From contig NC_043003.1 in NCBI RefSeq assembly GCF_006345805.1, forward strand, positions 61,938,001-62,002,000: a stretch of DNA of 64,000 nucleotides. The letters are read 5' to 3'. The position numbers were made by a program, and so were the translations under genes. The number at the start of each line of letters is the position of its first letter. The first letter of the stretch is position 1. Positions 1 to 64,000 of the stretch are shown piece after piece. Source of the DNA: Octopus sinensis (Eukaryota). Below the pieces are notes generated by a model that ran no database searches, had not been told where the DNA came from, and worked only from the letters and a program-made list of their open reading frames with translations.

Positions 1-150
1 AGTTTCTGTCTACCAAATTCACACACAAGGCTTTGGTTGGCCTGGGGCTATAGTAGAAGACATTTGCCAAAGGTGCTACATAGTGTGACTGAACTGGGAA
101 CTATGTGATTGAAAAATCAAACTTCTTATCACACAGTTATGCCTGCACCT
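1..150 (-). mobile_element. tRNA-derived SINE 5' part (octopus-type family also at 2420, 11490, 52048)
   Basis: Reverse complement reads ...ggcaaatgtcttctactatagccccaggccaaccaaagccttgtgtgtgaatttggtagacagaaact, shared with the other copies. Confidence 0.7.
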
Positions 151-238
151 CTTTGTTAAACTTAACTGAAAACAAGTTTTTATGTAGTGCTTTTGATATG
201 TAATTTTATTTGCTTATATATATTTTATTGCAATGTAG

Positions 239-304
239 TTACACATTTAAAGTTGAGAGTTACCAGATTTCTGTGTACGAAGCCTTTTTGGAACATGTTT
301 ATTG
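239..304 (+). CDS. Possible additional upstream 66-nt exon (phase 2/2), compatible with the SPO11 frame
   Basis: Splice-like ends tattttattgcaatgtag|T...TG|gtaatt. Open frame YTFKVESYQISVYEAFLEHVY(W) joins in phase to the 2014 exon. No homology recognised. Confidence 0.22.
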
Positions 305-1504
305 GTAATTTTAATTTTATGATTTAAGAAAATACTATCTTTATGTTGTATATATTTTTCTTGTAATTCAATGTTGCTATGCAACATATAAAGCAGAAGT
401 AATTCTCATGAGAATTTAGCTAGAACTTTAGGGTACACATTCATTTGTTGTTCTGTAGTTTGGTGTTGTAGTGAAAAGATATCTGTCTAGCTCAAGAAAT
501 GATTATGCAGCATAGAGCTACCAATGAAAGAAACATGGACTTTTCAGTTCAACTACAGCTATCTTGAGGGTCTTGTTATAGATAAAAGGCAGTGATATTG
601 GAAATAGAAGGAAGGGTCTTTAACTGAAACTGGATATCTAATGGAACGGTGAGAATGTGTGGAAAGAAAACCTCTTTTCATCTGGCACAATCAGTCACAA
701 TAATGGCTTTCATCAGATGGTGCATAAGAATTTTGACAGCTAGTCTTATATTGTTACAGAGTTTTGGTGCAGTCAAGTTTAATAGCACATAATGGGTGCT
801 CCTACTTTCAATTGAAGGTTGTGAGGAATGGCTAGAATAGGCTGAAGGGAACTGAGATATTCTCTTAGACAGTAGGCAGTATTGTTAATGTCAGCTTCAG
901 TGTGAAGTAACTTGTACCATCTGGATTGGGCTGTTGACTGATGGTGCCACTAATATCTTGCACAATATTTTTGGCAACTAGACTGGCATGTTTAGAAAGC
1001 CACAAATAGTTTCTGTAGTTCCATGAGACTAGAATAAGCTCTCAGTATCATTTCAAGAAATGTGATTATAATTTACATATTTTTGTGTTTTTGACATCTC
1101 CAACACTTCTGTAGTTATGCCATAAATTTACTGAGTGAGTGAGTACTGTTAGATGAATGAAGGATACAAAGATCAATTAAGCATAACATACCAGAAAATT
1201 TACACATATTGGGCATCAAATGAGTAAATATCAGTTAGGAGAGAAAGATTAAGGTGAAAGACAATCGTAAACTGATGTACTTCATATTTAACATACCTCC
1301 TCAACTACTACTCCAATACAGCTATCAGTCTACATCTTTTTTTATTAACTCATCCTTATTTTATTCCAGTAGGATGTTGGATTCTTTTTGTTCATGTCTT
1401 ACTGTGGGTTGCATCTTGACCTCCGTGAGAAATCTTGTAAAGATTTGCTGCAAAATAGAGACTTTCTTTCAAGACAGACAGACAGACATTGACACTTATA
1501 TGTA

Positions 1505-1729
1505 TACACCAAGTGGGTGCTGAAAAGTTTCTGGCCTTAAGGGTATCGTGAAAGGCCTGGTTGGAAGCCCAACTTTCTGAGTTCTTTTACAGGGCTTAGA
1601 AAAACTGAAGGATTGCTGCAATAAGTGTGTGAATCTGAGAGGTAAATATGTTGAATAAAATCATTATTAACTGATCCTCCTGTATTGTCTTTTACCCAAA
1701 ACCCTGAACTTTTCAGCACCCTTTTCATA
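1505..1729 (+). mobile_element. Mariner-derived MITE
   Basis: Imperfect TIRs gggtgctgaaaagttt / aacttttcagcaccc with TA flanks. Internal remnant KKLKDCCNKCVNLRGKYVE* resembles a mariner transposase C-terminus. Confidence 0.7.
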
Positions 1730-2013
1730 TAGCATTATGCTATATAGTTATAATTATATAGCATAATGTATGTTTGATTCATATTTGTAAATTATATAGG
1801 AAGAATGAGTTATATATTTAAATTCATGCACATCCACAAACATACACACACTATTGCTCACTTTATTAATTTATTACATAAATGCAGAGAAATTTTTTTA
1901 ATTGGAAATTTTTTTTAAAAAGAAAAAAGTATTTTTTGATACATTACAAACTGAAAAAAAAAAACTAGAATAAATTGATTATTATTAAATTATATAAGTA
2001 TAATTATTTTCAG

Positions 2014-2127
2014 GTGTGATATTCTAAGAAAAATAGAAAATATCATATTAAAAATTTTGAAGTCACTTGAAAAGGGAATTATGCCTTCATTTGAATACGC
2101 TAATCATTCTTCATGGGATAATATCAA
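2014..2127 (+). CDS. SPO11: SPO11 internal coding exon (equivalent to human exon 2, 114 nt, phase 2/2)
   Basis: Acceptor taattattttcag|G at 2013/2014. Translation CDILRKIENIILKILKSLEKGIMPSFEYANHSSWDNI(K) aligns by eye with human SEVLASIENIIQDIITSLARNEAPAFTIDNRSSWENIK. Length is 114 nt if the donor is AA|gcaagt at 2128. Confidence 0.93.
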
Positions 2128-2419
2128 GCAAGTATTTTCATTATGTATTTTTTAATAAAATATCATTTTCATTTTTTGCATTATTGTTTGCTAATGAAAG
2201 CATGAAAAAATTACTTTAAATCCACAGATGATGCAAAATTGATAACCAGAAGTCAAGTTTTTATAATTGCTAAAATTTTAAAGCAGTTTTGATGTTCATT
2301 ATCTGTTATGTATTTTCAGTTTCATTTTTTGAATGAATTCTCTTTCAGTCTCTCTTTCCTAGCTCTTTTATAGTTATACATAAATCAATCTACCCACACA
2401 CATGCTTACCTAGACATAT

Positions 2420-2585
2420 TAGCATTGTCATGATTGCATGGTTAAAATATTTGCTTCTCATCTTCTTGGTTTTGGGTTCAATTTACTTGTGCAGCACCTT
2501 GGGCAAAAGTCTCCTACCATAGCCTTGGGTTGACCAAATTCTTATTTGTAAAATTTGTTTGATTGAGATTGTGGAATCTTTTTAG
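2420..2585 (+). mobile_element. Degenerate tRNA-derived SINE
   Basis: gcatggttaaaatatttgcttc...gggttcaatttacttgtgcagcaccttgggcaaaagtctcctaccatagccttgggttgaccaa. Confidence 0.6.
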
Positions 2586-3240
2586 ACGGCTGATTGGCAG
2601 ATTTAAATCATTGTTCTGTTAAAATCATAAGCATTTAGATAAGGTCCCTAATCTGATGATATCTCCCTCCTTTCCTTCTCTAGCCCTGAATGACCAAAAG
2701 ATGGTTGTAGCTACTGTCCGTCTTTGACTAAATTGTAAAACAATAATAATTGGTATATAAAACAATAGCTAATTTAAATGTATGTTGGTTGGTTGATTTC
2801 TGCAGTCACCCTTTACATTGTGTAGGGAGAGGAAGAGAGAGAGAATAAAAGAGAGATACAGTGTGAGTTAACATAAGAGGTGCAGGATGATTCACATATG
2901 AGGTTTGATGGTAGACATTGAGTAAAAAAATGATATACACATACATATACACACGATGAGAGAGATATAGTGTCAGAAGAGAAGAGGGAGTAAATGACTG
3001 AGTAGTTACAGGTGAAGTTATAGAAATGAAAAACAAATAAAAAAATTAATTTTATTTAATGTTAAGATGACAAATATTTTTCTTTTGAAAATTATTATTC
3101 ATTTCACCATTTTATTTAAGCTGTAAGAAATTTGATAAAAGTTGATTATAATTATTGTATAAATGCCATAATTCCTAATATAAAATATGATGGCAAAAAT
3201 ATACTTCCAGAATTACCTGTCATATGATGGTTAACACTTT

Positions 3241-3248
3241 AGTAGTAA

Positions 3249-3310
<62 letters not shown>

Positions 3311-3500
3311 ATTTTGGCACAAGGCCAGTAATTTTAGGGGAAGGGGTTTAGATGATGGCATCAACCCTAGTACTTGACTGGTACTTAACTCTGAATGGAT
3401 GAAAGGCAAAGCTGAGCTCAGTAGCATTTGAAGTCAATGTAAATAACTTGAAAAAATGGTGCTAAGCATTGTGTCCAGTGTGCTTAAGAATCTGCCAGCT
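3241..3500 (-). mobile_element. CORE-type SINE with (TAG)n/(CTA)n tail at 3241-3310
   Basis: ggcacaaggcc...tacttgactggtactta...ggatgaaaggcaaag is shared with the copies at 33383 and 50490. The ORF-track poly-Tyr ORF is this microsatellite. Confidence 0.75.
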
Positions 3501-5714
3501 TGCTGCCTTAATAATAATGATACTGGTTTCTGGTTTAAGTACAAAGCTAACAATTTTGAAGGTAGGGTGGGGAGTAGTTCATATCATCAACTCCAATACA
3601 TGATTGATGCTTTGTTTTATCAACTCTGGATGGATGAAATGTAAAATTAGATTTCCACAAAATTTGAACTTAGAATGTAAAGTGTTGGAACTAATACTGC
3701 AAGCTGTTTTTTTTTCCCAATACACTAATGATTTTGCTAATGCTCACACACACATACATGCACATTCAAATACACCCACACAAAGATACAAATATCTTTA
3801 TATGTTAACCCACATGTCTGCACAGGCACACACATAAACAAAATTTAAATATGTAAATGAAAAAATAGTTCTCTTGTTAGCTTTAATGAAGATTACTGCA
3901 ACAGCTTTTTTATGACTAGCAGAGCTATTGACTAACTGAAATCCTGTGTAAGTGACAATTGTATGAACACTTGTGTATTTAATATATTTTGAAGGTGGGA
4001 TAAGATTGTATATTTGAATTACAATCTACCTGACAGGCTTTCACCTGTTTATCATCTTCTGACTTTCTTCAAAAGGTTGATCTTAAGCTATGTCAGAAGG
4101 TGAGTATTAAACAGTGGGATTAGACCTGAGCACCTTATGATTATGAAGCAAATTTCATGACCATTTGGCCATGCTTTGTCCTTATCTATTTGTCTGTTTA
4201 TGCATAGACAAGATTGCAGAAATTAACAATCTGCTTAGTGATAATACTAATTTCTCAGGATTCAGAAAGACAACACTGCTCAATTAAAAGTTAAAATTAA
4301 ATCAATTTCTGCTTCAAACAAACAATATGATCTACTCCATTTCTCCACATTGAAGAATTCACTTGAGCGTATATTTATGGAACAGTGAAAATGCACTAAC
4401 AGTACAGTTTTCTATTCAATAATTTTACAAACATACACACCAACACATCCGATTGCTAAACATTACATAACATTATCAACAATAAACACCAGTGAGATAC
4501 AGCATATGTTTATCTGATAGGTTCCTGGGGATCTTAAATGGTATAAACCAAATAGGCAATATATCTACCTTACAACTGAAAAGAGGAAAATAGAAATTAA
4601 TTCTGAGAGAAAATAATATCATTAGATTAGTTGGGAATGGTAATAAGTTTGGTTTTGAATTTTAGTGATGTGCCAAAAGTTATAATCATATACAATATAA
4701 CAATAGAAACTTTGAAATATTTTATTAATTAATCATATTTTAGTTTTTGATTACAATTGAATGATTATTCAGTATAAACATTTGGTTTTGGCATATCATA
4801 TGTATATAATTTAAAATAATATATGAACAAATTGAAAACAATTCCTGATTAATTATTTTAATTGTCTAGCTTCGAAAATCAATCAGGCCTGCTTTATCTC
4901 TCAAGCACTTACTTCCACCAAAGAATTTTAATTTCTGTTTAATTAGCTACTGTGTTGAGTTCAAATCAGGCTGAAGCTGACTTAGCCTTATCTACAGTCT
5001 GAGTACTGCAAAGATCTATAACATAGTGAATTTCAATCCATTAGATGTAGAACTACTGTCAAACATGGTTACTCTTTTTTTTTTTAACAATTTAAATAAA
5101 GAGTTCACATGATAAATTGTATGTTTATACTCAATATCAAATGATGATCAATGCATAGAAAGATATGAAATTAATATACTGAAGGAAAGAAGCACTTATT
5201 CATGTAAATTAGTTTTTTTAGAGCACTAAATGTTTCCATTATTTGATTCCAAACTCGCAATGGATGCTAAGTTTTGTTTGCTTTTTTATCAAACTGAAAC
5301 CAATGATATTTTTTGTTCATTATGAATAGTCTTAAATAATGACTAGTTATGTAGTTCAGAAACTAATTTGTATTTAGAAAGTTATTTGAATTATGATTTC
5401 TTTTATAACAAGTCTTTCGTTATTCATTTAGGTAAGAGAGCCTTGCAGTTATGATGTTAAAGAAATTAGAAGTTGCTCTGTTTAATATTTTCATAAGTTG
5501 TTTACATAGGAAGTCTGTTTCAACAACTCAAAGAAACAGCCATGGATCTCAAGAAATTAGCACTTCATCAAATGTCTATTGTTCTAATACTGAAAATAGG
5601 AAAAAGTTTACACTGTACTATAGTACTAAAGGATTTTAGCCAATACAGCATATATAGACAGATATGAACACCTTGCATTATATTCAATATTTTTGTGGAC
5701 AAAGTCAAGAAAAA

Positions 5715-7287
5715 GAAATTCACCTTCAAAATAAGCGCAACTATGCCTCCCCTGGTCTCGATGGAGTTACATACCTGCTTCTCAAACGTGGCAGGCACTT
5801 CCTTTTACACCAGCTTTCTATTTTCTTCCAGTACTGTCTCAACAATGGTGCTACTCCGGAGCAGTGGAAAACTGCCAGTGTCATTCCTCTGTTCAAAAAG
5901 GGCGACCGCACATCACCTGTCAACTATCGCCCAGTCAGTCTCACTAGCTGTATTGCAAAACTGATGGAATCGTGTGTCAGAGAAACACTCTGGAACTTCT
6001 GGAGCTCTCACAGTCTCATCCGACCCTCACAATATGGATTTGTCCCTAACTCCAGCTGCAGTGACCAGCTTGTCGAGTTCCTTGAGGACATTACTCAGAT
6101 TACTGACAGTGGCTCATGGGTGGATGTTGTCTACCTTGACTTTGCTAAGGCTTTCAACTCTGTGCCACACAAAAGGCTTATGGTGAAACTCTCTGCAATG
6201 GGTGTGGGGGAGACCTTTTTAACTGGTTGAAATCCTTCATCCTCAGCCGAAAGGAGGTAGTCACAGTTCTAGGACAGCACTCTACACCATATGAGATGTC
6301 ATCGGGTGTACCACAGGATCTGTCCTTGGTCCCCTCTTGTTTGTGGCATACATTAACGACATAGATGCCAATTTAAAGAATGCCACAGTATTGAAATATG
6401 CAGACGACATCAAGCTGTACCTTGAAATCAAGAGGACAGATCCTGATGTCTACAACTCTTTCCTGCAATCAGACCTAGACACAATGCAGCAATGGATCAC
6501 AGACTGGCAACTGAAACTGGCTGTGGACAAGTGTACCACCATGCATTTTGGGAGAAAAAACCCTGCGTTCACTTACTCCCTCCACAACACTGATATCAAG
6601 AAATCCTCTTGCGAGCGTGACCTAGGCATCACTGTCAGCAGTGATTTGCGTTGGTCAAAGCATATCTCTAAGATTGTCAGGAAGGCCGAGGGTGTCTTGG
6701 CATCACTCAGCAGGTCTTTTGTTAGCCGCTCTCCAGCCATCTATTTAAAACTGTATACAGCTATGGTACGACCACACTTGGAATTCGCATCATCAGTTTG
6801 GAACCCCTATCTTGCACAGAACATTGACCTCCTGGAATCTGTCCAGAGACGTGCAACCAAACGCATACCCTCCATCAGACACCTACCATATTCTGAGCGC
6901 CTTGTTTCCCTGGGCATGGATTCACTGAAGCTCCGGCGTTTGGCGACGGACTTGGTAAACACCCACAAAGTTATCAACCACCTCACCAACAACAACACTG
7001 AACACCTTTTTGATCTCCATGTGTCTAACACACGTGGACATGCCTACAAAGTCAGAAAACAATACAGCTCCCATGACTTTCGGAAACATTTTTTCACGCT
7101 CAGAGTTGCTGAAGCATGGAATAAACTGCCTGCGTCAGTTGTTGACTGCCATGACACTGCATCTTTTAAGGCCCTCATGCTTTCCGAAATCCGCCGAAAC
7201 TACACCTGATTATATATACACTTTAGATGAGTTGTAGTGCACCTGAGCACTGTACACAATTATTATTATTATTATTATTATTATTAT
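5715..7287 (+). mobile_element. 5'-truncated CR1-clade LINE: ORF2 reverse transcriptase with two -1 frameshifts, 3' stem-loop and (ATT)n tail
   Basis: Motifs SPGLDG, PEQWKTASVIPLFKKGDRTSPVNYRPVSLTS, QYGF, DVVYLDFAKAFNSVPH, GVPQ(G)SVLGPLLF, YADD, RPHLEFASSVWNPY, TRGH, RVAEAWNKLP. Stop at 7209, AGTGC-ACCTGA-GCACT hairpin at 7236-7251, (ATT)n about 7258-7287. Confidence 0.96.
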
Positions 7288-10200
7288 AAACATATAAAGA
7301 ATTGGCTAGGTAAACACTTCACTGAAGTTTCCCAGAGTATTGAGATCATAATACTATCACATTCAAGACTGGAAGTGATAATCATAAAGATGGCTGTAAA
7401 AAGTATCTTAAATCTGTAAAGATCAACCACTGATTAGCAAAACTATATCTAAAGACTTGAAGAAAATGTGAAATATAGCTATAACATAGGTTGGCTGTTA
7501 TAAAGATTTGATAGCTTCTCCAGCTCAAAGATTTTAGAAACATTAGATGTAAGCATAGAGGCACCAGTGGTATGCAGGTATATCAAGCATGCTGTAAGTT
7601 AAATAGGAAACTATTTCTCTAGCCAAGACAAACAATAGAATAATAAGAGCAAAGTTAATTTCTGTAGGAAAAAGAATATCTCAAAGGGATAGTCTTTCTT
7701 TGCTCTTCATCAGTTTGACACTATAGTACCTCTAAATAAAATGCTACACCAGCATTGAAATGATTAGAGGTATTATGGTGATAATTAATGCTACTGTATA
7801 TGAATGAACGCACGCAATATGCAAGAGTTGAAAAATTACTGGAAATTCTTAAGAGAGGTGTAGAATGGTTCAATGAGTTGAATTGCTGTAAGAAGTGAAA
7901 TAATCTAACCATGTCAGACGTTAGTCTTTCTTTAGGAAAAGGAAGAAAAAGAAAGTGTGTGTGTGTTACTGGCAAGGTTGAAAAGTTGTACATGAGAAAA
8001 TGAAATAAGGGAGTGATATGCGGAGGTAGATGTAGAGAAAGAGGTGGGAAAGCCAGTAAGAGATGATGTAGGTAGTATAACTAGGAAGAAAGTAAAGTGT
8101 GAGGGAAGAGTGCTCAAAATTTGTAACTCGTTGAAAGTTGAGAGAGGTGTAAAAAGCTAGGTCAAGTACTGTGTGCCAAAAGGGCACACAGTAACACAGA
8201 AACACGTACAGAAGAGAAGAGGAAGGGGAAAGTGAATGCTAGTGGTAAACAAACAAGAGACTGTAAGGAATCTGTGGTGATGGTCAAAATCATAAAGAAG
8301 TCCAAGTAGCTGAGGGCTGAAATAATAAACAGAACAGTAATGAAGCACACTAACTAATAAAATTTGAATATATGCCACACAATATATATAATAATATGCA
8401 CAATGAATGTACAAAACTGAATGTGTCACAATGCCAATAGTGGCCATACACCAATCAAAACAGTTCTTGAGGTGGGAAGAGCTAAAAGTGAAAGAGACTC
8501 AGAAAGTTGAAGCATGTACATAGGCTCTCTGGGGAAAAGGTATCCCTTTCATTTTTTACTCTGGGTGTGAGCAGAAATTTGTGTACAAATTTTATTTCTC
8601 TTTGCTAAGTAAATGTGCATCCATGCAGGTAACTATCTTCAATTAAAAGAAATGTGATTTCATTTTGAAACCTTATCTGCACATATTTTCCCTTCATATG
8701 TTAGTTGTAAAATGCATGTGCATGCAAAAATGCACAGCTTAGAAAAATTTGGCAAAGACTCTGGGTGTTAAAAATGGGACAAAATAAATGTACCAAGGCT
8801 ACTTTGAAGAGTGGATGACTCATAAAAATCAATATCTTTTTTGATGCTGCAACAAAAGAATTAGTCTGAAGAAAAATACTTAAGAATCAGTAAATTAAAT
8901 AAAATGCAACACGCGTAAGTAAAATCATATGCCAGAAAAGAATTTAGATGTTTTAGATTAATACTTGAGTGAACTAATTGTTGAAAATATGATCTTAGGT
9001 GTCCAACTTTGTAGTTGTTCCAATCATATACTATAATTATTTTATATTGAAACAGAAATTAAGTAAATTTGTACAAATAGACAGATAAAACAAGAAAAAA
9101 TAATTACAGTATTTAAGCTACATCACATACAGTATTTAAAATAATTCAGACAGAATAAATTTAACACAAGCACATGATTGTAGAGGTCATCTGCAGTAGA
9201 AAAATATTGTAAAATAACTACTATGGGATTACAAGAATATCTAATAGAGAATCAATGCAGCCAATACAAATATCTATAAATGTGTTTGGAACATGTTTTG
9301 TCTTTAGAGAGGCCAATGGGTATAAAAAAGAAATGTATGTATCAGACAGCATTAGAGCAACAAAAGAATCTATAAAAAAAACAATAAAAATATTTGGGAA
9401 AAAAGAAAGAAGTAACTTTTAATATAAAATGTTATGTGGTAGAAACTAGAAAATTTCTTATACAGGGATCCACTTTATTATGAAAACTCTAGTTATGGAA
9501 TTCCACACTTAAGAACATTGTAAAGTAAGACCAAATTTTGAGATGTGGCTGATGATTGTGTCGTTATGGAAGCTTGAGTAAGGTAAACTTTAAAAAAATT
9601 TAAGTTGTGATGTGTGTATAAAAAAGATACATTATTTTTTAGAAATACTATTTGATCTAGATTGTGTGTCTGTTGCTGCTGCTGTGCAGATTTTTGCCTA
9701 TTACTGTTGCTGCTGGATTTAACTTTTACAAATGTATAGTATAGTGTTTTACCCTTCAAGGTGACATAAAAGCAGTCATCAGGTGGAGGTGAAGGCAAAA
9801 TGGAGAAGGGATTATGTAAATGTTTTAAAAAGGTTCGATGTGTGAGAGAAACTCAGCCACGTTGCATTTGTGACACAAAAGACAAAATTAGCAAAGATTT
9901 CATGCAGATACTTCAGTAGCTATCTAACCATTGTTTTCTCATAGGCATGATGCGATTCTTAACATGGAATGGCTCCTGAATGTGTGGGTAAATGATCAAG
10001 CAGGATGTAATTTGCTGATAAGCAAATGAAGGCTAAAAATATTTTTCTTGTTTATTCCTTAATGTATTCTTCTTAATTTTTTTTATTTATACTATGTTGT
10101 ATGCATTTAAAATAGTTATTTTCATGCATAAAAATGGTTCTATTTTATGCTTTGTTTTTTCTGAAAAATCTTTTGTGGATGCACATCTAAAACTATAATA

Positions 10201-11489
10201 TGGAAGTCAATGGGAAGATAGGTTTTGCATTACAAAATTTGCCAAAACCAAATGCATATACAGGCATGACAAATTTACTAGATGCATGCTTTGGAAATTC
10301 TCTGACTGGAGACATAATCTACAAAATGTCTTTGAAAGTGTATATGAAACCATGTTCTGGGGCATGCCAAGTATAACTTCAAAATTTTCTTGCCAAACAC
10401 AAACAAGTTTTCTAGATACATCAGTTCCACTATACTACAATATATCACAAGAGGAATTGTAGAAATTTTCTAAATACAGATCTCTGAAAATAACTATCCT
10501 GAATGTGGGAGATGCGAAAAGAAAATAATTCTATGGTACTAGATATGTTAGGATTGATATAAAGATTAATAAATATATAACCAAAATTGTTCTCATTCAT
10601 ACAACATGAAAAAGAAATACCCCAGATAATAGAAATTATCAATGCAATAGAAATTATGCATTTAATATAGACACAAATGTTACATACAACCATGTTATGC
10701 ATATAAGAACCACAGAATGTGTATACTTGATAATGCATTGAAAGAGCACAGTATATGAGATAATACTTTATGTAAAACATAGTAAATTCTTATATAGACA
10801 CAAAGCCAGAAAACTGGGGATCAAAAAATTAGATTATCAAATCATCCTAGTTCTTGACTACCTTTCAAAGTAGATTGGATAAAATACCATTTCCCCTCAA
10901 CAGGTTTTGAACTCAGAATATAAAAATCTGCTCCTGAATACTTCTTGTCATTTTTCCTGTCTTTCTAATGGTTCTGCTAATCCACCTCTGAGGTAATAAT
11001 TGTGACAATGATAGTAATTATATTGAGAATACTTCTTGATTTGTGTTAGGTTTATAAGGGAGTGGGAATGAAAAGTTGTGATGTATAAAATTTCCCTAAA
11101 ACATTAGAATATTGACAATTTGAGAACAAAAGATTGACTGCATTCTTAGTTTGAACATGAAAAAGTTTTTTTGAATACCTGTAGAACTACTACATAGAAA
11201 ATGAAAAAATCAGGATTTGAGGAAACTGGTGATGATCTGCATCAACATTAATTAGTTCAAAGAAGGGTTTATAGTTCAACTGTTGAGAGGAAATGTCTTA
11301 AAATGACTTCTGGCCACAGAGAATGGACTATTTCACATTATCTGAAGTTAGCACCTGTAGGAACATGTAAATTTAATAGAGCTTGGCCTTCTGGAGAATA
11401 TTTGTGAATCTAATGTGACTGCAGTTAGAAGAAATTGGAAAGGAAAAAGAATATCAAGCTCTTTTGACAAAGCATAGAATCAATTTTCC

Positions 11490-11892
11490 TAGCAGGCTCA
11501 GGCTTGCATTTATGGTTAAGAAGTTAACTTCTCAACCAAGTGATTTCAAGTTCATTTCTGCTGTGTGACTCTGCGAGAAAATGTCTTACACACTAGCCTT
11601 GGGCTGATGAATGTCCTGTGAATGAAATTAGTAGATAAAAACTATGGAAGCCAGTTGTGTGTGTCTTCCAATTTGTGCCTTGACATTGCTTATGCACTGG
11701 GTAAAACAATGCCATTGCATAGGCATTATCATTGTTTGTCTGCCATAAAAATATGTCTATCCGTTGAACAGTTTGTCATTCAAAGCAGCAGAGGAAACAA
11801 AGGTTAGTGACAGGGAGGGTGTCCAGCTCAAAAAGTCTTGTCTAACCCATGCCAGTTTGAGAAAAGTGGACATAAAAATGATGATGATGATG
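11490..11892 (+). mobile_element. Full-length-like SINE: tRNA head, central domain, RTE-derived 3' tail ending (GAT)n
   Basis: ggcttgcatttatggttaagaagtt...gccttgggctgatgaatgtcctgtgaatgaaattagtag... then ctaacccatgccagtttgagaaaagtggacataaaaatgatgatgatga. Confidence 0.7.
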
Positions 11893-14460
11893 TATTACTA
11901 ATCAAGATGACTGTTTTATAGTTAGTATTTATTTTAATGTTACTAATGGATTAAAGTCAAAATAAAATCTTGTATTATTTAAAATCAGAATGTAATTATT
12001 TGAAAGTAAGTATTATAACTCATTTAGTCTTACCACTTTACTATTGTTGCCAATTTTCACTGTCGGAAGCAAACTTTTGCTAATGTTCTTATCCATAGGA
12101 AAGAAAAATCTTGTAAAATTTACTATTTGTGACTGTCTGTTTCTCTAAAGAAATATATAATATAATCAAGAGAAAGGGTATAAGAAAGGACAATAATAAT
12201 TTACTTGGATTCTTCTGTTTTCCCAACATTTAGTGCCTGGTGTCTTCTAGTTTGCAAGATCTATTGATAAATGAATAAGAGTGCTATTTAGATATTGAGA
12301 GCTGATCAAATTTTAATGGTCACTTTTAAAACATTTTAGAACTAAAAATATCAATGATGTTTTTAAGTCAAGATCATTACTGTCAAAAGCCACTTATGCT
12401 TATTTTCATACTATAAAGTAAATTTTGCAAAATTCAGTTTATTTCAAAGTTAAGCATTTTCTTTTTCATTATTTTTGATACTGAACTATTTTTTGCAACT
12501 GTCTTCAATGTTAATACTATATACCCAAAGTCAATAGAGACTACTTGTTCACATTTCTTATTTTCTTTAAATCTCTTATCTTATTTGAATGTTTTACAAT
12601 TCACTTATTTTGTCATTTAAATTGTTTGTTCTTGCATAGTTTGTATAGATGAAATAACTAATTTTCCCAAGGAAGTATTTTCTTGTAAAAATTAGCAATT
12701 AATTATGACTATAAAGCAAGGAAATTTTGGCATTGTTGCTAAAGATATGATGTTTTAAATATAACGTATTAAAATTTACTTGATGTTTCACCCTTCTTTT
12801 CAATGCTTTTAGTTTATTTTTGCGTTACATAGATAGTTTGAAGCATAGAGTATTTGAATAATGAAGAAATCTTTTGTTTTTTTTTTGTTAAAAAAAATGC
12901 TACCACAGATGTGTATGACGTTTTCTTCATTTTATATCTCAAAAGAAGAATGGGTGTTACCTTATGTTAGTGAATAAATTTCATTTATGAGAAAATCACA
13001 TAGATTTATCATCTGTTGATTTGTGAGAAATCCATATGGTTGTTAACTTATTGAATGTCAGATGATTAGCTATTCCAATTCTAACAACGACTTCAAGGTT
13101 GATGAAAGTACAGTGATTTGATTGCTAATAATGTTACCTTGCAAAATATTTTGTCTCAAATGTATGAACACACACACACACATAAAGAGAGGGACTGTCT
13201 TTGAGGTTAACAATCTGATTTTTTTAATTATAAATCATTGATAATGCTTTAACATGCTTTTCTCTGTGTTTGTACGTGTTGGATAGGGCAGCTGTAGACC
13301 ATTACCACTCATCTTGGTCTTTCGTCATCTCGTCTGGAAGGCACAGTTCCTCAGATTGACTATCATGCTTTTCTTTGCTACAAGTTCATTCTATTGTGAA
13401 CACCTAACACCTTTTAATTTAGTACTCACCAGCTAATAGCATATATTTGTCTCTCCTTCATACATTTGCCAAAGCTGGGTGTATAATATTAACTTGCATG
13501 AAAATTAGAGCACAAATGAACTAAGATAGAAACTAAGCTTCTGGCTGATAACTCTCCTGTGCATTTGTGCCTTTGAAGTGTTAGTCTCTCCTCTATCATC
13601 TGGCAGTAAATTTGTTGTGTACATGTTAGTTGCACAAGATAATAGCAAAATGTTCCTATTCATTCTTTTTCTACATATTGAGTAAAAGCGATATTGCAAA
13701 TGGTGCTGGGTTTTGTGCTCTGTAACTACACAGTACAATGGTATATGCCATCTTCTACTTAAGTTATTGTTGTTTAAATTACTATTAAAGAAGACAAGAT
13801 ATATCACCAATTGGAATGATCATAGTTTCTGTGTTATAATAAGTAACATAATATTTACATGGAACACTATGAAAATTTCACTCTGAGAGATCTGAAAAGT
13901 GCAAAACTAACCGAGAATTTTGCTCAGATATGTGGATGATACCTTAATTCTGTAGAAGCACCAAAACTATGTCCATGTCATACTGGATAATATGACTGCA
14001 TATAAATCTATACTACTGAAAGGGAAAATATTAGAAGTACTTTGCTGTACATAGAAGTTGCTATCAAATCATTTATGTATCAAAAGCTAACATCCATTCA
14101 ATTCAATATAAATTATGAGCTCAACCACTATTATAGTGTTGGGAAAGTTATTGCTATGGTCTGGCTGAGAATTCAAAGTATAACTTCAATATATAATATT
14201 CGATGTAACATTAAATCAATTTTCAGGATGAACACTGCAATCTGCAGTTCTTTAAACAGAGTTAAATCCACTCAAATGCAGGAAGAATTGAAATCATTGC
14301 ATATATAACATGCCAATCAATTGTGGTTGGGTCTACAAAAGGAAATCAGGAAAACACATAAATATTAGAATCATGGAATATCAAAAAGCCAGTAGAAAGT
14401 ATAGAAAATAGAAGGTAGAGTTAGAGTATGAAGAATTTAATCTGAGAATCTAATCTGTAA

Positions 14461-15183
14461 AATTAGTGCCATTGTATCCTAATGTAGCTGCTAGCAATGA
14501 AAACTGGGTTTAAATAGCTCTTAAATTGTCATGTATTTGTCCTATTTATCTATGGTGTAGTAGATTGAATCTTGTGCAAAATAAAAGTTCATGGAAATGA
14601 ATATAAATATTATAAATATGACACCTGATGATAAGAGATCAAATCATTTAACTTGCAGTAATTAACAAAAGATGAAAATCTGAGATTAACAGTCTGAGAA
14701 AAATAATTCTGTCAGTACTAATAACTTAAAACATTTAATTTTCATTCTGAGTTTAAGTTTTTACTTAAAATTCATGTACATCAAAACTGTGTTTTTATAT
14801 GTGAAGAAGTGAAATTGTTTTATAAAGGAAATATGTCTTTTCTGTAGACTTGCCTCACCAGGAAAATAAAATCAATATTAAAATGCTGTATATTGATATA
14901 TTGGCAGATAAGCATTGGCAGTTGTAGCAACTGAAAAATCAGTAAAGCATAACTCCATACTTCTATACTTTATGCATATATGTTTATATTAGTAGTAGTG
15001 ATGATATTAGTAGTTGTACTCTGAGTTTTGCAGACCCAGTTATCATCTTATTAGTGACAATGTATCCTAATATGGCTGCTAGTAATAAAAATGGGTTTAA
15101 ATATCACTTAAATTGCCATGCATTTGTACTATTTAACTTTGCTTTAATAGATTAAAGCTTGTGTGAAATAAAAGATCATGGAA
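14461..15183 (+). repeat. Diverged direct duplication of about 135 bp (14461-14597 and 15049-15183)
   Basis: attagtgccattgtatcctaatgtagctgctagcaatg...aaataaaagttcatggaaa vs attagtgacaatgtatcctaatatggctgctagtaata...aaataaaagatcatggaaa; roughly three-quarters identical by eye. Confidence 0.8.
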
Positions 15184-16375
15184 ACATGTAAATGTGACAA
15201 ATCTGTCAAAAGGCTTTTTCTCTATTGCCATTTACCAATAATCTTGTGACAATTTTAAACTAAAGTTGTCATTAGGAATGACTTTGACAGTATACCATGG
15301 AAATATTTTCAGTATTGTTAATATTTGGTATCTATCACTATTCCTTTGAATTATGAATTCTCATTTTCTATGTACCTTTATGAAATGTGTTAATTAGGCT
15401 CTTTCTAATTTATATCAACCTATTCAGATGATCTGAGTTTTGTTATCTCACATATTATGTATCTTGACATTAACGGCCAACATACAGTTGAAGAATTTAC
15501 ATTCAGTATATAGTTTCAACACTTTTTCTAACGTTAAGTTCACACACTTGTTACATTATTTCCTTCTAGTGAGCAAACCTTCTTCAAAACATCCTATAAT
15601 GTGATCATGACAACCTAGTCTTATTCAACTGACATAAAACATTTCATTCTTACTCTTAATCAACATATAATGCAAACCAGCAAACTCTTTTTAAATACTA
15701 GCTTTTATAAGATTGAAGATATGGTGACTATATTTTTCACATTAAAAATTTTATTGCAATGACTGGGCTTCCTTTCCTATGTTACAAAGTCTAGCTTGGA
15801 AAAATTAGGATACATTCTACATTACAGTACATTACAGCTTTCACAAGATTTAAAATTCCTTCCATCACCCACATAAAAAAAAAAAATGAAAAACATTTAA
15901 CAAGCAAACCCTCACAGTAACCCTTTTCAAACATTAGTTCAGTACATTCACCAAGAAATGAGCTGTTCTGTCTCTTTTTAAAATCTGATACATCAGCTGT
16001 CTTGGCTGTGTAAAACATGCTGACTGTATTAATATCTATATTTAAACACACTTGTTGCAGCTGCCCTGTCTATTATTCACTGTCTTACACAATCCAGTTC
16101 TTTTCAACACATTATGCTTGCTCCTTTTAGTTCAGGACTGTATCATTTTCATACATTTTCTTGTTTCCTTTCAAACAAAATGTGCAAGAATTCAAACTGA
16201 ATATTACTTGCATTACCACCTTTTACTCCTTGTTGTTAATATTCCTCAGCTTAAAAGAGGTTAATATTCCTTAGTTTAGAAGATGCTGGAGTTGCCTCTT
16301 TATCTAATATGATTAAAAAACATACAATTCATGAAGGTACTATATTCTAAGATGTTCAAATCAATCATTAAATTT

Positions 16376-16395
16376 CACACACACACACACACACA

Positions 16396-16436
<41 letters not shown>

Positions 16437-16589
16437 CTCTCTCTCTCACTCATGCACATAGACACTCTCTCACACACCCACATACACACACACACTCTCT
16501 CTCTCACTCATGCACATAGAAACTCTCTCACACCCCCACATACACACCCACCCACCCACTCTCTCTTTCCCATACATGTGTGCATATGT

Positions 16590-16620
<31 letters not shown>

Positions 16621-16945
16621 AACTATGAAAACTGTAATAGTAATGCATATGGGTGAATGTATAGAGATAGATATGTGTGCCAGTATGTGTGTTTCATACA
16701 TGTGTATGAACACACACATGTATGAAACCATGACATTGGAACATGATGTAAGCAAACTCTTCAAACTGTCCAAACAATGCCAGTATAGAGAATGGACACT
16801 AAAAGGTGATGATATATATATCTGCTTATATGTATTTATGCATGTTTATTTGTGTGTGTATATATATATGTGTGTGTGTGTATGTAGGTATACATGCATA
16901 TATGCACATACATACGTATATATACAATGCATACATGAATATACA
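16376..16945. repeat. Compound microsatellite block (CA)n/(CT)n/(TA)n/(TG)n with an internal duplication of about 60 bp
   Basis: Directly visible; ctctctctcactcatgcacataga occurs twice (about 16440 and 16500). Confidence 0.9.
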
Positions 16946-17162
16946 CATCATCATCATCGTTTAACATCCACTTGCCATACTGGCATGGTTTGGACAGTTT
17001 AACTGAAGACTGGCAAGCCAAGTGGCTGCACCAAGCTCCAATCTTCTCTGGCAAGGTTTCTACAGCTGGATGCCCTTCCTAAGGCCAAGAACTCTGAGTA
17101 TGTAGTGGTTGCTCTTTTATCTGCCACTGGCATGGGAGTCCATGAGGTAGCACTGGCATCAA
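16946..17162 (-). mobile_element. RTE LINE 3' end, (CAT)n on +
   Basis: catcatcatcatcgtttaacatcc...tttctacagctggatgcccttcctaaggcca. Confidence 0.8.
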
Positions 17163-17252
17163 CCATATATACTTATCGACATATAAATAATTATATTTAT
17201 ACACATACACATATATATACATGTGTGTGTCTGTATATATAAAATGTTTATA

Positions 17253-18087
17253 CAGGATGTGGTGAATAAACTGTCACCTAAATTATGCAAAAATGAAAAT
17301 AACACTGACATCTCATTTTAACAGATATATTTACAAAAATTACTTTAAAATATCTTGAAATACTAAATTTATTCAATAACATCTCCATTCACTTCAACCA
17401 TGGCCTCCAGACAACTCCGGAATCTCCTGCAACTCTTCTGGACAGTCTCCTTGTTTAAGTTGGTGAATGCTGCCATAACCCTTGCCTTCAGTTCATCTCT
17501 GGTGTTACAAGGAATTTTGTTGGTCTCTTACTCAACTGTGCCCCACACATAATCAAGGGAGTTGCAATCTGAGGAGTTAGGTGGCCAGATGTTTGGGGTG
17601 GTGTGGTTGCAGATATTGCTTGACAGCCATGACTGGGTTCTGCTTGTGTGGCATGGTTCAGAGTCCGGTTGCCAGACATAGGGTCTTCCAACAGCCACCC
17701 TCTTCACCCAGGACAGCACTACGTCCTCCAGACACTTGATGCAGGCCTTTGTGTTGAGTCTGAGGCTGTGAGGGAAGATGAACAGAGGCATAACATCGCC
17801 ATCATTAGTGATCACTCCAAACACCATGATATTGACTGGATGTTTGATTTTTATTACACTCAGTACATGTCCTCAGACTGACACCCAAATACTCTGAAAT
17901 GTTAATATAGGAGCTTCTGGCATGAATGTCATACAGTACAGCATACCATTTCCTAATTTCTGGCTGAGTGAATTGCATTATGGTGCTGTTTTTCTTACAG
18001 ATGGTGCCCAACTGACCATAATATGCTGTGTAGTTGACAAAATCAAAAACAAATAGTGCACATGAACAATTTGCCCATCACACCCTG
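17253..18087 (-). mobile_element. Internally deleted Tc1/mariner element of maT (DD37D)-like type
   Basis: TA-flanked imperfect TIRs caggatgtggtgaataaa / tttgcccatcacaccctg. Transposase remnant MVFGVITNDGDVMPLFIFPHSLRLN...VWQPDSEPCHTSR...WPPNSSDCNSLDYVWG has 36 residues between the 2nd and 3rd Asp in this decayed copy. Confidence 0.88.
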
Positions 18088-18124
18088 TACATATGTATAG
18101 ACATATTGATACTTATGCGCACAT

Positions 18125-18330
18125 TTATATTCTTGTACTTGTTTCAGTCATTTGACTGTGACCATGCTAGAGCACCGCCTTTTAGTTGAACAAATCGACC
18201 CCAAGACTTATTCTTTGTAAGCCTAGTTCTTATTCAATCGGTCTCTTTTGCCGAACCACTAAGTTACGGGGATGTAAACACACCAGCATTGGTTGTCATG
18301 GGATGGTGAGGGAGACAAACACAGACACGC
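18125..18330 (-). mobile_element. CORE-type octopus SINE (same family as 59180-59400)
   Basis: cttgtttcagtcatttgactgtgaccatgctagagcaccgcc...atcgaccccaagacttattctttgtaagcctag...gccgaaccactaagttacggggatgtaaacacacc. Confidence 0.85.
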
Positions 18331-18472
18331 AATCATACACGCATGCACACACACACACATGTATATGTGCATATTCATGTATATCTGTGTGTGAATGTAT
18401 ATACACACACACAGATATATATATATGTGTGTATATATATATATATATTCATATATATACATATTCATATAT

Positions 18473-18729
18473 ATCATCATCGTCATCATCATCGATCAAC
18501 GTCCGTTTTCCATGCTAGCATGGGTTGGATGGTTCGATTGGGGTCTGGGAAGCCAGAAGGCTGCACCAGGCTCCAGTCTGATCTGGCAGTGTTTCTACAG
18601 TTGGATGCTCTTCCTAATGCCAATCACTCTGTGAGTGTAGTGGGTGCTTTTTACGTGCTACCAGCACAGGAGCCAAACGAGGCTGGCAACAGCCATGATT
18701 GGTTGGCGCTTTTTATGTGCCATGGCATG

Positions 18730-18730
<1 letters not shown>
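18473..18730 (-). mobile_element. RTE LINE 3' end
   Basis: (CAT)n followed by ttttccatgctagcatgggttgg...gtttctacagttggatgctcttcctaatgccaatcactctgtgagtgtagtgggtgctttttacgtgc. Confidence 0.85.
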
Positions 18731-18769
<39 letters not shown>

Positions 18770-18851
18770 GGTCCCGGGTTGATTCGGGGTTAACCACAGT
18801 AAATAAGGTACTCAATACATAGCAGAGTAAAATTAATTTATTATATAGAAG

Positions 18852-18904
18852 GAGCTTCTACAGGACTAGAACTGTTTCATTCAAGAGAAATCATCAGGAA
18901 GCTC
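18852..18904 (-). ncRNA. Type I hammerhead ribozyme motif (Penelope-like element pLTR remnant)
   Basis: Minus strand: GAGCUUC-CUGAUGA-UUUCUCUUGAAU-GAAA-CAG-UUCUAGUC-CUG-UA-GAAGCUC. Stem I is a perfect 7 bp, stem III is ACAG/CUGU, cleavage triplet GUA, AATAAA about 10 nt downstream. Stem II is weak (U.U at its base plus 3 bp). Confidence 0.78.
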
Positions 18905-18914
18905 ATATATATAG

Positions 18915-20340
18915 GATGGTATGATGCATGTGTGTGAACAGCCATGCTACATGGCAGTGAAACATGGGCTTTGATTACTGAGAACATGTGTAAGCTTGCA
19001 AGGGATGAAGCCAGTATGCTCTGCTGGATGTGTAATGTCAGTGTGCATACACGACAGAGTGTAGGCGCCCTGAGAGAAAGATGTGGTGTGCAAGAGAGAC
19101 AACTGTGCTGGTATGGTCATATGCTGTGAATAGTTGAGGACAGCTGTGTGAGAAAGTCTCAAACTCTATCAGTAGAAGGAACATGTGGAAGAGGTTGACC
19201 CAGGAAGACCTGGGTTGAGGTGTCAAGCACAACCTGCGAACATTGGTCCACACCGAGGCAATGACAAATGACTGAGACCTTTGGAATTATGCTGTGCTTG
19301 AGCAGACCCGGCAAGCCAAGTGAGACCATAACCTATGCCAGTGCAGTATAATCAGCCCATTTAAATTGCACTTGCGAAGTGAAATCATTGTCATGGCCAA
19401 TGCCAGTGGAATGTTAAAAGCACCATTCCAGCATGATCATTGCCAGTGACGACTGACTGGCTCCCGTGCCAGTGGCACATAAAATGCACCATTCGAGTGT
19501 GATCATTGCCAGTGTTGCTCTACTGGCTCCTGTGCTGTTGGCATGTATTGGGTTGTCCGGAAAGTTTGTGCCAATTTTTTAAGGAAAGTAAAAGGTCAAT
19601 AGATACTTGCGTTTCATTTTTAATCAACCAAATATGAACCATTTTGTTGCACAATGCGTCTCCATCTTTCCTTTATCTTGAAAATACCCTCTTCCCAGAA
19701 TTGAGGTGGTTTCATGCAAAGAATTCATCAAGGTATCTTTTTACGTCATCCAAGGAATTGAAATTTTTACCATTAAGACTATTCTGCAGAGACCTGAATA
19801 AGTGGAAATCCGAAGGAGCGATATCTGGTGAATATGGAGGGTGGGGTAACACATCCCAGCCGAGCTGCAGCAATTTTCATCTGGTTCCCAAAGCATCAAG
19901 TGCCGAAAATGAACTTTCTTATCTTCCATTTTAAAGGGTTACAGAATTAACACAGGTTATTGGAACATAAACCTTCTTCCATGAAAAGATAGCTTAAACT
20001 GTGCTCTAAATAGAGGTGTAGTCAAATCCTATTTCATAGACTTAACCATGTTCTAAAATAAGTTGAAAGGTAAGCTACTATAAATTGGCACAAACTTTCC
20101 AGATAACCCAATAAAAAGCACTATTTGAGCATGGTTGAATCTAGTTCCACCTGACTGACCCTCTTGCCGGTGGCACGTAAAAATCACCCACTACATTCTC
20201 AGAGTAGTTGGCATTAGGAAGGGCATCCAGCTGTAGAAACTTTGCCATATCAAACTGGAACCTGGTGCAGCTGTCTGGTTTGCCAGACTGGCCAACTCAT
20301 GCCAGCATGGAAAGCAGATGTTAGACGATGATGATGATGA
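18915..20340 (+). mobile_element. RTE LINE fragment (ORF2 C-terminus, 3' UTR repeats, (GAT)n), interrupted by a mariner MITE
   Basis: MLHGSETWALITENMCKLARDEASMLCWMCNVSV...RQLCWYGH; repeat units ggcacgtaaaa..cacc; tail gacgatgatgatgatga. Confidence 0.88.
19548..20111 (-). mobile_element. Internally deleted mariner element with intact TIRs and TA target-site duplication
   Basis: TIRs ttgggttgtccggaaagtttgtgccaattt / aaattggcacaaactttccagataacccaa; TA at 19546-19547 and 20112-20113. Encodes LGWDVLPHPPYSPDIAPSDFHLFRSLQNSLNGKNFNSLDDVKRYLDEF. Confidence 0.95.
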
Positions 20341-20351
20341 CATACACACAC

Positions 20352-20512
20352 ACGCTCTCAGAGTGGTTGGAATTACGAAGGGTATCTAGCCATAGAAACT
20401 TTGCCAAATCAGACTAGGGTCTGGTGCAGCCCCTCAGCTTACCAGTCCAGGTCAAAGGAACCAACCCATGCTAGCATGGACAACATATGTTAAATGATGA
20501 TGATGATGATGA
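20352..20512 (+). mobile_element. Second RTE 3'-end copy in tandem
   Basis: ctctcagagtggttggaattacgaagggtatctagccatagaaactttgcc...catgctagcatggacaacatatgttaaatgatgatgatgatgatga. Confidence 0.8.
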
Positions 20513-20554
20513 TATATATATATACATGGATATATATATAGTGGATTCACCTAT

Positions 20555-20812
20555 CGAAGACGACATATAAGTGTTCAGCTTTTGCCGAACGACCTGCACA
20601 AAGGATTTGTTTATAGTGATTAAATGTTTGTACTGCACATTAGTGCACTCTCTCCATCAAATCAATGTTGCCTGAGCAGATGCACTGTGTATTACGTGTC
20701 ATGTATCAAAGTAATCACAGAGCAATGCAAGATGAAGTATTTTACTCAAGAACACGATGCACCATCTGCTCTTGCAATCGTACAACACCTTAACCACTAG
20801 GCTATGCACCCT
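20555..20812 (-). mobile_element. tRNA-derived SINE remnant
   Basis: Minus strand begins ggtgcatagcctagtggttaaggtgttg (A-box-like), followed by gtgttcttgagtaaaatacttcatcttgcattgctctgtg. Confidence 0.6.
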
Positions 20813-20894
20813 CATATACATACATATGTATATATATATATATATGAAAAAACAAGTCAAAAATAGAAAATGCTAAGATGATTTTATAGTGAAT

Positions 20895-20940
20895 CTTTCA
20901 GTACCGGTTTCGGTCATTTTGAGACCTTTTCAACTGTAAG
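20895..20940 (-). ncRNA. Minimal (dimer-type) type I hammerhead ribozyme variant with U3-A8 core, Penelope-like element end
   Basis: Minus strand: CUUACAG-UUGAAAA-GGUC-UCAAAAU-GACC-GAAA-CCGG-UA-CUGAAAG. Stem II GGUC/GACC is perfect, ACCGGU palindrome replaces stem III, cleavage triplet GUA, stem I has 6 of 7 pairs. Confidence 0.75.
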
Positions 20941-22699
20941 GATTAAATAATTAAATTTAGAAAAATTAGAAGAAAAGTTTTTTTAAAAGAATATTTCTGT
21001 AGTAGTGTTCAGATATAAGTAGCATTCTGCTTTTCTCTGACTCCCTTGTTTGCACTTGTGTGTTCGAGGTCGTTTTGAGTTCTTGGTGAGTTCTTATATA
21101 TATATATATATATATATAAATGCATGTGTGTGTGTATGTGTGGATACACACCCACCCACACATATCACATATATGTATAAGTCTCTGTATTCACATATAT
21201 GAATATACATACATCATACATACATATATATATATGTTTATACCTTGTATGTGTGTATAATGTGGATAATATAATGTATTTCTGGAAATAAACTATATTT
21301 TCAATTTCTTTTTCAAATAGTTCATCTTATTTATTTATTGCTCATTATAAGGCTGTATTATGCTTTCCCCTCCATTGACAAACATCCATTTACTTATTTG
21401 ATAAATGTCTTAAAAAATGATATTTTTATTTGTGTAAAAACTTAACAAATGAAATTAGAAAACATTTGTAAAAAGATCTTTTTGCGATAAGTGATCTTTA
21501 AATATTATAATTTAAAGCATAGGTCTATAAAATTGTCTTTAATTTTCAGAAACTTATGAGGAATATGTTAATTACAATCAATTCCATATATCTTCAGATC
21601 TAAATAAATGAATGATTGAACCAAAGGATATACATTTTATCATTATCGTTGCATAATAGGGATGATCAGTAATATTTGAATAAATTAATTTTATTATATA
21701 TGTTAATTTGAAATCTTTTTGTTGGCCATTGAGTAAATATGAGGAAAATAATACCTTTTATGTGAAATAAGATGAATTGTCTGTTTTATCATAGTTATAC
21801 AGATAGATTTGTATTATGTATAAAGATGATGAAGAATAAAAGTGGTCTTTTGAAATGCATATTTGGCAGAAATTTTCTGCATAATATCATATTAACAAAA
21901 GGCTTAAGTTCTCAGTTTGTCAAGATTTGGTATTATGCTACACTCAGAAAATTTGATAAAATTCAGAAAATATGCAAATATTTTTTATGTTTACTGGAAA
22001 TGCAGCTAGTTATATCTGACAAATTGTTTTCAATGAAAATGAAATAATTGATTATGAAAATAACAGTTTATTTATTGTTGTGAAGATAAAAATCATTATG
22101 AGCATAATTTCTTTAATTTTGTTTCAAAAATAAACTTTTCTTCTTTTATCTATTTCACTATTAATTTACTTCTTGAATGTAGATTTATTAATTTTTTAAA
22201 ATATTAAATGTAAATTGTTATTTTATTTAGTAAATGTATTGTAGGGCTATAGATTTAAATAAATGGACAGCAAGATATTTACAAGAGGATACAGTATGTT
22301 CTTTTAATCCAGAAAACATTTCTATATAAATATTGCAAAATTTTAAAAATACTTAATCTTTTCCATCATTTTCATTAAAACATCCTCATGGATATTTAAA
22401 GGCTGATTGTCTCTATTTCTAAGTTAAATATTTTTGAGTAATGGTAATCATGCAACTGTCAGTCCTATAATCTTTAATAAACTATGCTGTTGGAATGGCT
22501 GCAAAACTCTGCTAGCTTTGACTCTTCATTATTAATTTGATAAGGCAGTATAAGTTAGATCATAACTGCAATCTCAACGTACATAAAATCCTGCATCCAT
22601 TACTTGAAATATCACACAACATTCAAATATTCACAGGTCATAATACTACATTAGAAAAACTAGAAAAACAAATATTCAAAGTAAAAACCAATAATGTTG

Positions 22700-24450
22700 A
22701 GGTTATAAGCAGAAGTATATTATTAACAAGTTTACCAACCATCTCACTATACTAACATCCAATCTACATTGCCTCAGCATATCTCTGAATACTACTTAGG
22801 GAGTGGGAATGTCAATATATATGCCCTATTTTGTTACAAAAACAAAGATAATATTAGGTGAAGTACAATAGCATCACAACCAAACTCTCCTGACATTCTA
22901 AACAAGCTACATCAACACATCCATAAATCACACTAAGCTAGCTGCAATAATTCTTCCTTGAATATTATAGGCAACATGTGGTTCAATGTATATAGAAAGT
23001 GTCAACTCTAGGCAAAACACATACAAAAATTGATGGAAAGCGAAGTACACCCCAATAAAATATTGACACATACAGATAACATAAATACCAAAAACTTATA
23101 TTTCCTTTTTAAACCTACAATTCTTAACAATAAATTAACACACAAAATTTAAATATGTTGCTATATAACACAAATGGCTTAAAGCTAATTTTTATGGAAC
23201 AGAAAATATAGTCACACATGGCATTCACATTACACGAAACATCACTACAAGCCCCAAACTAGATAGGACAACTCATATCTCAGATTATTCTGCAAATAAT
23301 TTGAGATATGAGCAAAGCCGTCAATGCATCCTGGAAGAAGGTCAATACAGAAAACACTAGAGGTGACACAGTAGTATCACAACTAATTTCCTTTTACATC
23401 CTAAACAATCTACACCAGTACACCGACTTTCCTAATAAAGCTATCTACAATTCTTCAGATGTCACTTTCTGCTGATCATACCTTACTACCACAACAATGC
23501 AACAAATACTGATACAACCCTCTTCTATCAGCACAACTCACTCCCATTCATGAACAAAACAAACATTTTTGTTAATTTATAAAAAAAACTACATTGAAAT
23601 TCAATGTGCCAAAAAAAAAGCAACATTTACAAAACATCACCACAATCTCTAACATAGATGCTATTCAACAAAATAATTGACATTTTCAAAATACATATGC
23701 CATAAGGCAACATTTGTAAAATAACACTCTGTTAATGACATTTCTAAAATAGGGATGAAACCTGGTAAGAAAAAAGAGTCAAACTCCAAACACATACCTT
23801 AATGTCCAGTCACTAAATGAAGAAATAACAAAGACTATAAACCTAAAATAGCTAATATTTGTAACAAAAAAATCCCATAAAACAATCAGTGAAGCAATAC
23901 ACAAAGTATCATTAGCAACTTGAAAAATAGCCTGACTTACTACATTCACAAAACTTAATGCAACATACCCACCTTCCAACAGTAAGTCACTTATCAAACT
24001 CTTGAAATTTTCCACTAAAAAGCTACATAAAGAAGATAAAAAAAGTAATCTATGTTCTTTCTATTAAGAAGTTGAACCATGAGAGTTTCCTTCCTACAGA
24101 CACCTGAACAGCTATTGGAGAAATTCAAACCCATCACTGCATGGCAGTTTTAAAGCCTAGCAAAACAATACTTGAAGGAGCATCACATGGACTCTTTACC
24201 TTCCTTCCTACAAGTAGTAATTCAGAAAGCCTTATCCTGGGCATCACCAACCAATACATTCCTTTCTCCAACCCAATATAATCAGACTACTCATTCTATT
24301 TGTCTATATCCTTGGCATCCCTTCTGTATCTTACCCCCAACACCTTACATTAAACACTTTTCCAAATTACCCCTCTCTAGAGCTACTGGTATTTACCCCC
24401 TGATTTTGCACACATTTTGGACTATGATCTGCAGAAGTGCAATCTAAGTA
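22700..24450 (+). mobile_element. Highly degenerate LINE remnant (endonuclease/RT N-terminal region)
   Basis: A/C-rich coding-like composition with scattered RT-like fragments; no open frame. Boundaries approximate. Confidence 0.3.
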
Positions 24451-25096
24451 TTAATTGCCTTAACTGTCATGGATGCTGATCCACTTCATCTAACTTATTT
24501 AGAGGAAACAATGGTAAAAAATATCAAGACTAATATACATAGTTATCAATACTATATACACAAGATGTTGATAAATGTAGAGAAATAAGAAAAGATTGCA
24601 AGACTACATTTTTATATGCCTAGATGTGTATTTGATAGCAATTGATTGTGAATACTAAACTAAAGATTTAAAATAGTGTTTCTCAAATGCAATGATATTC
24701 AATACTTAAATAATGGGAATTTTAATAACTACAATTAGTGGGATAGAAATATTTATGTTTATTTAGTGTTGCTGTGAAAATAGAACTCCAGGACAAATTG
24801 CTGGAAGTTTAGAAGCTTGAAGAGAGGATCTGACTGATTAGTTTTGTCTTTCATTAAAGACCCATCAGGAATCACCACAGATTATGAGCTGTCAAAGTTA
24901 AGAAGCAAATTATTTATTGCAAATGTAAGTATATTAAGACAAGCATAATGACATTTACATAATGGTTCAGATTTGATGGTCTGTCATTAATAAACATAGT
25001 ACCAATGCAACATAGCTGTGAATATGCATGTGAAACTCATGTTTAGTAACATTGTGAAAATAGATCCAATGTAAGAACTGAACAGACTAGTTTCCT

Positions 25097-26033
25097 CTTT
25101 ATTTGAAGATTCATTAGTACTAAAATTCTTAATACCTAACCATCCATCAGCCTCCTGTCATTATGTAAATTTTAGAAATACTTCTCAAGATTTTGCAATT
25201 TGAAAGATGAAACTCTAGGTTGTTCTATTCTCAATTCAAGCTGTCAAAGCTCTTGTGGTTTATCCACAAGGTCCATTTTCACAAGACTGAATCCATATTA
25301 ACATATATATGATCTCTGTATACATATTTATGAATGACAACTTTGGATTGGGGATATGAGAAGACATGAATGGTACATGTAGTTTGATATAAAATTTAAT
25401 TTTGTCAAAGTGAAACTTTAAATGTAACTAATCCTAATTCAAATACAGAGTGTACTTTACTGCATTTCAGAATTGTAGCATGAACATTAAAAGATTAAGA
25501 ATCAATAGTTAATGGATTTTGATATAATATTCCCTTGTTGCCTTGCATTATATCTCTGGGCAAAACTCCTTTCTCAGTGACTTGTCCTGGTTCTAGAGAT
25601 ACTGGTGTTCTTTCATGTAGATAATACTTATAATTTTCTTGTACAGAAGCTACCTGTGATCTCAAAATTGCTTCAAGTACTGTAGTGGTGCATAGCATTT
25701 TGTTAATTTAGTCACATGAGATAAACACACTTTTCTTTCTTATGGTTTGTAGTAGTAAAAGCATTTTATGTAAATATTTGTTCTAGATTTATCATTTATG
25801 TTTGTACATTAAATTTTATTATAATTCTTGTAAAGTTGACTTGTCAAATTGTATAAATAATCATTTTTCATATCAGCACAAGGCATGTGGCTGGTTATGG
25901 AAGCAGTCAAACCGACCCCCGTTCTTTCAAATCGCAAAATCTTGAGAAGTATTTCTAAAATTTACATAATGATAGGAGGCTGATGGATGGTTAGGTATTA
26001 AGAATTTTAGTACTAATGAATCTTCAAGTAAAG
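25097..26033. repeat. Near-perfect 111-bp inverted repeat (arms 25097-25207 and 25923-26033, 715-bp spacer)
   Basis: Arm 1 ctttatttgaagattcattag...ctcaagattttgcaatttgaaaga equals the reverse complement of arm 2 except at 3 transitions. Confidence 0.95.
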
Positions 26034-26399
26034 CAATTGGTTGACAATCTTATTTTCCTGCTTTGGACTTCCTTTTATGTTCCCATTTTGTCATTGTTTA
26101 CCAATAGTCATCTTTATACATACTTATGATATGAAATTATTTTCACTTATTTTGACAACTTTGTTCGATATTTCAGGTATTTTGATCCTGAAAAATCCAA
26201 CCGATAAAAGCAGCATTTACATGTCAGATATTTTGTCAGTAAAAGGTGACAAGCACAAAAATACAAATTCTGAAAATAATTTTTGCACATTCTGAATTTC
26301 TGACATTCAAAACATAAAGATCTGAAGATTATTTGAAGAAATTAATAAGTTAAAAGTTAGAATGAGTCATTACCTACTCACTTTCAAGTATTTACCTAT

Positions 26400-28450
26400 T
26401 TGTTTTGGTAACTGAGAAAAGCCAAGATAGATTTTTATAGTCCCACTTTTAATTATGCCTCTGTTTAATATACCATTTAATGCGACTCTTCCTGTAATTT
26501 CTTGCTTCTATTTTCCTGTCTTACATAATCCTGAAAGGTTAAGAACTGGCAGAGTCATTATGGCATTAAATACAATGTCTTGTAGAATTTGTTCCAACTC
26601 TGCATTTTTGCTTCAGATGTTGCTGAATTCAAATGTACCTGTTATTGTTGGTGTTAATAAATAAGGTTCTGGTTCAGTCTAGTGGATTGATGAAGTTGCT
26701 AAAATATCAAACAAGATGCCTTGCTGTATCTGTTTCAGTTCTTTGCATTCTGAGTTCAAATATCAGCTCCTACCACTGCTTTCTTCATTGAAGGAAATGG
26801 ATCATTTGGGATCCAGCTAATAGCGAAAGGCTTTCAATGTCAGATAGAGCAATGCATTCATTGGAGCAACATTTTGGTTGTATCAATAAATCAAGAGGAC
26901 TCTGCTTAATATTAAACACTAGGTCAGTAAAAGTCTTGAGAAAGAAAGAGAATTACTTTGTTTACAGTTTAAACAGCAATTCTCTTTTACTGCTTCTACT
27001 CTACTTTCCAATCCATTGTTCCCTAACTGAAAGGCTGGATACTTTAAGAGCTAAGATCATTGTTTTGTGTCCATGCAATTTTAAAATTTGATGTTTCAGA
27101 TCTCAGGTGATTAAAAAGCATTTCTTTGGTTGAGCTTAAGAGCAGATGCCATCTGAAAACTCTGGGCCATCTTTGACCTTTATTTATTGTTCTAGAAGCA
27201 AACAACATATAACACCATCTTTGACATTGAATAAAACAGACTTTAGCAGGCAGATCCATCATGTCATTGCAATGTGACTGTAAAGTAGTAAGTCATAGTA
27301 TTTATTCACTAGGTTCACTATTATACATCACAGTACAAAGATTATAGCATTATAGTTGTTCCCTTTGACTTGTAAATTCTGTTTCTTTGGGATTTATTTC
27401 CTGCATTGTTAATGTTCTCTAAGTAAATAGAAATATTTAAGTGTTGGGCAAAATGTTTGCCTGAGCCTTATATCTTAACAGTTCACCTTTTTCTTTCAGC
27501 ATAAAGAAAGCATTATATGCAGCTTAACATCCTCATTCATAAATATATACATGTTTTCTCCAGGTCCCTGCATTTAGGAAAAATTTCTTGAAGCTTGATT
27601 TTTTAAAATGATTGTATTGCATTATGAATAAGCACAGCTCTCTTAATTACAGCTCACTGCTGTAAGTTGCTGAGCTGTATTGATACCATGATTATCATTA
27701 GTATCCTTACCATTGTCAGCATTGTAACATATTTTTCAGTACTGATATTGGATGGGTAGCGATATGGCATATAAGCATATGTCTTATTTCTGCACCCTCT
27801 TATATTTCGGTCCCAACATTCTCAGATCTGATATTTCTATTTGTGTCTTGTCTGGTTTGTTTATTCTGATAGAGCTTTCAACCAGCAAATGTGACCTATT
27901 TCTCTGGAAGGTCTATACTAGTGTGGTTCCATCAATGCACATTGGCCAATACTTTTAATTTTATGTTGCTTTTGCAGTTTCATTGCATTCAATTTTTTAG
28001 GCAGTTTAATATTGCACAACCAACAAATCATTCTCAATAAATCTGAAAATCTCTGCAGATTTATTCTAGGTTCCATATTTCACCACTAGGGAACATTCAT
28101 CTTCTTACACATGCTTTCTTAATGTTGTAATTTCTGAAGACCAATGGATTCTCTGTGTAAAAGGCTTGCAAACTGAGGCATGGATAAGGAACAAAATGCT
28201 ACATATCAGTAAACACAGGCACTAATTGTAGAGTGTTTACAGAAGTTGGGGAGGAAGGATATGTGTATACATTGATTGTACAACTGTCATTAGAATGAAA
28301 GGCAGGTAGATGTAAAATGAAGTGGTTTGACATAAAAATGCATCTACCAGTAATGTTACAACTAAGTGACCTATGGCATGTGGGTAGTCAGCCAAATACT
28401 TAAAGATGTTAGTCTGTGCCAGTGCATGCAGAAGTGGTGGTTGTACTGTT
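26400..28450 (-). mobile_element. Ancient RTE-like LINE remnant
   Basis: Broken minus-strand translations such as KNAELEQILQDIVFNAIMTL, plus endonuclease-like stretches. Boundaries approximate. Confidence 0.4.
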
Positions 28451-31400
28451 ATGGATATATGATGTGGATGGATGACATCTGATAGTTTAAAAAATGTTGT
28501 CTGATGGTAGTGGAAAGTAACAAGAAAGCAAAGGAAGAAATAGAAAGTAAGAAAAAAGATATGGGAAGATCCAAGAGTGTTAGATCTCACTGCAAATGGC
28601 ACTGTGTAGTATATCTTGCCAAATTAATGTTTACATAGAAAACCTAAAAGGGTGCTGATTTTGATGTTGATATTTGGAAGATATTGTATTAGAAAATCAC
28701 CTGATTTTAAACATATATTTGGATAATCATTAAAATACAATTAACATGCTGAGAGTTAATATTTATGATTCAATGGAAGATAACATTTTCAAATTAAAAT
28801 GCTCCCAGAATTTAAAAAAAATAACAATTTGTGATGTTGTGACTATGAATTCATGAAAAAGATTATAGATATGTCATAAGGCATTTAAGAAATTGAGAAT
28901 TACTAAATTATAACTTTTAAAAAAAAGATGGTGCATTTAATGTTTTAGATGAGCTTTAAATTTCTTGATTTTATTTTCCCCCTGGTATTCTTCTGTATGA
29001 ATTAAACTACTAAAATTAGTGTTGAAATAATTTTTTTCAAGCAACATTGATCTGATATCCTAAAACTGTGTTATGTGATGTGTGTCTAATTATAACTGGA
29101 ATAGAATAAAAGTTGTTTTTCATCTTTGGGTAACTATCACATTCAGTTCTATATTATATTTTTGATAAATTTTTTGTCTGCTGTAATTTTGATTAAAAAG
29201 TGAAATGAAAATCATTAATGCTCAATAGTCAATTGAATGTTGCTTGTTATAGTGTAACAAGTGAGAAATATTTTAATTACTCTGTTGTGCAAATCTTTTG
29301 TATTCTGTGAATTGAAATATTGCTTTGTGAAGTTTAGCTGTGCTAGATAATTGTTATTTTTTCAATCATTAAGATCGCTTTATATACATATATCTTGAAA
29401 TTTCTTGTATAATTTCTCAAAATGTTTTTCTAAAGGCTATACATACACAATTACCTTTTGTTATTAGTTATTCAAGAGGAGTGAGTTGCACTATTTGTGC
29501 ACCTCACCATCAGTCTTGATGTTTTGGAGTATTTAATTACACCCATTTATATTTTGAGTTCAATTCCTACAAAAATCTGTATGAGTATCAAGATATACGG
29601 TAGCTCAGTTCAGTCACTGCTTTTCTTTCTTTCTTTAATATAGAACTGTGTACCAAAGAAATCAATAATAAATTATTGTATGAAGTAGAACAAACAACCA
29701 GTTTTGTAGCCATTATTCTTATAACTATTTTTTTTTTAAATGGAAACAGGTTCTAAGATGCTAAGTTTGGACCATTTTATTGCATATAAAGTAATATAAA
29801 AATCTGAGATGGAAAAATCATTATATACTGCAATTTTGTTTTTGAGTATTATAGACAATCAGAAAAGATGATTCTCCCATTAGGCCCATTGTCTGTAAAG
29901 AGAGATATAAGTAGCAATAAGTGTTGTAATGCTACACTGAAATATGTAAATGTACATTTTCATTAATGAACATTAATGAACATGAATATATAAGATTTTC
30001 AATTGCCAAAAATAAAATTTATTAAAAAATATATATATTTTAGAATTTATAGCTATTTGAAAATATATTTATTTGAAATAATTATATATATTTTTTTATT
30101 TCAACAACAATTTAATGATTTAAATGAATCTATTTATTCAACACCACAGGAATTTTTCTTGTATTTTAGAATTATCTTTTGATTTAAGGTAATTCAGCTC
30201 CTGCTCTATTGTAATTTTATGTAATTTTAAAATTTAGTTCCTGCTGAAGTACTTTTTACTTTTGGAAAAATAGTTGTTGCCACTGGCATGGATAACCAAG
30301 TCAAGCCCTCACCCTCCAGTAATGCAATAAAGTATTGAGTGAAAGAAAAGTCTCACAGAATGTGAAAGAACATTTCCATTTATGTATGTATTAGATAACC
30401 CAGTTACATACACATATACACATACACAGATCTATGCGTGTACATTCAGAAAAATTCTAATTTCTCTAATTTGGTACTGATGGGCTTCCTAGGAAATATC
30501 ATAGCTGACATGATTTTAATCAGCACTATTTTTTCTTACAATTATATTTTTATTTTATCAATAGTTTATAATTTTGATAAATTCACTTACATATGCACAC
30601 ATGCTGACCTATCACAGACAGCTAAACAAGTGACTGAGTGACTGAAAATATCACCTTGGACATGTAACTTCACATCCTCCACGCAACATTAATTACTCCA
30701 AATGATCTGCATGTAGTTGTAGCAGTACAGGCAGAGAACATAACCTACAATTTCTAGGCAACTCGTACTTCCACAAGCTGAGTGGCTTTTATCCTCTGCT
30801 GTAACTCCTAGAAGTCAAAAGATATTTTTAGGATTGATAGAGAATGAAAGCTCTCTTTTTTCTCAAATTGTAATCAGTCCTCTTGATCCCTTGCCAAATC
30901 TATTACTGCCACTTTGTGGAACTTTTGTAGCCACCTTTCTTCATCTCAGAAGGCTCTCATGGAGAAAGGCTATTTGCTTTGTATTCCCATCTACACTGCA
31001 CCGCTATAACAAAACTCCTCTAAAACATGCCTTCTTCCCTCTCCACCAATCTCTCTAATGCATATGCATATACATTAAGTATGAAGACATCTTCAGTTGC
31101 TTCAAACCAGCAAGATCACTAACACTGTCCCTTCCATTACTCTCAGATTGTGTACTCCAGTCAAAATATTCTCCCTGCATAAGTCTTTAATCAATCTCTG
31201 TAGAGATCTGCCTAATTTTTGGAAATCTACTTCTGTGTGTCCAACATTAATCTATCACTCTTCTAACATCTCAAAAGTGATGGAAACTATTGCTGAAGTT
31301 GAACATAAACTGCATTAATCTCACCTGTTTTGCTGAACCAGCAAAAGTCATGGATACATCTCTACACCTTCTAAGTCCTAAAAATATATAAGTTGATCGT

Positions 31401-32249
31401 CATTTGCTCATTATTTCTATTATTCATCTTTTTATATCTAATTTGTTTAAATTTTGAGTTAGGAATTGACTGGCCAACAAAACAAAATGCTTTGTTTTGA
31501 AACAAAACAATAAAAAATGTATAGTAAAGAAAAATAGGGTAGAAATAAATGTATAGTAGGGTAAAGTGAAATTTGGAATTTTCTTATTATAAACCATTGC
31601 ATTTGAAAATTAATAGTATTAAAAAAATATTTTAATCAGTTCAAATTAATATACAAGCTGATGTCACACATCCTACCATCATGCAAGAATAAATGTAGAA
31701 AATGATGTAAATTATTCCATCTGACATTTGAATGGCTATTTTCCTGCAGCTCATGAATCTATTACCGTGAACATTTATTTTACCTTATCATGCTAATATA
31801 AAACATACTGCTTGAGAAAGAATATACAAATAAGGCCGCACACATTTTCTTAATTTAAATAAAATCAAATATGCAAGTCTAGATTAAAAAAAAAATCATT
31901 GTTGTATTAAAAGAGATATTTTAATATTTTCATTTTATAAAAATAGTCTTCCAAAAGTGTGTTAACCTCTTTGATTATCTTAGTTATTTCTGGCACTATG
32001 CTATTCATAAAAAAAACTATACCTGACTTCAGTAAAAAGCAAATAAAGAGGTACAGTAATTTGCTACGAGGAGCAAGCAGGTAATATCTAATATTATGTG
32101 CAAAGTCTTTTGTATCTGTCATTTAATTAAAATTTTTAGAAATAAGACAAATTTCTATTGTTATTTTGAAAATTATTTTCTTAAAGAAAATTATTTATTA
32201 CATTAATTTTCCTTTCATCTAGAATGATTCAGTATCTTTCATGTGTTGG

Positions 32250-33350
32250 GTGGCCTTAAATGACAGTATTATGTACATTTCTAGCACACCACCATTACTA
32301 GAGTGCAGAGGGTGTTGTAGTTGCTGTAGGAAAAAAAAAAGAAAAGAGAAAAAACACACACAGAGTAGGAAGACAGTACAGTTATAGGCTAAAGGCTGAG
32401 GTGTGACTTCTTGGCAATCAGTTGGTAGAAGGAGATTCATGCGATTAGTAGGAACACTAACATGTAGGAACAATATTCCATTGTGAGTTTCACATGAGCT
32501 TTCAGGAGAATCAGTAACGGTTTAGAACTGAATTATTTTCCAGTCCTGAATAGGAAGGCTGGTTTATGGGACACAATTTTGCTTTGTTAAATTTGAGATA
32601 GCCAGATTGTTAGTGATTGTGAGGTATAACATCATAGTAACTTTGAAGTGGTTTGTTCCATGTTGTCCAAGATTGGAAGTGATGAGATACAAGAGTGTTT
32701 CCTTTATATGAGCAATGACTGTACTGTTGTTCTGTTAAAGGAGACCAGATTGACACAGTCTCATTGGAGAATATATTCAAGTTCTTTTGTTAATAAGGTA
32801 TGGTTGGTTTGATGGGAAGATCCTGGGTTGTGTATAGTTGAGGTGTCCATGTTGTGCCTGCATGTAAAAGGTTAAGAAGGTGTGAAGATTTGAATTCTCT
32901 ATTTAGGAGTTAGTGCTATTAGAGGTAATTGTAAGTATGTTGTAATGCATAAGAGGAAAAATGTGAGGGGAAAAGAAAAGCATAGAGCAATGTTGATAAC
33001 TTGAGTTAGACAGAGACCCATCTGTAACAGTTCAATTTGACTGAAAGCTTTTAAGATTAGACAGATGGAGGCCATAGGCTGTAGATTACAATTGAGATAC
33101 TCATTGCTGACTTGTTTAGATGCTGAAAAATGCAACAACATTGTTTTGCTGAATTTCTCAAGGACAAAGAGTGATGCAGGAGAGCAATCTTGGGAATCTA
33201 GCTCTACAGAGGAAAGTGGGTAAGTGGAGATGGAGAAAATGATTGTTGACAACTTTTCATCATCTTTGATATGTAGGAAATGAGAGCAATTGCTTGTAGG
33301 ATTAGAATTTGGTGGTTTTGGAGGAAGGATATACTGTAGCATGTTTCTAA
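32250..33350 (-). mobile_element. Ancient non-LTR retrotransposon RT C-terminal remnant
   Basis: Minus-strand fragments resembling FNASKTQ (FSASKQV) and YKAQVRPxMEYCS (LLKAHVKLTMEYCSY). Confidence 0.45.
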
Positions 33351-33382
33351 AGATAGGGATATATCCTGCAGAGAGAAAGATT

Positions 33383-33570
33383 AAGGTGGCAAGCTGGCAG
33401 AAATGTTAGCATGCCAAGCAAAATGCTTAGTGGTATTTCATCTGTCTTTACATTCTGAGTTCAAATTCCTTTCAGAGTTGATAAATTAAGTACCAGTTGC
33501 ATACTGGGATCAATCTAATCGACTGGACCCCTCCCCCAAAATTTCAGACCTTGTGCCTAGAGTAGAAAAG
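33383..33570 (+). mobile_element. CORE-type SINE
   Basis: aaggtggcaagctggcagaaatgttagc...gataaattaagtaccagttgcatactgggatcaatctaatcgactggacccctccccc. Confidence 0.85.
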
Positions 33571-34143
33571 ACAGAAAGATTGAAGTGTTTGGCTTGGGAG
33601 TTAGCTTTGGATTGCATTGTTTAAGGGCAATGAAAAGAACATTGTCCTGACTGGTTGACTTGTTTGAATGGAAGTGACAGGAAATATTTTAGCACTTGGT
33701 GTATGCACTGTGGAGTGAAGGCAGAGTGATTTGGAAGAATTATGTAAAGTGTATGCATTATGGAGGTGATTGCAAAGTAGGAAGTAGTATCTGTAGAAAT
33801 ACAGCTTACAGTGCTCTCATGGCTGAAGAATAGCTGACAGGATGATTCCAAGTTGGTGTGCATTTTTTATGTAGAGTCTAAAAGGGTTAGCCTCAATTTG
33901 AGAGGATTGGGAGATTGCAAGCTTTGAGGCACTCGAATGCATTGTACAAACACATTGACTTATGAACACATGATTTATGGTGAAGAGGAGAAATAGAACT
34001 GTATGAATGATTTTTCAAGTAAAGAAAAGAAAAACAGTCTAATAAAACAATAAATTCCATTCCATCTTGGGGAAAATGGATGTAATGTCACTGATTATGA
34101 TAATTGACCAAAAGTTTTAGACAAAGTTATAAGAGTCATTTAT

Positions 34144-35620
34144 ATGTATATACATGATTACCCCTGGGAGCCCCTCTATGCTGATAACCTGGACCTCATA
34201 GCAGAATCACTACTAGAACTAGAGAAGAAATTTCAGGTGTGGAAGCAAGGTTTAGAATCGAAGGCCTTTAGAATCAATGTAGCAAAGACTAAAGTTCTAG
34301 TAAGTAGGAAGGTGAACACATCACATACCCGCTTCAGGTAGGTGGCCCTGCTTGATCTGTAGAGAAGGTGTTGGCAGAAACTCCATAAGATGTACCCAGT
34401 GTAAGCTATGGACACATAAGAGGTGCAGCAACATTAAAGGAAGATTAACCGGGAAGATAGCTTTCGTGTGTGGCAGATGCACAGGGGCAATAAACACCTA
34501 AGATGCTCAGAAAACAGATTCCATCTCATGCCAGGGGAAGAAACTAGACGTAGTTGATAGATTCCGCTACCTAGGTTACCAAGTTCGTAGTGGGGGTAGA
34601 AGCTCAGAGAGTGTTACCACTAGAATAAGAATAGCCTGGGCAAAGTTCAGAAAACTTCTAACCTACTGGTGACAAAGGGCCTCTCACTCAGAGTGAAAGG
34701 TAGCTTGTACGATGCATGTGTGCGAACTGCCATGCTTCACGGCAGTGAAACATGAGCCATGACTGCTGAAGACATATGTATGCTCAAAAGAAATGAAGCT
34801 AGCATGATCCTCTGGATATGTAATGTCAGTGTGCACACATGACAAAGTGTAAGCACCTTGAGAAAAATTTTGGACATAAGAAGCATCGGATGTGGCATGC
34901 AAGAGAGATATTTGCATTGGTATGGTCTTGTACAACAGATGGGTGAGGAGAGCTGTGTGAAGAAGTGCCACTCCCAAACAGTGAAAGGAATCTGGGGTAG
35001 AGGGAGACCCAGGAAGACATGGGATGAAGCATGTAGTAGTGAAGTATGACCTTCGAACATTGGGCCTCACAGAGGCAATGACAAAGGACCAAAGTCTCTG
35101 GAGATATGCTGTGACTGAGAAGACCTGGCAAATAAAGTGAGCTCACAGCTGTAACCCACACCAGTGTCACATAAGCAGCCCATTCAAAAGTTCCTTGGAT
35201 CGTAGGGTGACATGCCATGCTTGAGGAGACCTATTGAGTCAAGTACATCAAAATCAAATCAATTTACATTCAAATGGAAATTGTAGTTGTGATCCCTGTG
35301 CCAGTGGCACGTAAAAAGCACCATCCAAACATGGCTGATGCCGGCGCCGCCTTGACTGGCATCTGTGCCGGTGATATGTAAAATGGACCTCCGATCATGG
35401 TCAATGCCAGCCCCTCTGACCCCTGTGCTGGTGGCAAGTAAAAAAGCACCCACTCCACTCTCGGGGTGGTTGGCGTTAGGAAGGGCATCCAGCTGTAGAA
35501 ACACTGCCAGATCAGACTGGAGCCTGGTGCAGCCTCCTGGCTTCCCAGACCACAGTCAAACCATCCAACCTATGCCAGCATGGAAAAAAGAAGAATTTAA
35601 ACAATGATGATGATGATGAT
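34144..35620 (+). mobile_element. 5'-truncated RTE LINE (decayed ORF2, 3' UTR repeats, (GAT)n tail)
   Basis: YPWEPLYADNLDLIAESLLELEKKFQVWKQGLESKAFRINVAKTKVLVS; LHWYGLVQQM; GRGRPRKTW; tail at 35604-35620. Confidence 0.92.
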
Positions 35621-36479
35621 TGCAAAAGAACCCTGTTTTTCACTGACTTTTCTTTAGTTAAAATACACATTCCCTAATGGGAACTTCCTACCTGAAGTAA
35701 TGAATAAATCCAATCTTTCCTCTGGCTTACAAATAATTAGAATGAATGTGTAAGACAGGAAGAGCAAGGGATAGTGTCACTTTTTGGAAGATGAGTTTCT
35801 TTTCGCTTGTCTGACCAGTTCAGAGTAGCAGCCAAAGTTTTTACAAATCACACTCTGCTATCTTAAAAAGTGGCTATATCGAACAACAGAATTATGACTA
35901 GAATGCCTGCACATACTGTATAGGCTAGTGTATAAGACACACTCTTGTAGAAGATCTACAATGATAATGTTTTGAAAAAAATAGATAATTTTAGTTTTAT
36001 CAAATATTTAGTGAAAGATATTTTGAAGTAGTTTTGTTGGGGAAATTGTATGAGTCTGTGCATGTAAATACAATACAGTGACAGTGTACTAGAATAAAGC
36101 TTAAAATCATATAATGTAACTTTATACTAACCTTTAAAGGAAACTAAATTAAATTTGCCATAGCTAATAAGAAATATATTGGTATTACTAAATCTTGGTA
36201 CATGCAAACAAAAGTACATACACTGGTTGAAAATGAAACAACCAACAAAGTACAATAAATCTGAAAGAATTTGTATTGATAGTTACAGTACATGCAGACA
36301 AATCAAAATTTCATTGAATATTAGTATACAGATGCAACTGAAAAACAAAAAAAATTAATGCAGTGAACAGTAGAATCTACTGTACATAGCAAGAAGCACA
36401 AAATCTTGGAAAATAGTATCATAAAGGTTTATTTAATAAACATTCACAAAACCTAGAAAATTTTAATTTCAGAAGGTAA

Positions 36480-36790
36480 ATCAGCATCCTCATTCTTATT
36501 AATGGTTTCTCATTAACTGGTATCTTTATCACTGGAATTGTCTGTGATAGAATCTGGGTCAACAGTATCTCTTTCAAACAATGTCATCATCAATACCCTC
36601 AAAAGCATTACTAATACCAAGATTTTTAATGATTTCACAAGTATCTTTACTTCCACAGCATTCCAAGGACTTTTCACTAACACAAACATCTGTGTAACAG
36701 GCTTCTTCCTTCTTCATATCTCTTTAAAATCTGAAGACTGCATCCACTTGCTCCACACCTTCCACTCGGATACTTTCAAAGTTGTAGACT
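36480..36790 (-). mobile_element. pogo/Tigger-like transposase C-terminal remnant
   Basis: Frameshifted WNAVEVKILVKSLK-GISNAFEGIDDDI followed by an acidic tail; resembles the pogo KSFxKCGISNALDGTEDD motif. Confidence 0.5.
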
Positions 36791-39112
36791 GGTTAGGTCA
36801 CTTTGAATTATAGAATTATAGCTCACTGGGTTTTCAGTCCTCCTACTTTTCTGGTCCCAAACTATTAAGTCAGGGTTTTTTTAACAGCCCACTGGACACC
36901 TTGTTCACACTTTATCAAACCACAATTTCATTCCTTCCTAATTTATCCAACCTTTCAAATAGACAAATATAAATGCCATTGGATATTCTTTCATGAGACA
37001 ATGTGCTTCTTTTAAAAATTGTAAAAGGTAGCAGTTTTATGCTGTCAGTACAACAAACTAATACAAATGTTATAGTGTGTCTTTTATAGCCATAATTTAA
37101 TAATCACTGCTTTAGCTCCCTTCGATTTTGCTATTTTGTTGATGGTATATCAAATATCAAAGGGACTTAGGAAGTATTATCATTTTTCCGCTATTCCTGT
37201 TCTAGCTCTCATATAGAGGGTTTTTTCTCCTTATAAATCTGGATTATCATGATGCTAACTCTCCAAAAGTCAGTGACATCTCTGTCTATTGCTATGACTT
37301 AAATAATGTGTGATCATTTGGATGAGTATTAAAGAGCCCATACTCCTTGTCTAGTTCAGGTCACTTTACATTTACCCTACAGATAGTGTTTGCTATGTCT
37401 AGCAGCTTTGAGCTGCTCCTATTTCCTTCAAGTCCTTACCATGTGATCAGTTGGTGGCAACCAAACTATTGAGCAGTTGTTCCATTACCATGTTTCTTTG
37501 CTTGACAGTTAGCTTAAATTTAATGCATTAGCAGTATTTTTAGTTTTTCAACCATAAGTCAGAACTTCTATAGGAAATTTATCATAAATAAACTATATTA
37601 TGAAAGGTACTATTTCTCATCTTTATCTTTTTTCACATTAGCAGTATACTTATTTATATTTTGCTCAAGAAAAATTGCCATACAGGGTGTAAAACTCATA
37701 TTTTTGGCTGTGATATATTATGTTACCATAATTAACTTCCAGGGTGGTGAACAATGGCTGTGGTTTTGTTGTCATCCAGACATTGCAAATGGCTGACACG
37801 CAGATGAAAGTTTAACATTCCTTTCATGTTTCTCAGAGCACTTTTCCTGTTGATAATAAACAAGTCATTAATGTAAAGCATGTATTAGGTATAGGTTATG
37901 TATGCTGAAGAATAAGGTTCAATGAGGTAATGTGACTACCCTACATAACTCCTGTACCATAAGCAATTTTTTGAAAGTTCGTGCAAACAAACTGATAATT
38001 TGGTTTGTTTTCAGTATTTTATAAGTAACTGCATTTTATGCTGTGGGCTTAAGCTCATCTACCTTCTTAGCCTACAGTGTTCAGTCTCCCATCTGTAATA
38101 GCATTGCATTAGGTGCAGAGCAATTATTTGGTATATTTAAAAGTAGAAAAAGCACGTCTTATACAATGGCGAATGCAGTTAATAATTTGATAGATACCAC
38201 CTGTCACACCCTTCCAAATAATGCGTACACACATATACAATAACGAATGTAACTAAACTTATGATAAATAGAAGCCAAATTTCCATCTTACATTAGGATA
38301 GGACACTTTAGACAATGTAATTTTAATATAAATGAAAGGACAACAATTTACGTATTTCCTAAACTAGTATAAAACTTTCTGGAGGAAGTGTTTCTGTTTG
38401 TATAGACTATGCAGATTAGAGTAAGCTTGGTCTTTAAATTCAGTCATTGAAAGTAACAGTTGTATTCTTATTTTATTAGAACCCCTCCGCAAAGCATATT
38501 CTTCTCAGTTGGCAAGATGGAAAAGCAATCAGTTTGTACATCAATTTATATAGAGTAAAGTGAATTCAGTGATGCTGAATATGAATATAAAAAATTTGGG
38601 TAAAGGAAAATACCTCAAAGGGGCATTCTGCATACTGAATAAAAAAAAATGCAAGGTTCCACATATGTAGTCTAGTGAACTGATAAAACTTTGATAATCT
38701 AATACTATGTAAGCTATTAATAACTATAATTTTGTTAATAATCAAGGGAAATAATTCCAGGTGTATAAGTATGAAAATGTTTAGATAATATAAATATAGT
38801 ACTGGATTTGATCTTTAAAACCAACTGGTAAAAGCAATGGATCTGTTTTGGTCTCATTAGTTCTTCCACAATTTATATTGCATTTAGTTGGCAGGAGTAA
38901 GAGTGATCTGCCTCTCTGTCAGTCTGTCTGTCAATTTGTATATATAAAAATACAGGGCATAAGGTGATAGTAAATATCAATAACCCAATAATATCTAGTG
39001 ATATTGATTGTTAATCTAATATATTTTATTTATATTTAAATGATAGAAATAAGTAACAATCTTTAACACTTAAGACATGATTGATCTCAAAAATATAGAA
39101 AAGACTTGATTT

Positions 39113-39335
39113 TCATCATCATCATTTAATGTCTGTTTTCTATGCTATCATGGGTCAGACAGTTTAACAGGAGCAGGCAAGTCAGAAGACTGCACCAAGT
39201 TCTATTGTCTGTTTTGATATGGTTTCTATGGTCAATGTCCTTCCTAACACCAACCACTTTACATAGCATACTGAGTGATTTTTATGTGGCACCAGCAGCA
39301 GTGAGGTCACCAAATAAATCACAAGACCTCTCAAC
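39113..39335 (-). mobile_element. Degenerate RTE 3' end
   Basis: tcatcatcatcatttaatgtctgttttctatgctatcatgg...ttcctaacaccaaccactttacatagc. Confidence 0.65.
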
Positions 39336-39639
39336 TGGGTGGGGAGTAATGTTGATAGAAGTGGCTTTGTGTCAAGAGATGAGAAGTCAGAGTATGACTA
39401 AAGGGACAAAAATGGGTGTCTTGCAGTAAAAGAGATAGCTGGTTACCTCAGTATGAGAGAGAATGGAAAAAAGATGTTGGGCATGTTATAGGAAGTGCAT
39501 TCAAAAAGTACCTGACTTTATTTTTTCCCCTCAAAATTAATGCTGTATGGGCAAAACCCTTTGGGTGGGAGATGGTGCACCCCATCCTGTTCTTGCATGA
39601 TAACTTTCATGCTGGTTCACCAAATCACTTCCCAGCTGT

Positions 39640-40330
39640 TATGCCTAAAGTACAGACATGTAGTGAGCACTTGTTGGACTTTCGCTTTCATGCAAGATGA
39701 GCGAATGCATGGAACAGAGACCATAAACTCTTGTCCCAGCACCAGTGATGACAGTCTTCATGAAGTCTGGGTTGTAGTTTGCAGTCCAGCATGTTCTGTG
39801 CAATTTCCATGTGGAGTTGCTTCTGCTGTCCCACCAGCACCTTCAGGACAAATGTCACCAATATTCCCTTCATGCACAAATCCTCCATCAAAATGGAATG
39901 CACTGATCCTGTTCTTATTCCCACTTCGTGAGCAATTTCCTGGATTGTTACACAACAGTCTTTCTTGACTATTTGCTGAATCGTCTCAATCAGCTTCCCA
40001 TTTCAGTTTGTTGATGGCCTGCCTGAGCATGTCCCATTCTCCACTGAGGTGCAGTGATGTTTGAAGCAGTTTTACCACAACTTGATCTCAGTTTTGCCCA
40101 TGACATCATCACCAAAGTCCTACTGAATCTTCTGGATGGTTTGAGCTTCAGTATCACTAAGCTTTTGGCAAAACTTGATGCAATATCTCTGCTCAATGTG
40201 TTCAGCAAAACTGAAAATCCAACAAGCACACACTATACATCTGTACTCTATGTGTAACTGCTAGGAACTGTATTTTTGAGCATATGTGTCCTGGAGGAAG
40301 GGTAATGCTCATGTTATTTATAGCCTTTCA
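39640..40330 (-). mobile_element. Decayed mariner transposase (N-terminal HTH half)
   Basis: Broken frames give IEQRYCIKFCQKL...GRPST...EIAHEVGIRTGSVHSILMEDLCMK...FVLKVL. TIRs not resolved. Confidence 0.75.
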
Positions 40331-43300
40331 AAGATTGGTGAAATCAATACCATTAACATTTCAGTATTACTGTTAAAAGTTGGCTGCCGAAAAGATATGA
40401 GCAGTGAAAGAACCCCAATGGGCTGATGTTTTAGGACGAACTAACTATACATAATGCTTAGTTCAGGTTCTGCAGATGTAGCTGGAGAGAAAATGGGTGA
40501 TGAGAGGAAGAGGGGCAAGTGGATCAAGCATGCCTGTGTACTGGTGGTGGTGACACAAGACCAGCCAAATCTGAGAATCAGAGGCCATTATAGTAGTGCT
40601 ATAAAAGGCAGAAAAAGGAGACAGCATGTCTATGGACTAAAGGCTGTAGTGTGTCTATAAGTTACTTCATGCCAGTCAGTGGAGTAATTTTCACTTGATG
40701 TAATCTTTGATGCTGGTGTGTGCAGCAGCAGCACTATCCCAAATGCAGGAGCAATACTGCAGTTTGGAACTCATCTAAATTTTTTAGAGGGCCAGTAATT
40801 CTTAGAGCTGAAGTATTTTCTGACTCTGAGAGGCAGTCCTAGTTATGTTAAGGTTGTATAAGAGAAATCTGTTATAGTATGGCCTAGCACATGGATCACT
40901 TGTATGGATTTTTGGTGCTTGCTGTTCACAATGAAGTGGGTTTAGCTGTGATGTCTTTGGATATGAGCAGTGCTGTTGAGACAAGATTGGTATTACCCCA
41001 CTCGTAAATGCTACTAAGGTGTTTGTTCATAGAATCAGTGCAGGTTTTGTTTGAAGTGCCATGGGTGCATATGGATAATGTTTGAGATGGGTAGTTTAGG
41101 GAAAAATAAAGAGGTGTATGACCTGTGTAAGTGTGGGCCTTGTAGGATTTGAGGCAAGTAGGTTATTTGCTGTCTAGAAAGAAGAATGTGGAAGACAGAA
41201 CCAAACTGTGAATTGACTAGAATTGATTGAGTATAAGATAAAAAGATCTCTGTCAGCATAGACTGTAATTGTGCAATCTTATAAAAAAATACCAATCTGA
41301 GAGATTACCGTCAAGATGAAAGCATAAGGATAGACAAACTTTGTGAGTTTGTAGCCAATAGTAAGTATAGAACTGTAGCAAGAGGAACTTAAAATAAAAG
41401 TGTTGCAACAAGTATAGGGTTTCCAGTATAAAATGACTCACCCTCAAAGTGTCCCATATACTTATTGTAGGCCTTTCCAACCGGGTCTAGGTGGAATAAT
41501 TGTGTGTTAAATTGAAAATGAAGTTTCCTTCTTAGATTATACTGCTTCCTTTGTTAATTCCTTTTATAATTTATTTTATGAAAATGTTTAGGTGTTAAAT
41601 GTGAAGTTGACTTTTTGTTCCCTTTGTGTGTAAAATGAAGTATCTAATATGAACAAAAGTGCACTAGAAGTCAGTATTTCATATTGTTTAGTTCACATTT
41701 CATTTTAAATATAAATGATGTAAATTATGTTTGAAATATTCCTACATTTTCTATTGATAATATATAACTATTATAAGGTGTATTATCAATTTAAGCTGTT
41801 ATTTATTCTCATGAAATTAATTTATATGGCATATCAGGGTCAACATCAATAAAACTATCTTTTAGCAATGTTTTATTGAAAAATTAAGTACTTTCTAAAT
41901 TTAAAGATATTTATTTCAGTTTTATGAGATAATTCCAATTTACGTTTTACTATTTTTCCGAAGCTATTTTTTGTTTTATTTAGACAAAATGAATCTTTGT
42001 AGAAGGTTTTGATTTATAATTCATATAGATTATTGTTGTTATTCTAAGAAAATGACTACAATAAATTAAGGAAAACCATCCAGTGAATATTGATTTATTG
42101 ACCTGTAAATAGCTTGTTGATTGCAGTTCCTCAAAGCACTTACATTGACAACAATGGAATTCAATGAAATGGTGGTATTTTGACTTGATATGATATAAAA
42201 TATTGATAATTGAAGAATATGATTTATGCTTTTAGAGGCATAATAAATCATAAGAAGTATTTTCTTAACTGATGACCATATACACATATTGCATAGGTTT
42301 TAATATTATTGAACATTTTTTGGCTTGTGAAAGAAACTTTTATAGTGTCTAATTCTATTTTCCTTTTGGTAAAAAGAGAAATATAACTTAATTTTGATAG
42401 AAAAATAATTAATTAACTACTGATTTAAAAAAGAATTTAATCTATGAATATTATAACAGTTAAAAAAATATATTTTTCAGATACTAGAAAATGAATTGCT
42501 ATGCAGAGTAATAATACTACAATAAGGTGTAATTGATTGTTTATTTATAATTTGTATTTGGAAAGTTTAGAATCTATAAACTTTGATATAGTTTTACTGA
42601 AGAGGTTATATATATTGTTAATATATTTCAGTATGATTATAGATTATTGCAGAAGAAAATGTGATATCATAACCATAAGAACTATTCCTTTAATGCAAGA
42701 CTGCCTTGAAGAAATTTATTGGAATTCTAATCATATTACCAATAAAAGGATTTTTCTGCTTATAAAAAGGAAATCGAATGGTGCATAACTTAAGACTGTC
42801 ATACTACATGGTAGTACCATGTAATCATTATAGGTTGAATACTTCTAAGGATTGATGAACACCATAGATTTGTTCAAGGATTTCATTAGATTATGCATCA
42901 GCTAAAAGCAATAGCGATATAACACAAACTTGATTCAGAAAAAATTTCATGTACACTGATTTTGCAAAGTCTGTAGCAATGTCTTGGTATAGAATTATAA
43001 TTTTCTCACTTAAAATTACTGGCAAATTTTTTCAGCAGATAGTTCAATATTTTTTTTTCAGGTAGAGCAGATAAGGTGTGACTTTTGTAGCTTGAATTTT
43101 GGTGAAAATCATGAGCTAATCTGGTCTTAGGGAAAGAACAAATAAAGAGATCATAGATAAGAACTTTACAATCCAAGTGATCAAATAGAAATAGTACTGA
43201 GATTTAGTTTATTCATGTCTAGCTAAAATGAAAGAAAGCAGTAAAAGTGGTAATAATTATATGATAACTTTTCTGAAGTTATGTAACCTCATATGAAAAG

Positions 43301-44670
43301 ACCTTATTCATAATGAAACTATAAAATGATCTAGAATTACTAATACTTCCATAAGAAGAGCCATAAAAGTATATACTTCTTTTGCTAAAAGCAAAAGTAT
43401 ACGCACATTACTCTGGCACTAATGCAAATGCATAGATATTCCAGCAAACCTACAAGCTACTGCATTAAACCTTCTTCAGCAAGATTTATATGTGAATTGA
43501 TATTACACATCCAACTGGTAAACATTTATTTGTTAAGGAACTAGAAAAACTTGTACTATTATTAAGATTAGAAAGATAATTTATTTACTAAACAGACACA
43601 TCTATACATTCATTCATACGCAAGAAAATGATTACTTCAATGTCAGCTGTCAGAACCTAGGCTATCTCAATCATTCTAGAATAACGCAACATCCTCAAGA
43701 TTATATTTAGATCCCAGAAGACATTTATAAACGTGTATGTTATCAAAATACAATAAGTCAAAACCATGTAAAACTGTTCACTTGTCTTAAGCAAAAAGTA
43801 AATGATGGTGAGATGACTTACCATGTTAACATAAAAAGATGAGTGTGTGAGTTATAACTCTTAATCCTGCTAGTTACAAAAAAATATTATATAAAATCGA
43901 GATTAAAGAAAAAATCATGGAAATGAAGTAAAGATGAGAGAATTTTATAAAGTAACCTTGAACAGAAAAAACACAAAATTCATTCTCTTGGGTGCAAAAA
44001 TCTATAAAGTAATGGTGATTGGATTGACAACTTGTTCTGAAGATTTCAGATCACAAAATCTGGAATCTGTAATATTGGTAAAAGAAACATGGAAATCACC
44101 TGTCAGTTTGATGTTACTCATGAGGAATTCTTATAGCTTCTAGTTTACAACCTGAATATTAATGATAATATTATAATTTTTGAATTAATTTCCTGCATCA
44201 TTTTTTCAGTTGTGCATGACTAACATTTTCTTTATGAAATTCGGAGTGCTGATTTATATTCTGAATACATTTTGGAGTTTGTCTTTTGTAAATAAAATAC
44301 ATATTGCTATGCTGTTTTCACAAATTTAATTGGAATTTTGTTGAAAATATTTCTTCACTTTGCAAAATTGTTAAATAATTTTTAATAAATTCGTTTAATT
44401 AAATCTTAAATATAATTTTATTTCAACTTCTGTTTTATATGCGGAAATTTGTTTTGTAAACTATTTGAGTGATATTTACTCATAATGTGTACAATTTTTA
44501 ATGAAATGGATTTATCAAACAAACAAATCTGAGCTGAGGGCCAAAATTTATCTAAACCATAAAATTGGGATGACAGATAACATTTTCACAACAGTTTGCA
44601 TGCCTAAATATGTGTATGTGTATGTATATGTATATGTATTCACATGTATACACATGTGTGTACATACACA

Positions 44671-44711
<41 letters not shown>

Positions 44712-45122
44712 AGACATGTGTATACCACATACATATTTATATATATGATGAAGTGTTTTATCGAAGCTGAAAAGACTTAACAAACTGTTACTCATGAAAC
44801 AGCTGTCTGGTGATCCATTACATGAAACTGTAACAGCCTTCAAAGTTTTTTTCATCTTCAATAAAACACCATTTTACTCTACCATTAGTATTTGAGTGCT
44901 ATTTTCTCTACCTAGCTTTGCACCTATATGCTTGCATGTATATGTATAAATAAATGTGTTTACAGAGGCAATTATGCAGATAAACAAACGAAATATAATA
45001 GCTTGGGTTTGCTACATATAGGTATACATGCTATATATAGGTGTACATGTAAACTGAAAGAAAGCAAAGACTGAAGATTTTCAGATGATGAATATTTAAG
45101 GATAGATATATAGATGTTTATG

Positions 45123-45472
45123 TATCCGTTGCCAACGCCGCCCCGACTGGCCTCCGTGCCGGTGGCACGTAAAAAGCACCATCCAATTGTGGCCATTGCC
45201 AGCCTCGTCTGGCCCCCGTGCCGGTGGCACGTAAAAAGCATCATCCGATCGTGGCTGTTTGCCAGCCTCGTTTGACACCTGTGCAGGTGGCACGTAAAAA
45301 GCACCCACTACACTCACAGAGTGGTTGGTGTTAGGAAGGGCATCCAGCTGTAGAAACACTGCCAGATCGGACTGGGCCTGGCACAGCCTACTGGCTCCCC
45401 AGACCCCAGTTGAACCGTCCAAGCCATGCTAGCATGGAAAACGGACGTTTTACAATGCTGATGATGATGATG
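45123..45472 (+). mobile_element. Young-looking RTE 3' UTR with 3 tandem GCCGGTGGCACGTAAAAAGCACC-type units and (GAT)n tail
   Basis: Units at about 45157, 45218 and 45282, then the conserved ggaagggcatccagctgtagaaac and tail. Confidence 0.88.
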
Positions 45473-45535
45473 AATAGCTCAAACTTACACAGTGTGCAAA
45501 TGACTGAGAAGACTATTTTCTATATATTTTCTATT

Positions 45536-45583
<48 letters not shown>

Positions 45584-46514
45584 GGATATATGGATCTAGA
45601 TTGCGAGATCATATGTCAGATACAAGTTATTCGAATATAGTTCCTCAAGTTCAGGTGTATTTAGAGTTGTGGACACCATGTATACATCAAGGTATGTATG
45701 ATTGGGATTATATTATGTGAATGTGTGTTTAGCTGCATGTAGGCATCTGGGTAATTCGTTCAATGAATTTATTTATATTGTGTTCCTTTGTTAACATCAA
45801 GAGCGACTCCTTGGAGCATAACTGGCATTTTCAGGATACAGTGATGTAGGGACTCATGAGTCTAAGTATGGACCATGTAATGTTGTATTTTGTCTTCATT
45901 TCCTTAAGCCTCCAGATAAAATCGACCAGTGATTTTACATGTTATTTAATAATAATACAAAAAAGTAACAACAAAAGAATGAGACCTTGAGAAATAGAGG
46001 ATTATTTATATATGTTATAATTTAGAACAAACAGTAAAAGGTGTCATTATAGTTCTCGGAGTTTCAAATGTCAGAGCAAAGAGCTATGATACATTCTTGT
46101 CAACTATCAATGGCAACAAATGCTATGAAAAACCGTTGAATAAAAGGGAAGTAACTCTAATAGATGGAAAATATATATACATAAAAAATACATGCAACTA
46201 TATTCTCACAATACATAGGCATAAAACCTCCTGCGTTTACAATGTCTACATACATATACACTCATACAAAGATGTATATGCACATACACACACATATATG
46301 TATGTACGTACTTGTACATACATATATCCACACACACATGCACACATGTATTTATATATATATATATATGTATGTATGCAACTTCATCCTCATATACACA
46401 TAGGTGCTTACATGCATACACATAACAGCACACACTCACACACACGAACACACATATATAAAGTTCTTACGATGACCTGCCCACATCAGCAGAACTGAGT
46501 TCTAGAAGCGCTGT

Positions 46515-47010
46515 GTGTCCCACCCACACTTAACAAGAAAAATGCTCACACACTCTACCACAACAAATCAAACTACATCTCTACATTTCTTCTCTTCCTC
46601 AGATTTCTGCTTCATGTACTATGATTACCTCCCACTCCCCAATCCTGTCCTCTTGGCCCTGTGCCACTGTATCATTGCTCTCTGCTTGCCCCCGACCTGT
46701 GCATTCTATCCCCATGTCCTATCTCACTCACTCTATTATTGCTATCTACTAGCCCCTGACCTGGGTGTTCCACCCACATGTAACAAGAAAAAATTTCCCT
46801 CATCCTACTCCAACAAACCAATCTATGTCTCTGCTCTTTCTCACATTTCCTTTTTCATATACTATGCTTAGCACTCACTACCCAAATTGCTCTCACAACC
46901 CTGTTCCTCTGTCTCATTGCTATCCGGTAGCCCCTCCAACTCTATATATATCCAAGTCTTCTGCCACTTACTCACACTCTTTAATCACACTCCCTTCACA
47001 ATATCCTGCC
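46515..47010 (+). repeat. Two diverged tandem copies of a pyrimidine-rich unit of about 250 bp
   Basis: gtgtcccacccacacttaacaagaaaaat at 46515 and gtgttccacccacatgtaacaagaaaaaat at 46765, with similar downstream sequence. Confidence 0.65.
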
Positions 47011-47379
47011 ACTTATATTATGGCATTTGAACCTCAAGTGTATGCCCTGCACTTGCCACCATCTATATCTCTCTGTTCCTTTACTCAACCATCTCATTTA
47101 TATTCTGATCACCATTTCTTGTGAGTATGCCTGGCATTTTGCCAACATCTCTATCCTACTGTCTCCCACTCTCTCTCCTTCTCCTGCACTTCCCTTAGGT
47201 TGGGCAACCATGTACTTTCTTTGCAGTAGCACACCTGTTTCTGTCTTCATTCCAGATCTTTCTCTCTCTCTCTGGCCGGGTAACCTTGTACTTCTTCTAT
47301 ATTGCTATATTTGTCTCACTATAGCCTTTTCATCATCACTTCCTCCAATGCCTTGTAGAAGTTTTTTTTAATGTCTTGC

Positions 47380-47722
47380 AAGTATTTGGTGATCCTGTCA
47401 GTACAGGTGCCAATTAAAAGCACCTGGTCCACACTGTAAAGTGGTTGGTGTTTGGAGGGTATCCGGTTATAAAAACCCTGCCAAAACTGACCTTGGTCTG
47501 TGCTTGTGCCACGAAAAAGCACTACTCACCTTGCCTGTGTTTGTGCAACATAAAATGCACCAAGTCCACTCTGCTGAGTGGTTGGTGTTAGGAAGGCATC
47601 CAGCTGTAAAAGTCCCACCAAAACTGACACAGAAGTCTGGTTCAGGCTTAGGTCTGACTGGCTCTTGTAGTACTGTCCCACTTATGCTAGCATGGAAAAT
47701 GGAGTTAAACGATGATGATGAT
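47380..47722 (+). mobile_element. RTE 3' end
   Basis: gtggttggtgttaggaaggcatccagctgtaaaa...atgctagcatggaaaatggagttaaacgatgatgatga. Confidence 0.8.
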
Positions 47723-48815
47723 ATATATATATATACATACATACATATATACACACACATACACATATAGACAGATAGATAAATATAAACACACATATAA
47801 TCATTCATTATTCTTTTTACATTCAATCTGAATGTCTGATAAATGTATGTGTGTATGTGCATCCATATATATATTTTTAGCTCCTGACCAGCTCTAGTTG
47901 AACAGGTGTATGATCAGGATTTTTAGCCATAATCATTTCATCTGTTTGTATATCTATATCGACATTGTGCCTTCCTTTTTTAAGATAGTAGGGTGTGATT
48001 TAAGGGAAGTTGCTGCTGGGAAAGGTTTGATTTTTAAAAGAAGACAGGGGCTAAGAAACATTCAAAGAGCTGTTACCTTTGTTGATAAATGGTTTCTCAC
48101 TTCGTACACAAGCCATACTTGTTTGATCACACAACTTTCTTGAACTCTACTTTGATCACTAGGACTCTACTAACCACTTCTGTGCAACCAATGTCCAGGT
48201 TCTCAGTGTACCAGAGATCATAATTCACCTGAAATAGGTATCAAATTCTTCCATCTCAGACCCCACTATCATAAAATAGGATGACAAAATGTAAGCTTAG
48301 ATATACAAACCGGTGGAGTAGTCTATTGCTGAGATACTTTTGAGCATAGATTTGTTCAACCATGGCAGCACAGCAATGAGATATAGACATTGAATGTGAA
48401 AAATTTATGAAGGCTTGGAAGAACTGGAGTATGTTGAATTTATAGTGTTAAGGTTCATGGAAGAGAACACTAGTTAACATACAATGGCCAGGCATTTAAG
48501 GTATGATCTGATGTATTTGTTATTTTTATATAACTTTAGGTTAGCCCTGACAATTTTCCTTATTCGTTTTAACTAATTTTAATGTTTCTGAAGATATTTT
48601 ATTGGCCATATTATGTCAGGTATACTTCAATATTTTTTGTGAAAGTTTTTGGAAGAAATGAGTACTTTTGAATAACATCAAAATGTTTACTTTCTGGTAG
48701 TACTAAATCATAAATTTACGTAAGATACAATGTGTGTGTATATATATTATATATATATATAGATGTATGGATGTATGTATATATATACACGTACATGCAT
48801 ATATAGATACATATT

Positions 48816-48853
<38 letters not shown>

Positions 48854-50489
48854 GATAGACTCATTCAAGTTCAAAATCAAATAAATTATTTTGGATTTGT
48901 TGCATCACTTCCTTAATTAGATGTAATTTATCCTAATTTTTGAAATCAAATCTTTTAACTTAATTGGTAGCTAGATAAAATCTAAAAAAAAAAAATTGAA
49001 ATACATTCAAGACATATATCCACTTTAAGATTTAAATATATGTAATAAAAACCAAATATAAACTAACTGTAAGAAAATGTTTGTAAAATGAAGAAACAAA
49101 AACTCTTGCTTGGAACATTATTGCTTTTATAGAATTTGTAATTATGTTATTTATTTCTAGACTTCTTATCTCAAACTCATCTTAAATATATTAAAAGAGT
49201 TGTTATTTATACATATTTTTTATCTGCTTACAAATTTTGAAATCTACGTTAATCTGTAAATCTATTATGCTTTAAATTTTTTTCCCAAATGTCTTCACTT
49301 GGTTATAGAGTATGTTATTTTGTTTCATTGAATTAGGCAAGTTTCTTTACAGGAAGTTATTAGGCTTTAAAGTTTATAGTTTTACATTATATTTATGCTT
49401 ATATAAGACTTAATATGAATAATTTTACTTGATTAAGTTAAGTAACCCTTATAATTTATATCAAACATTTTAGACATCTTCTTTACTGTTGTTAACTTTT
49501 TACTTTTTCCTATCTGGAGAATTTTTTAAGCCATAGCATGCTGCATTTTCTCTTGAATTGTTTCCCCTGTCACTGCCCTGTTACCACTATAGGTGACATG
49601 ATACCCCTTCAGTGTGCTAAAGATTAACCAATATTTACACACTATCATTTATACCCTTATCTGCTTTGAGCTTCACCATTCCCCTTCCCTCCCCATCAAA
49701 AGAAATATTTCACATTCTCTTGATCCTCTTTATGTTTGATATTGGAAAGATTGTTTATAAACTAGTTAATGATTTATTTTATCTGTATTGCCATTGATAA
49801 TTTATTCATTCTTAGCTGCATCAATATTTTCTGTTCAATCTTCAATATTTCAGGTATTTTAAAATGTATCTTCAATGATGTCAAAGTTTAAGGATATCAT
49901 TGAAAGTGTAGTACATATTCTTACTTATTCAATTTTATTTATCAATAATAATGCAAATGGAGTTGGCATAACATAATTCGACATTACCATCTCATACACA
50001 CATAATTTTTTTTCCTGAAATAATTCAATTTTTAACAAAATACTACTTAGAACGCTTGTATAACATATATAAATAATGCATATTTATAGCAATATGCATT
50101 ATTTATGCAATATGTTTTCAAATAGCAATAACTTTCATTGGACACCTGCATAAAGATTTATTCTAAAAGTAAACATACAAAATACTTCTGATTTTCTTGT
50201 AATTTATACCACTATCATATAGCATTTTTTAAAAAATTAATTTTCTGTTTTAGAATGGATTGAAAGAATCAGCTATACAGCATAACACCAATCCTTGTGA
50301 TAATTTGTTATCTTATCCATTAGGATCAGTATCGTCTTACTTTTTCTGTTCTTTACTACAACATACATCAGTTATATCACTATTGAATTAACATTTATTT
50401 TCAATTTGCATTGGATGTTCACATCAGGACAGTCATTTCTTTTACAGCTATTACAGTTGGATGCTGTCTTGATTGACTAGCACTTACGT

Positions 50490-50725
50490 TTTTCTGTAAG
50501 ATAATATTCTTTTTTACTCTAGGCACAAGGCCTGAAATTTTGGGGGAGGGGGTCAGTCGATTAGATCGACCCCAGTACATAACTGGTACTTAATTTATCA
50601 ACCCCGAAAGGATGAAAGGCAAAGTTGACCTCAGCTGAATTTGAATTCAGAAAGTAAAGCCAGACGAAATACTGCTAAGCATTTTGCCTGGAATGCAAAT
50701 GCTTCTGCCCGTTCACCACCTTCCT
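50490..50725 (-). mobile_element. CORE-type SINE, well conserved
   Basis: ttttttactctaggcacaaggcctgaaattttgggggagggggtcagtcgattagatcgaccccagtacataactggtacttaatttatc...gaaaggatgaaaggcaaagttgacctc. Confidence 0.88.
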
Positions 50726-52047
50726 GTAAGATAATATTGTGTATCTAATGTATAAGACTTGATACACATCTATAGCCTTTATAGGGTCTTTGGATTCCAA
50801 GTCTATAGTTCATGACCATATATTACCACCCTTATTTGCATGCTTTAAAAATCTGCCATTCACACTGGGAGAAAAACCTTTGTTGCTGACAGTTTAAAAA
50901 CTAAGCAAACTCTTTCCTCTACCTTCTCATTGTATGTGGTATGCATTTACTATATCTACCTTCAATATTGTGATTGGTTACATCACCTTCATAACATAAA
51001 CTACTTATTACATATTAGCTGTTAAATTAATTCCATAAGTGCTACAGGTTCTAATTAGTTTTATGTAACCATCATTACTTAAGTTTGTACTGCTTATATT
51101 TCAGTGGGAGATCCCATTTCAGTTTTCATGAAGCTGTTGCTTGCACTGAGTACACAATATTTTGACTTTACCTAGTCCTTTACTACTTTTCAAGAGAGGC
51201 CATTTACAGGATAGCATTGGGATGTTATACTATCTGTTACTAATTGGATCTTTTCTGTATTAACTTTTAGACTCTTGTCCTGTCATTTGGGCTTTGAACT
51301 TTTTCTGCAGCCTTTTGGCAGATTTCTGCAATGAAAATCAAGTCATTAGCATATGTAACTTTCCACTCCTAATCTGCAATTATATTGCTTCAGGAACTGT
51401 AATGAATAATTGGAAGCTGTAGACAGAGCCTTGGTTAATATCTAACTGTATTTTGAAATTCTTCACTGAAAACTTCACTAAATTTAGTGTTATTTCTAAT
51501 CTTATGTCTACCTTAATTTATAGCTTGAATAATTCTTACAAGATATTCATCTCTCCCCAGTTTCTTCTGTGCTCACCAAACGACAGAGCATGAGACCCTG
51601 TTATAGTCCATTTCAAATTAACAAAGGCAAAAAGTTGTTTGTTCTTTAATGATATCTTTGCTTGTTGCTTTTACAAGAAATGTTATTCTTGGTTTCCCTA
51701 TCATGTGCTAATTTTGTGTAGACTTCCTTTATTGAAGCCCTAACAATGGCTCTTTTGAGTGCATTTTCTTTCATCCTAAGACAATTTATGATGATAAAAT
51801 TATACAAATCATTGAAAATAACATTTTCACACTCTTTCTTAGTTAATTAAGTGATTAATTAGCATAGTGAATATATAACCTGATATTTTCAGTAGTTTGT
51901 CATCGATCACAGATTACTTTTACCTTTCCTATCTTCATCTCTATTATTGTTTTCTGAGCTTTACTGAAATTAACGTCATTTATTAATCGCCCTGCTGACC
52001 AATTTTCAGTAGAATTTCACTGATTCATAGATATTTCTTGCTGAGAC

Positions 52048-52370
52048 ATGCTTGTGTGGTTAAGAAGTTTTCTTATCAACCATGTGTTTTTGCATTCATT
52101 CCCACTGTGTGACATAGGCAAGTGTCTTCTATAGCCTGAGTCTTCCAATACCTTGTAACTGAAATTGTTAGACGGAAAACCACTGTATAAGTGTGTGTAT
52201 GTGAATGTGTATCTTTGTGTCTTCCCACCTGTGTCTGGCATTGTTTATATCAACTGTAAAATGTATTCAGCTGTTGAAAAGTTTTTCATGTGTAAGATCA
52301 GAGAATAAGTAGCTTACTAACTTATGCCCAACCCATGCCAGCATGGGAGAAGTGGGTGTGAAAATGATGA
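52048..52370 (+). mobile_element. SINE with RTE-type 3' tail
   Basis: gcttgtgtggttaagaagtt...ggcaagtgtcttctatagcc...ccaacccatgccagcatgggagaagtgggtgtgaaaatgatgag. Confidence 0.7.
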
Positions 52371-53558
52371 GAATGTCTTCCTTGCCACTAGTGAGTCTAA
52401 CTGAAACAACTTTTCTTGCACAAAACTCACATCCATTCACTATGGTTATGGTTATATCATTCCAGTTATCTTGCCAGACATAACTGCCATTGTAGCAAAG
52501 CTGACAGTTGCAAACCTGAAATTTTAAATGTGAAAGAGAGAGAGCCGTTACTGGTGCTAGTCTAATTTCTCATATAATATGATATATATATTGCACTATA
52601 GCAAGTAATGCTATAATGCATTTATAAGATAGCGTTCCTATGTAAATTTTGAATTATAATTTAATAATTCTGGCTTTTACTTATGTTGAAAAAGAATTGA
52701 TTATTTAGTTTGCAAAAATTATTTTAACAGACGTTAAAAGTAGCATAAATTTTTTGTTACATCAGTAGACACCATATTGATTTATACATTCAAAAGACTG
52801 AAAATCACTCTAGAGATTAAAAATCAGTTTGGATAAAATATGTAACCATTTATGCAAAATAAGTGAGATACAAGAGAGCCTTCAATGGTCACTCCACTTG
52901 CCTCAAATAGCAACTGAATTACCTTTAAACCATGCTCATTCTTCAAAAGGAAGGACACAGGTATTGTAGGGATCACAAATATGAAAAAAGATGGAATACT
53001 TATGGTTGGAACACCTTTGATTATAAGTCTTCTCAACTGAAGTTCACATGGAGCTGAGCCATAAGCAGGATAGTTTCTAAAGTTATATTCAGTATACTTT
53101 CTAATATAGAAGGTACTTGTTAATTTAATCCTTATCCTTGTTTCTTATGAAATTCCTCACAAATAGATTTGAACTTAAAATCCTCATTCACTTTGTGATT
53201 TCACATCTACTTTTATCAATCATAAGAATAGCAAATATATTATAATTAAAGATAGCTTTAGGTGCTCATAGCAATTATTAAATGTTCAGCCTTATAGAAA
53301 TATAAGAAAATTATATTATACATGGTCCTATGGGGCCCCTGGGTCAAGATGCTGCAGCAGTCAACACACTTACCCAAAGATAGTTCTAGTTATCATGTCA
53401 AAAGTATTAACTACTTACATACCAACAATAAATAACAACTTTTGCACAATTTTATGGATAACTAAACACACACACATACTAGCATTATTTATATATGATT
53501 ATAAAAAATATGATATTGATATCTTTTTAATTATCAAGGATATTTGTTAAATTTTCAG

Positions 53559-53647
53559 GTTCTCAGTGGAGTTTGGATTAGAAACGATTATGGAACCGAA
53601 AACTTCAAAAATATCTTTTGGTTCGAAAAGATCAAGAAAAAAATTTG
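53559..53647 (+). CDS. SPO11: SPO11 internal coding exon (equivalent to human exon 3, 89 nt)
   Basis: Splice sites aaattttcag|G...TTTG|gtaatt. Translation (K)FSVEFGLETIMEPKTSKISFGSKRSRKKF vs human KFEDSVGLQMVSHCTTRKIKSDSPKSAQKF. Length 89 nt; phases join correctly to both neighbouring exons (AA|G = Lys, G|AT = Asp). Confidence 0.88.
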
Positions 53648-56600
53648 GTAATTAGTTTATCTATTGATTCTTTGAATTTACTCTCATTAGCAAAAGACAA
53701 TAATTTTTCACAAAATACATACCTACATAATGTAATTTTACAGAATTACATTTGTATTGTCTAACAAGTAAAAATATAACATACTGTCATGAAATTTCTC
53801 TCTATACATTCCCCGTTGGAAAATATTTGTTGATATTTATTTATTTTCACACATATACTTGGCGCCTTAATGATTAATTTATCAGTATTTCAATCTCTTT
53901 ATTGAGATAATCAGGAAAAATGCAAAAATTCAATCTACATATGTTCAATCTGATATTTTTAACATATATACAGGATATGAAATTGTTATGACGGAAAGAT
54001 TAAATTTACCACAATTTGATTATTAACCTGAAATTTTACAGATGTAAACCAAAGAACTGAATAAATGAATATTTTACAGTTTTATAAAAATTCACAATGA
54101 AATTATTAAGCATATTAATCAAAAAAATGAACCTTCTTCATTTGAAGAAAAAATTGCAATATAACAAAGCAGTGTTCCTAACTTATGACTTGTCTTATGA
54201 TGTGTTATGAGTTTGAATCCCCTTCCACACTTCTCTGGATAGTAACTTGGCATTTACTGACTTTCTTTAGACTATGATTATAAAAATAAAGACAAATGTG
54301 ACAATGTAGAACAGAAAGATTATCAAATTAACCTACATTGATTTATGATGATATAAATCTCTGTTCAAGTCAAAATAATTAAACCATTTGTATGCTTGCA
54401 AGAGCATTTATTTAGCAACTGTATAGTTTGTCTGTTAAAATCAACAACATATGATATAGTCTTTATAGAGGATTAATGAAAATATGAAAATAAACATAAG
54501 GCAAAATGTCAAACATTATAAACTTTTCTTATATATTAATAATGGTTAATAAAAAGGTTTATTTGAGTAAGTTCTGGTGAATTAAGGTTCACTAACAATT
54601 TAATTTGTAAATCTATCTAGCAACTGCCATTTCTATGTTCTGTGCAAAAAGTTGTACTAGTAACCTGTTTTATGTTGTTTAACTATGTACATGTAAATGG
54701 GTTTGATTATTACACTATGATATTCAAAGAAGAAAGAGTAGAAGTTTTGACGTATTGATGCCTTTTGTGACTGATGAGATTGATGACCAAAGTTTATTGG
54801 AAATATGAAGATAAAGAGGGATTATCAAAAATGTGGAGTAGATGTGGAAAACAAGGTACAGTAAAGATCACAAAAGGAGGAGGAAGAAATATGGGATTTA
54901 TAGGTCAAAGTTTAGAGATGTAGAAGCTTTTATGGTAGCAACAAAAGAAGACGGAAGCAACTGTACATCTATGAGCTGTTGGTTGAAGCATGTCAGTAAT
55001 TCTTATCAGTCCATCGAATTAACTTCTTTTGAATGCAGTCTAGAATGTTAGTGCATTTGGTTTATAAGGCTTAACAATGAGAAGACCAAATGTGTGATGG
55101 CTAAATTCAAATGTCTGAAAGACCAGAATGCTAAAAGCTTGAAAGACTGCAAGCTTGGTCTTTTGAAATATTTTTGGGGGAAAAAAAGATCATAAGAAAA
55201 ACAATTTTTTTTTTACTTAAAAGGAAGTTGAAAGTGTATTGGAAGGATATGATGCTGTAGGAATAAACAATATAGTTTATTTATCAAATATTTCTATTCT
55301 TAAATTCTCTTATTAAATATTTTCATTCTTTGCTTTTCAATAGAAACGTAAACATATGAAGTAATGAAAAGTTTGAATTTTGATTGTTGAAATTAGGCTT
55401 GTGCATTTGTTTATATTCCTTTTCCTTCATTCTTTTATCACAAAATTCCGCCATATCCTTTCCTTTAGGTAATCTGACTTTTTGATCATTTGAATTTGGA
55501 CATGTCACATTTGTCCTTCTAACATCCAGCCTTATAATTAGCTTCCAACATTAATGTTCATAGTAGAGGCACTGAGCCTCAAATGTAAGCAGTACTCTAA
55601 TGTAGGTTTTACTTAAGTGTTATAGATGGTCAGCACTGATCAAGGTTGAAGTATATATTGGCTCTAAAAAGGAGTCTTACATTTTAATATGATAGCAATA
55701 ACAATGTGTCTGTAGTTCACAGGATTGGAAAGATAGCCCATTTTAGAATAAGATACACTAGCATATTTCTGATGATCAGAATAGACACCTAGAGAGAAAG
55801 AAATCAGAGTTCAACAAAGATAGAAATTATATCTAGAACACACTGTTTGAGTATGATGGAAAGGATGTCATCAGCACTAGCCAATGGCTAGGTTTGACTA
55901 ATCAAGGTAATTCATGCACTTGGTGACTGTTTGCGTGAAATCATGAAACTGTTAGTGTGAAAAAGGAATGTTTAGCAAGAGTTTTGTTGAGTACATGGTA
56001 TGTAGGAATAGAGTTGAAATGAGAAGCAAGGGATTTCATTAAATGAAATTGCATTTAGATAATAATTTTGTCATTGCAATAAAATCAGTCATGATGCCAA
56101 TAAAATCTTGCCAGTATATTGTATGACATTATCTGTTTATGACAGATTCAATATAAGTGAAGGAGCTGATTGCTATTAGTGTCTGGGATATCTAAGAGGA
56201 CTGATTGCAGATTAGTTAATATCATATTCTGTGCATTGTTCTTGTTTAGCTCCAGGTTAATCCCAATGAAGCAAACCTCTTATCAAAGATATTTCAACCC
56301 TGACCATACAGTTCATCTTTCAGTACTGTGTATCTAGGATGACATTATCTGCTGCATTTTCTTTAAGATAGTAAGATGTGGGAGATTTGTCAGTTATTTC
56401 TCATCTTAGTATGGTTGAGAGAGCTGTTCTATTTCCAGATAGTAACAATTAAGCCAAAGTCAGCAGTAACAAATTAACTAATGTTTTATTGAATGCTTAA
56501 TTTTGTACTGCACTTTCAATAGGTAATGTCTCAGATTTTTGTTTTATATTAAAATTTGGTGAATAAAGAACCTTTTAATGACATGAAATCATATGTTCCC

Positions 56601-57030
56601 TCAGTTGTTTTCCAGCTGAAGCTGCTAATACTAAGAGTAGTCTGAAAAAATTTGTAGTGAAAAAATTTGTACTCCACTTGTGCTATTTTAGCTATTGAAG
56701 ACCTGATGTTTTACCTATACCATGACTTGTTCAGATAACATCTTCAATGCTTATCTCAGGAACTAAATGATTTTATCGTAATAAGGAAGATTTCCAGAGT
56801 TTTCAGTGCCTGTGATCAAAATCATTCTACTTGTGACCAACCATCTTATTTCATTTATCTAGAACTACATTATTCAGTGTGCCCCCTTTTTTTTTAAAAG
56901 ATGGCAGACTGTGATTTGAAGGTAATTTGTCTGCTATTTGTGGCAGTGAAGTGATTATGTAAAAGTTCCCTCATTAACTTTAGATTGCTCAGGGCTACAG
57001 TTTATGAATTGATAGAATGATAATGATTTA

Positions 57031-57330
57031 TACTGGGTGTCCAGAAAATTTTGTCTAATTTTGGTAAAAATAAGTAACTAATCTGTATAATAATAGACAA
57101 ATCATTGACTCAATTTTTATTATTGAAATGGTTGTATTTGTATAATTGGAATGTAAAAAGAACAGACACTCTGTAATTTTAGTTAGTTGTAATTCAATTC
57201 AAATTGTTCCCCTTCATAAAAAATAATCAATTTTATGTAGAATTGAGCAAAATTAAATGTTTTTTTTTAGCTTTATTGATTAGTTTGTCAGTTTTACTAA
57301 AATTCGGTGAAACTTTCTGGATAGCCTGAT
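57031..57330. mobile_element. Degenerate mariner MITE (TIRs related to the 19548 element)
   Basis: tactgggtgtccagaaaattttgtctaattt ... aaattcggtgaaactttctggatagcctga. Confidence 0.5.
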
Positions 57331-58264
57331 GCAACATATATATATGTGCCTGTGATATAAAATATATGTACATAATGTTTTATGTAAATATAGTATTACA
57401 TTGTACATTCACATATGTACATTATAGGAAAAGAAAAAAGTAACCATTATGTATTTGATTCAAGAGATGCACAAACAACCAATAAATCATCAGCTTATTG
57501 TTGCCACAACACAGTGTAACACAAAACAGATTAGTGATCTATTCATGCTTTTAAACTGATATATCATCAAATATCAAGTCTCCACTAGAAGAGTAACTTC
57601 TATAGAAACTATAATTATTTTGAGGTAATATGAAATTGTAAACTGGTCATTGCCGGTTTAAAAGAGCCAAGTAAGAAATGAAAGAAGAATGCATATCAAC
57701 CCTTGACAATTGTATTTTCTATTATGTAACAATAAGTTAATTGATGAACTAAACTAGTAAATTTTGTATTGAAATGTGAAAATAAAATTTGTCTAAGTCT
57801 CTGCAAGATGGATAGCAGAGTAATAATGTTCATTGAAAAATACCCATTAGATTTTACTTAAAACAATAATAAAACACCTTACAAGTCACTATTGTGAACA
57901 AACAATTGAAAATTCCAGGAATGATGTATCCTATTCCACTTTGTGTTAACACAAATATATTAAAATCTTTATAACAGTTTAACAAAGTAGAAGTGATAAT
58001 TTTTATTTTACATTCTGATTCATTGATTATATTTGTGTCATTATGATATTTTGGTGTTAAAGTTTTGTGAAATATATCTGATGGCTCTAGATCCTAAACA
58101 GCAAGGTAATGAATGCATCTCTGTGAAATATTGGGATAAATATTTTGAAATCGTTATTTTTTTTGTGTAAGAATTATATCTCAATACATGAACTCATATC
58201 AAATTACTTACAAAATGTGTAAAACAATTTTTCTCAATATTTGCTTATCAAACCAAATTCGCAA

Positions 58265-58702
58265 AGTCGATTACTGGCACCCATGCTAGTGGAGTGCTAA
58301 GAGCACCATCTGAGTGTGATCGCTGACTGGTTTCCATGCCAGTGGCACGTAAAATGCACCATTCAAACGAGATTGTTACCAGCGTTGCCTTACAGGCACT
58401 TGCGCTGGTGGCACATGAAACACATTCAAGCTAGGTCGTTGCCAGTGTCGCTGGACTGGCTCCTGTGAAGGTGGCATGTAAAAAACACCACTTGAGCATG
58501 GCTGTTGCCAGTACCACCTGACTGGCCCTTGTGCCAGTGGCATGTAAAAGCACCCACTACACTCACGGAGTGGTTGGCATTAGGAAGGGCATCTAGCTGT
58601 AGAAACTCTGCCAGATCAGATTGGAGCTTGGTGCAGCCATCTGGTTTGCCAGTCCTCAGTCAAATCGTCCAACCCATGCTAAACGATGATAATGATGATG
58701 AT
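58265..58702 (+). mobile_element. RTE 3' UTR with 5-6 tandem GGCAC/TGTAAAA..CACC units and (GAT)n tail
   Basis: Repeated ccagtggcacgtaaaatgcacc-like units, then ggaagggcatctagctgtagaaac and the tail. Confidence 0.85.
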
Positions 58703-58777
58703 TTCCCTTTAGATGTTTTTCCCAATATTTGCTTATATTTCTCCTTACAATTGATTGCAAATACATAATCACAGATG

Positions 58778-58897
58778 AATATGTATATATCAATATGCTT
58801 ATATATACATATAATGTCTAAATATGTATATATCAATATGCTTATATATACATATAATGTCTAAATATGTATATATCAATACGCTTATAATGTCTAA
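58778..58897. repeat. 43-bp minisatellite, 2 identical copies plus one shortened copy
   Basis: aatatgtatatatcaatatgcttatatatacatataatgtcta starts at 58778, 58821 and (deleted form) 58864. Confidence 0.92.
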
Positions 58898-59179
58898 ACA
58901 ACAGTTATTGAAATCATTTAGTTACATAATTATAATTACAGGTTACTATATTTAATACGGTGCCATGAAAATAAATTGAAATTATAACTAATATGGGGAA
59001 AAAATTTGTTAGTGTTAAGGAAATTTCTCTCAGAGGGAACAAGAGAAAGATAAAAATCAAATGAAGTTATGTAAGGAAGAAGTAGGGAGAAAGTAGTCAA
59101 ATCTTTCGTGGGTATAGTGACAAATTTCTTGGTGAATACAAATTTAAAACTCAATTTACTCATTGACTAAAAATCTGTT

Positions 59180-59400
59180 TGTGTGTCTGTGTTTGTCTCC
59201 CCAACATCGCTTGACAACCGATGGTGGTGTGTTTACGTCCCCATAACTTAGCTGTTCGACAAAAGAGACTGATAGAATAAGTACTAGGCTTACAAAGAAT
59301 AAGTCCTGGGGTCGATTTGCTCGACTAAAGGCGGTACTCCAGCATGGCCACAGTCAAATGACTGAAACAAATAAAAGAGAAAAAAGAAAAAGAGAAAGAG
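59180..59400 (+). mobile_element. CORE-type octopus SINE with A-rich tail
   Basis: gtttacgtccccataacttagctgttcgacaaaagagactgatagaataagtactaggcttacaaagaataagtcctggggtcgat...gtcaaatgactgaaacaaataaaaga. Confidence 0.88.
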
Positions 59401-59887
59401 GTTGCTTTTCTTGTATCAATATACACAGATTTTGATAAACAAAATGTATCTAGATTATAGGAGGGTTTGTTAGTTGGAATATTACCTTTGAGTTTTGATT
59501 TCTGTAAAAATCTAAATTAGATGTTTTTACTAATTCCAAAAATATGTATAGTATGAGGTAACAAGAAAACCTCATAGTTACTTGTCATGCTAGAAACAAC
59601 ATCCAAATCTCCCATTACATCTTAGCATCTGAAAAATAAGAAGAAAATATTGAATAATATAACTTTAGATAAACATTGCCTGAAAAGAATATAAAACTTC
59701 AACAACAATGAAAGACATGATGGTTACAGCTGGAATGCTTTCAATTTCAAGGCTAATCTATGGCATTACAAAAACAATGTGCATTAATTAATATTCATGA
59801 GTGTTACCAATAATGAATTTAAAAGATTTACTGAAGATTCACTGAATATATTAAAAGTAGTCAGTAATGGAGGTAATAAGAATTTTA

Positions 59888-59889
<2 letters not shown>

Positions 59890-59930
<41 letters not shown>
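59890..59930. repeat. (TA)n microsatellite about 55 nt upstream of SPO11 exon 4
   Basis: Directly visible. Confidence 0.95.
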
Positions 59931-59936
<6 letters not shown>

Positions 59937-59983
59937 ATAAAATTTCTAAAAGTTGTAGTTAATAAATTTTGTTTTTATTACAG

Positions 59984-60050
59984 ATCTGTTATTAAAGTTA
60001 CTGGCAATTATATACCAGCTTGTTCAAACTGATGCTTACAGAACTAAAAG
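59984..60050 (+). CDS. SPO11: SPO11 internal coding exon (equivalent to human exon 4, 67 nt; ends just before the RDxYY catalytic-Tyr motif)
   Basis: Splice sites gtttttattacag|AT...AAAAG|gtattt. Translation (D)LLLKLLAIIYQLVQTDAYRTK(R) vs human SLILKILSMIYKLVQSNTYATKR. Length 67 nt. Confidence 0.95.
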
Positions 60051-60571
60051 GTATTTAACACTTAATATGTTTAACTATGTATGGTGGCTTACTGATTGCT
60101 CTAAGAAACAAATGTTACCATAATTTACTGCAAATGAAGGTCAAGTCTATGTGGCTTTAATATTCATAGTGATATATTCATGGTGGAGTGGCAAAACCAG
60201 TAGGGTTACAGATACAGTGCCTTGTAATATTTCAGTGCTTTTACTCTGTGTTTAAATCTTGCCAAGGGATACCTTTGTTTTTTTATCTCCTTAGGGTTCG
60301 TAAAATAAGTACCAGTTATGTATCGGAATTGTTTAATCAGCTATATCCATCACCTAAATTTGTCTATATTAGAAATCAATACTTTGAATGTAATATACAA
60401 TTTCAAAGTACATTTTGTAACCAGTTTCTATGATGCCTTGAAATTTTAAAAATGTATGTGATTTGAAGATAGTAAAAATTCTTTTTTGCCATAACTATTT
60501 AATTCCATCTGAAAAGAAACAATATATTTGATATTAGGTCAATGTTTATCGATTTAAATAACAATACATAT

Positions 60572-62230
60572 ATCATCATCATCATCATCATCATTATTTA
60601 ACATGTGTTTTCTAGGCTGGCATGGCCTGGATGGTTTGACAAAAGCTGATCAGCTGAAGGGCCGTTCAGGGTCCACATCTGTTTTGGTATGGTTTCTACA
60701 GCTGGATGCCCTTCTTAATGCCAATCACTTTACAGAGTGTACTAGGTGCTTTTACACAGCACCAACACAGGTGCTTTTTATGTGACACCAGCACCTACAA
60801 GTCCACTAGACTAGGGATGCTCAGCTGGAGAGGGTTGTAGGGATAAGCCTGTATGCAAGGGCAGTCATGCTTTCACTTAGCTTGATGTATCTTTTCAAGC
60901 ACAGCAAACTGCCAAGAATCTCAGTCCTCTGTCATCCCCTCTGTGAGTTGCAATGTCTGTAAATCCTTTCTCGCCAATTTGTCTCATGTCTTCTTGGGTC
61001 TACCTGTTCTACCTGTCCCCTCTGTAGTTAGAGACTGGCACCTCATAAGGCAACTGTCTTCATTCATACACAGTGTATGGCTATACCAGTGCAGTCTTCT
61101 CTCTTGCACACAACATCTGATGCTATGTACACCCAGTTTTTCTCTCAGATTACTCACACTCTGCTGCATATGCATACTAACATTACCTATCTAGCGAAGC
61201 ATACTGGCTTCATTTCTTTCAAGTGTTCACATATCTTCAGTGGTCACAGCCCATATCTCACTGCCATGTGGCTTAGCTGTTCATACACAGGCATTGCACA
61301 GTCTGCTTTTCATCCTGAGGGAGAGGCCCTTCATAACTAATAGAGATAGTAGCTCTCTGAACTTCACCGTATTCTTATTCTAGCAGCTATGCTTTTGGAA
61401 CAACTACCACCACACTTACTTGGCCGCTTAAGTGATGGAAACTGTCTACTACTTCTAGGAATCCCCCCACCTGGCATATAAAGGAGTCTATTTTTTGCAC
61501 ATTGCTGGTGTTTAACGTACCTGCACATTTACTACATGTAAAGACTACTTTCTCTTTTAGACATCCAGTGATACCACTGCACCTCTTATGCATCCATAGC
61601 TTGCACTAGGTACACCTTACAGAGTTTCTTTTCTACATATCAAGCAGGGCCATCTCTCTGAAGGAATCTGTGATTTGTCAATTTTTCTACTTATCAATAT
61701 TTTGGTCTTTGCTAAATTAACTCGAAGGCCCTTTGGTTCCAGACCTTGCTGCCATACCTGAAATTTCTTTTCTAGTTCTGGTAATGATTCAGCAATAAGA
61801 ACAAGGTCATCAGCATAGATGAGCTCCCAAGGGCAGCCAGTCTTAAATTCCTCAGTTATAGCTTGGAGAACCATGATAAATAAGAGGGGACTAGGAACCA
61901 AACCATGGTGGACTCTTACTTGTTCACTAAACTCCTTGCTGTACTCATTAGTGACTCACCTTACTAACAGCATCCCTGCACATGGTTTGTGCAGCTCTTA
62001 CTAACTGTTCATCTATTCCTAGTTTCTGCATTGCCCACCAGATAAGGGGGCAGGGGACCCTGTCAAAGGCTTTCTCCATGTTGACAAAAGGCAGAAACAG
62101 AGGTCTACTTTTGGCCAAGTATTTATCCTGCAGTTGCCTCACCAGGAAGATAGCATTGGTGGAGCTTCTCCCTAGCACAAATCCAAACTGTATCTTATTT
62201 ATACTAACTGCAACAATAAATAAAATCATG
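60572..62230 (-). mobile_element. 5'-truncated RTE LINE (decayed RT), antisense to SPO11
   Basis: QFGFVLGRSSTNAIFLVRQLQDKY...FVNMEKAFDRVP; PLLFIMVLQAITEEFKTGCPWELIYADDLVLIAES; RRLHWYSH; GRPKKT; (CAT)n at 60572-60593. Confidence 0.93.
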
Positions 62231-64000
62231 AAAACCTGGCATTACATAATGGTCTTTCCATAGCATCATAGCATCTGTTTATCTATAATCTTTCAATGTG
62301 AATATTTTTTTTTGAACTGAATAATAATAGAAAGAAAGAAAAATTGAAGAAATAGAACTATATAGACTATGTACAATGTCTTTGCTCCATCATTGAATAT
62401 GTTTTAGGAATATTGTATTTGAAATTCACATATCATCAATTTGAAAAGTTTGTTGTCATTGCACTCATTGCAATTTTTTAATGTTATACTTTTTCATATT
62501 GTTATGGGTTGGATGAGTCTATATTATGTAAAATCATCACTTCTGATCCTGGGTTATTTCATCAGTGTCACCAGGGATTTCACTTCATCCTCATGTGTCC
62601 GTACTCTGACAATCATTTCTTCTGCATTCAGCAGTTAATGTTTCTAAGGTCCAGTCACTATTTCAGCTGACTTGTGCTCTGCCTTTCATGCAAGTTAATA
62701 TTACACATCTTGCTAGCTATATTCAAATTATTTATATATTTGTAAAACTTTCACATTTGATGTCCATAGCTTACTACCAGTGTAATCTTACATTACTTAC
62801 ACAAAAACAGAAAGCCCTATGTTTAACTTCTCTCACCTCTGCGTTGCCCTAGCTACTATACTTCACAACAACACTCATATTACTAACTAGGTCATCTTCA
62901 TAACTGAAATGATCTACAAGATCTAGCAATTCTTTGACAAATTCCTAATGCTAATTATGCTCGTGTATTTAAGGCAGTCAGTTAGAGTTCTCATTGCATC
63001 TTGTATACATTAATGCTTTTCATTAAGTCCATTTCCTTATGTAGATGAGCTTCAAAAGGATATGCATGCAACAGAAATATATCAATATCTTGCCAAAGTA
63101 ATAGATTACTAATCAGAACTAGCGGATGTATCATACATGAAGATAGAAGACAAGAAACACTAAAGTGCTTAGATATCTAGCATAGAGAGAAAAACTTAAC
63201 ATTCATGGAAAATCCTCGCTTGCACCATGTACAGCAATATTTTAAAAGGTTATTTGCATTATCATTCTTAATACACTACACAGGTTCAAATGCAAAATAT
63301 GCTGTTCACTTTTTTGTACATCATAGAAGAATATTTTCCATTTATGACAACAGTGTGCTCATAACACAACTGGCTCTTTATGGTACAGTATTCTGGGATA
63401 CCAGTATTTTGATGTGTTATGTCTTATCAGCCCGAGGCACCCAAGCATCTCAGAATCCCATGTGACAATGAACAGAATATGTTATGAACACATTGTTGTC
63501 ATAAAAGCGAGATGTTGTTATTATATGGTGTACACTACAGCCACCACCATATTTTGCATTTGAACCTGCCTGGACTGATCAAGAATGAATATGCAAATAC
63601 TCATTTAATATTCTTGAATACAATAAAAAGAATACTAACTTGTTGCAATGATATGAGATACAGCTAAGCAAACTCATCTGTTCAAGATATCATGGCTTTT
63701 AAAAGTTTATATGAAAGCTTTTAGAAATTTAGAAATATAAAATACTTGAGTGCTCAAATAGCAGAAACGAGTATTGCTCACATTTTGCCTTAGTTTGTTA
63801 AAGGCTAATGTCCATGGGTTAAGCTACAGGATTATGATGTTTTGCAGTTAATACTCATGTCAGTTATGCACCATGTCCAGATTATTTGATTATTTCATTT
63901 AAAAAATTGAGAAATCATTTCCAAAATCTTCTTTTATGAACAATTTTTAAATGATCAGATAATTAAAATTAATTTCCATTTTAAGGTGATGTCAAACTGG

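Follow-up and report, generated by a model that had tools for sequence, protein, structure and literature searches.

A probably constitutive, compensated GC–AG intron after the conserved second coding exon of SPO11 in Octopus sinensis

Introns of the U2-type GC–AG class, with the donor consensus AG/GCAAGT (slashes within sequences mark splice junctions throughout), make up ~0.8% of introns in mammalian protein-coding genes (PMC7242645), and ~10% of genes contain one. The remaining positions of these donors are closer to consensus than usual, in compensation for the C at +2 (PMC2490688), and GC donors in general are over-represented on alternatively spliced exons (PMC2490688, PMC7242645). For exon 10 of C. 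elegans let-2, developmental regulation of splicing that needs the C at +2 was shown experimentally (PMC2490688). In GYNNGY delta-4 tandem donors, splicing at the downstream GY lengthens the exon by 4 nt, shifts the reading frame and creates a predicted NMD substrate (PMC4267661, PMC8055015, PMC2423196); alternative use was recorded for 0.65% of ~122,000 human and 0.83% of ~124,000 mouse donors of this type (PMC4267661), which the authors put down largely to noise, a smaller share being regulated through NMD (PMC4267661; PMC8055015). In mammalian SPO11, exon 2 is skipped in the SPO11-alpha isoform, and TOP6BL binding in mouse depends on the exon 2 sequence (PMC11922745; PMC12203943); the alpha/beta pair is treated as a mammalian feature in a recent review (PMC12203943).

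The second coding exon of SPO11 in Octopus sinensis shares features with each of these systems. Like members of the GC–AG class, its downstream intron has GC at +1/+2, AG at the 3′ end and near-consensus positions from +3 to +8 (PMC2490688). The class consensus has G at −1, whereas the octopus donor has A, and human GC–AG introns tend to be shorter than GT–AG introns (PMC7242645), whereas the octopus intron, which is known here from gene models, extends over 51.4 kb. Its first six nucleotides, GCAAGT at 2128–2133, form a GYNNGY motif whose downstream GY would lengthen the exon by 4 nt, with the frameshift and predicted NMD outcome of the delta-4 tandem donors. However, the alternatively spliced GYNNGY subset yields transcripts from both sites, and the octopus downstream site appears only in an old gene model of a sister species, where it is joined to a different exon. 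As in let-2, the GC donor lies on an exon whose inclusion is in principle regulatable, but the regulation of let-2 rests on experiment, whereas the octopus GC donor is known here from sequence and models.

The window, a 64,000-nt stretch of AT-rich animal DNA, was confirmed as Octopus sinensis sequence and covers the 5′ part of the SPO11 gene of this species, exon 1 being located upstream of it. The features that bear on the donor are as follows.

1994–2013, + strand: 3′ end of intron 1, a pyrimidine/AT-rich tract followed by the AG acceptor (ATAAGTATAATTATTTTCAG/); the exon 2 acceptor reads ATTTTCAG/ at 2006–2013
2014–2127, + strand: SPO11 coding exon 2, 114 nt, 38 codons, phase 2 at both ends, translated as (R)CDILRKIENIILKILKSLEKGIMPSFEYANHSSWDNIK
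2128–2135, + strand: GC donor of intron 2, /GCAAGTAT, with CAA at −3 to −1 and GC at 2128–2129; the sequence directly 3′ of exon 2 is GCAAGTATTTTC
2132–2133, + strand: GT at donor positions +5/+6, which forms GYNNGY with 2128–2129 and was called a competing donor in the initial annotation
2128–53558, + strand: intron 2, 51,431 nt, GC–AG, containing transposon debris; its acceptor, GATATTTGTTAAATTTTCAG/ at 53539–53558, is an AG after a pyrimidine-rich tract
53559–53647, + strand: SPO11 coding exon 3, 89 nt, acceptor AAATTTTCAG/, donor TTG/GTAATT, translated as (K)FSVEFGLETIMEPKTSKISFGSKRSRKKF
59984–60050, + strand: SPO11 coding exon 4, 67 nt, acceptor TTATTACAG/, donor AAG/GTATTT, translated as DLLLKLLAIIYQLVQTDAYRTK(R)

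A tblastn search with a human SPO11 query, which served only as a lead, matched exon 2 (49% identity, E 1.6e-5) as well as 53559–53647 and 59984–60050. For identification of the protein, the 90-aa product of exons 2–4 joined at the GC (...SWDNIKFSVEFGLETIMEPKTSKISFGSKRSRKKFDLLLKLLAIIYQLVQTDAYRTKR) was used as the query in an exhaustive HMMER search, followed by a word-indexed search. It matched a 359-aa protein, SPO11-like isoform X2 of O. sinensis, with 100% identity over all 90 residues, corresponding to residues 57–146 of this RefSeq protein. Isoform X1 (XP_036360700) has 407 aa with TP6A_N and Toprim domains, and the presence of PF04406 and PF21180 in the O. sinensis SPO11-like protein places it in the SPO11/TopoVI-A family. 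The O. sinensis gene has an annotated range of ~757 kb for the 407-aa protein, intron 2 alone taking up 51.4 kb; the homologous SPO11 genes of bivalves, limpet, monkey and mouse span 7–21 kb.

Joins across exons 2–4 were rebuilt by script for each possible donor. The join at 2127/2128 gave ...SWDNIK/FSVEFGL... and stayed open through exon 4. Joining at the +4 GT (2131/2132) lengthened the exon to 118 nt and shifted the frame, which then read ...NIKQVLSGVWIRNDYGTENFKNIFWFEKIKKKI up to a TGA stop split between two exons, with TG at the end of exon 3 and A at the start of exon 4. Among the GT and GC dinucleotides within 2090–2175 (at 2099, 2128, 2132 and 2145), the frame was open only with 2128, and the conserved W-x-N-[IV]-x/F motif and the frame were given together only by the GC join. 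The initial annotation had described the GC donor of exon 2 as obligate, since only 2128 gives an in-frame 114-nt exon, had placed the TG/A of the 118-nt form exactly at the exon 3/4 junction, and had regarded this form as a likely NMD target and exon 2 skipping as frame-preserving. Its description of the sequence was accurate in every detail: the recomputed joins reproduced both exon lengths and the split stop codon, the full-length protein requires the GC donor, the +4 product would be frameshifted, its premature stop lying upstream of many exon junctions, and the frame stays open when exon 2 is skipped.

Several other arrangements were tried and rejected. Alternative starts of exon 3 that would rescue the GT donor (53557, 53560 and 53563) lack an AG directly before them; the second AG at 53565–53566, taken as the exon 3 acceptor, leads on the GT donor to TAG after 5 codons. 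A U12-type intron does not fit, as there is no /RTATCCTT or ATCC-type donor and the acceptor is AG; reading ATATCAAG at 2121 as a U12-type donor would give a 107-nt out-of-frame exon, and the AC acceptor it requires is absent.

The strength of the two sites was scored by matches to the U1-complementary consensus CAG/GTAAGTAT and by a crude duplex energy in a forced register. The GC site CAA/GCAAGTAT matched U1 at 9 of 11 positions, six of them contiguous at +3 to +8 (−2.7 kcal/mol by the crude estimate), whereas the +4 site CAA/GTATTTTC in its own register matched at 6 of 11 (+1.2 kcal/mol by the same crude estimate). The GT donors of the homologous exon in five other species matched at 6–7 of 11 positions, and the octopus site was the best U1 match among all exon 2 donors compared. 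In a simple position-independent reckoning from consensus frequencies, the penalty for C at +2 (~7 bits) would be close to the penalty that the +4 site pays at its own +4/+5, and therefore the sequence alone leaves room for some use of the +4 site. The initial annotation had called the GC donor weak, a description that does not hold apart from the C at +2, given a U1 match above that of the GT donors of all five other species. Its competing GT is simply the +5G/+6T of the compensating consensus, and it is not a special feature, because GY occupies +5/+6 in ~47–52% of human constitutive donors owing to the consensus itself (PMC2423196).

The homologous exon 2 donor was then read in the SPO11 genes of five other animals, the boundaries being located with degenerate DNA patterns. 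Mammals were represented by Rhinopithecus roxellana and Mus pahari, standing in for human and Mus musculus, and cephalopod genomic donors by Octopus only.

Mercenaria mercenaria: exon of 114 nt, donor GTAAG/GTGGGT
Mytilus galloprovincialis: exon of 126 nt, donor ATAAG/GTACCA
Patella vulgata: exon of 123 nt, donor GTCAG/GTTAAC
Rhinopithecus roxellana: exon of 114 nt, donor ATAAA/GTAGGC
Mus pahari: exon of 114 nt, donor ATAAC/GTGGGC

In all five the intron lies after the second base of the codon following W-x-[ND]-[IV], at the same position and in the same phase as in octopus. In six of six lineages the exon begins and ends in phase 2 and its length is divisible by 3; octopus, clam, monkey and mouse share a length of exactly 114 nt. 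GC was found at the homologous donor in 0 of 5 species (two bivalves, one gastropod, one primate and one mouse species), every one of which has GT. The GC would thus be a lineage-specific substitution, because the homologous donor is GT in all five other species, and it is Octopus-specific among the species sampled (O. sinensis directly and O. bimaculoides by inference). The initial annotation had raised the possibility that the GC donor is ancestral to bilaterians and had left open whether the mammalian donor is GC as well; both mammals sampled have GT, and the boundary alignment across metazoans that it proposed returned a shared position and phase with GC in none of the five. For the taxa sampled, the sequences compared refute a GC donor of ancestral origin.

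In a transcript contig from a more distantly related cephalopod (Logan SRR8281693), the junction of exons 2 and 3 falls at the codon position seen in octopus (...ATC AG/A TTT...); being cDNA, it bears on the exon join and not on the donor dinucleotide. After exons 1–3 this contig continues at 520–926 into repetitive sequence instead of exon 4 (...KF/NLTYQLDVSAKK...), and it is an aberrant or chimeric splice product.

Octopus exon 2 aligns column for column with the 38 aa that are absent from mouse SPO11-alpha, which supports its identification as the homologue of mammalian SPO11 exon 2; the mammalian facts cited in the initial annotation, skipping of exon 2 in alpha and TOP6BL binding, hold as well (PMC11922745, PMC12203943). 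The exon of octopus and mammals has the same intron positions and phases and the same length of 114 nt. The donors differ: those of the mammals are GT and weak (AAA/GTAGGC and AAC/GTGGGC, with a G-run next to the site), whereas the octopus donor is GC with strong flanks. An exon-2-skipped isoform exists in mammals, whereas none is on record for octopus. To judge from the gene structures compared, the frame-preserving exon 2 cassette is ancient, and the structural precondition for an alpha-type isoform is older than mammals, which the GC donor is not. Since the mammalian donors are GT, the mammalian mechanism is separate from the GC feature of octopus.

The only recorded use of the +4 GT is in a 2015-era O. 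bimaculoides gene model, UPI00071E0A56, which reads NIKQ/AFTCLSSSDFLQKVDLKLCQK and in this way enters a 63-nt cryptic exon of intron 2.

4037–4099, + strand: cryptic exon, 63 nt, acceptor CTGACAG/, near-perfect donor AAG/GTGAGTAT

The translation of this cryptic exon is 100% identical to the tail of UPI00071E0A56. The exon is open both in the +4 frame and in the frame of the GC donor, where it would insert LSPVYHLLTFFKRLILSYVRR. In the 2015 O. bimaculoides annotation the gene was split into the +4/cryptic fragment, a read-through fragment and a 3′ model (XP_014774383), presumably because gene prediction failed at a GC donor that precedes a 51-kb intron. Recursive splicing through the cryptic exon at 4037 was set aside by reasoning only, as CAA/GCTTTC would not rebuild a usable donor.

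The window also carries repeats. In intron 2, two adjacent open reading frames at 5664–7209 (+ strand) match Pfam RVT_1 with E values of 1e-13 and 1e-9, and this segment is, to judge from these matches, a decayed non-LTR (LINE) retrotransposon in the orientation of the gene. A (TAG)n microsatellite of ~70 nt occupies 3241–3310, and tandem repeats with units of 62 nt and 43 nt lie at 45140–45305 and 58778–58889, respectively. An (AT)n run at 59890–59932 precedes the exon 4 acceptor by ~50 nt. Just upstream of exon 2, the sequence at ~1500–1640 (+ strand) resembles, by eye only, the C terminus of a mariner-type transposase (...LKDCCNKCVNLRGKYVE).

All five RefSeq SPO11 isoforms of the two Octopus species (XP_036360700 (X1), X2 and XP_036360702 (X3) of O. 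sinensis, and XP_052825732 and XP_052825733 (X1 and X2) from the newer annotation of O. bimaculoides) keep exon 2 and the NIK/FSVEFGL join, and they differ from one another in the Toprim region and at the 3′ end. At the level of annotation, neither exon 2 skipping nor the +4 site is used in any of these five isoforms. Exact look-up in a collection of 15 billion proteins, a weak negative in that only exact full-length matches count, did not find the exon-2-skipped products (on the X1 and X2 backgrounds), the +4 donor/exon 3 and intron read-through products, the two forms of the +4 donor/cryptic exon product, or the GC donor/cryptic exon product. Among the molluscan hits examined, none was an isoform without exon 2, and a literature search returned no paper linking SPO11 with GC–AG introns in animals. 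An alpha/beta-type or NMD switch in a mollusc, as proposed in the initial annotation, thus had no counterpart among the five RefSeq isoforms of two Octopus species or the exact products searched, and nothing was found that showed the GC donor acting as a switch. SPO11 is germline-restricted, and sampling of meiotic stages may be absent from the RNA-seq used for annotation.

We consider it quite probable that this is an ordinary, lineage-specific, compensated U2-type GC–AG intron that is spliced constitutively, with the +4 GT inert or used at noise level. A T-to-C change at intron position +2 would have arisen in the lineage leading to Octopus, and it would be tolerated because the other intronic donor positions, +3 to +8 (AAGTAT), and −3/−2 can pair with the 5′ end of U1 snRNA. 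The register of U1 binding would place cleavage at 2127/2128, and an occasional cut at the +4 site would amount to splicing noise, giving an mRNA with a frameshift and a stop at the exon 3/4 junction that is expected to be removed by NMD. Constitutive use of the GC is inferred from the gene models, and any use of the +4 site would be at noise level.

The contrary view is that T-to-C at +2 was fixed in octopuses for a regulatable exon 2 or donor choice, as a switch between GC and +4 sites or between inclusion and skipping in meiosis, and this seems unlikely. In its skipping form, the GC donor would weaken exon definition and lead to alpha/beta-type exon 2 skipping in octopus meiosis. The exact homology of the exon with the mammalian cassette is consistent with this, as are its length divisible by 3 and its flanking phase 2 introns in six lineages, the open frame of the skipped join and the 51-kb intron that the exon faces downstream; GC donors are moreover enriched in alternatively spliced genes, and GC is required in C. 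elegans let-2 (PMC2490688). However, 0 of 5 RefSeq isoforms from the two Octopus species skip the exon although the annotation includes alternative events of other kinds, the 15-billion-protein collection contains no exact match to the skipped products, and the molluscan hits examined include no isoform without the exon. Mammals, moreover, skip it with the weak GT donors AAA/GTAGGC and AAC/GTGGGC, which indicates that GC is neither necessary nor shared, the octopus donor is the best U1 match of those compared, and alpha/beta is treated as a mammalian feature (PMC12203943). Skipping driven by the GC donor is decidedly unlikely on this balance.

A very small probability attaches to a regulated GYNNGY tandem donor coupled to NMD, in which germ cells would shift between the GC and the +4 GT and thereby tune SPO11 dosage. 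The GYNNGY motif and the premature stop are both present, the old O. bimaculoides model uses the +4 GT, about 20% of alternatively used human GYNNGY sites are regulated, mostly via NMD (PMC4267661), and in RAD9A, a DNA-damage gene of human, mRNAs of both forms arise from a GC/GT tandem donor (PMC2423196). Yet any alternative use at GYNNGY sites is below 1%, regulated pairs have sites that are alike whereas those compared here match U1 at 9 and 6 of 11 positions, the +4/exon 3 join occurs in no current RefSeq isoform and no catalogued protein, and the +4/cryptic exon join of the old model is expected from a predictor that disallows GC donors. The chance that the C at +2 is a sequencing or assembly error or a rare allele, with GT as the true donor at 2128–2129, is negligible. 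A single-base T/C difference would suffice, but at this position K-Q (AAR CAR) is encoded in the independently sequenced O. bimaculoides: its read-through model A0A0L8H9U7 (NIKQVFSLCIF-stop) requires G-C-A at +1 to +3, which argues against a sequencing error, and the RefSeq models of both Octopus species are built across the GC junction. The GC reported in the initial annotation thus agrees with the O. bimaculoides model, and O. bimaculoides probably has the GC donor too.

On present evidence, the locus adds one more compensated GC–AG intron, whose GC join the RefSeq models of both octopus species already contain. Its practical value lies in annotation, as predictors that forbid GC donors break the SPO11 gene, as in the 2015 O. 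bimaculoides models. If regulated use in cephalopods were true, it would represent convergent regulation of a DSB-forming enzyme, and a regulatable octopus GC would be an independently evolved counterpart of mammalian alpha/beta on a bilaterian-conserved 114-nt cassette.

Two further isoform differences, both encoded outside the window, were noted in the Octopus SPO11 proteins. A 346-aa isoform, O. sinensis X3 and O. bimaculoides X2, ends in a shared alternative tail (...PSDIK/SWKFSWSRNKKQNYKA) and lacks the C-terminal ~70 residues. O. sinensis X2 drops a 47–48-aa block of the Toprim domain that contains the glutamate (...VVEKDATFQ...; NTKSG/KGFPD), and the same block is dropped in Ruditapes philippinarum X3 (TQMG/KGFPD) and in Lissotriton helveticus X11 and X5 (CYSTG/KGVPD). 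The isoform lacking the Toprim glutamate looks recurrent across bilaterians and is presumably catalytically dead, and it may deserve more attention than the GC donor.

Follow-up and report, generated by a model that had tools for sequence, protein, structure and literature searches.

The 64-kb stretch of Octopus sinensis DNA analysed here (the window) includes three short exons of SPO11, all on the + strand and each with a standard acceptor (Table 1). Once spliced, they encode a 90-aa peptide identical over its whole length (100%) to residues 57–146 of the O. sinensis protein SPO11-like isoform X2 (XP_036360701.1; E=6e-50 in an exhaustive HMMER search of 1.84 billion proteins) and equally to isoform X1. 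Exon 2 taken separately corresponds to residues 57–94, again with 100% identity. The complete protein is a 407-aa enzyme with the two Pfam domains TP6A_N (4.9e-21) and TOP6A-Spo11_Toprim (6.7e-46). The window reaches just the beginning of the first of these, with peptide residues 65–90 covering TP6A_N profile positions 1–26, and the catalytic tyrosine (...KR/DIYY...) is encoded in exon 5, beyond the window. No further copies of exon 2, 3 or 4 were found in the window by searches at the protein and DNA levels, and these are single-copy exons. On its sequence, the window is therefore assigned to exons 2, 3 and 4 of a single-copy octopus SPO11 gene. With the 90-aa peptide as query, a word-index search of proteins retrieved only a stub model from O. 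bimaculoides; it took the exhaustive HMMER search to recover the O. sinensis protein. A sequence search of the PDB with this N-terminal piece gave no SPO11 match.

Table 1. Features of the SPO11 locus in the window (a slash marks a splice site)
Feature	Position	Strand	Description
SPO11 exon 2	2014..2127	+	114 nt; encodes CDILRK...WDNI and 2 nt of K; acceptor ttttcag/G
Intron 2	2128..53558	+	51,431 bp; GC-AG; 33.5% G+C; no N
Intron 2 5′ splice site, GC type	2128..2133	+	AA/GCAAGT; only donor keeping the SPO11 frame into exon 3
Competing GT donor	2132..2137	+	CAA/GTATTT; 4 nt downstream of the GC donor; frame-shifting
Candidate cassette exon	4037..4099	+	63 nt; cag/G ... AG/GTGAGT; 100% match to the C-terminal 22 aa of O. 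bimaculoides P0001
Decayed LINE fragment, sense	5436..7416	+	reverse-transcriptase ORFs; Pfam RVT_1 E=1e-13 and 1e-9 (separate ORFs), 2.4e-27 joined
Possible Tc1/mariner-type transposase relic	17531..17872	-	Pfam DDE_3 E=0.022, 15 bits, below curated cut-off
SINE-like family, best copy	18467..18767	-	~300 bp, (GAT)n tail; self-BLAST
SINE-like family, further copies	16945-17167, 19358-19547, 20111-20517, 35265-35620, 39111-39303		self-BLAST
SINE-like family, further copies	45107-45473, 47401-47723, 58324-58702, 60574-60774		self-BLAST
MITE-like element	25097..26033		bounded by 111-bp inverted arms, 97% identical (self-BLAST)
ATG mini-exon	45678..45691	+	MYTS + AG/GTATGT; exact match; O. vulgaris truncated model P0030 starts MYTSR/FSVEF
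ATG mini-exon	52932..52960	+	MLILQKEGH + AG/GTATTG; one substitution relative to the start of O. bimaculoides truncated XP_014774383.1
SPO11 exon 3	53559..53647	+	89 nt; acceptor ttttcag/G, donor G/GTAATT
Intron 3	53648..59983	+	6,336 bp; GT-AG
SPO11 exon 4	59984..60050	+	67 nt; acceptor ttacag/A, donor AG/GTATTT; TP6A_N domain begins here
Second reverse-transcriptase fragment, intron 4, antisense	61390..62260	-	Pfam RVT_1 E=1.8e-13

The original prediction described three exons with the length and phase of human SPO11 exons 2 to 4, an exon 2–exon 3 distance of 51,431 bp free of assembly gaps and an intron 3 of about 6.3 kb. All of this holds: mammal and clam SPO11 both have exons of 114, 89 and 67 nt in the same phases, the length of intron 2 is exact and intron 3 is of the expected size. 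The prediction had also allowed that a second exon 2 might leave the present one as an orphan duplicate, and none is present in the window. Octopus SPO11 shares with the SPO11/TopoVI-A family the size and phase of these exons and, in the full protein, both the TP6A_N and Toprim domains. It differs in the length of intron 2, which is 42 times that of the mammalian intron and 232 times that of the clam intron, and in having a GC instead of a GT donor. The 13-exon structure of the gene would be ancestral to bilaterians, the octopus window holding its exons 2, 3 and 4.

The GC at the start of intron 2 was overlooked in the original prediction. When this donor is joined to exon 3 it yields ...DNIK/FSVEF, as in the RefSeq protein, and a C at donor position +2 also follows from a read-through model of O. 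bimaculoides (P0002, ...NIKQVFSLCIF). Introns of the GC-AG class typically combine a GC donor with a compensated consensus. The octopus intron resembles these in having GC at positions +1/+2, a perfect AAGT over the next four positions (+3 to +6) and AG at its end, and the conserved reading frame is restored across the junction. It differs from them in that the donor is deduced from the reading frame and the gene model, while the GT located 4 nt downstream is used in the model of another species, the O. bimaculoides partial model P0001 (...DNIKQ/AFTC..). Reading the sequence from this GT donor into exon 3 leads to a TGA stop which spans the exon 3/exon 4 junction.

The 2127^53559 junction is suggested by homology, by the RefSeq gene model, in which it is already contained, and by a transcript-like contig from a different and divergent species. 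This contig (run SRR8281693) is intron-less, joins exons 1, 2 and 3 and has its spliced exon 2/3 junction at the same position. Its sequence 3′ of exon 3 does not match the window; the tail could be an aberrant isoform or the contig could be chimeric. Our preferred reading, to which we give a probability of roughly 0.8, is that the 51,431 bp between exons 2 and 3 form a true spliceosomal intron, of GC-AG type, probably removed in a single event, and that it has been lengthened by copies of mobile elements and by simple repeats, as has occurred throughout the gene. One challenge to this is that exons 2 and 3 would be 51 kb apart only as the result of a misjoin or of mis-assembled repeats. Repeat-rich sequence is easily misassembled and the annotations of two other species leave the exons unlinked, but unbridged models are precisely what a long intron predicts. 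Moreover, the whole window is free of N, the RefSeq model spans the intron on a chromosome-scale record of 117.5 Mb, and segments used in the models of the two other species are collinear with it, one lying 1.9 kb after exon 2 and two lying 7.9 kb and 0.6 kb before exon 3. An assembly artefact is, in our opinion, very improbable.

These same segments provide a second alternative, in which intron 2 is not a single intron in vivo but is divided by internal exons, or contains internal promoters from which N-terminally truncated transcripts start. Two of the three octopus annotations (O. vulgaris and O. bimaculoides) fail to bridge the intron, and their models use exactly the three internal segments listed in Table 1, each of which has a good donor (GTGAGT, GTATGT and GTATTG). 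The 63-nt candidate is in frame (+21 aa) if it follows the GC donor. However, it shifts the frame with the GT donor that P0001 actually uses, and this model has no stop at its end. The two ATG mini-exons code for just 4–9 residues and resemble patches introduced by a gene predictor to supply a start codon (XP_014774383.1, for example, starts MLILQMEGHR/FSVEF); that at 45678 lies directly after a SINE-like copy. Furthermore, none of the SPO11 homologues retrieved includes these residues, and all three segments are absent from the O. sinensis models. We consider it unlikely that the intron is subdivided in this way. The SPO11 models of O. vulgaris and O. bimaculoides, split or truncated as they are, appear to be mis-annotations that arose because the pipelines did not bridge the GC-AG intron 2, and catalogues of cephalopod meiotic genes should merge them.

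Demonstrable repeats make up at least 21.6% of intron 2, a value obtained with no cephalopod repeat library and which leaves the other ~78% unclassified. They include a decayed LINE, the MITE-like element, a possible transposase relic, simple repeats or microsatellites, and a SINE-like family for which 19 nhmmer profile matches cover 3,152 bp, with about a dozen copies in the intron. The reverse-transcriptase fragment in intron 4 is related to positions 34161–35188 of intron 2 (self-BLAST). Scanning the window with Rfam and for tRNAs revealed no recognisable intronic snoRNA, miRNA or tRNA-derived head. Among all ORFs of at least 78 aa, Pfam gave only reverse transcriptase above cut-off and no nested protein-coding gene, a search which short nested exons would escape. 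In O. minor, the mean intron length is 5.4 kb and genome size has been explained by enlarged introns and transposable elements (PMC6279123). The octopus intron, AT-rich and containing microsatellites together with relics of LINEs, SINE-like elements and DNA transposons, resembles this type of expansion in large cephalopod genomes (cf. PMC6279123). It differs in degree. The published medians for O. vulgaris are 2,467 bp for an intron and 20,288 bp for a gene (PMC10700109). The 51 kb of intron 2 correspond to about 20 times the first value and the ~758 kb of the gene to about 37 times the second, which places the locus in the upper tail.

The range of O. sinensis SPO11 is 757,589 bp, a value taken from the gene annotation. 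Intron 2 represents 6.8% of this span and is shorter than the mean of the 12 introns (~63 kb). A partial O. vulgaris model, which begins within intron 2 and extends to around exon 9, spans 132,807 bp. The SPO11 gene range is 6,751 bp in clam, 8,381 bp in limpet, 20,282 bp in mussel, 15,079 bp in mammal and 1,532,919 bp in lungfish. The octopus gene is roughly 100 times as long as its clam and limpet orthologues and about half as long as that of lungfish, whose genome is ~15 times larger than the octopus genome. Intron 2 itself measures 222 bp in the clam Mercenaria (222–281 bp in clam and limpet together) and 1,214 bp in mammal; in mussel it is the longest intron of the gene. The figure of about 14 kb given for human SPO11 in the original prediction agrees with the mammalian range. 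Its proposal that expansion has been concentrated in the intron after the cassette exon is not supported by the comparison, since intron 2 accounts for only ~7% of the annotated span and is shorter than the mean intron: the expansion of SPO11 appears to be gene-wide. Intron 2 probably became long through the build-up of mobile-element copies and simple repeats, likewise across the ~758-kb gene, and its length is probably no device but a neutral consequence of the swelling of introns in this gene and in the genome at large.

The alternative is that length is itself functional: that a 51-kb intron, or a gene of ~0.76 Mb, delays transcription or, together with the weak GC donor, provides a kinetic window for meiotic inclusion of exon 2, possibly with recursive splicing. 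In mouse Spo11, inclusion or skipping of exon 2 depends on the elongation rate of RNA polymerase II near this exon (PMC7165175). The alpha and beta isoforms of mammalian SPO11 differ by exon 2. The octopus gene resembles this system in that skipping exon 2 (114 nt) would leave the reading frame intact, as it does in mouse and human (PMC7165175). It differs in that no exon-2-skipped isoform occurs among the octopus proteins retrieved, although absence from a protein database is weak evidence; O. sinensis isoforms X1 and X2 both include exon 2, and what distinguishes them is a 48-aa segment in another part of the protein. The GC donor of octopus exon 2 has a rival GT 4 nt away, which would speak for a choice of splice site. 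Under first-come, first-served splicing, however, a long intron after exon 2 would if anything favour its inclusion. The long intron in a gene of meiotic cells also recalls genes with recursive splicing or intron delay (Drosophila Ubx and the Y-linked fertility genes with giant introns). Unlike these, the octopus intron has no satellite blocks and no juxtaposed 3′/5′ splice-site motif above chance: the strict ratchet motif, (Y-tract)NYAG/GTRAGT, was not found in intron 2 (0 against 1.9 expected) and relaxed candidates are no more frequent in sense than in the antisense control (3 in each).

The size of the gene relative to that of lungfish and the mussel intron 2, which is likewise the longest of its gene, could be taken to favour a functional length, but intron 2 is unexceptional within its own gene, is filled with decayed repeats, and clam and limpet manage with a few hundred base pairs. 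We judge a functional length to be distinctly unlikely; nothing in the sequence supports a transcription delay, a kinetic window or recursive splicing. A variant, that the whole octopus gene is a genome outlier whose length, combined with a weak GC donor that faces a competing GT, is used to time expression or to set the exon-2 isoform in meiotic prophase, is less probable again. If true, octopus SPO11 would offer an invertebrate parallel to the alpha/beta switch that depends on polymerase speed in mouse Spo11. As it stands, intron 2 is real and of a known kind, with no evidence of function, and its significance is small: it adds one more cephalopod gene with an intron that is long and full of repeats. 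At the textbook transcription rate of 2–4 kb/min, intron 2 would cost ~13–26 min. For the gene as a whole, a 407-aa meiotic enzyme spread over ~0.76 Mb, the estimate is 3–6 h, making it a convenient natural case for the study of very long genes in germ cells.

Read in order, the three exons encode CDILRKIENIILKILKSLEKGIMPSFEYANHSSWDNIK/FSVEFGLETIMEPKTSKISFGSKRSRKKF/DLLLKLLAIIYQLVQTDAYRTKR, and when 1.84 billion representative proteins were searched exhaustively with HMMER, XP_036360701.1 (P0003), 'meiotic recombination protein SPO11-like isoform X2 [Octopus sinensis]', proved 100% identical over all 90 residues, both junctions included (E=6e-50). The truncated O. vulgaris SPO11 model (P0030) is likewise identical across exons 3-4, and its unusual start peptide MYTS also maps exactly into the window; these matches assign the window to O. 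sinensis or to its sister species O. vulgaris. Both P0003 and the O. sinensis isoform X1 (P0028, 407 aa) include TP6A_N and TOP6A-Spo11_Toprim. A 48-aa segment (IMLPSNV...IIITG), which contains the VVEKDATF start of Toprim, is missing from X2 relative to X1; isoform X2, if real, would be catalytically doubtful.

The exon and intron coordinates and lengths of the original prediction are exact, the window contains no N bases, and the acceptors of all three exons are standard. Each exon is single in the window at both the protein and the DNA level, so that the second exon-2 copy closer to exon 3 which might have made the exon at 2014 an orphan is absent. Exon 1 (MTTEDV...IPRIPR) and exon 5 (DIYYQNV...) were not found within the window and intron 1 must therefore exceed 2.0 kb and intron 4, 3.9 kb. 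In sum, intron 2 is a real intron of the GC-AG type, filled with repeats, and the gene around it is bloated throughout. Features of this sort are known, and the RefSeq models already imply this one.

Features of the SPO11 locus in the window (a slash marks a splice junction)
Feature	Position	Strand	Details
SPO11 exon 2	2014-2127	+	114 nt; acceptor ttttcag/G
Intron 2	2128-53558		51,431 bp
SPO11 exon 3	53559-53647	+	89 nt; ttttcag/G ... G/GTAATT
Intron 3	53648-59983		6,336 bp
SPO11 exon 4	59984-60050	+	67 nt; ttacag/A ... AG/GTATTT
63-nt exon of O. bimaculoides P0001	4037-4099		cag/G...AG/GTGAGT
Start of O. vulgaris P0030 (MYTS)	45678-45691		exact match at 45678
MLILQKEGH, corresponding to start of O. 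bimaculoides XP_014774383.1	52932-52960
Decayed LINE, reverse-transcriptase ORFs	5.4-7.4 kb		RVT_1
SINE-like family, (GAT)n tail	16945-17167, 18467-18767, 20111-20517, 35265-35620, 39111-39303, 45107-45473, 47401-47723, 58324-58702, 60574-60774		~300 bp; 19 profile matches, 3.15 kb across window
MITE-like element	25097-26033		937 bp; 111-bp inverted arms, 97% identical
DDE_3 transposase relic	in intron 2		sub-threshold
Short tandem arrays	in intron 2		n=120

SPO11 proteins were mapped back onto the retrieved loci to obtain exon and intron sizes. Exons 2, 3 and 4 are exactly 114, 89 and 67 nt in the clam Mercenaria (introns 2 and 3 of 222 and 108 bp) and also in a mammal (1,214 and 388 bp), which bears out the claim that the octopus exons have the length and phase of their human counterparts and identifies the pattern, common to octopus, clam and mammal, as ancestral. 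Intron 2 measures ~281 bp in the limpet Patella and ~7.0 kb in the mussel Mytilus. In Mytilus galloprovincialis, introns 1 (~5.1 kb) and 2 are by far the longest of the 20.3-kb gene, pointing to an independent expansion of 5′ introns in the mussel. A 926-bp contig from a divergent species (L004, run SRR8281693), with exons 1, 2 and 3 contiguous, no introns, and 76% nucleotide identity in exon 2, shows the exon junction in spliced form in another species; we infer that it represents RNA and not a retrocopy. Past exon 3, its positions 535-926 are non-SPO11 sequence with internal repeats (cttaactatctactccagg...), which might stem from an aberrant isoform, from a terminal exon derived from a TE or from a chimeric assembly.

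The frame-preserving donor of intron 2 is GC rather than GT (...ATC AA/GCAAGT, 2128), a point overlooked in the original prediction. GC-AG introns typically have a perfect +3 to +6 consensus, and this donor matches it. A competing GT lies 4 nt downstream (CAA/GTATTT, 2132) and its use results in a frameshift; this is the donor taken by P0001, a partial O. bimaculoides model. The O. bimaculoides read-through model P0002 terminates in ...NIKQVFSLCIF, an end which demands the same C at +2, so that the GC donor is not a sequencing error of this assembly.

SPO11 is split or truncated exactly at intron 2 in two of the three octopus annotations (O. vulgaris and O. bimaculoides), as would be expected of the effect of a very long GC-AG intron on a prediction pipeline, and flagging these split models is the practical use of the present observations. 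Three segments of such models occur within intron 2 and are collinear with the other species close to both of its ends. The 63-nt segment, with a good acceptor as well as its GTGAGT donor, would add 21 aa in frame via the GC donor and lead to a premature stop via the GT donor; the other two are tiny ATG-containing segments supplying the start codons of the truncated models. All three may be regarded only as candidate alternative exons.

The annotated range of SPO11 is 757,589 bp in O. sinensis, 132,807 bp in O. vulgaris (for an incomplete model that starts within intron 2 and reaches about exon 9), 6,751 bp in Mercenaria, 8,381 bp in Patella, 20,282 bp in Mytilus, 15,079 bp in the mammal and 1,532,919 bp in lungfish. 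Taking the O. sinensis span at its annotation value, intron 2 represents only 6.8% of it and the mean over 12 introns would be ~63 kb. The expansion is therefore gene-wide: the giant intron is confirmed as an observation and its interpretation finds support in part, though not for the proposal that expansion was concentrated in the intron after the cassette exon, and the contrast within the window reflects a short intron 3 rather than a special intron 2. At 0.76 Mb, the O. sinensis range amounts to half the 1.53 Mb annotated in lungfish, whose genome is roughly 15 times larger than that of octopus; the gene may be an outlier, or else its annotated range is inflated. Median intron and gene lengths are 2,467 bp and 20,288 bp in O. 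vulgaris (PMC10700109), and in O. minor, with a mean intron of 5.4 kb, genome size is explained by enlarged introns and TEs (PMC6279123). These values place intron 2 and the SPO11 gene in the upper tail of a known heavy distribution. That a meiotic gene should be so long makes the locus a minor curiosity.

A transcription delay, a kinetic window for exon 2 choice and recursive splicing had also been proposed. At the textbook rate of 2-4 kb/min, transcription would take ~13-26 min for intron 2 and ~3-6 h for the annotated gene. Strict recursive-splice sites (YAG/GTRAGT) are absent from the window (0 vs 1.9 expected); relaxed AG/GTRAG sites in intron 2 number only three in sense and three in antisense, one of the sense sites being the donor of the 63-nt exon. 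Nothing in the sequence singles out intron 2. No exon-2-skipped isoform was found among the octopus proteins retrieved. The kinetic idea has a precedent in mouse, where Spo11 exon-2 choice responds to polymerase speed (PMC7165175). A library search on SPO11 in cephalopods turned up no paper that deals with this gene in its title or abstract.

Intron 2 has a G+C content of 33.5%, similar to its flanks, and recognisable repeats, counted without a repeat library, occupy at least 21.6% of it. Searches for Rfam families, tRNAs and non-TE Pfam domains found none. The SINE-like copies occur in both orientations, share 70-87% identity and have an internal 62-nt duplication, and the 937-bp element resembles a young MITE-like DNA transposon. 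Segments of ~1 kb at 34161-35188 and 60864-61833 (and 18919-19365) are 68-70% identical and in opposite orientation. Next to the intron-4 copy (60864-61833) lies a reverse-transcriptase fragment (61.4-62.3 kb, - strand), and the segments are therefore probably remnants of a single LINE family.
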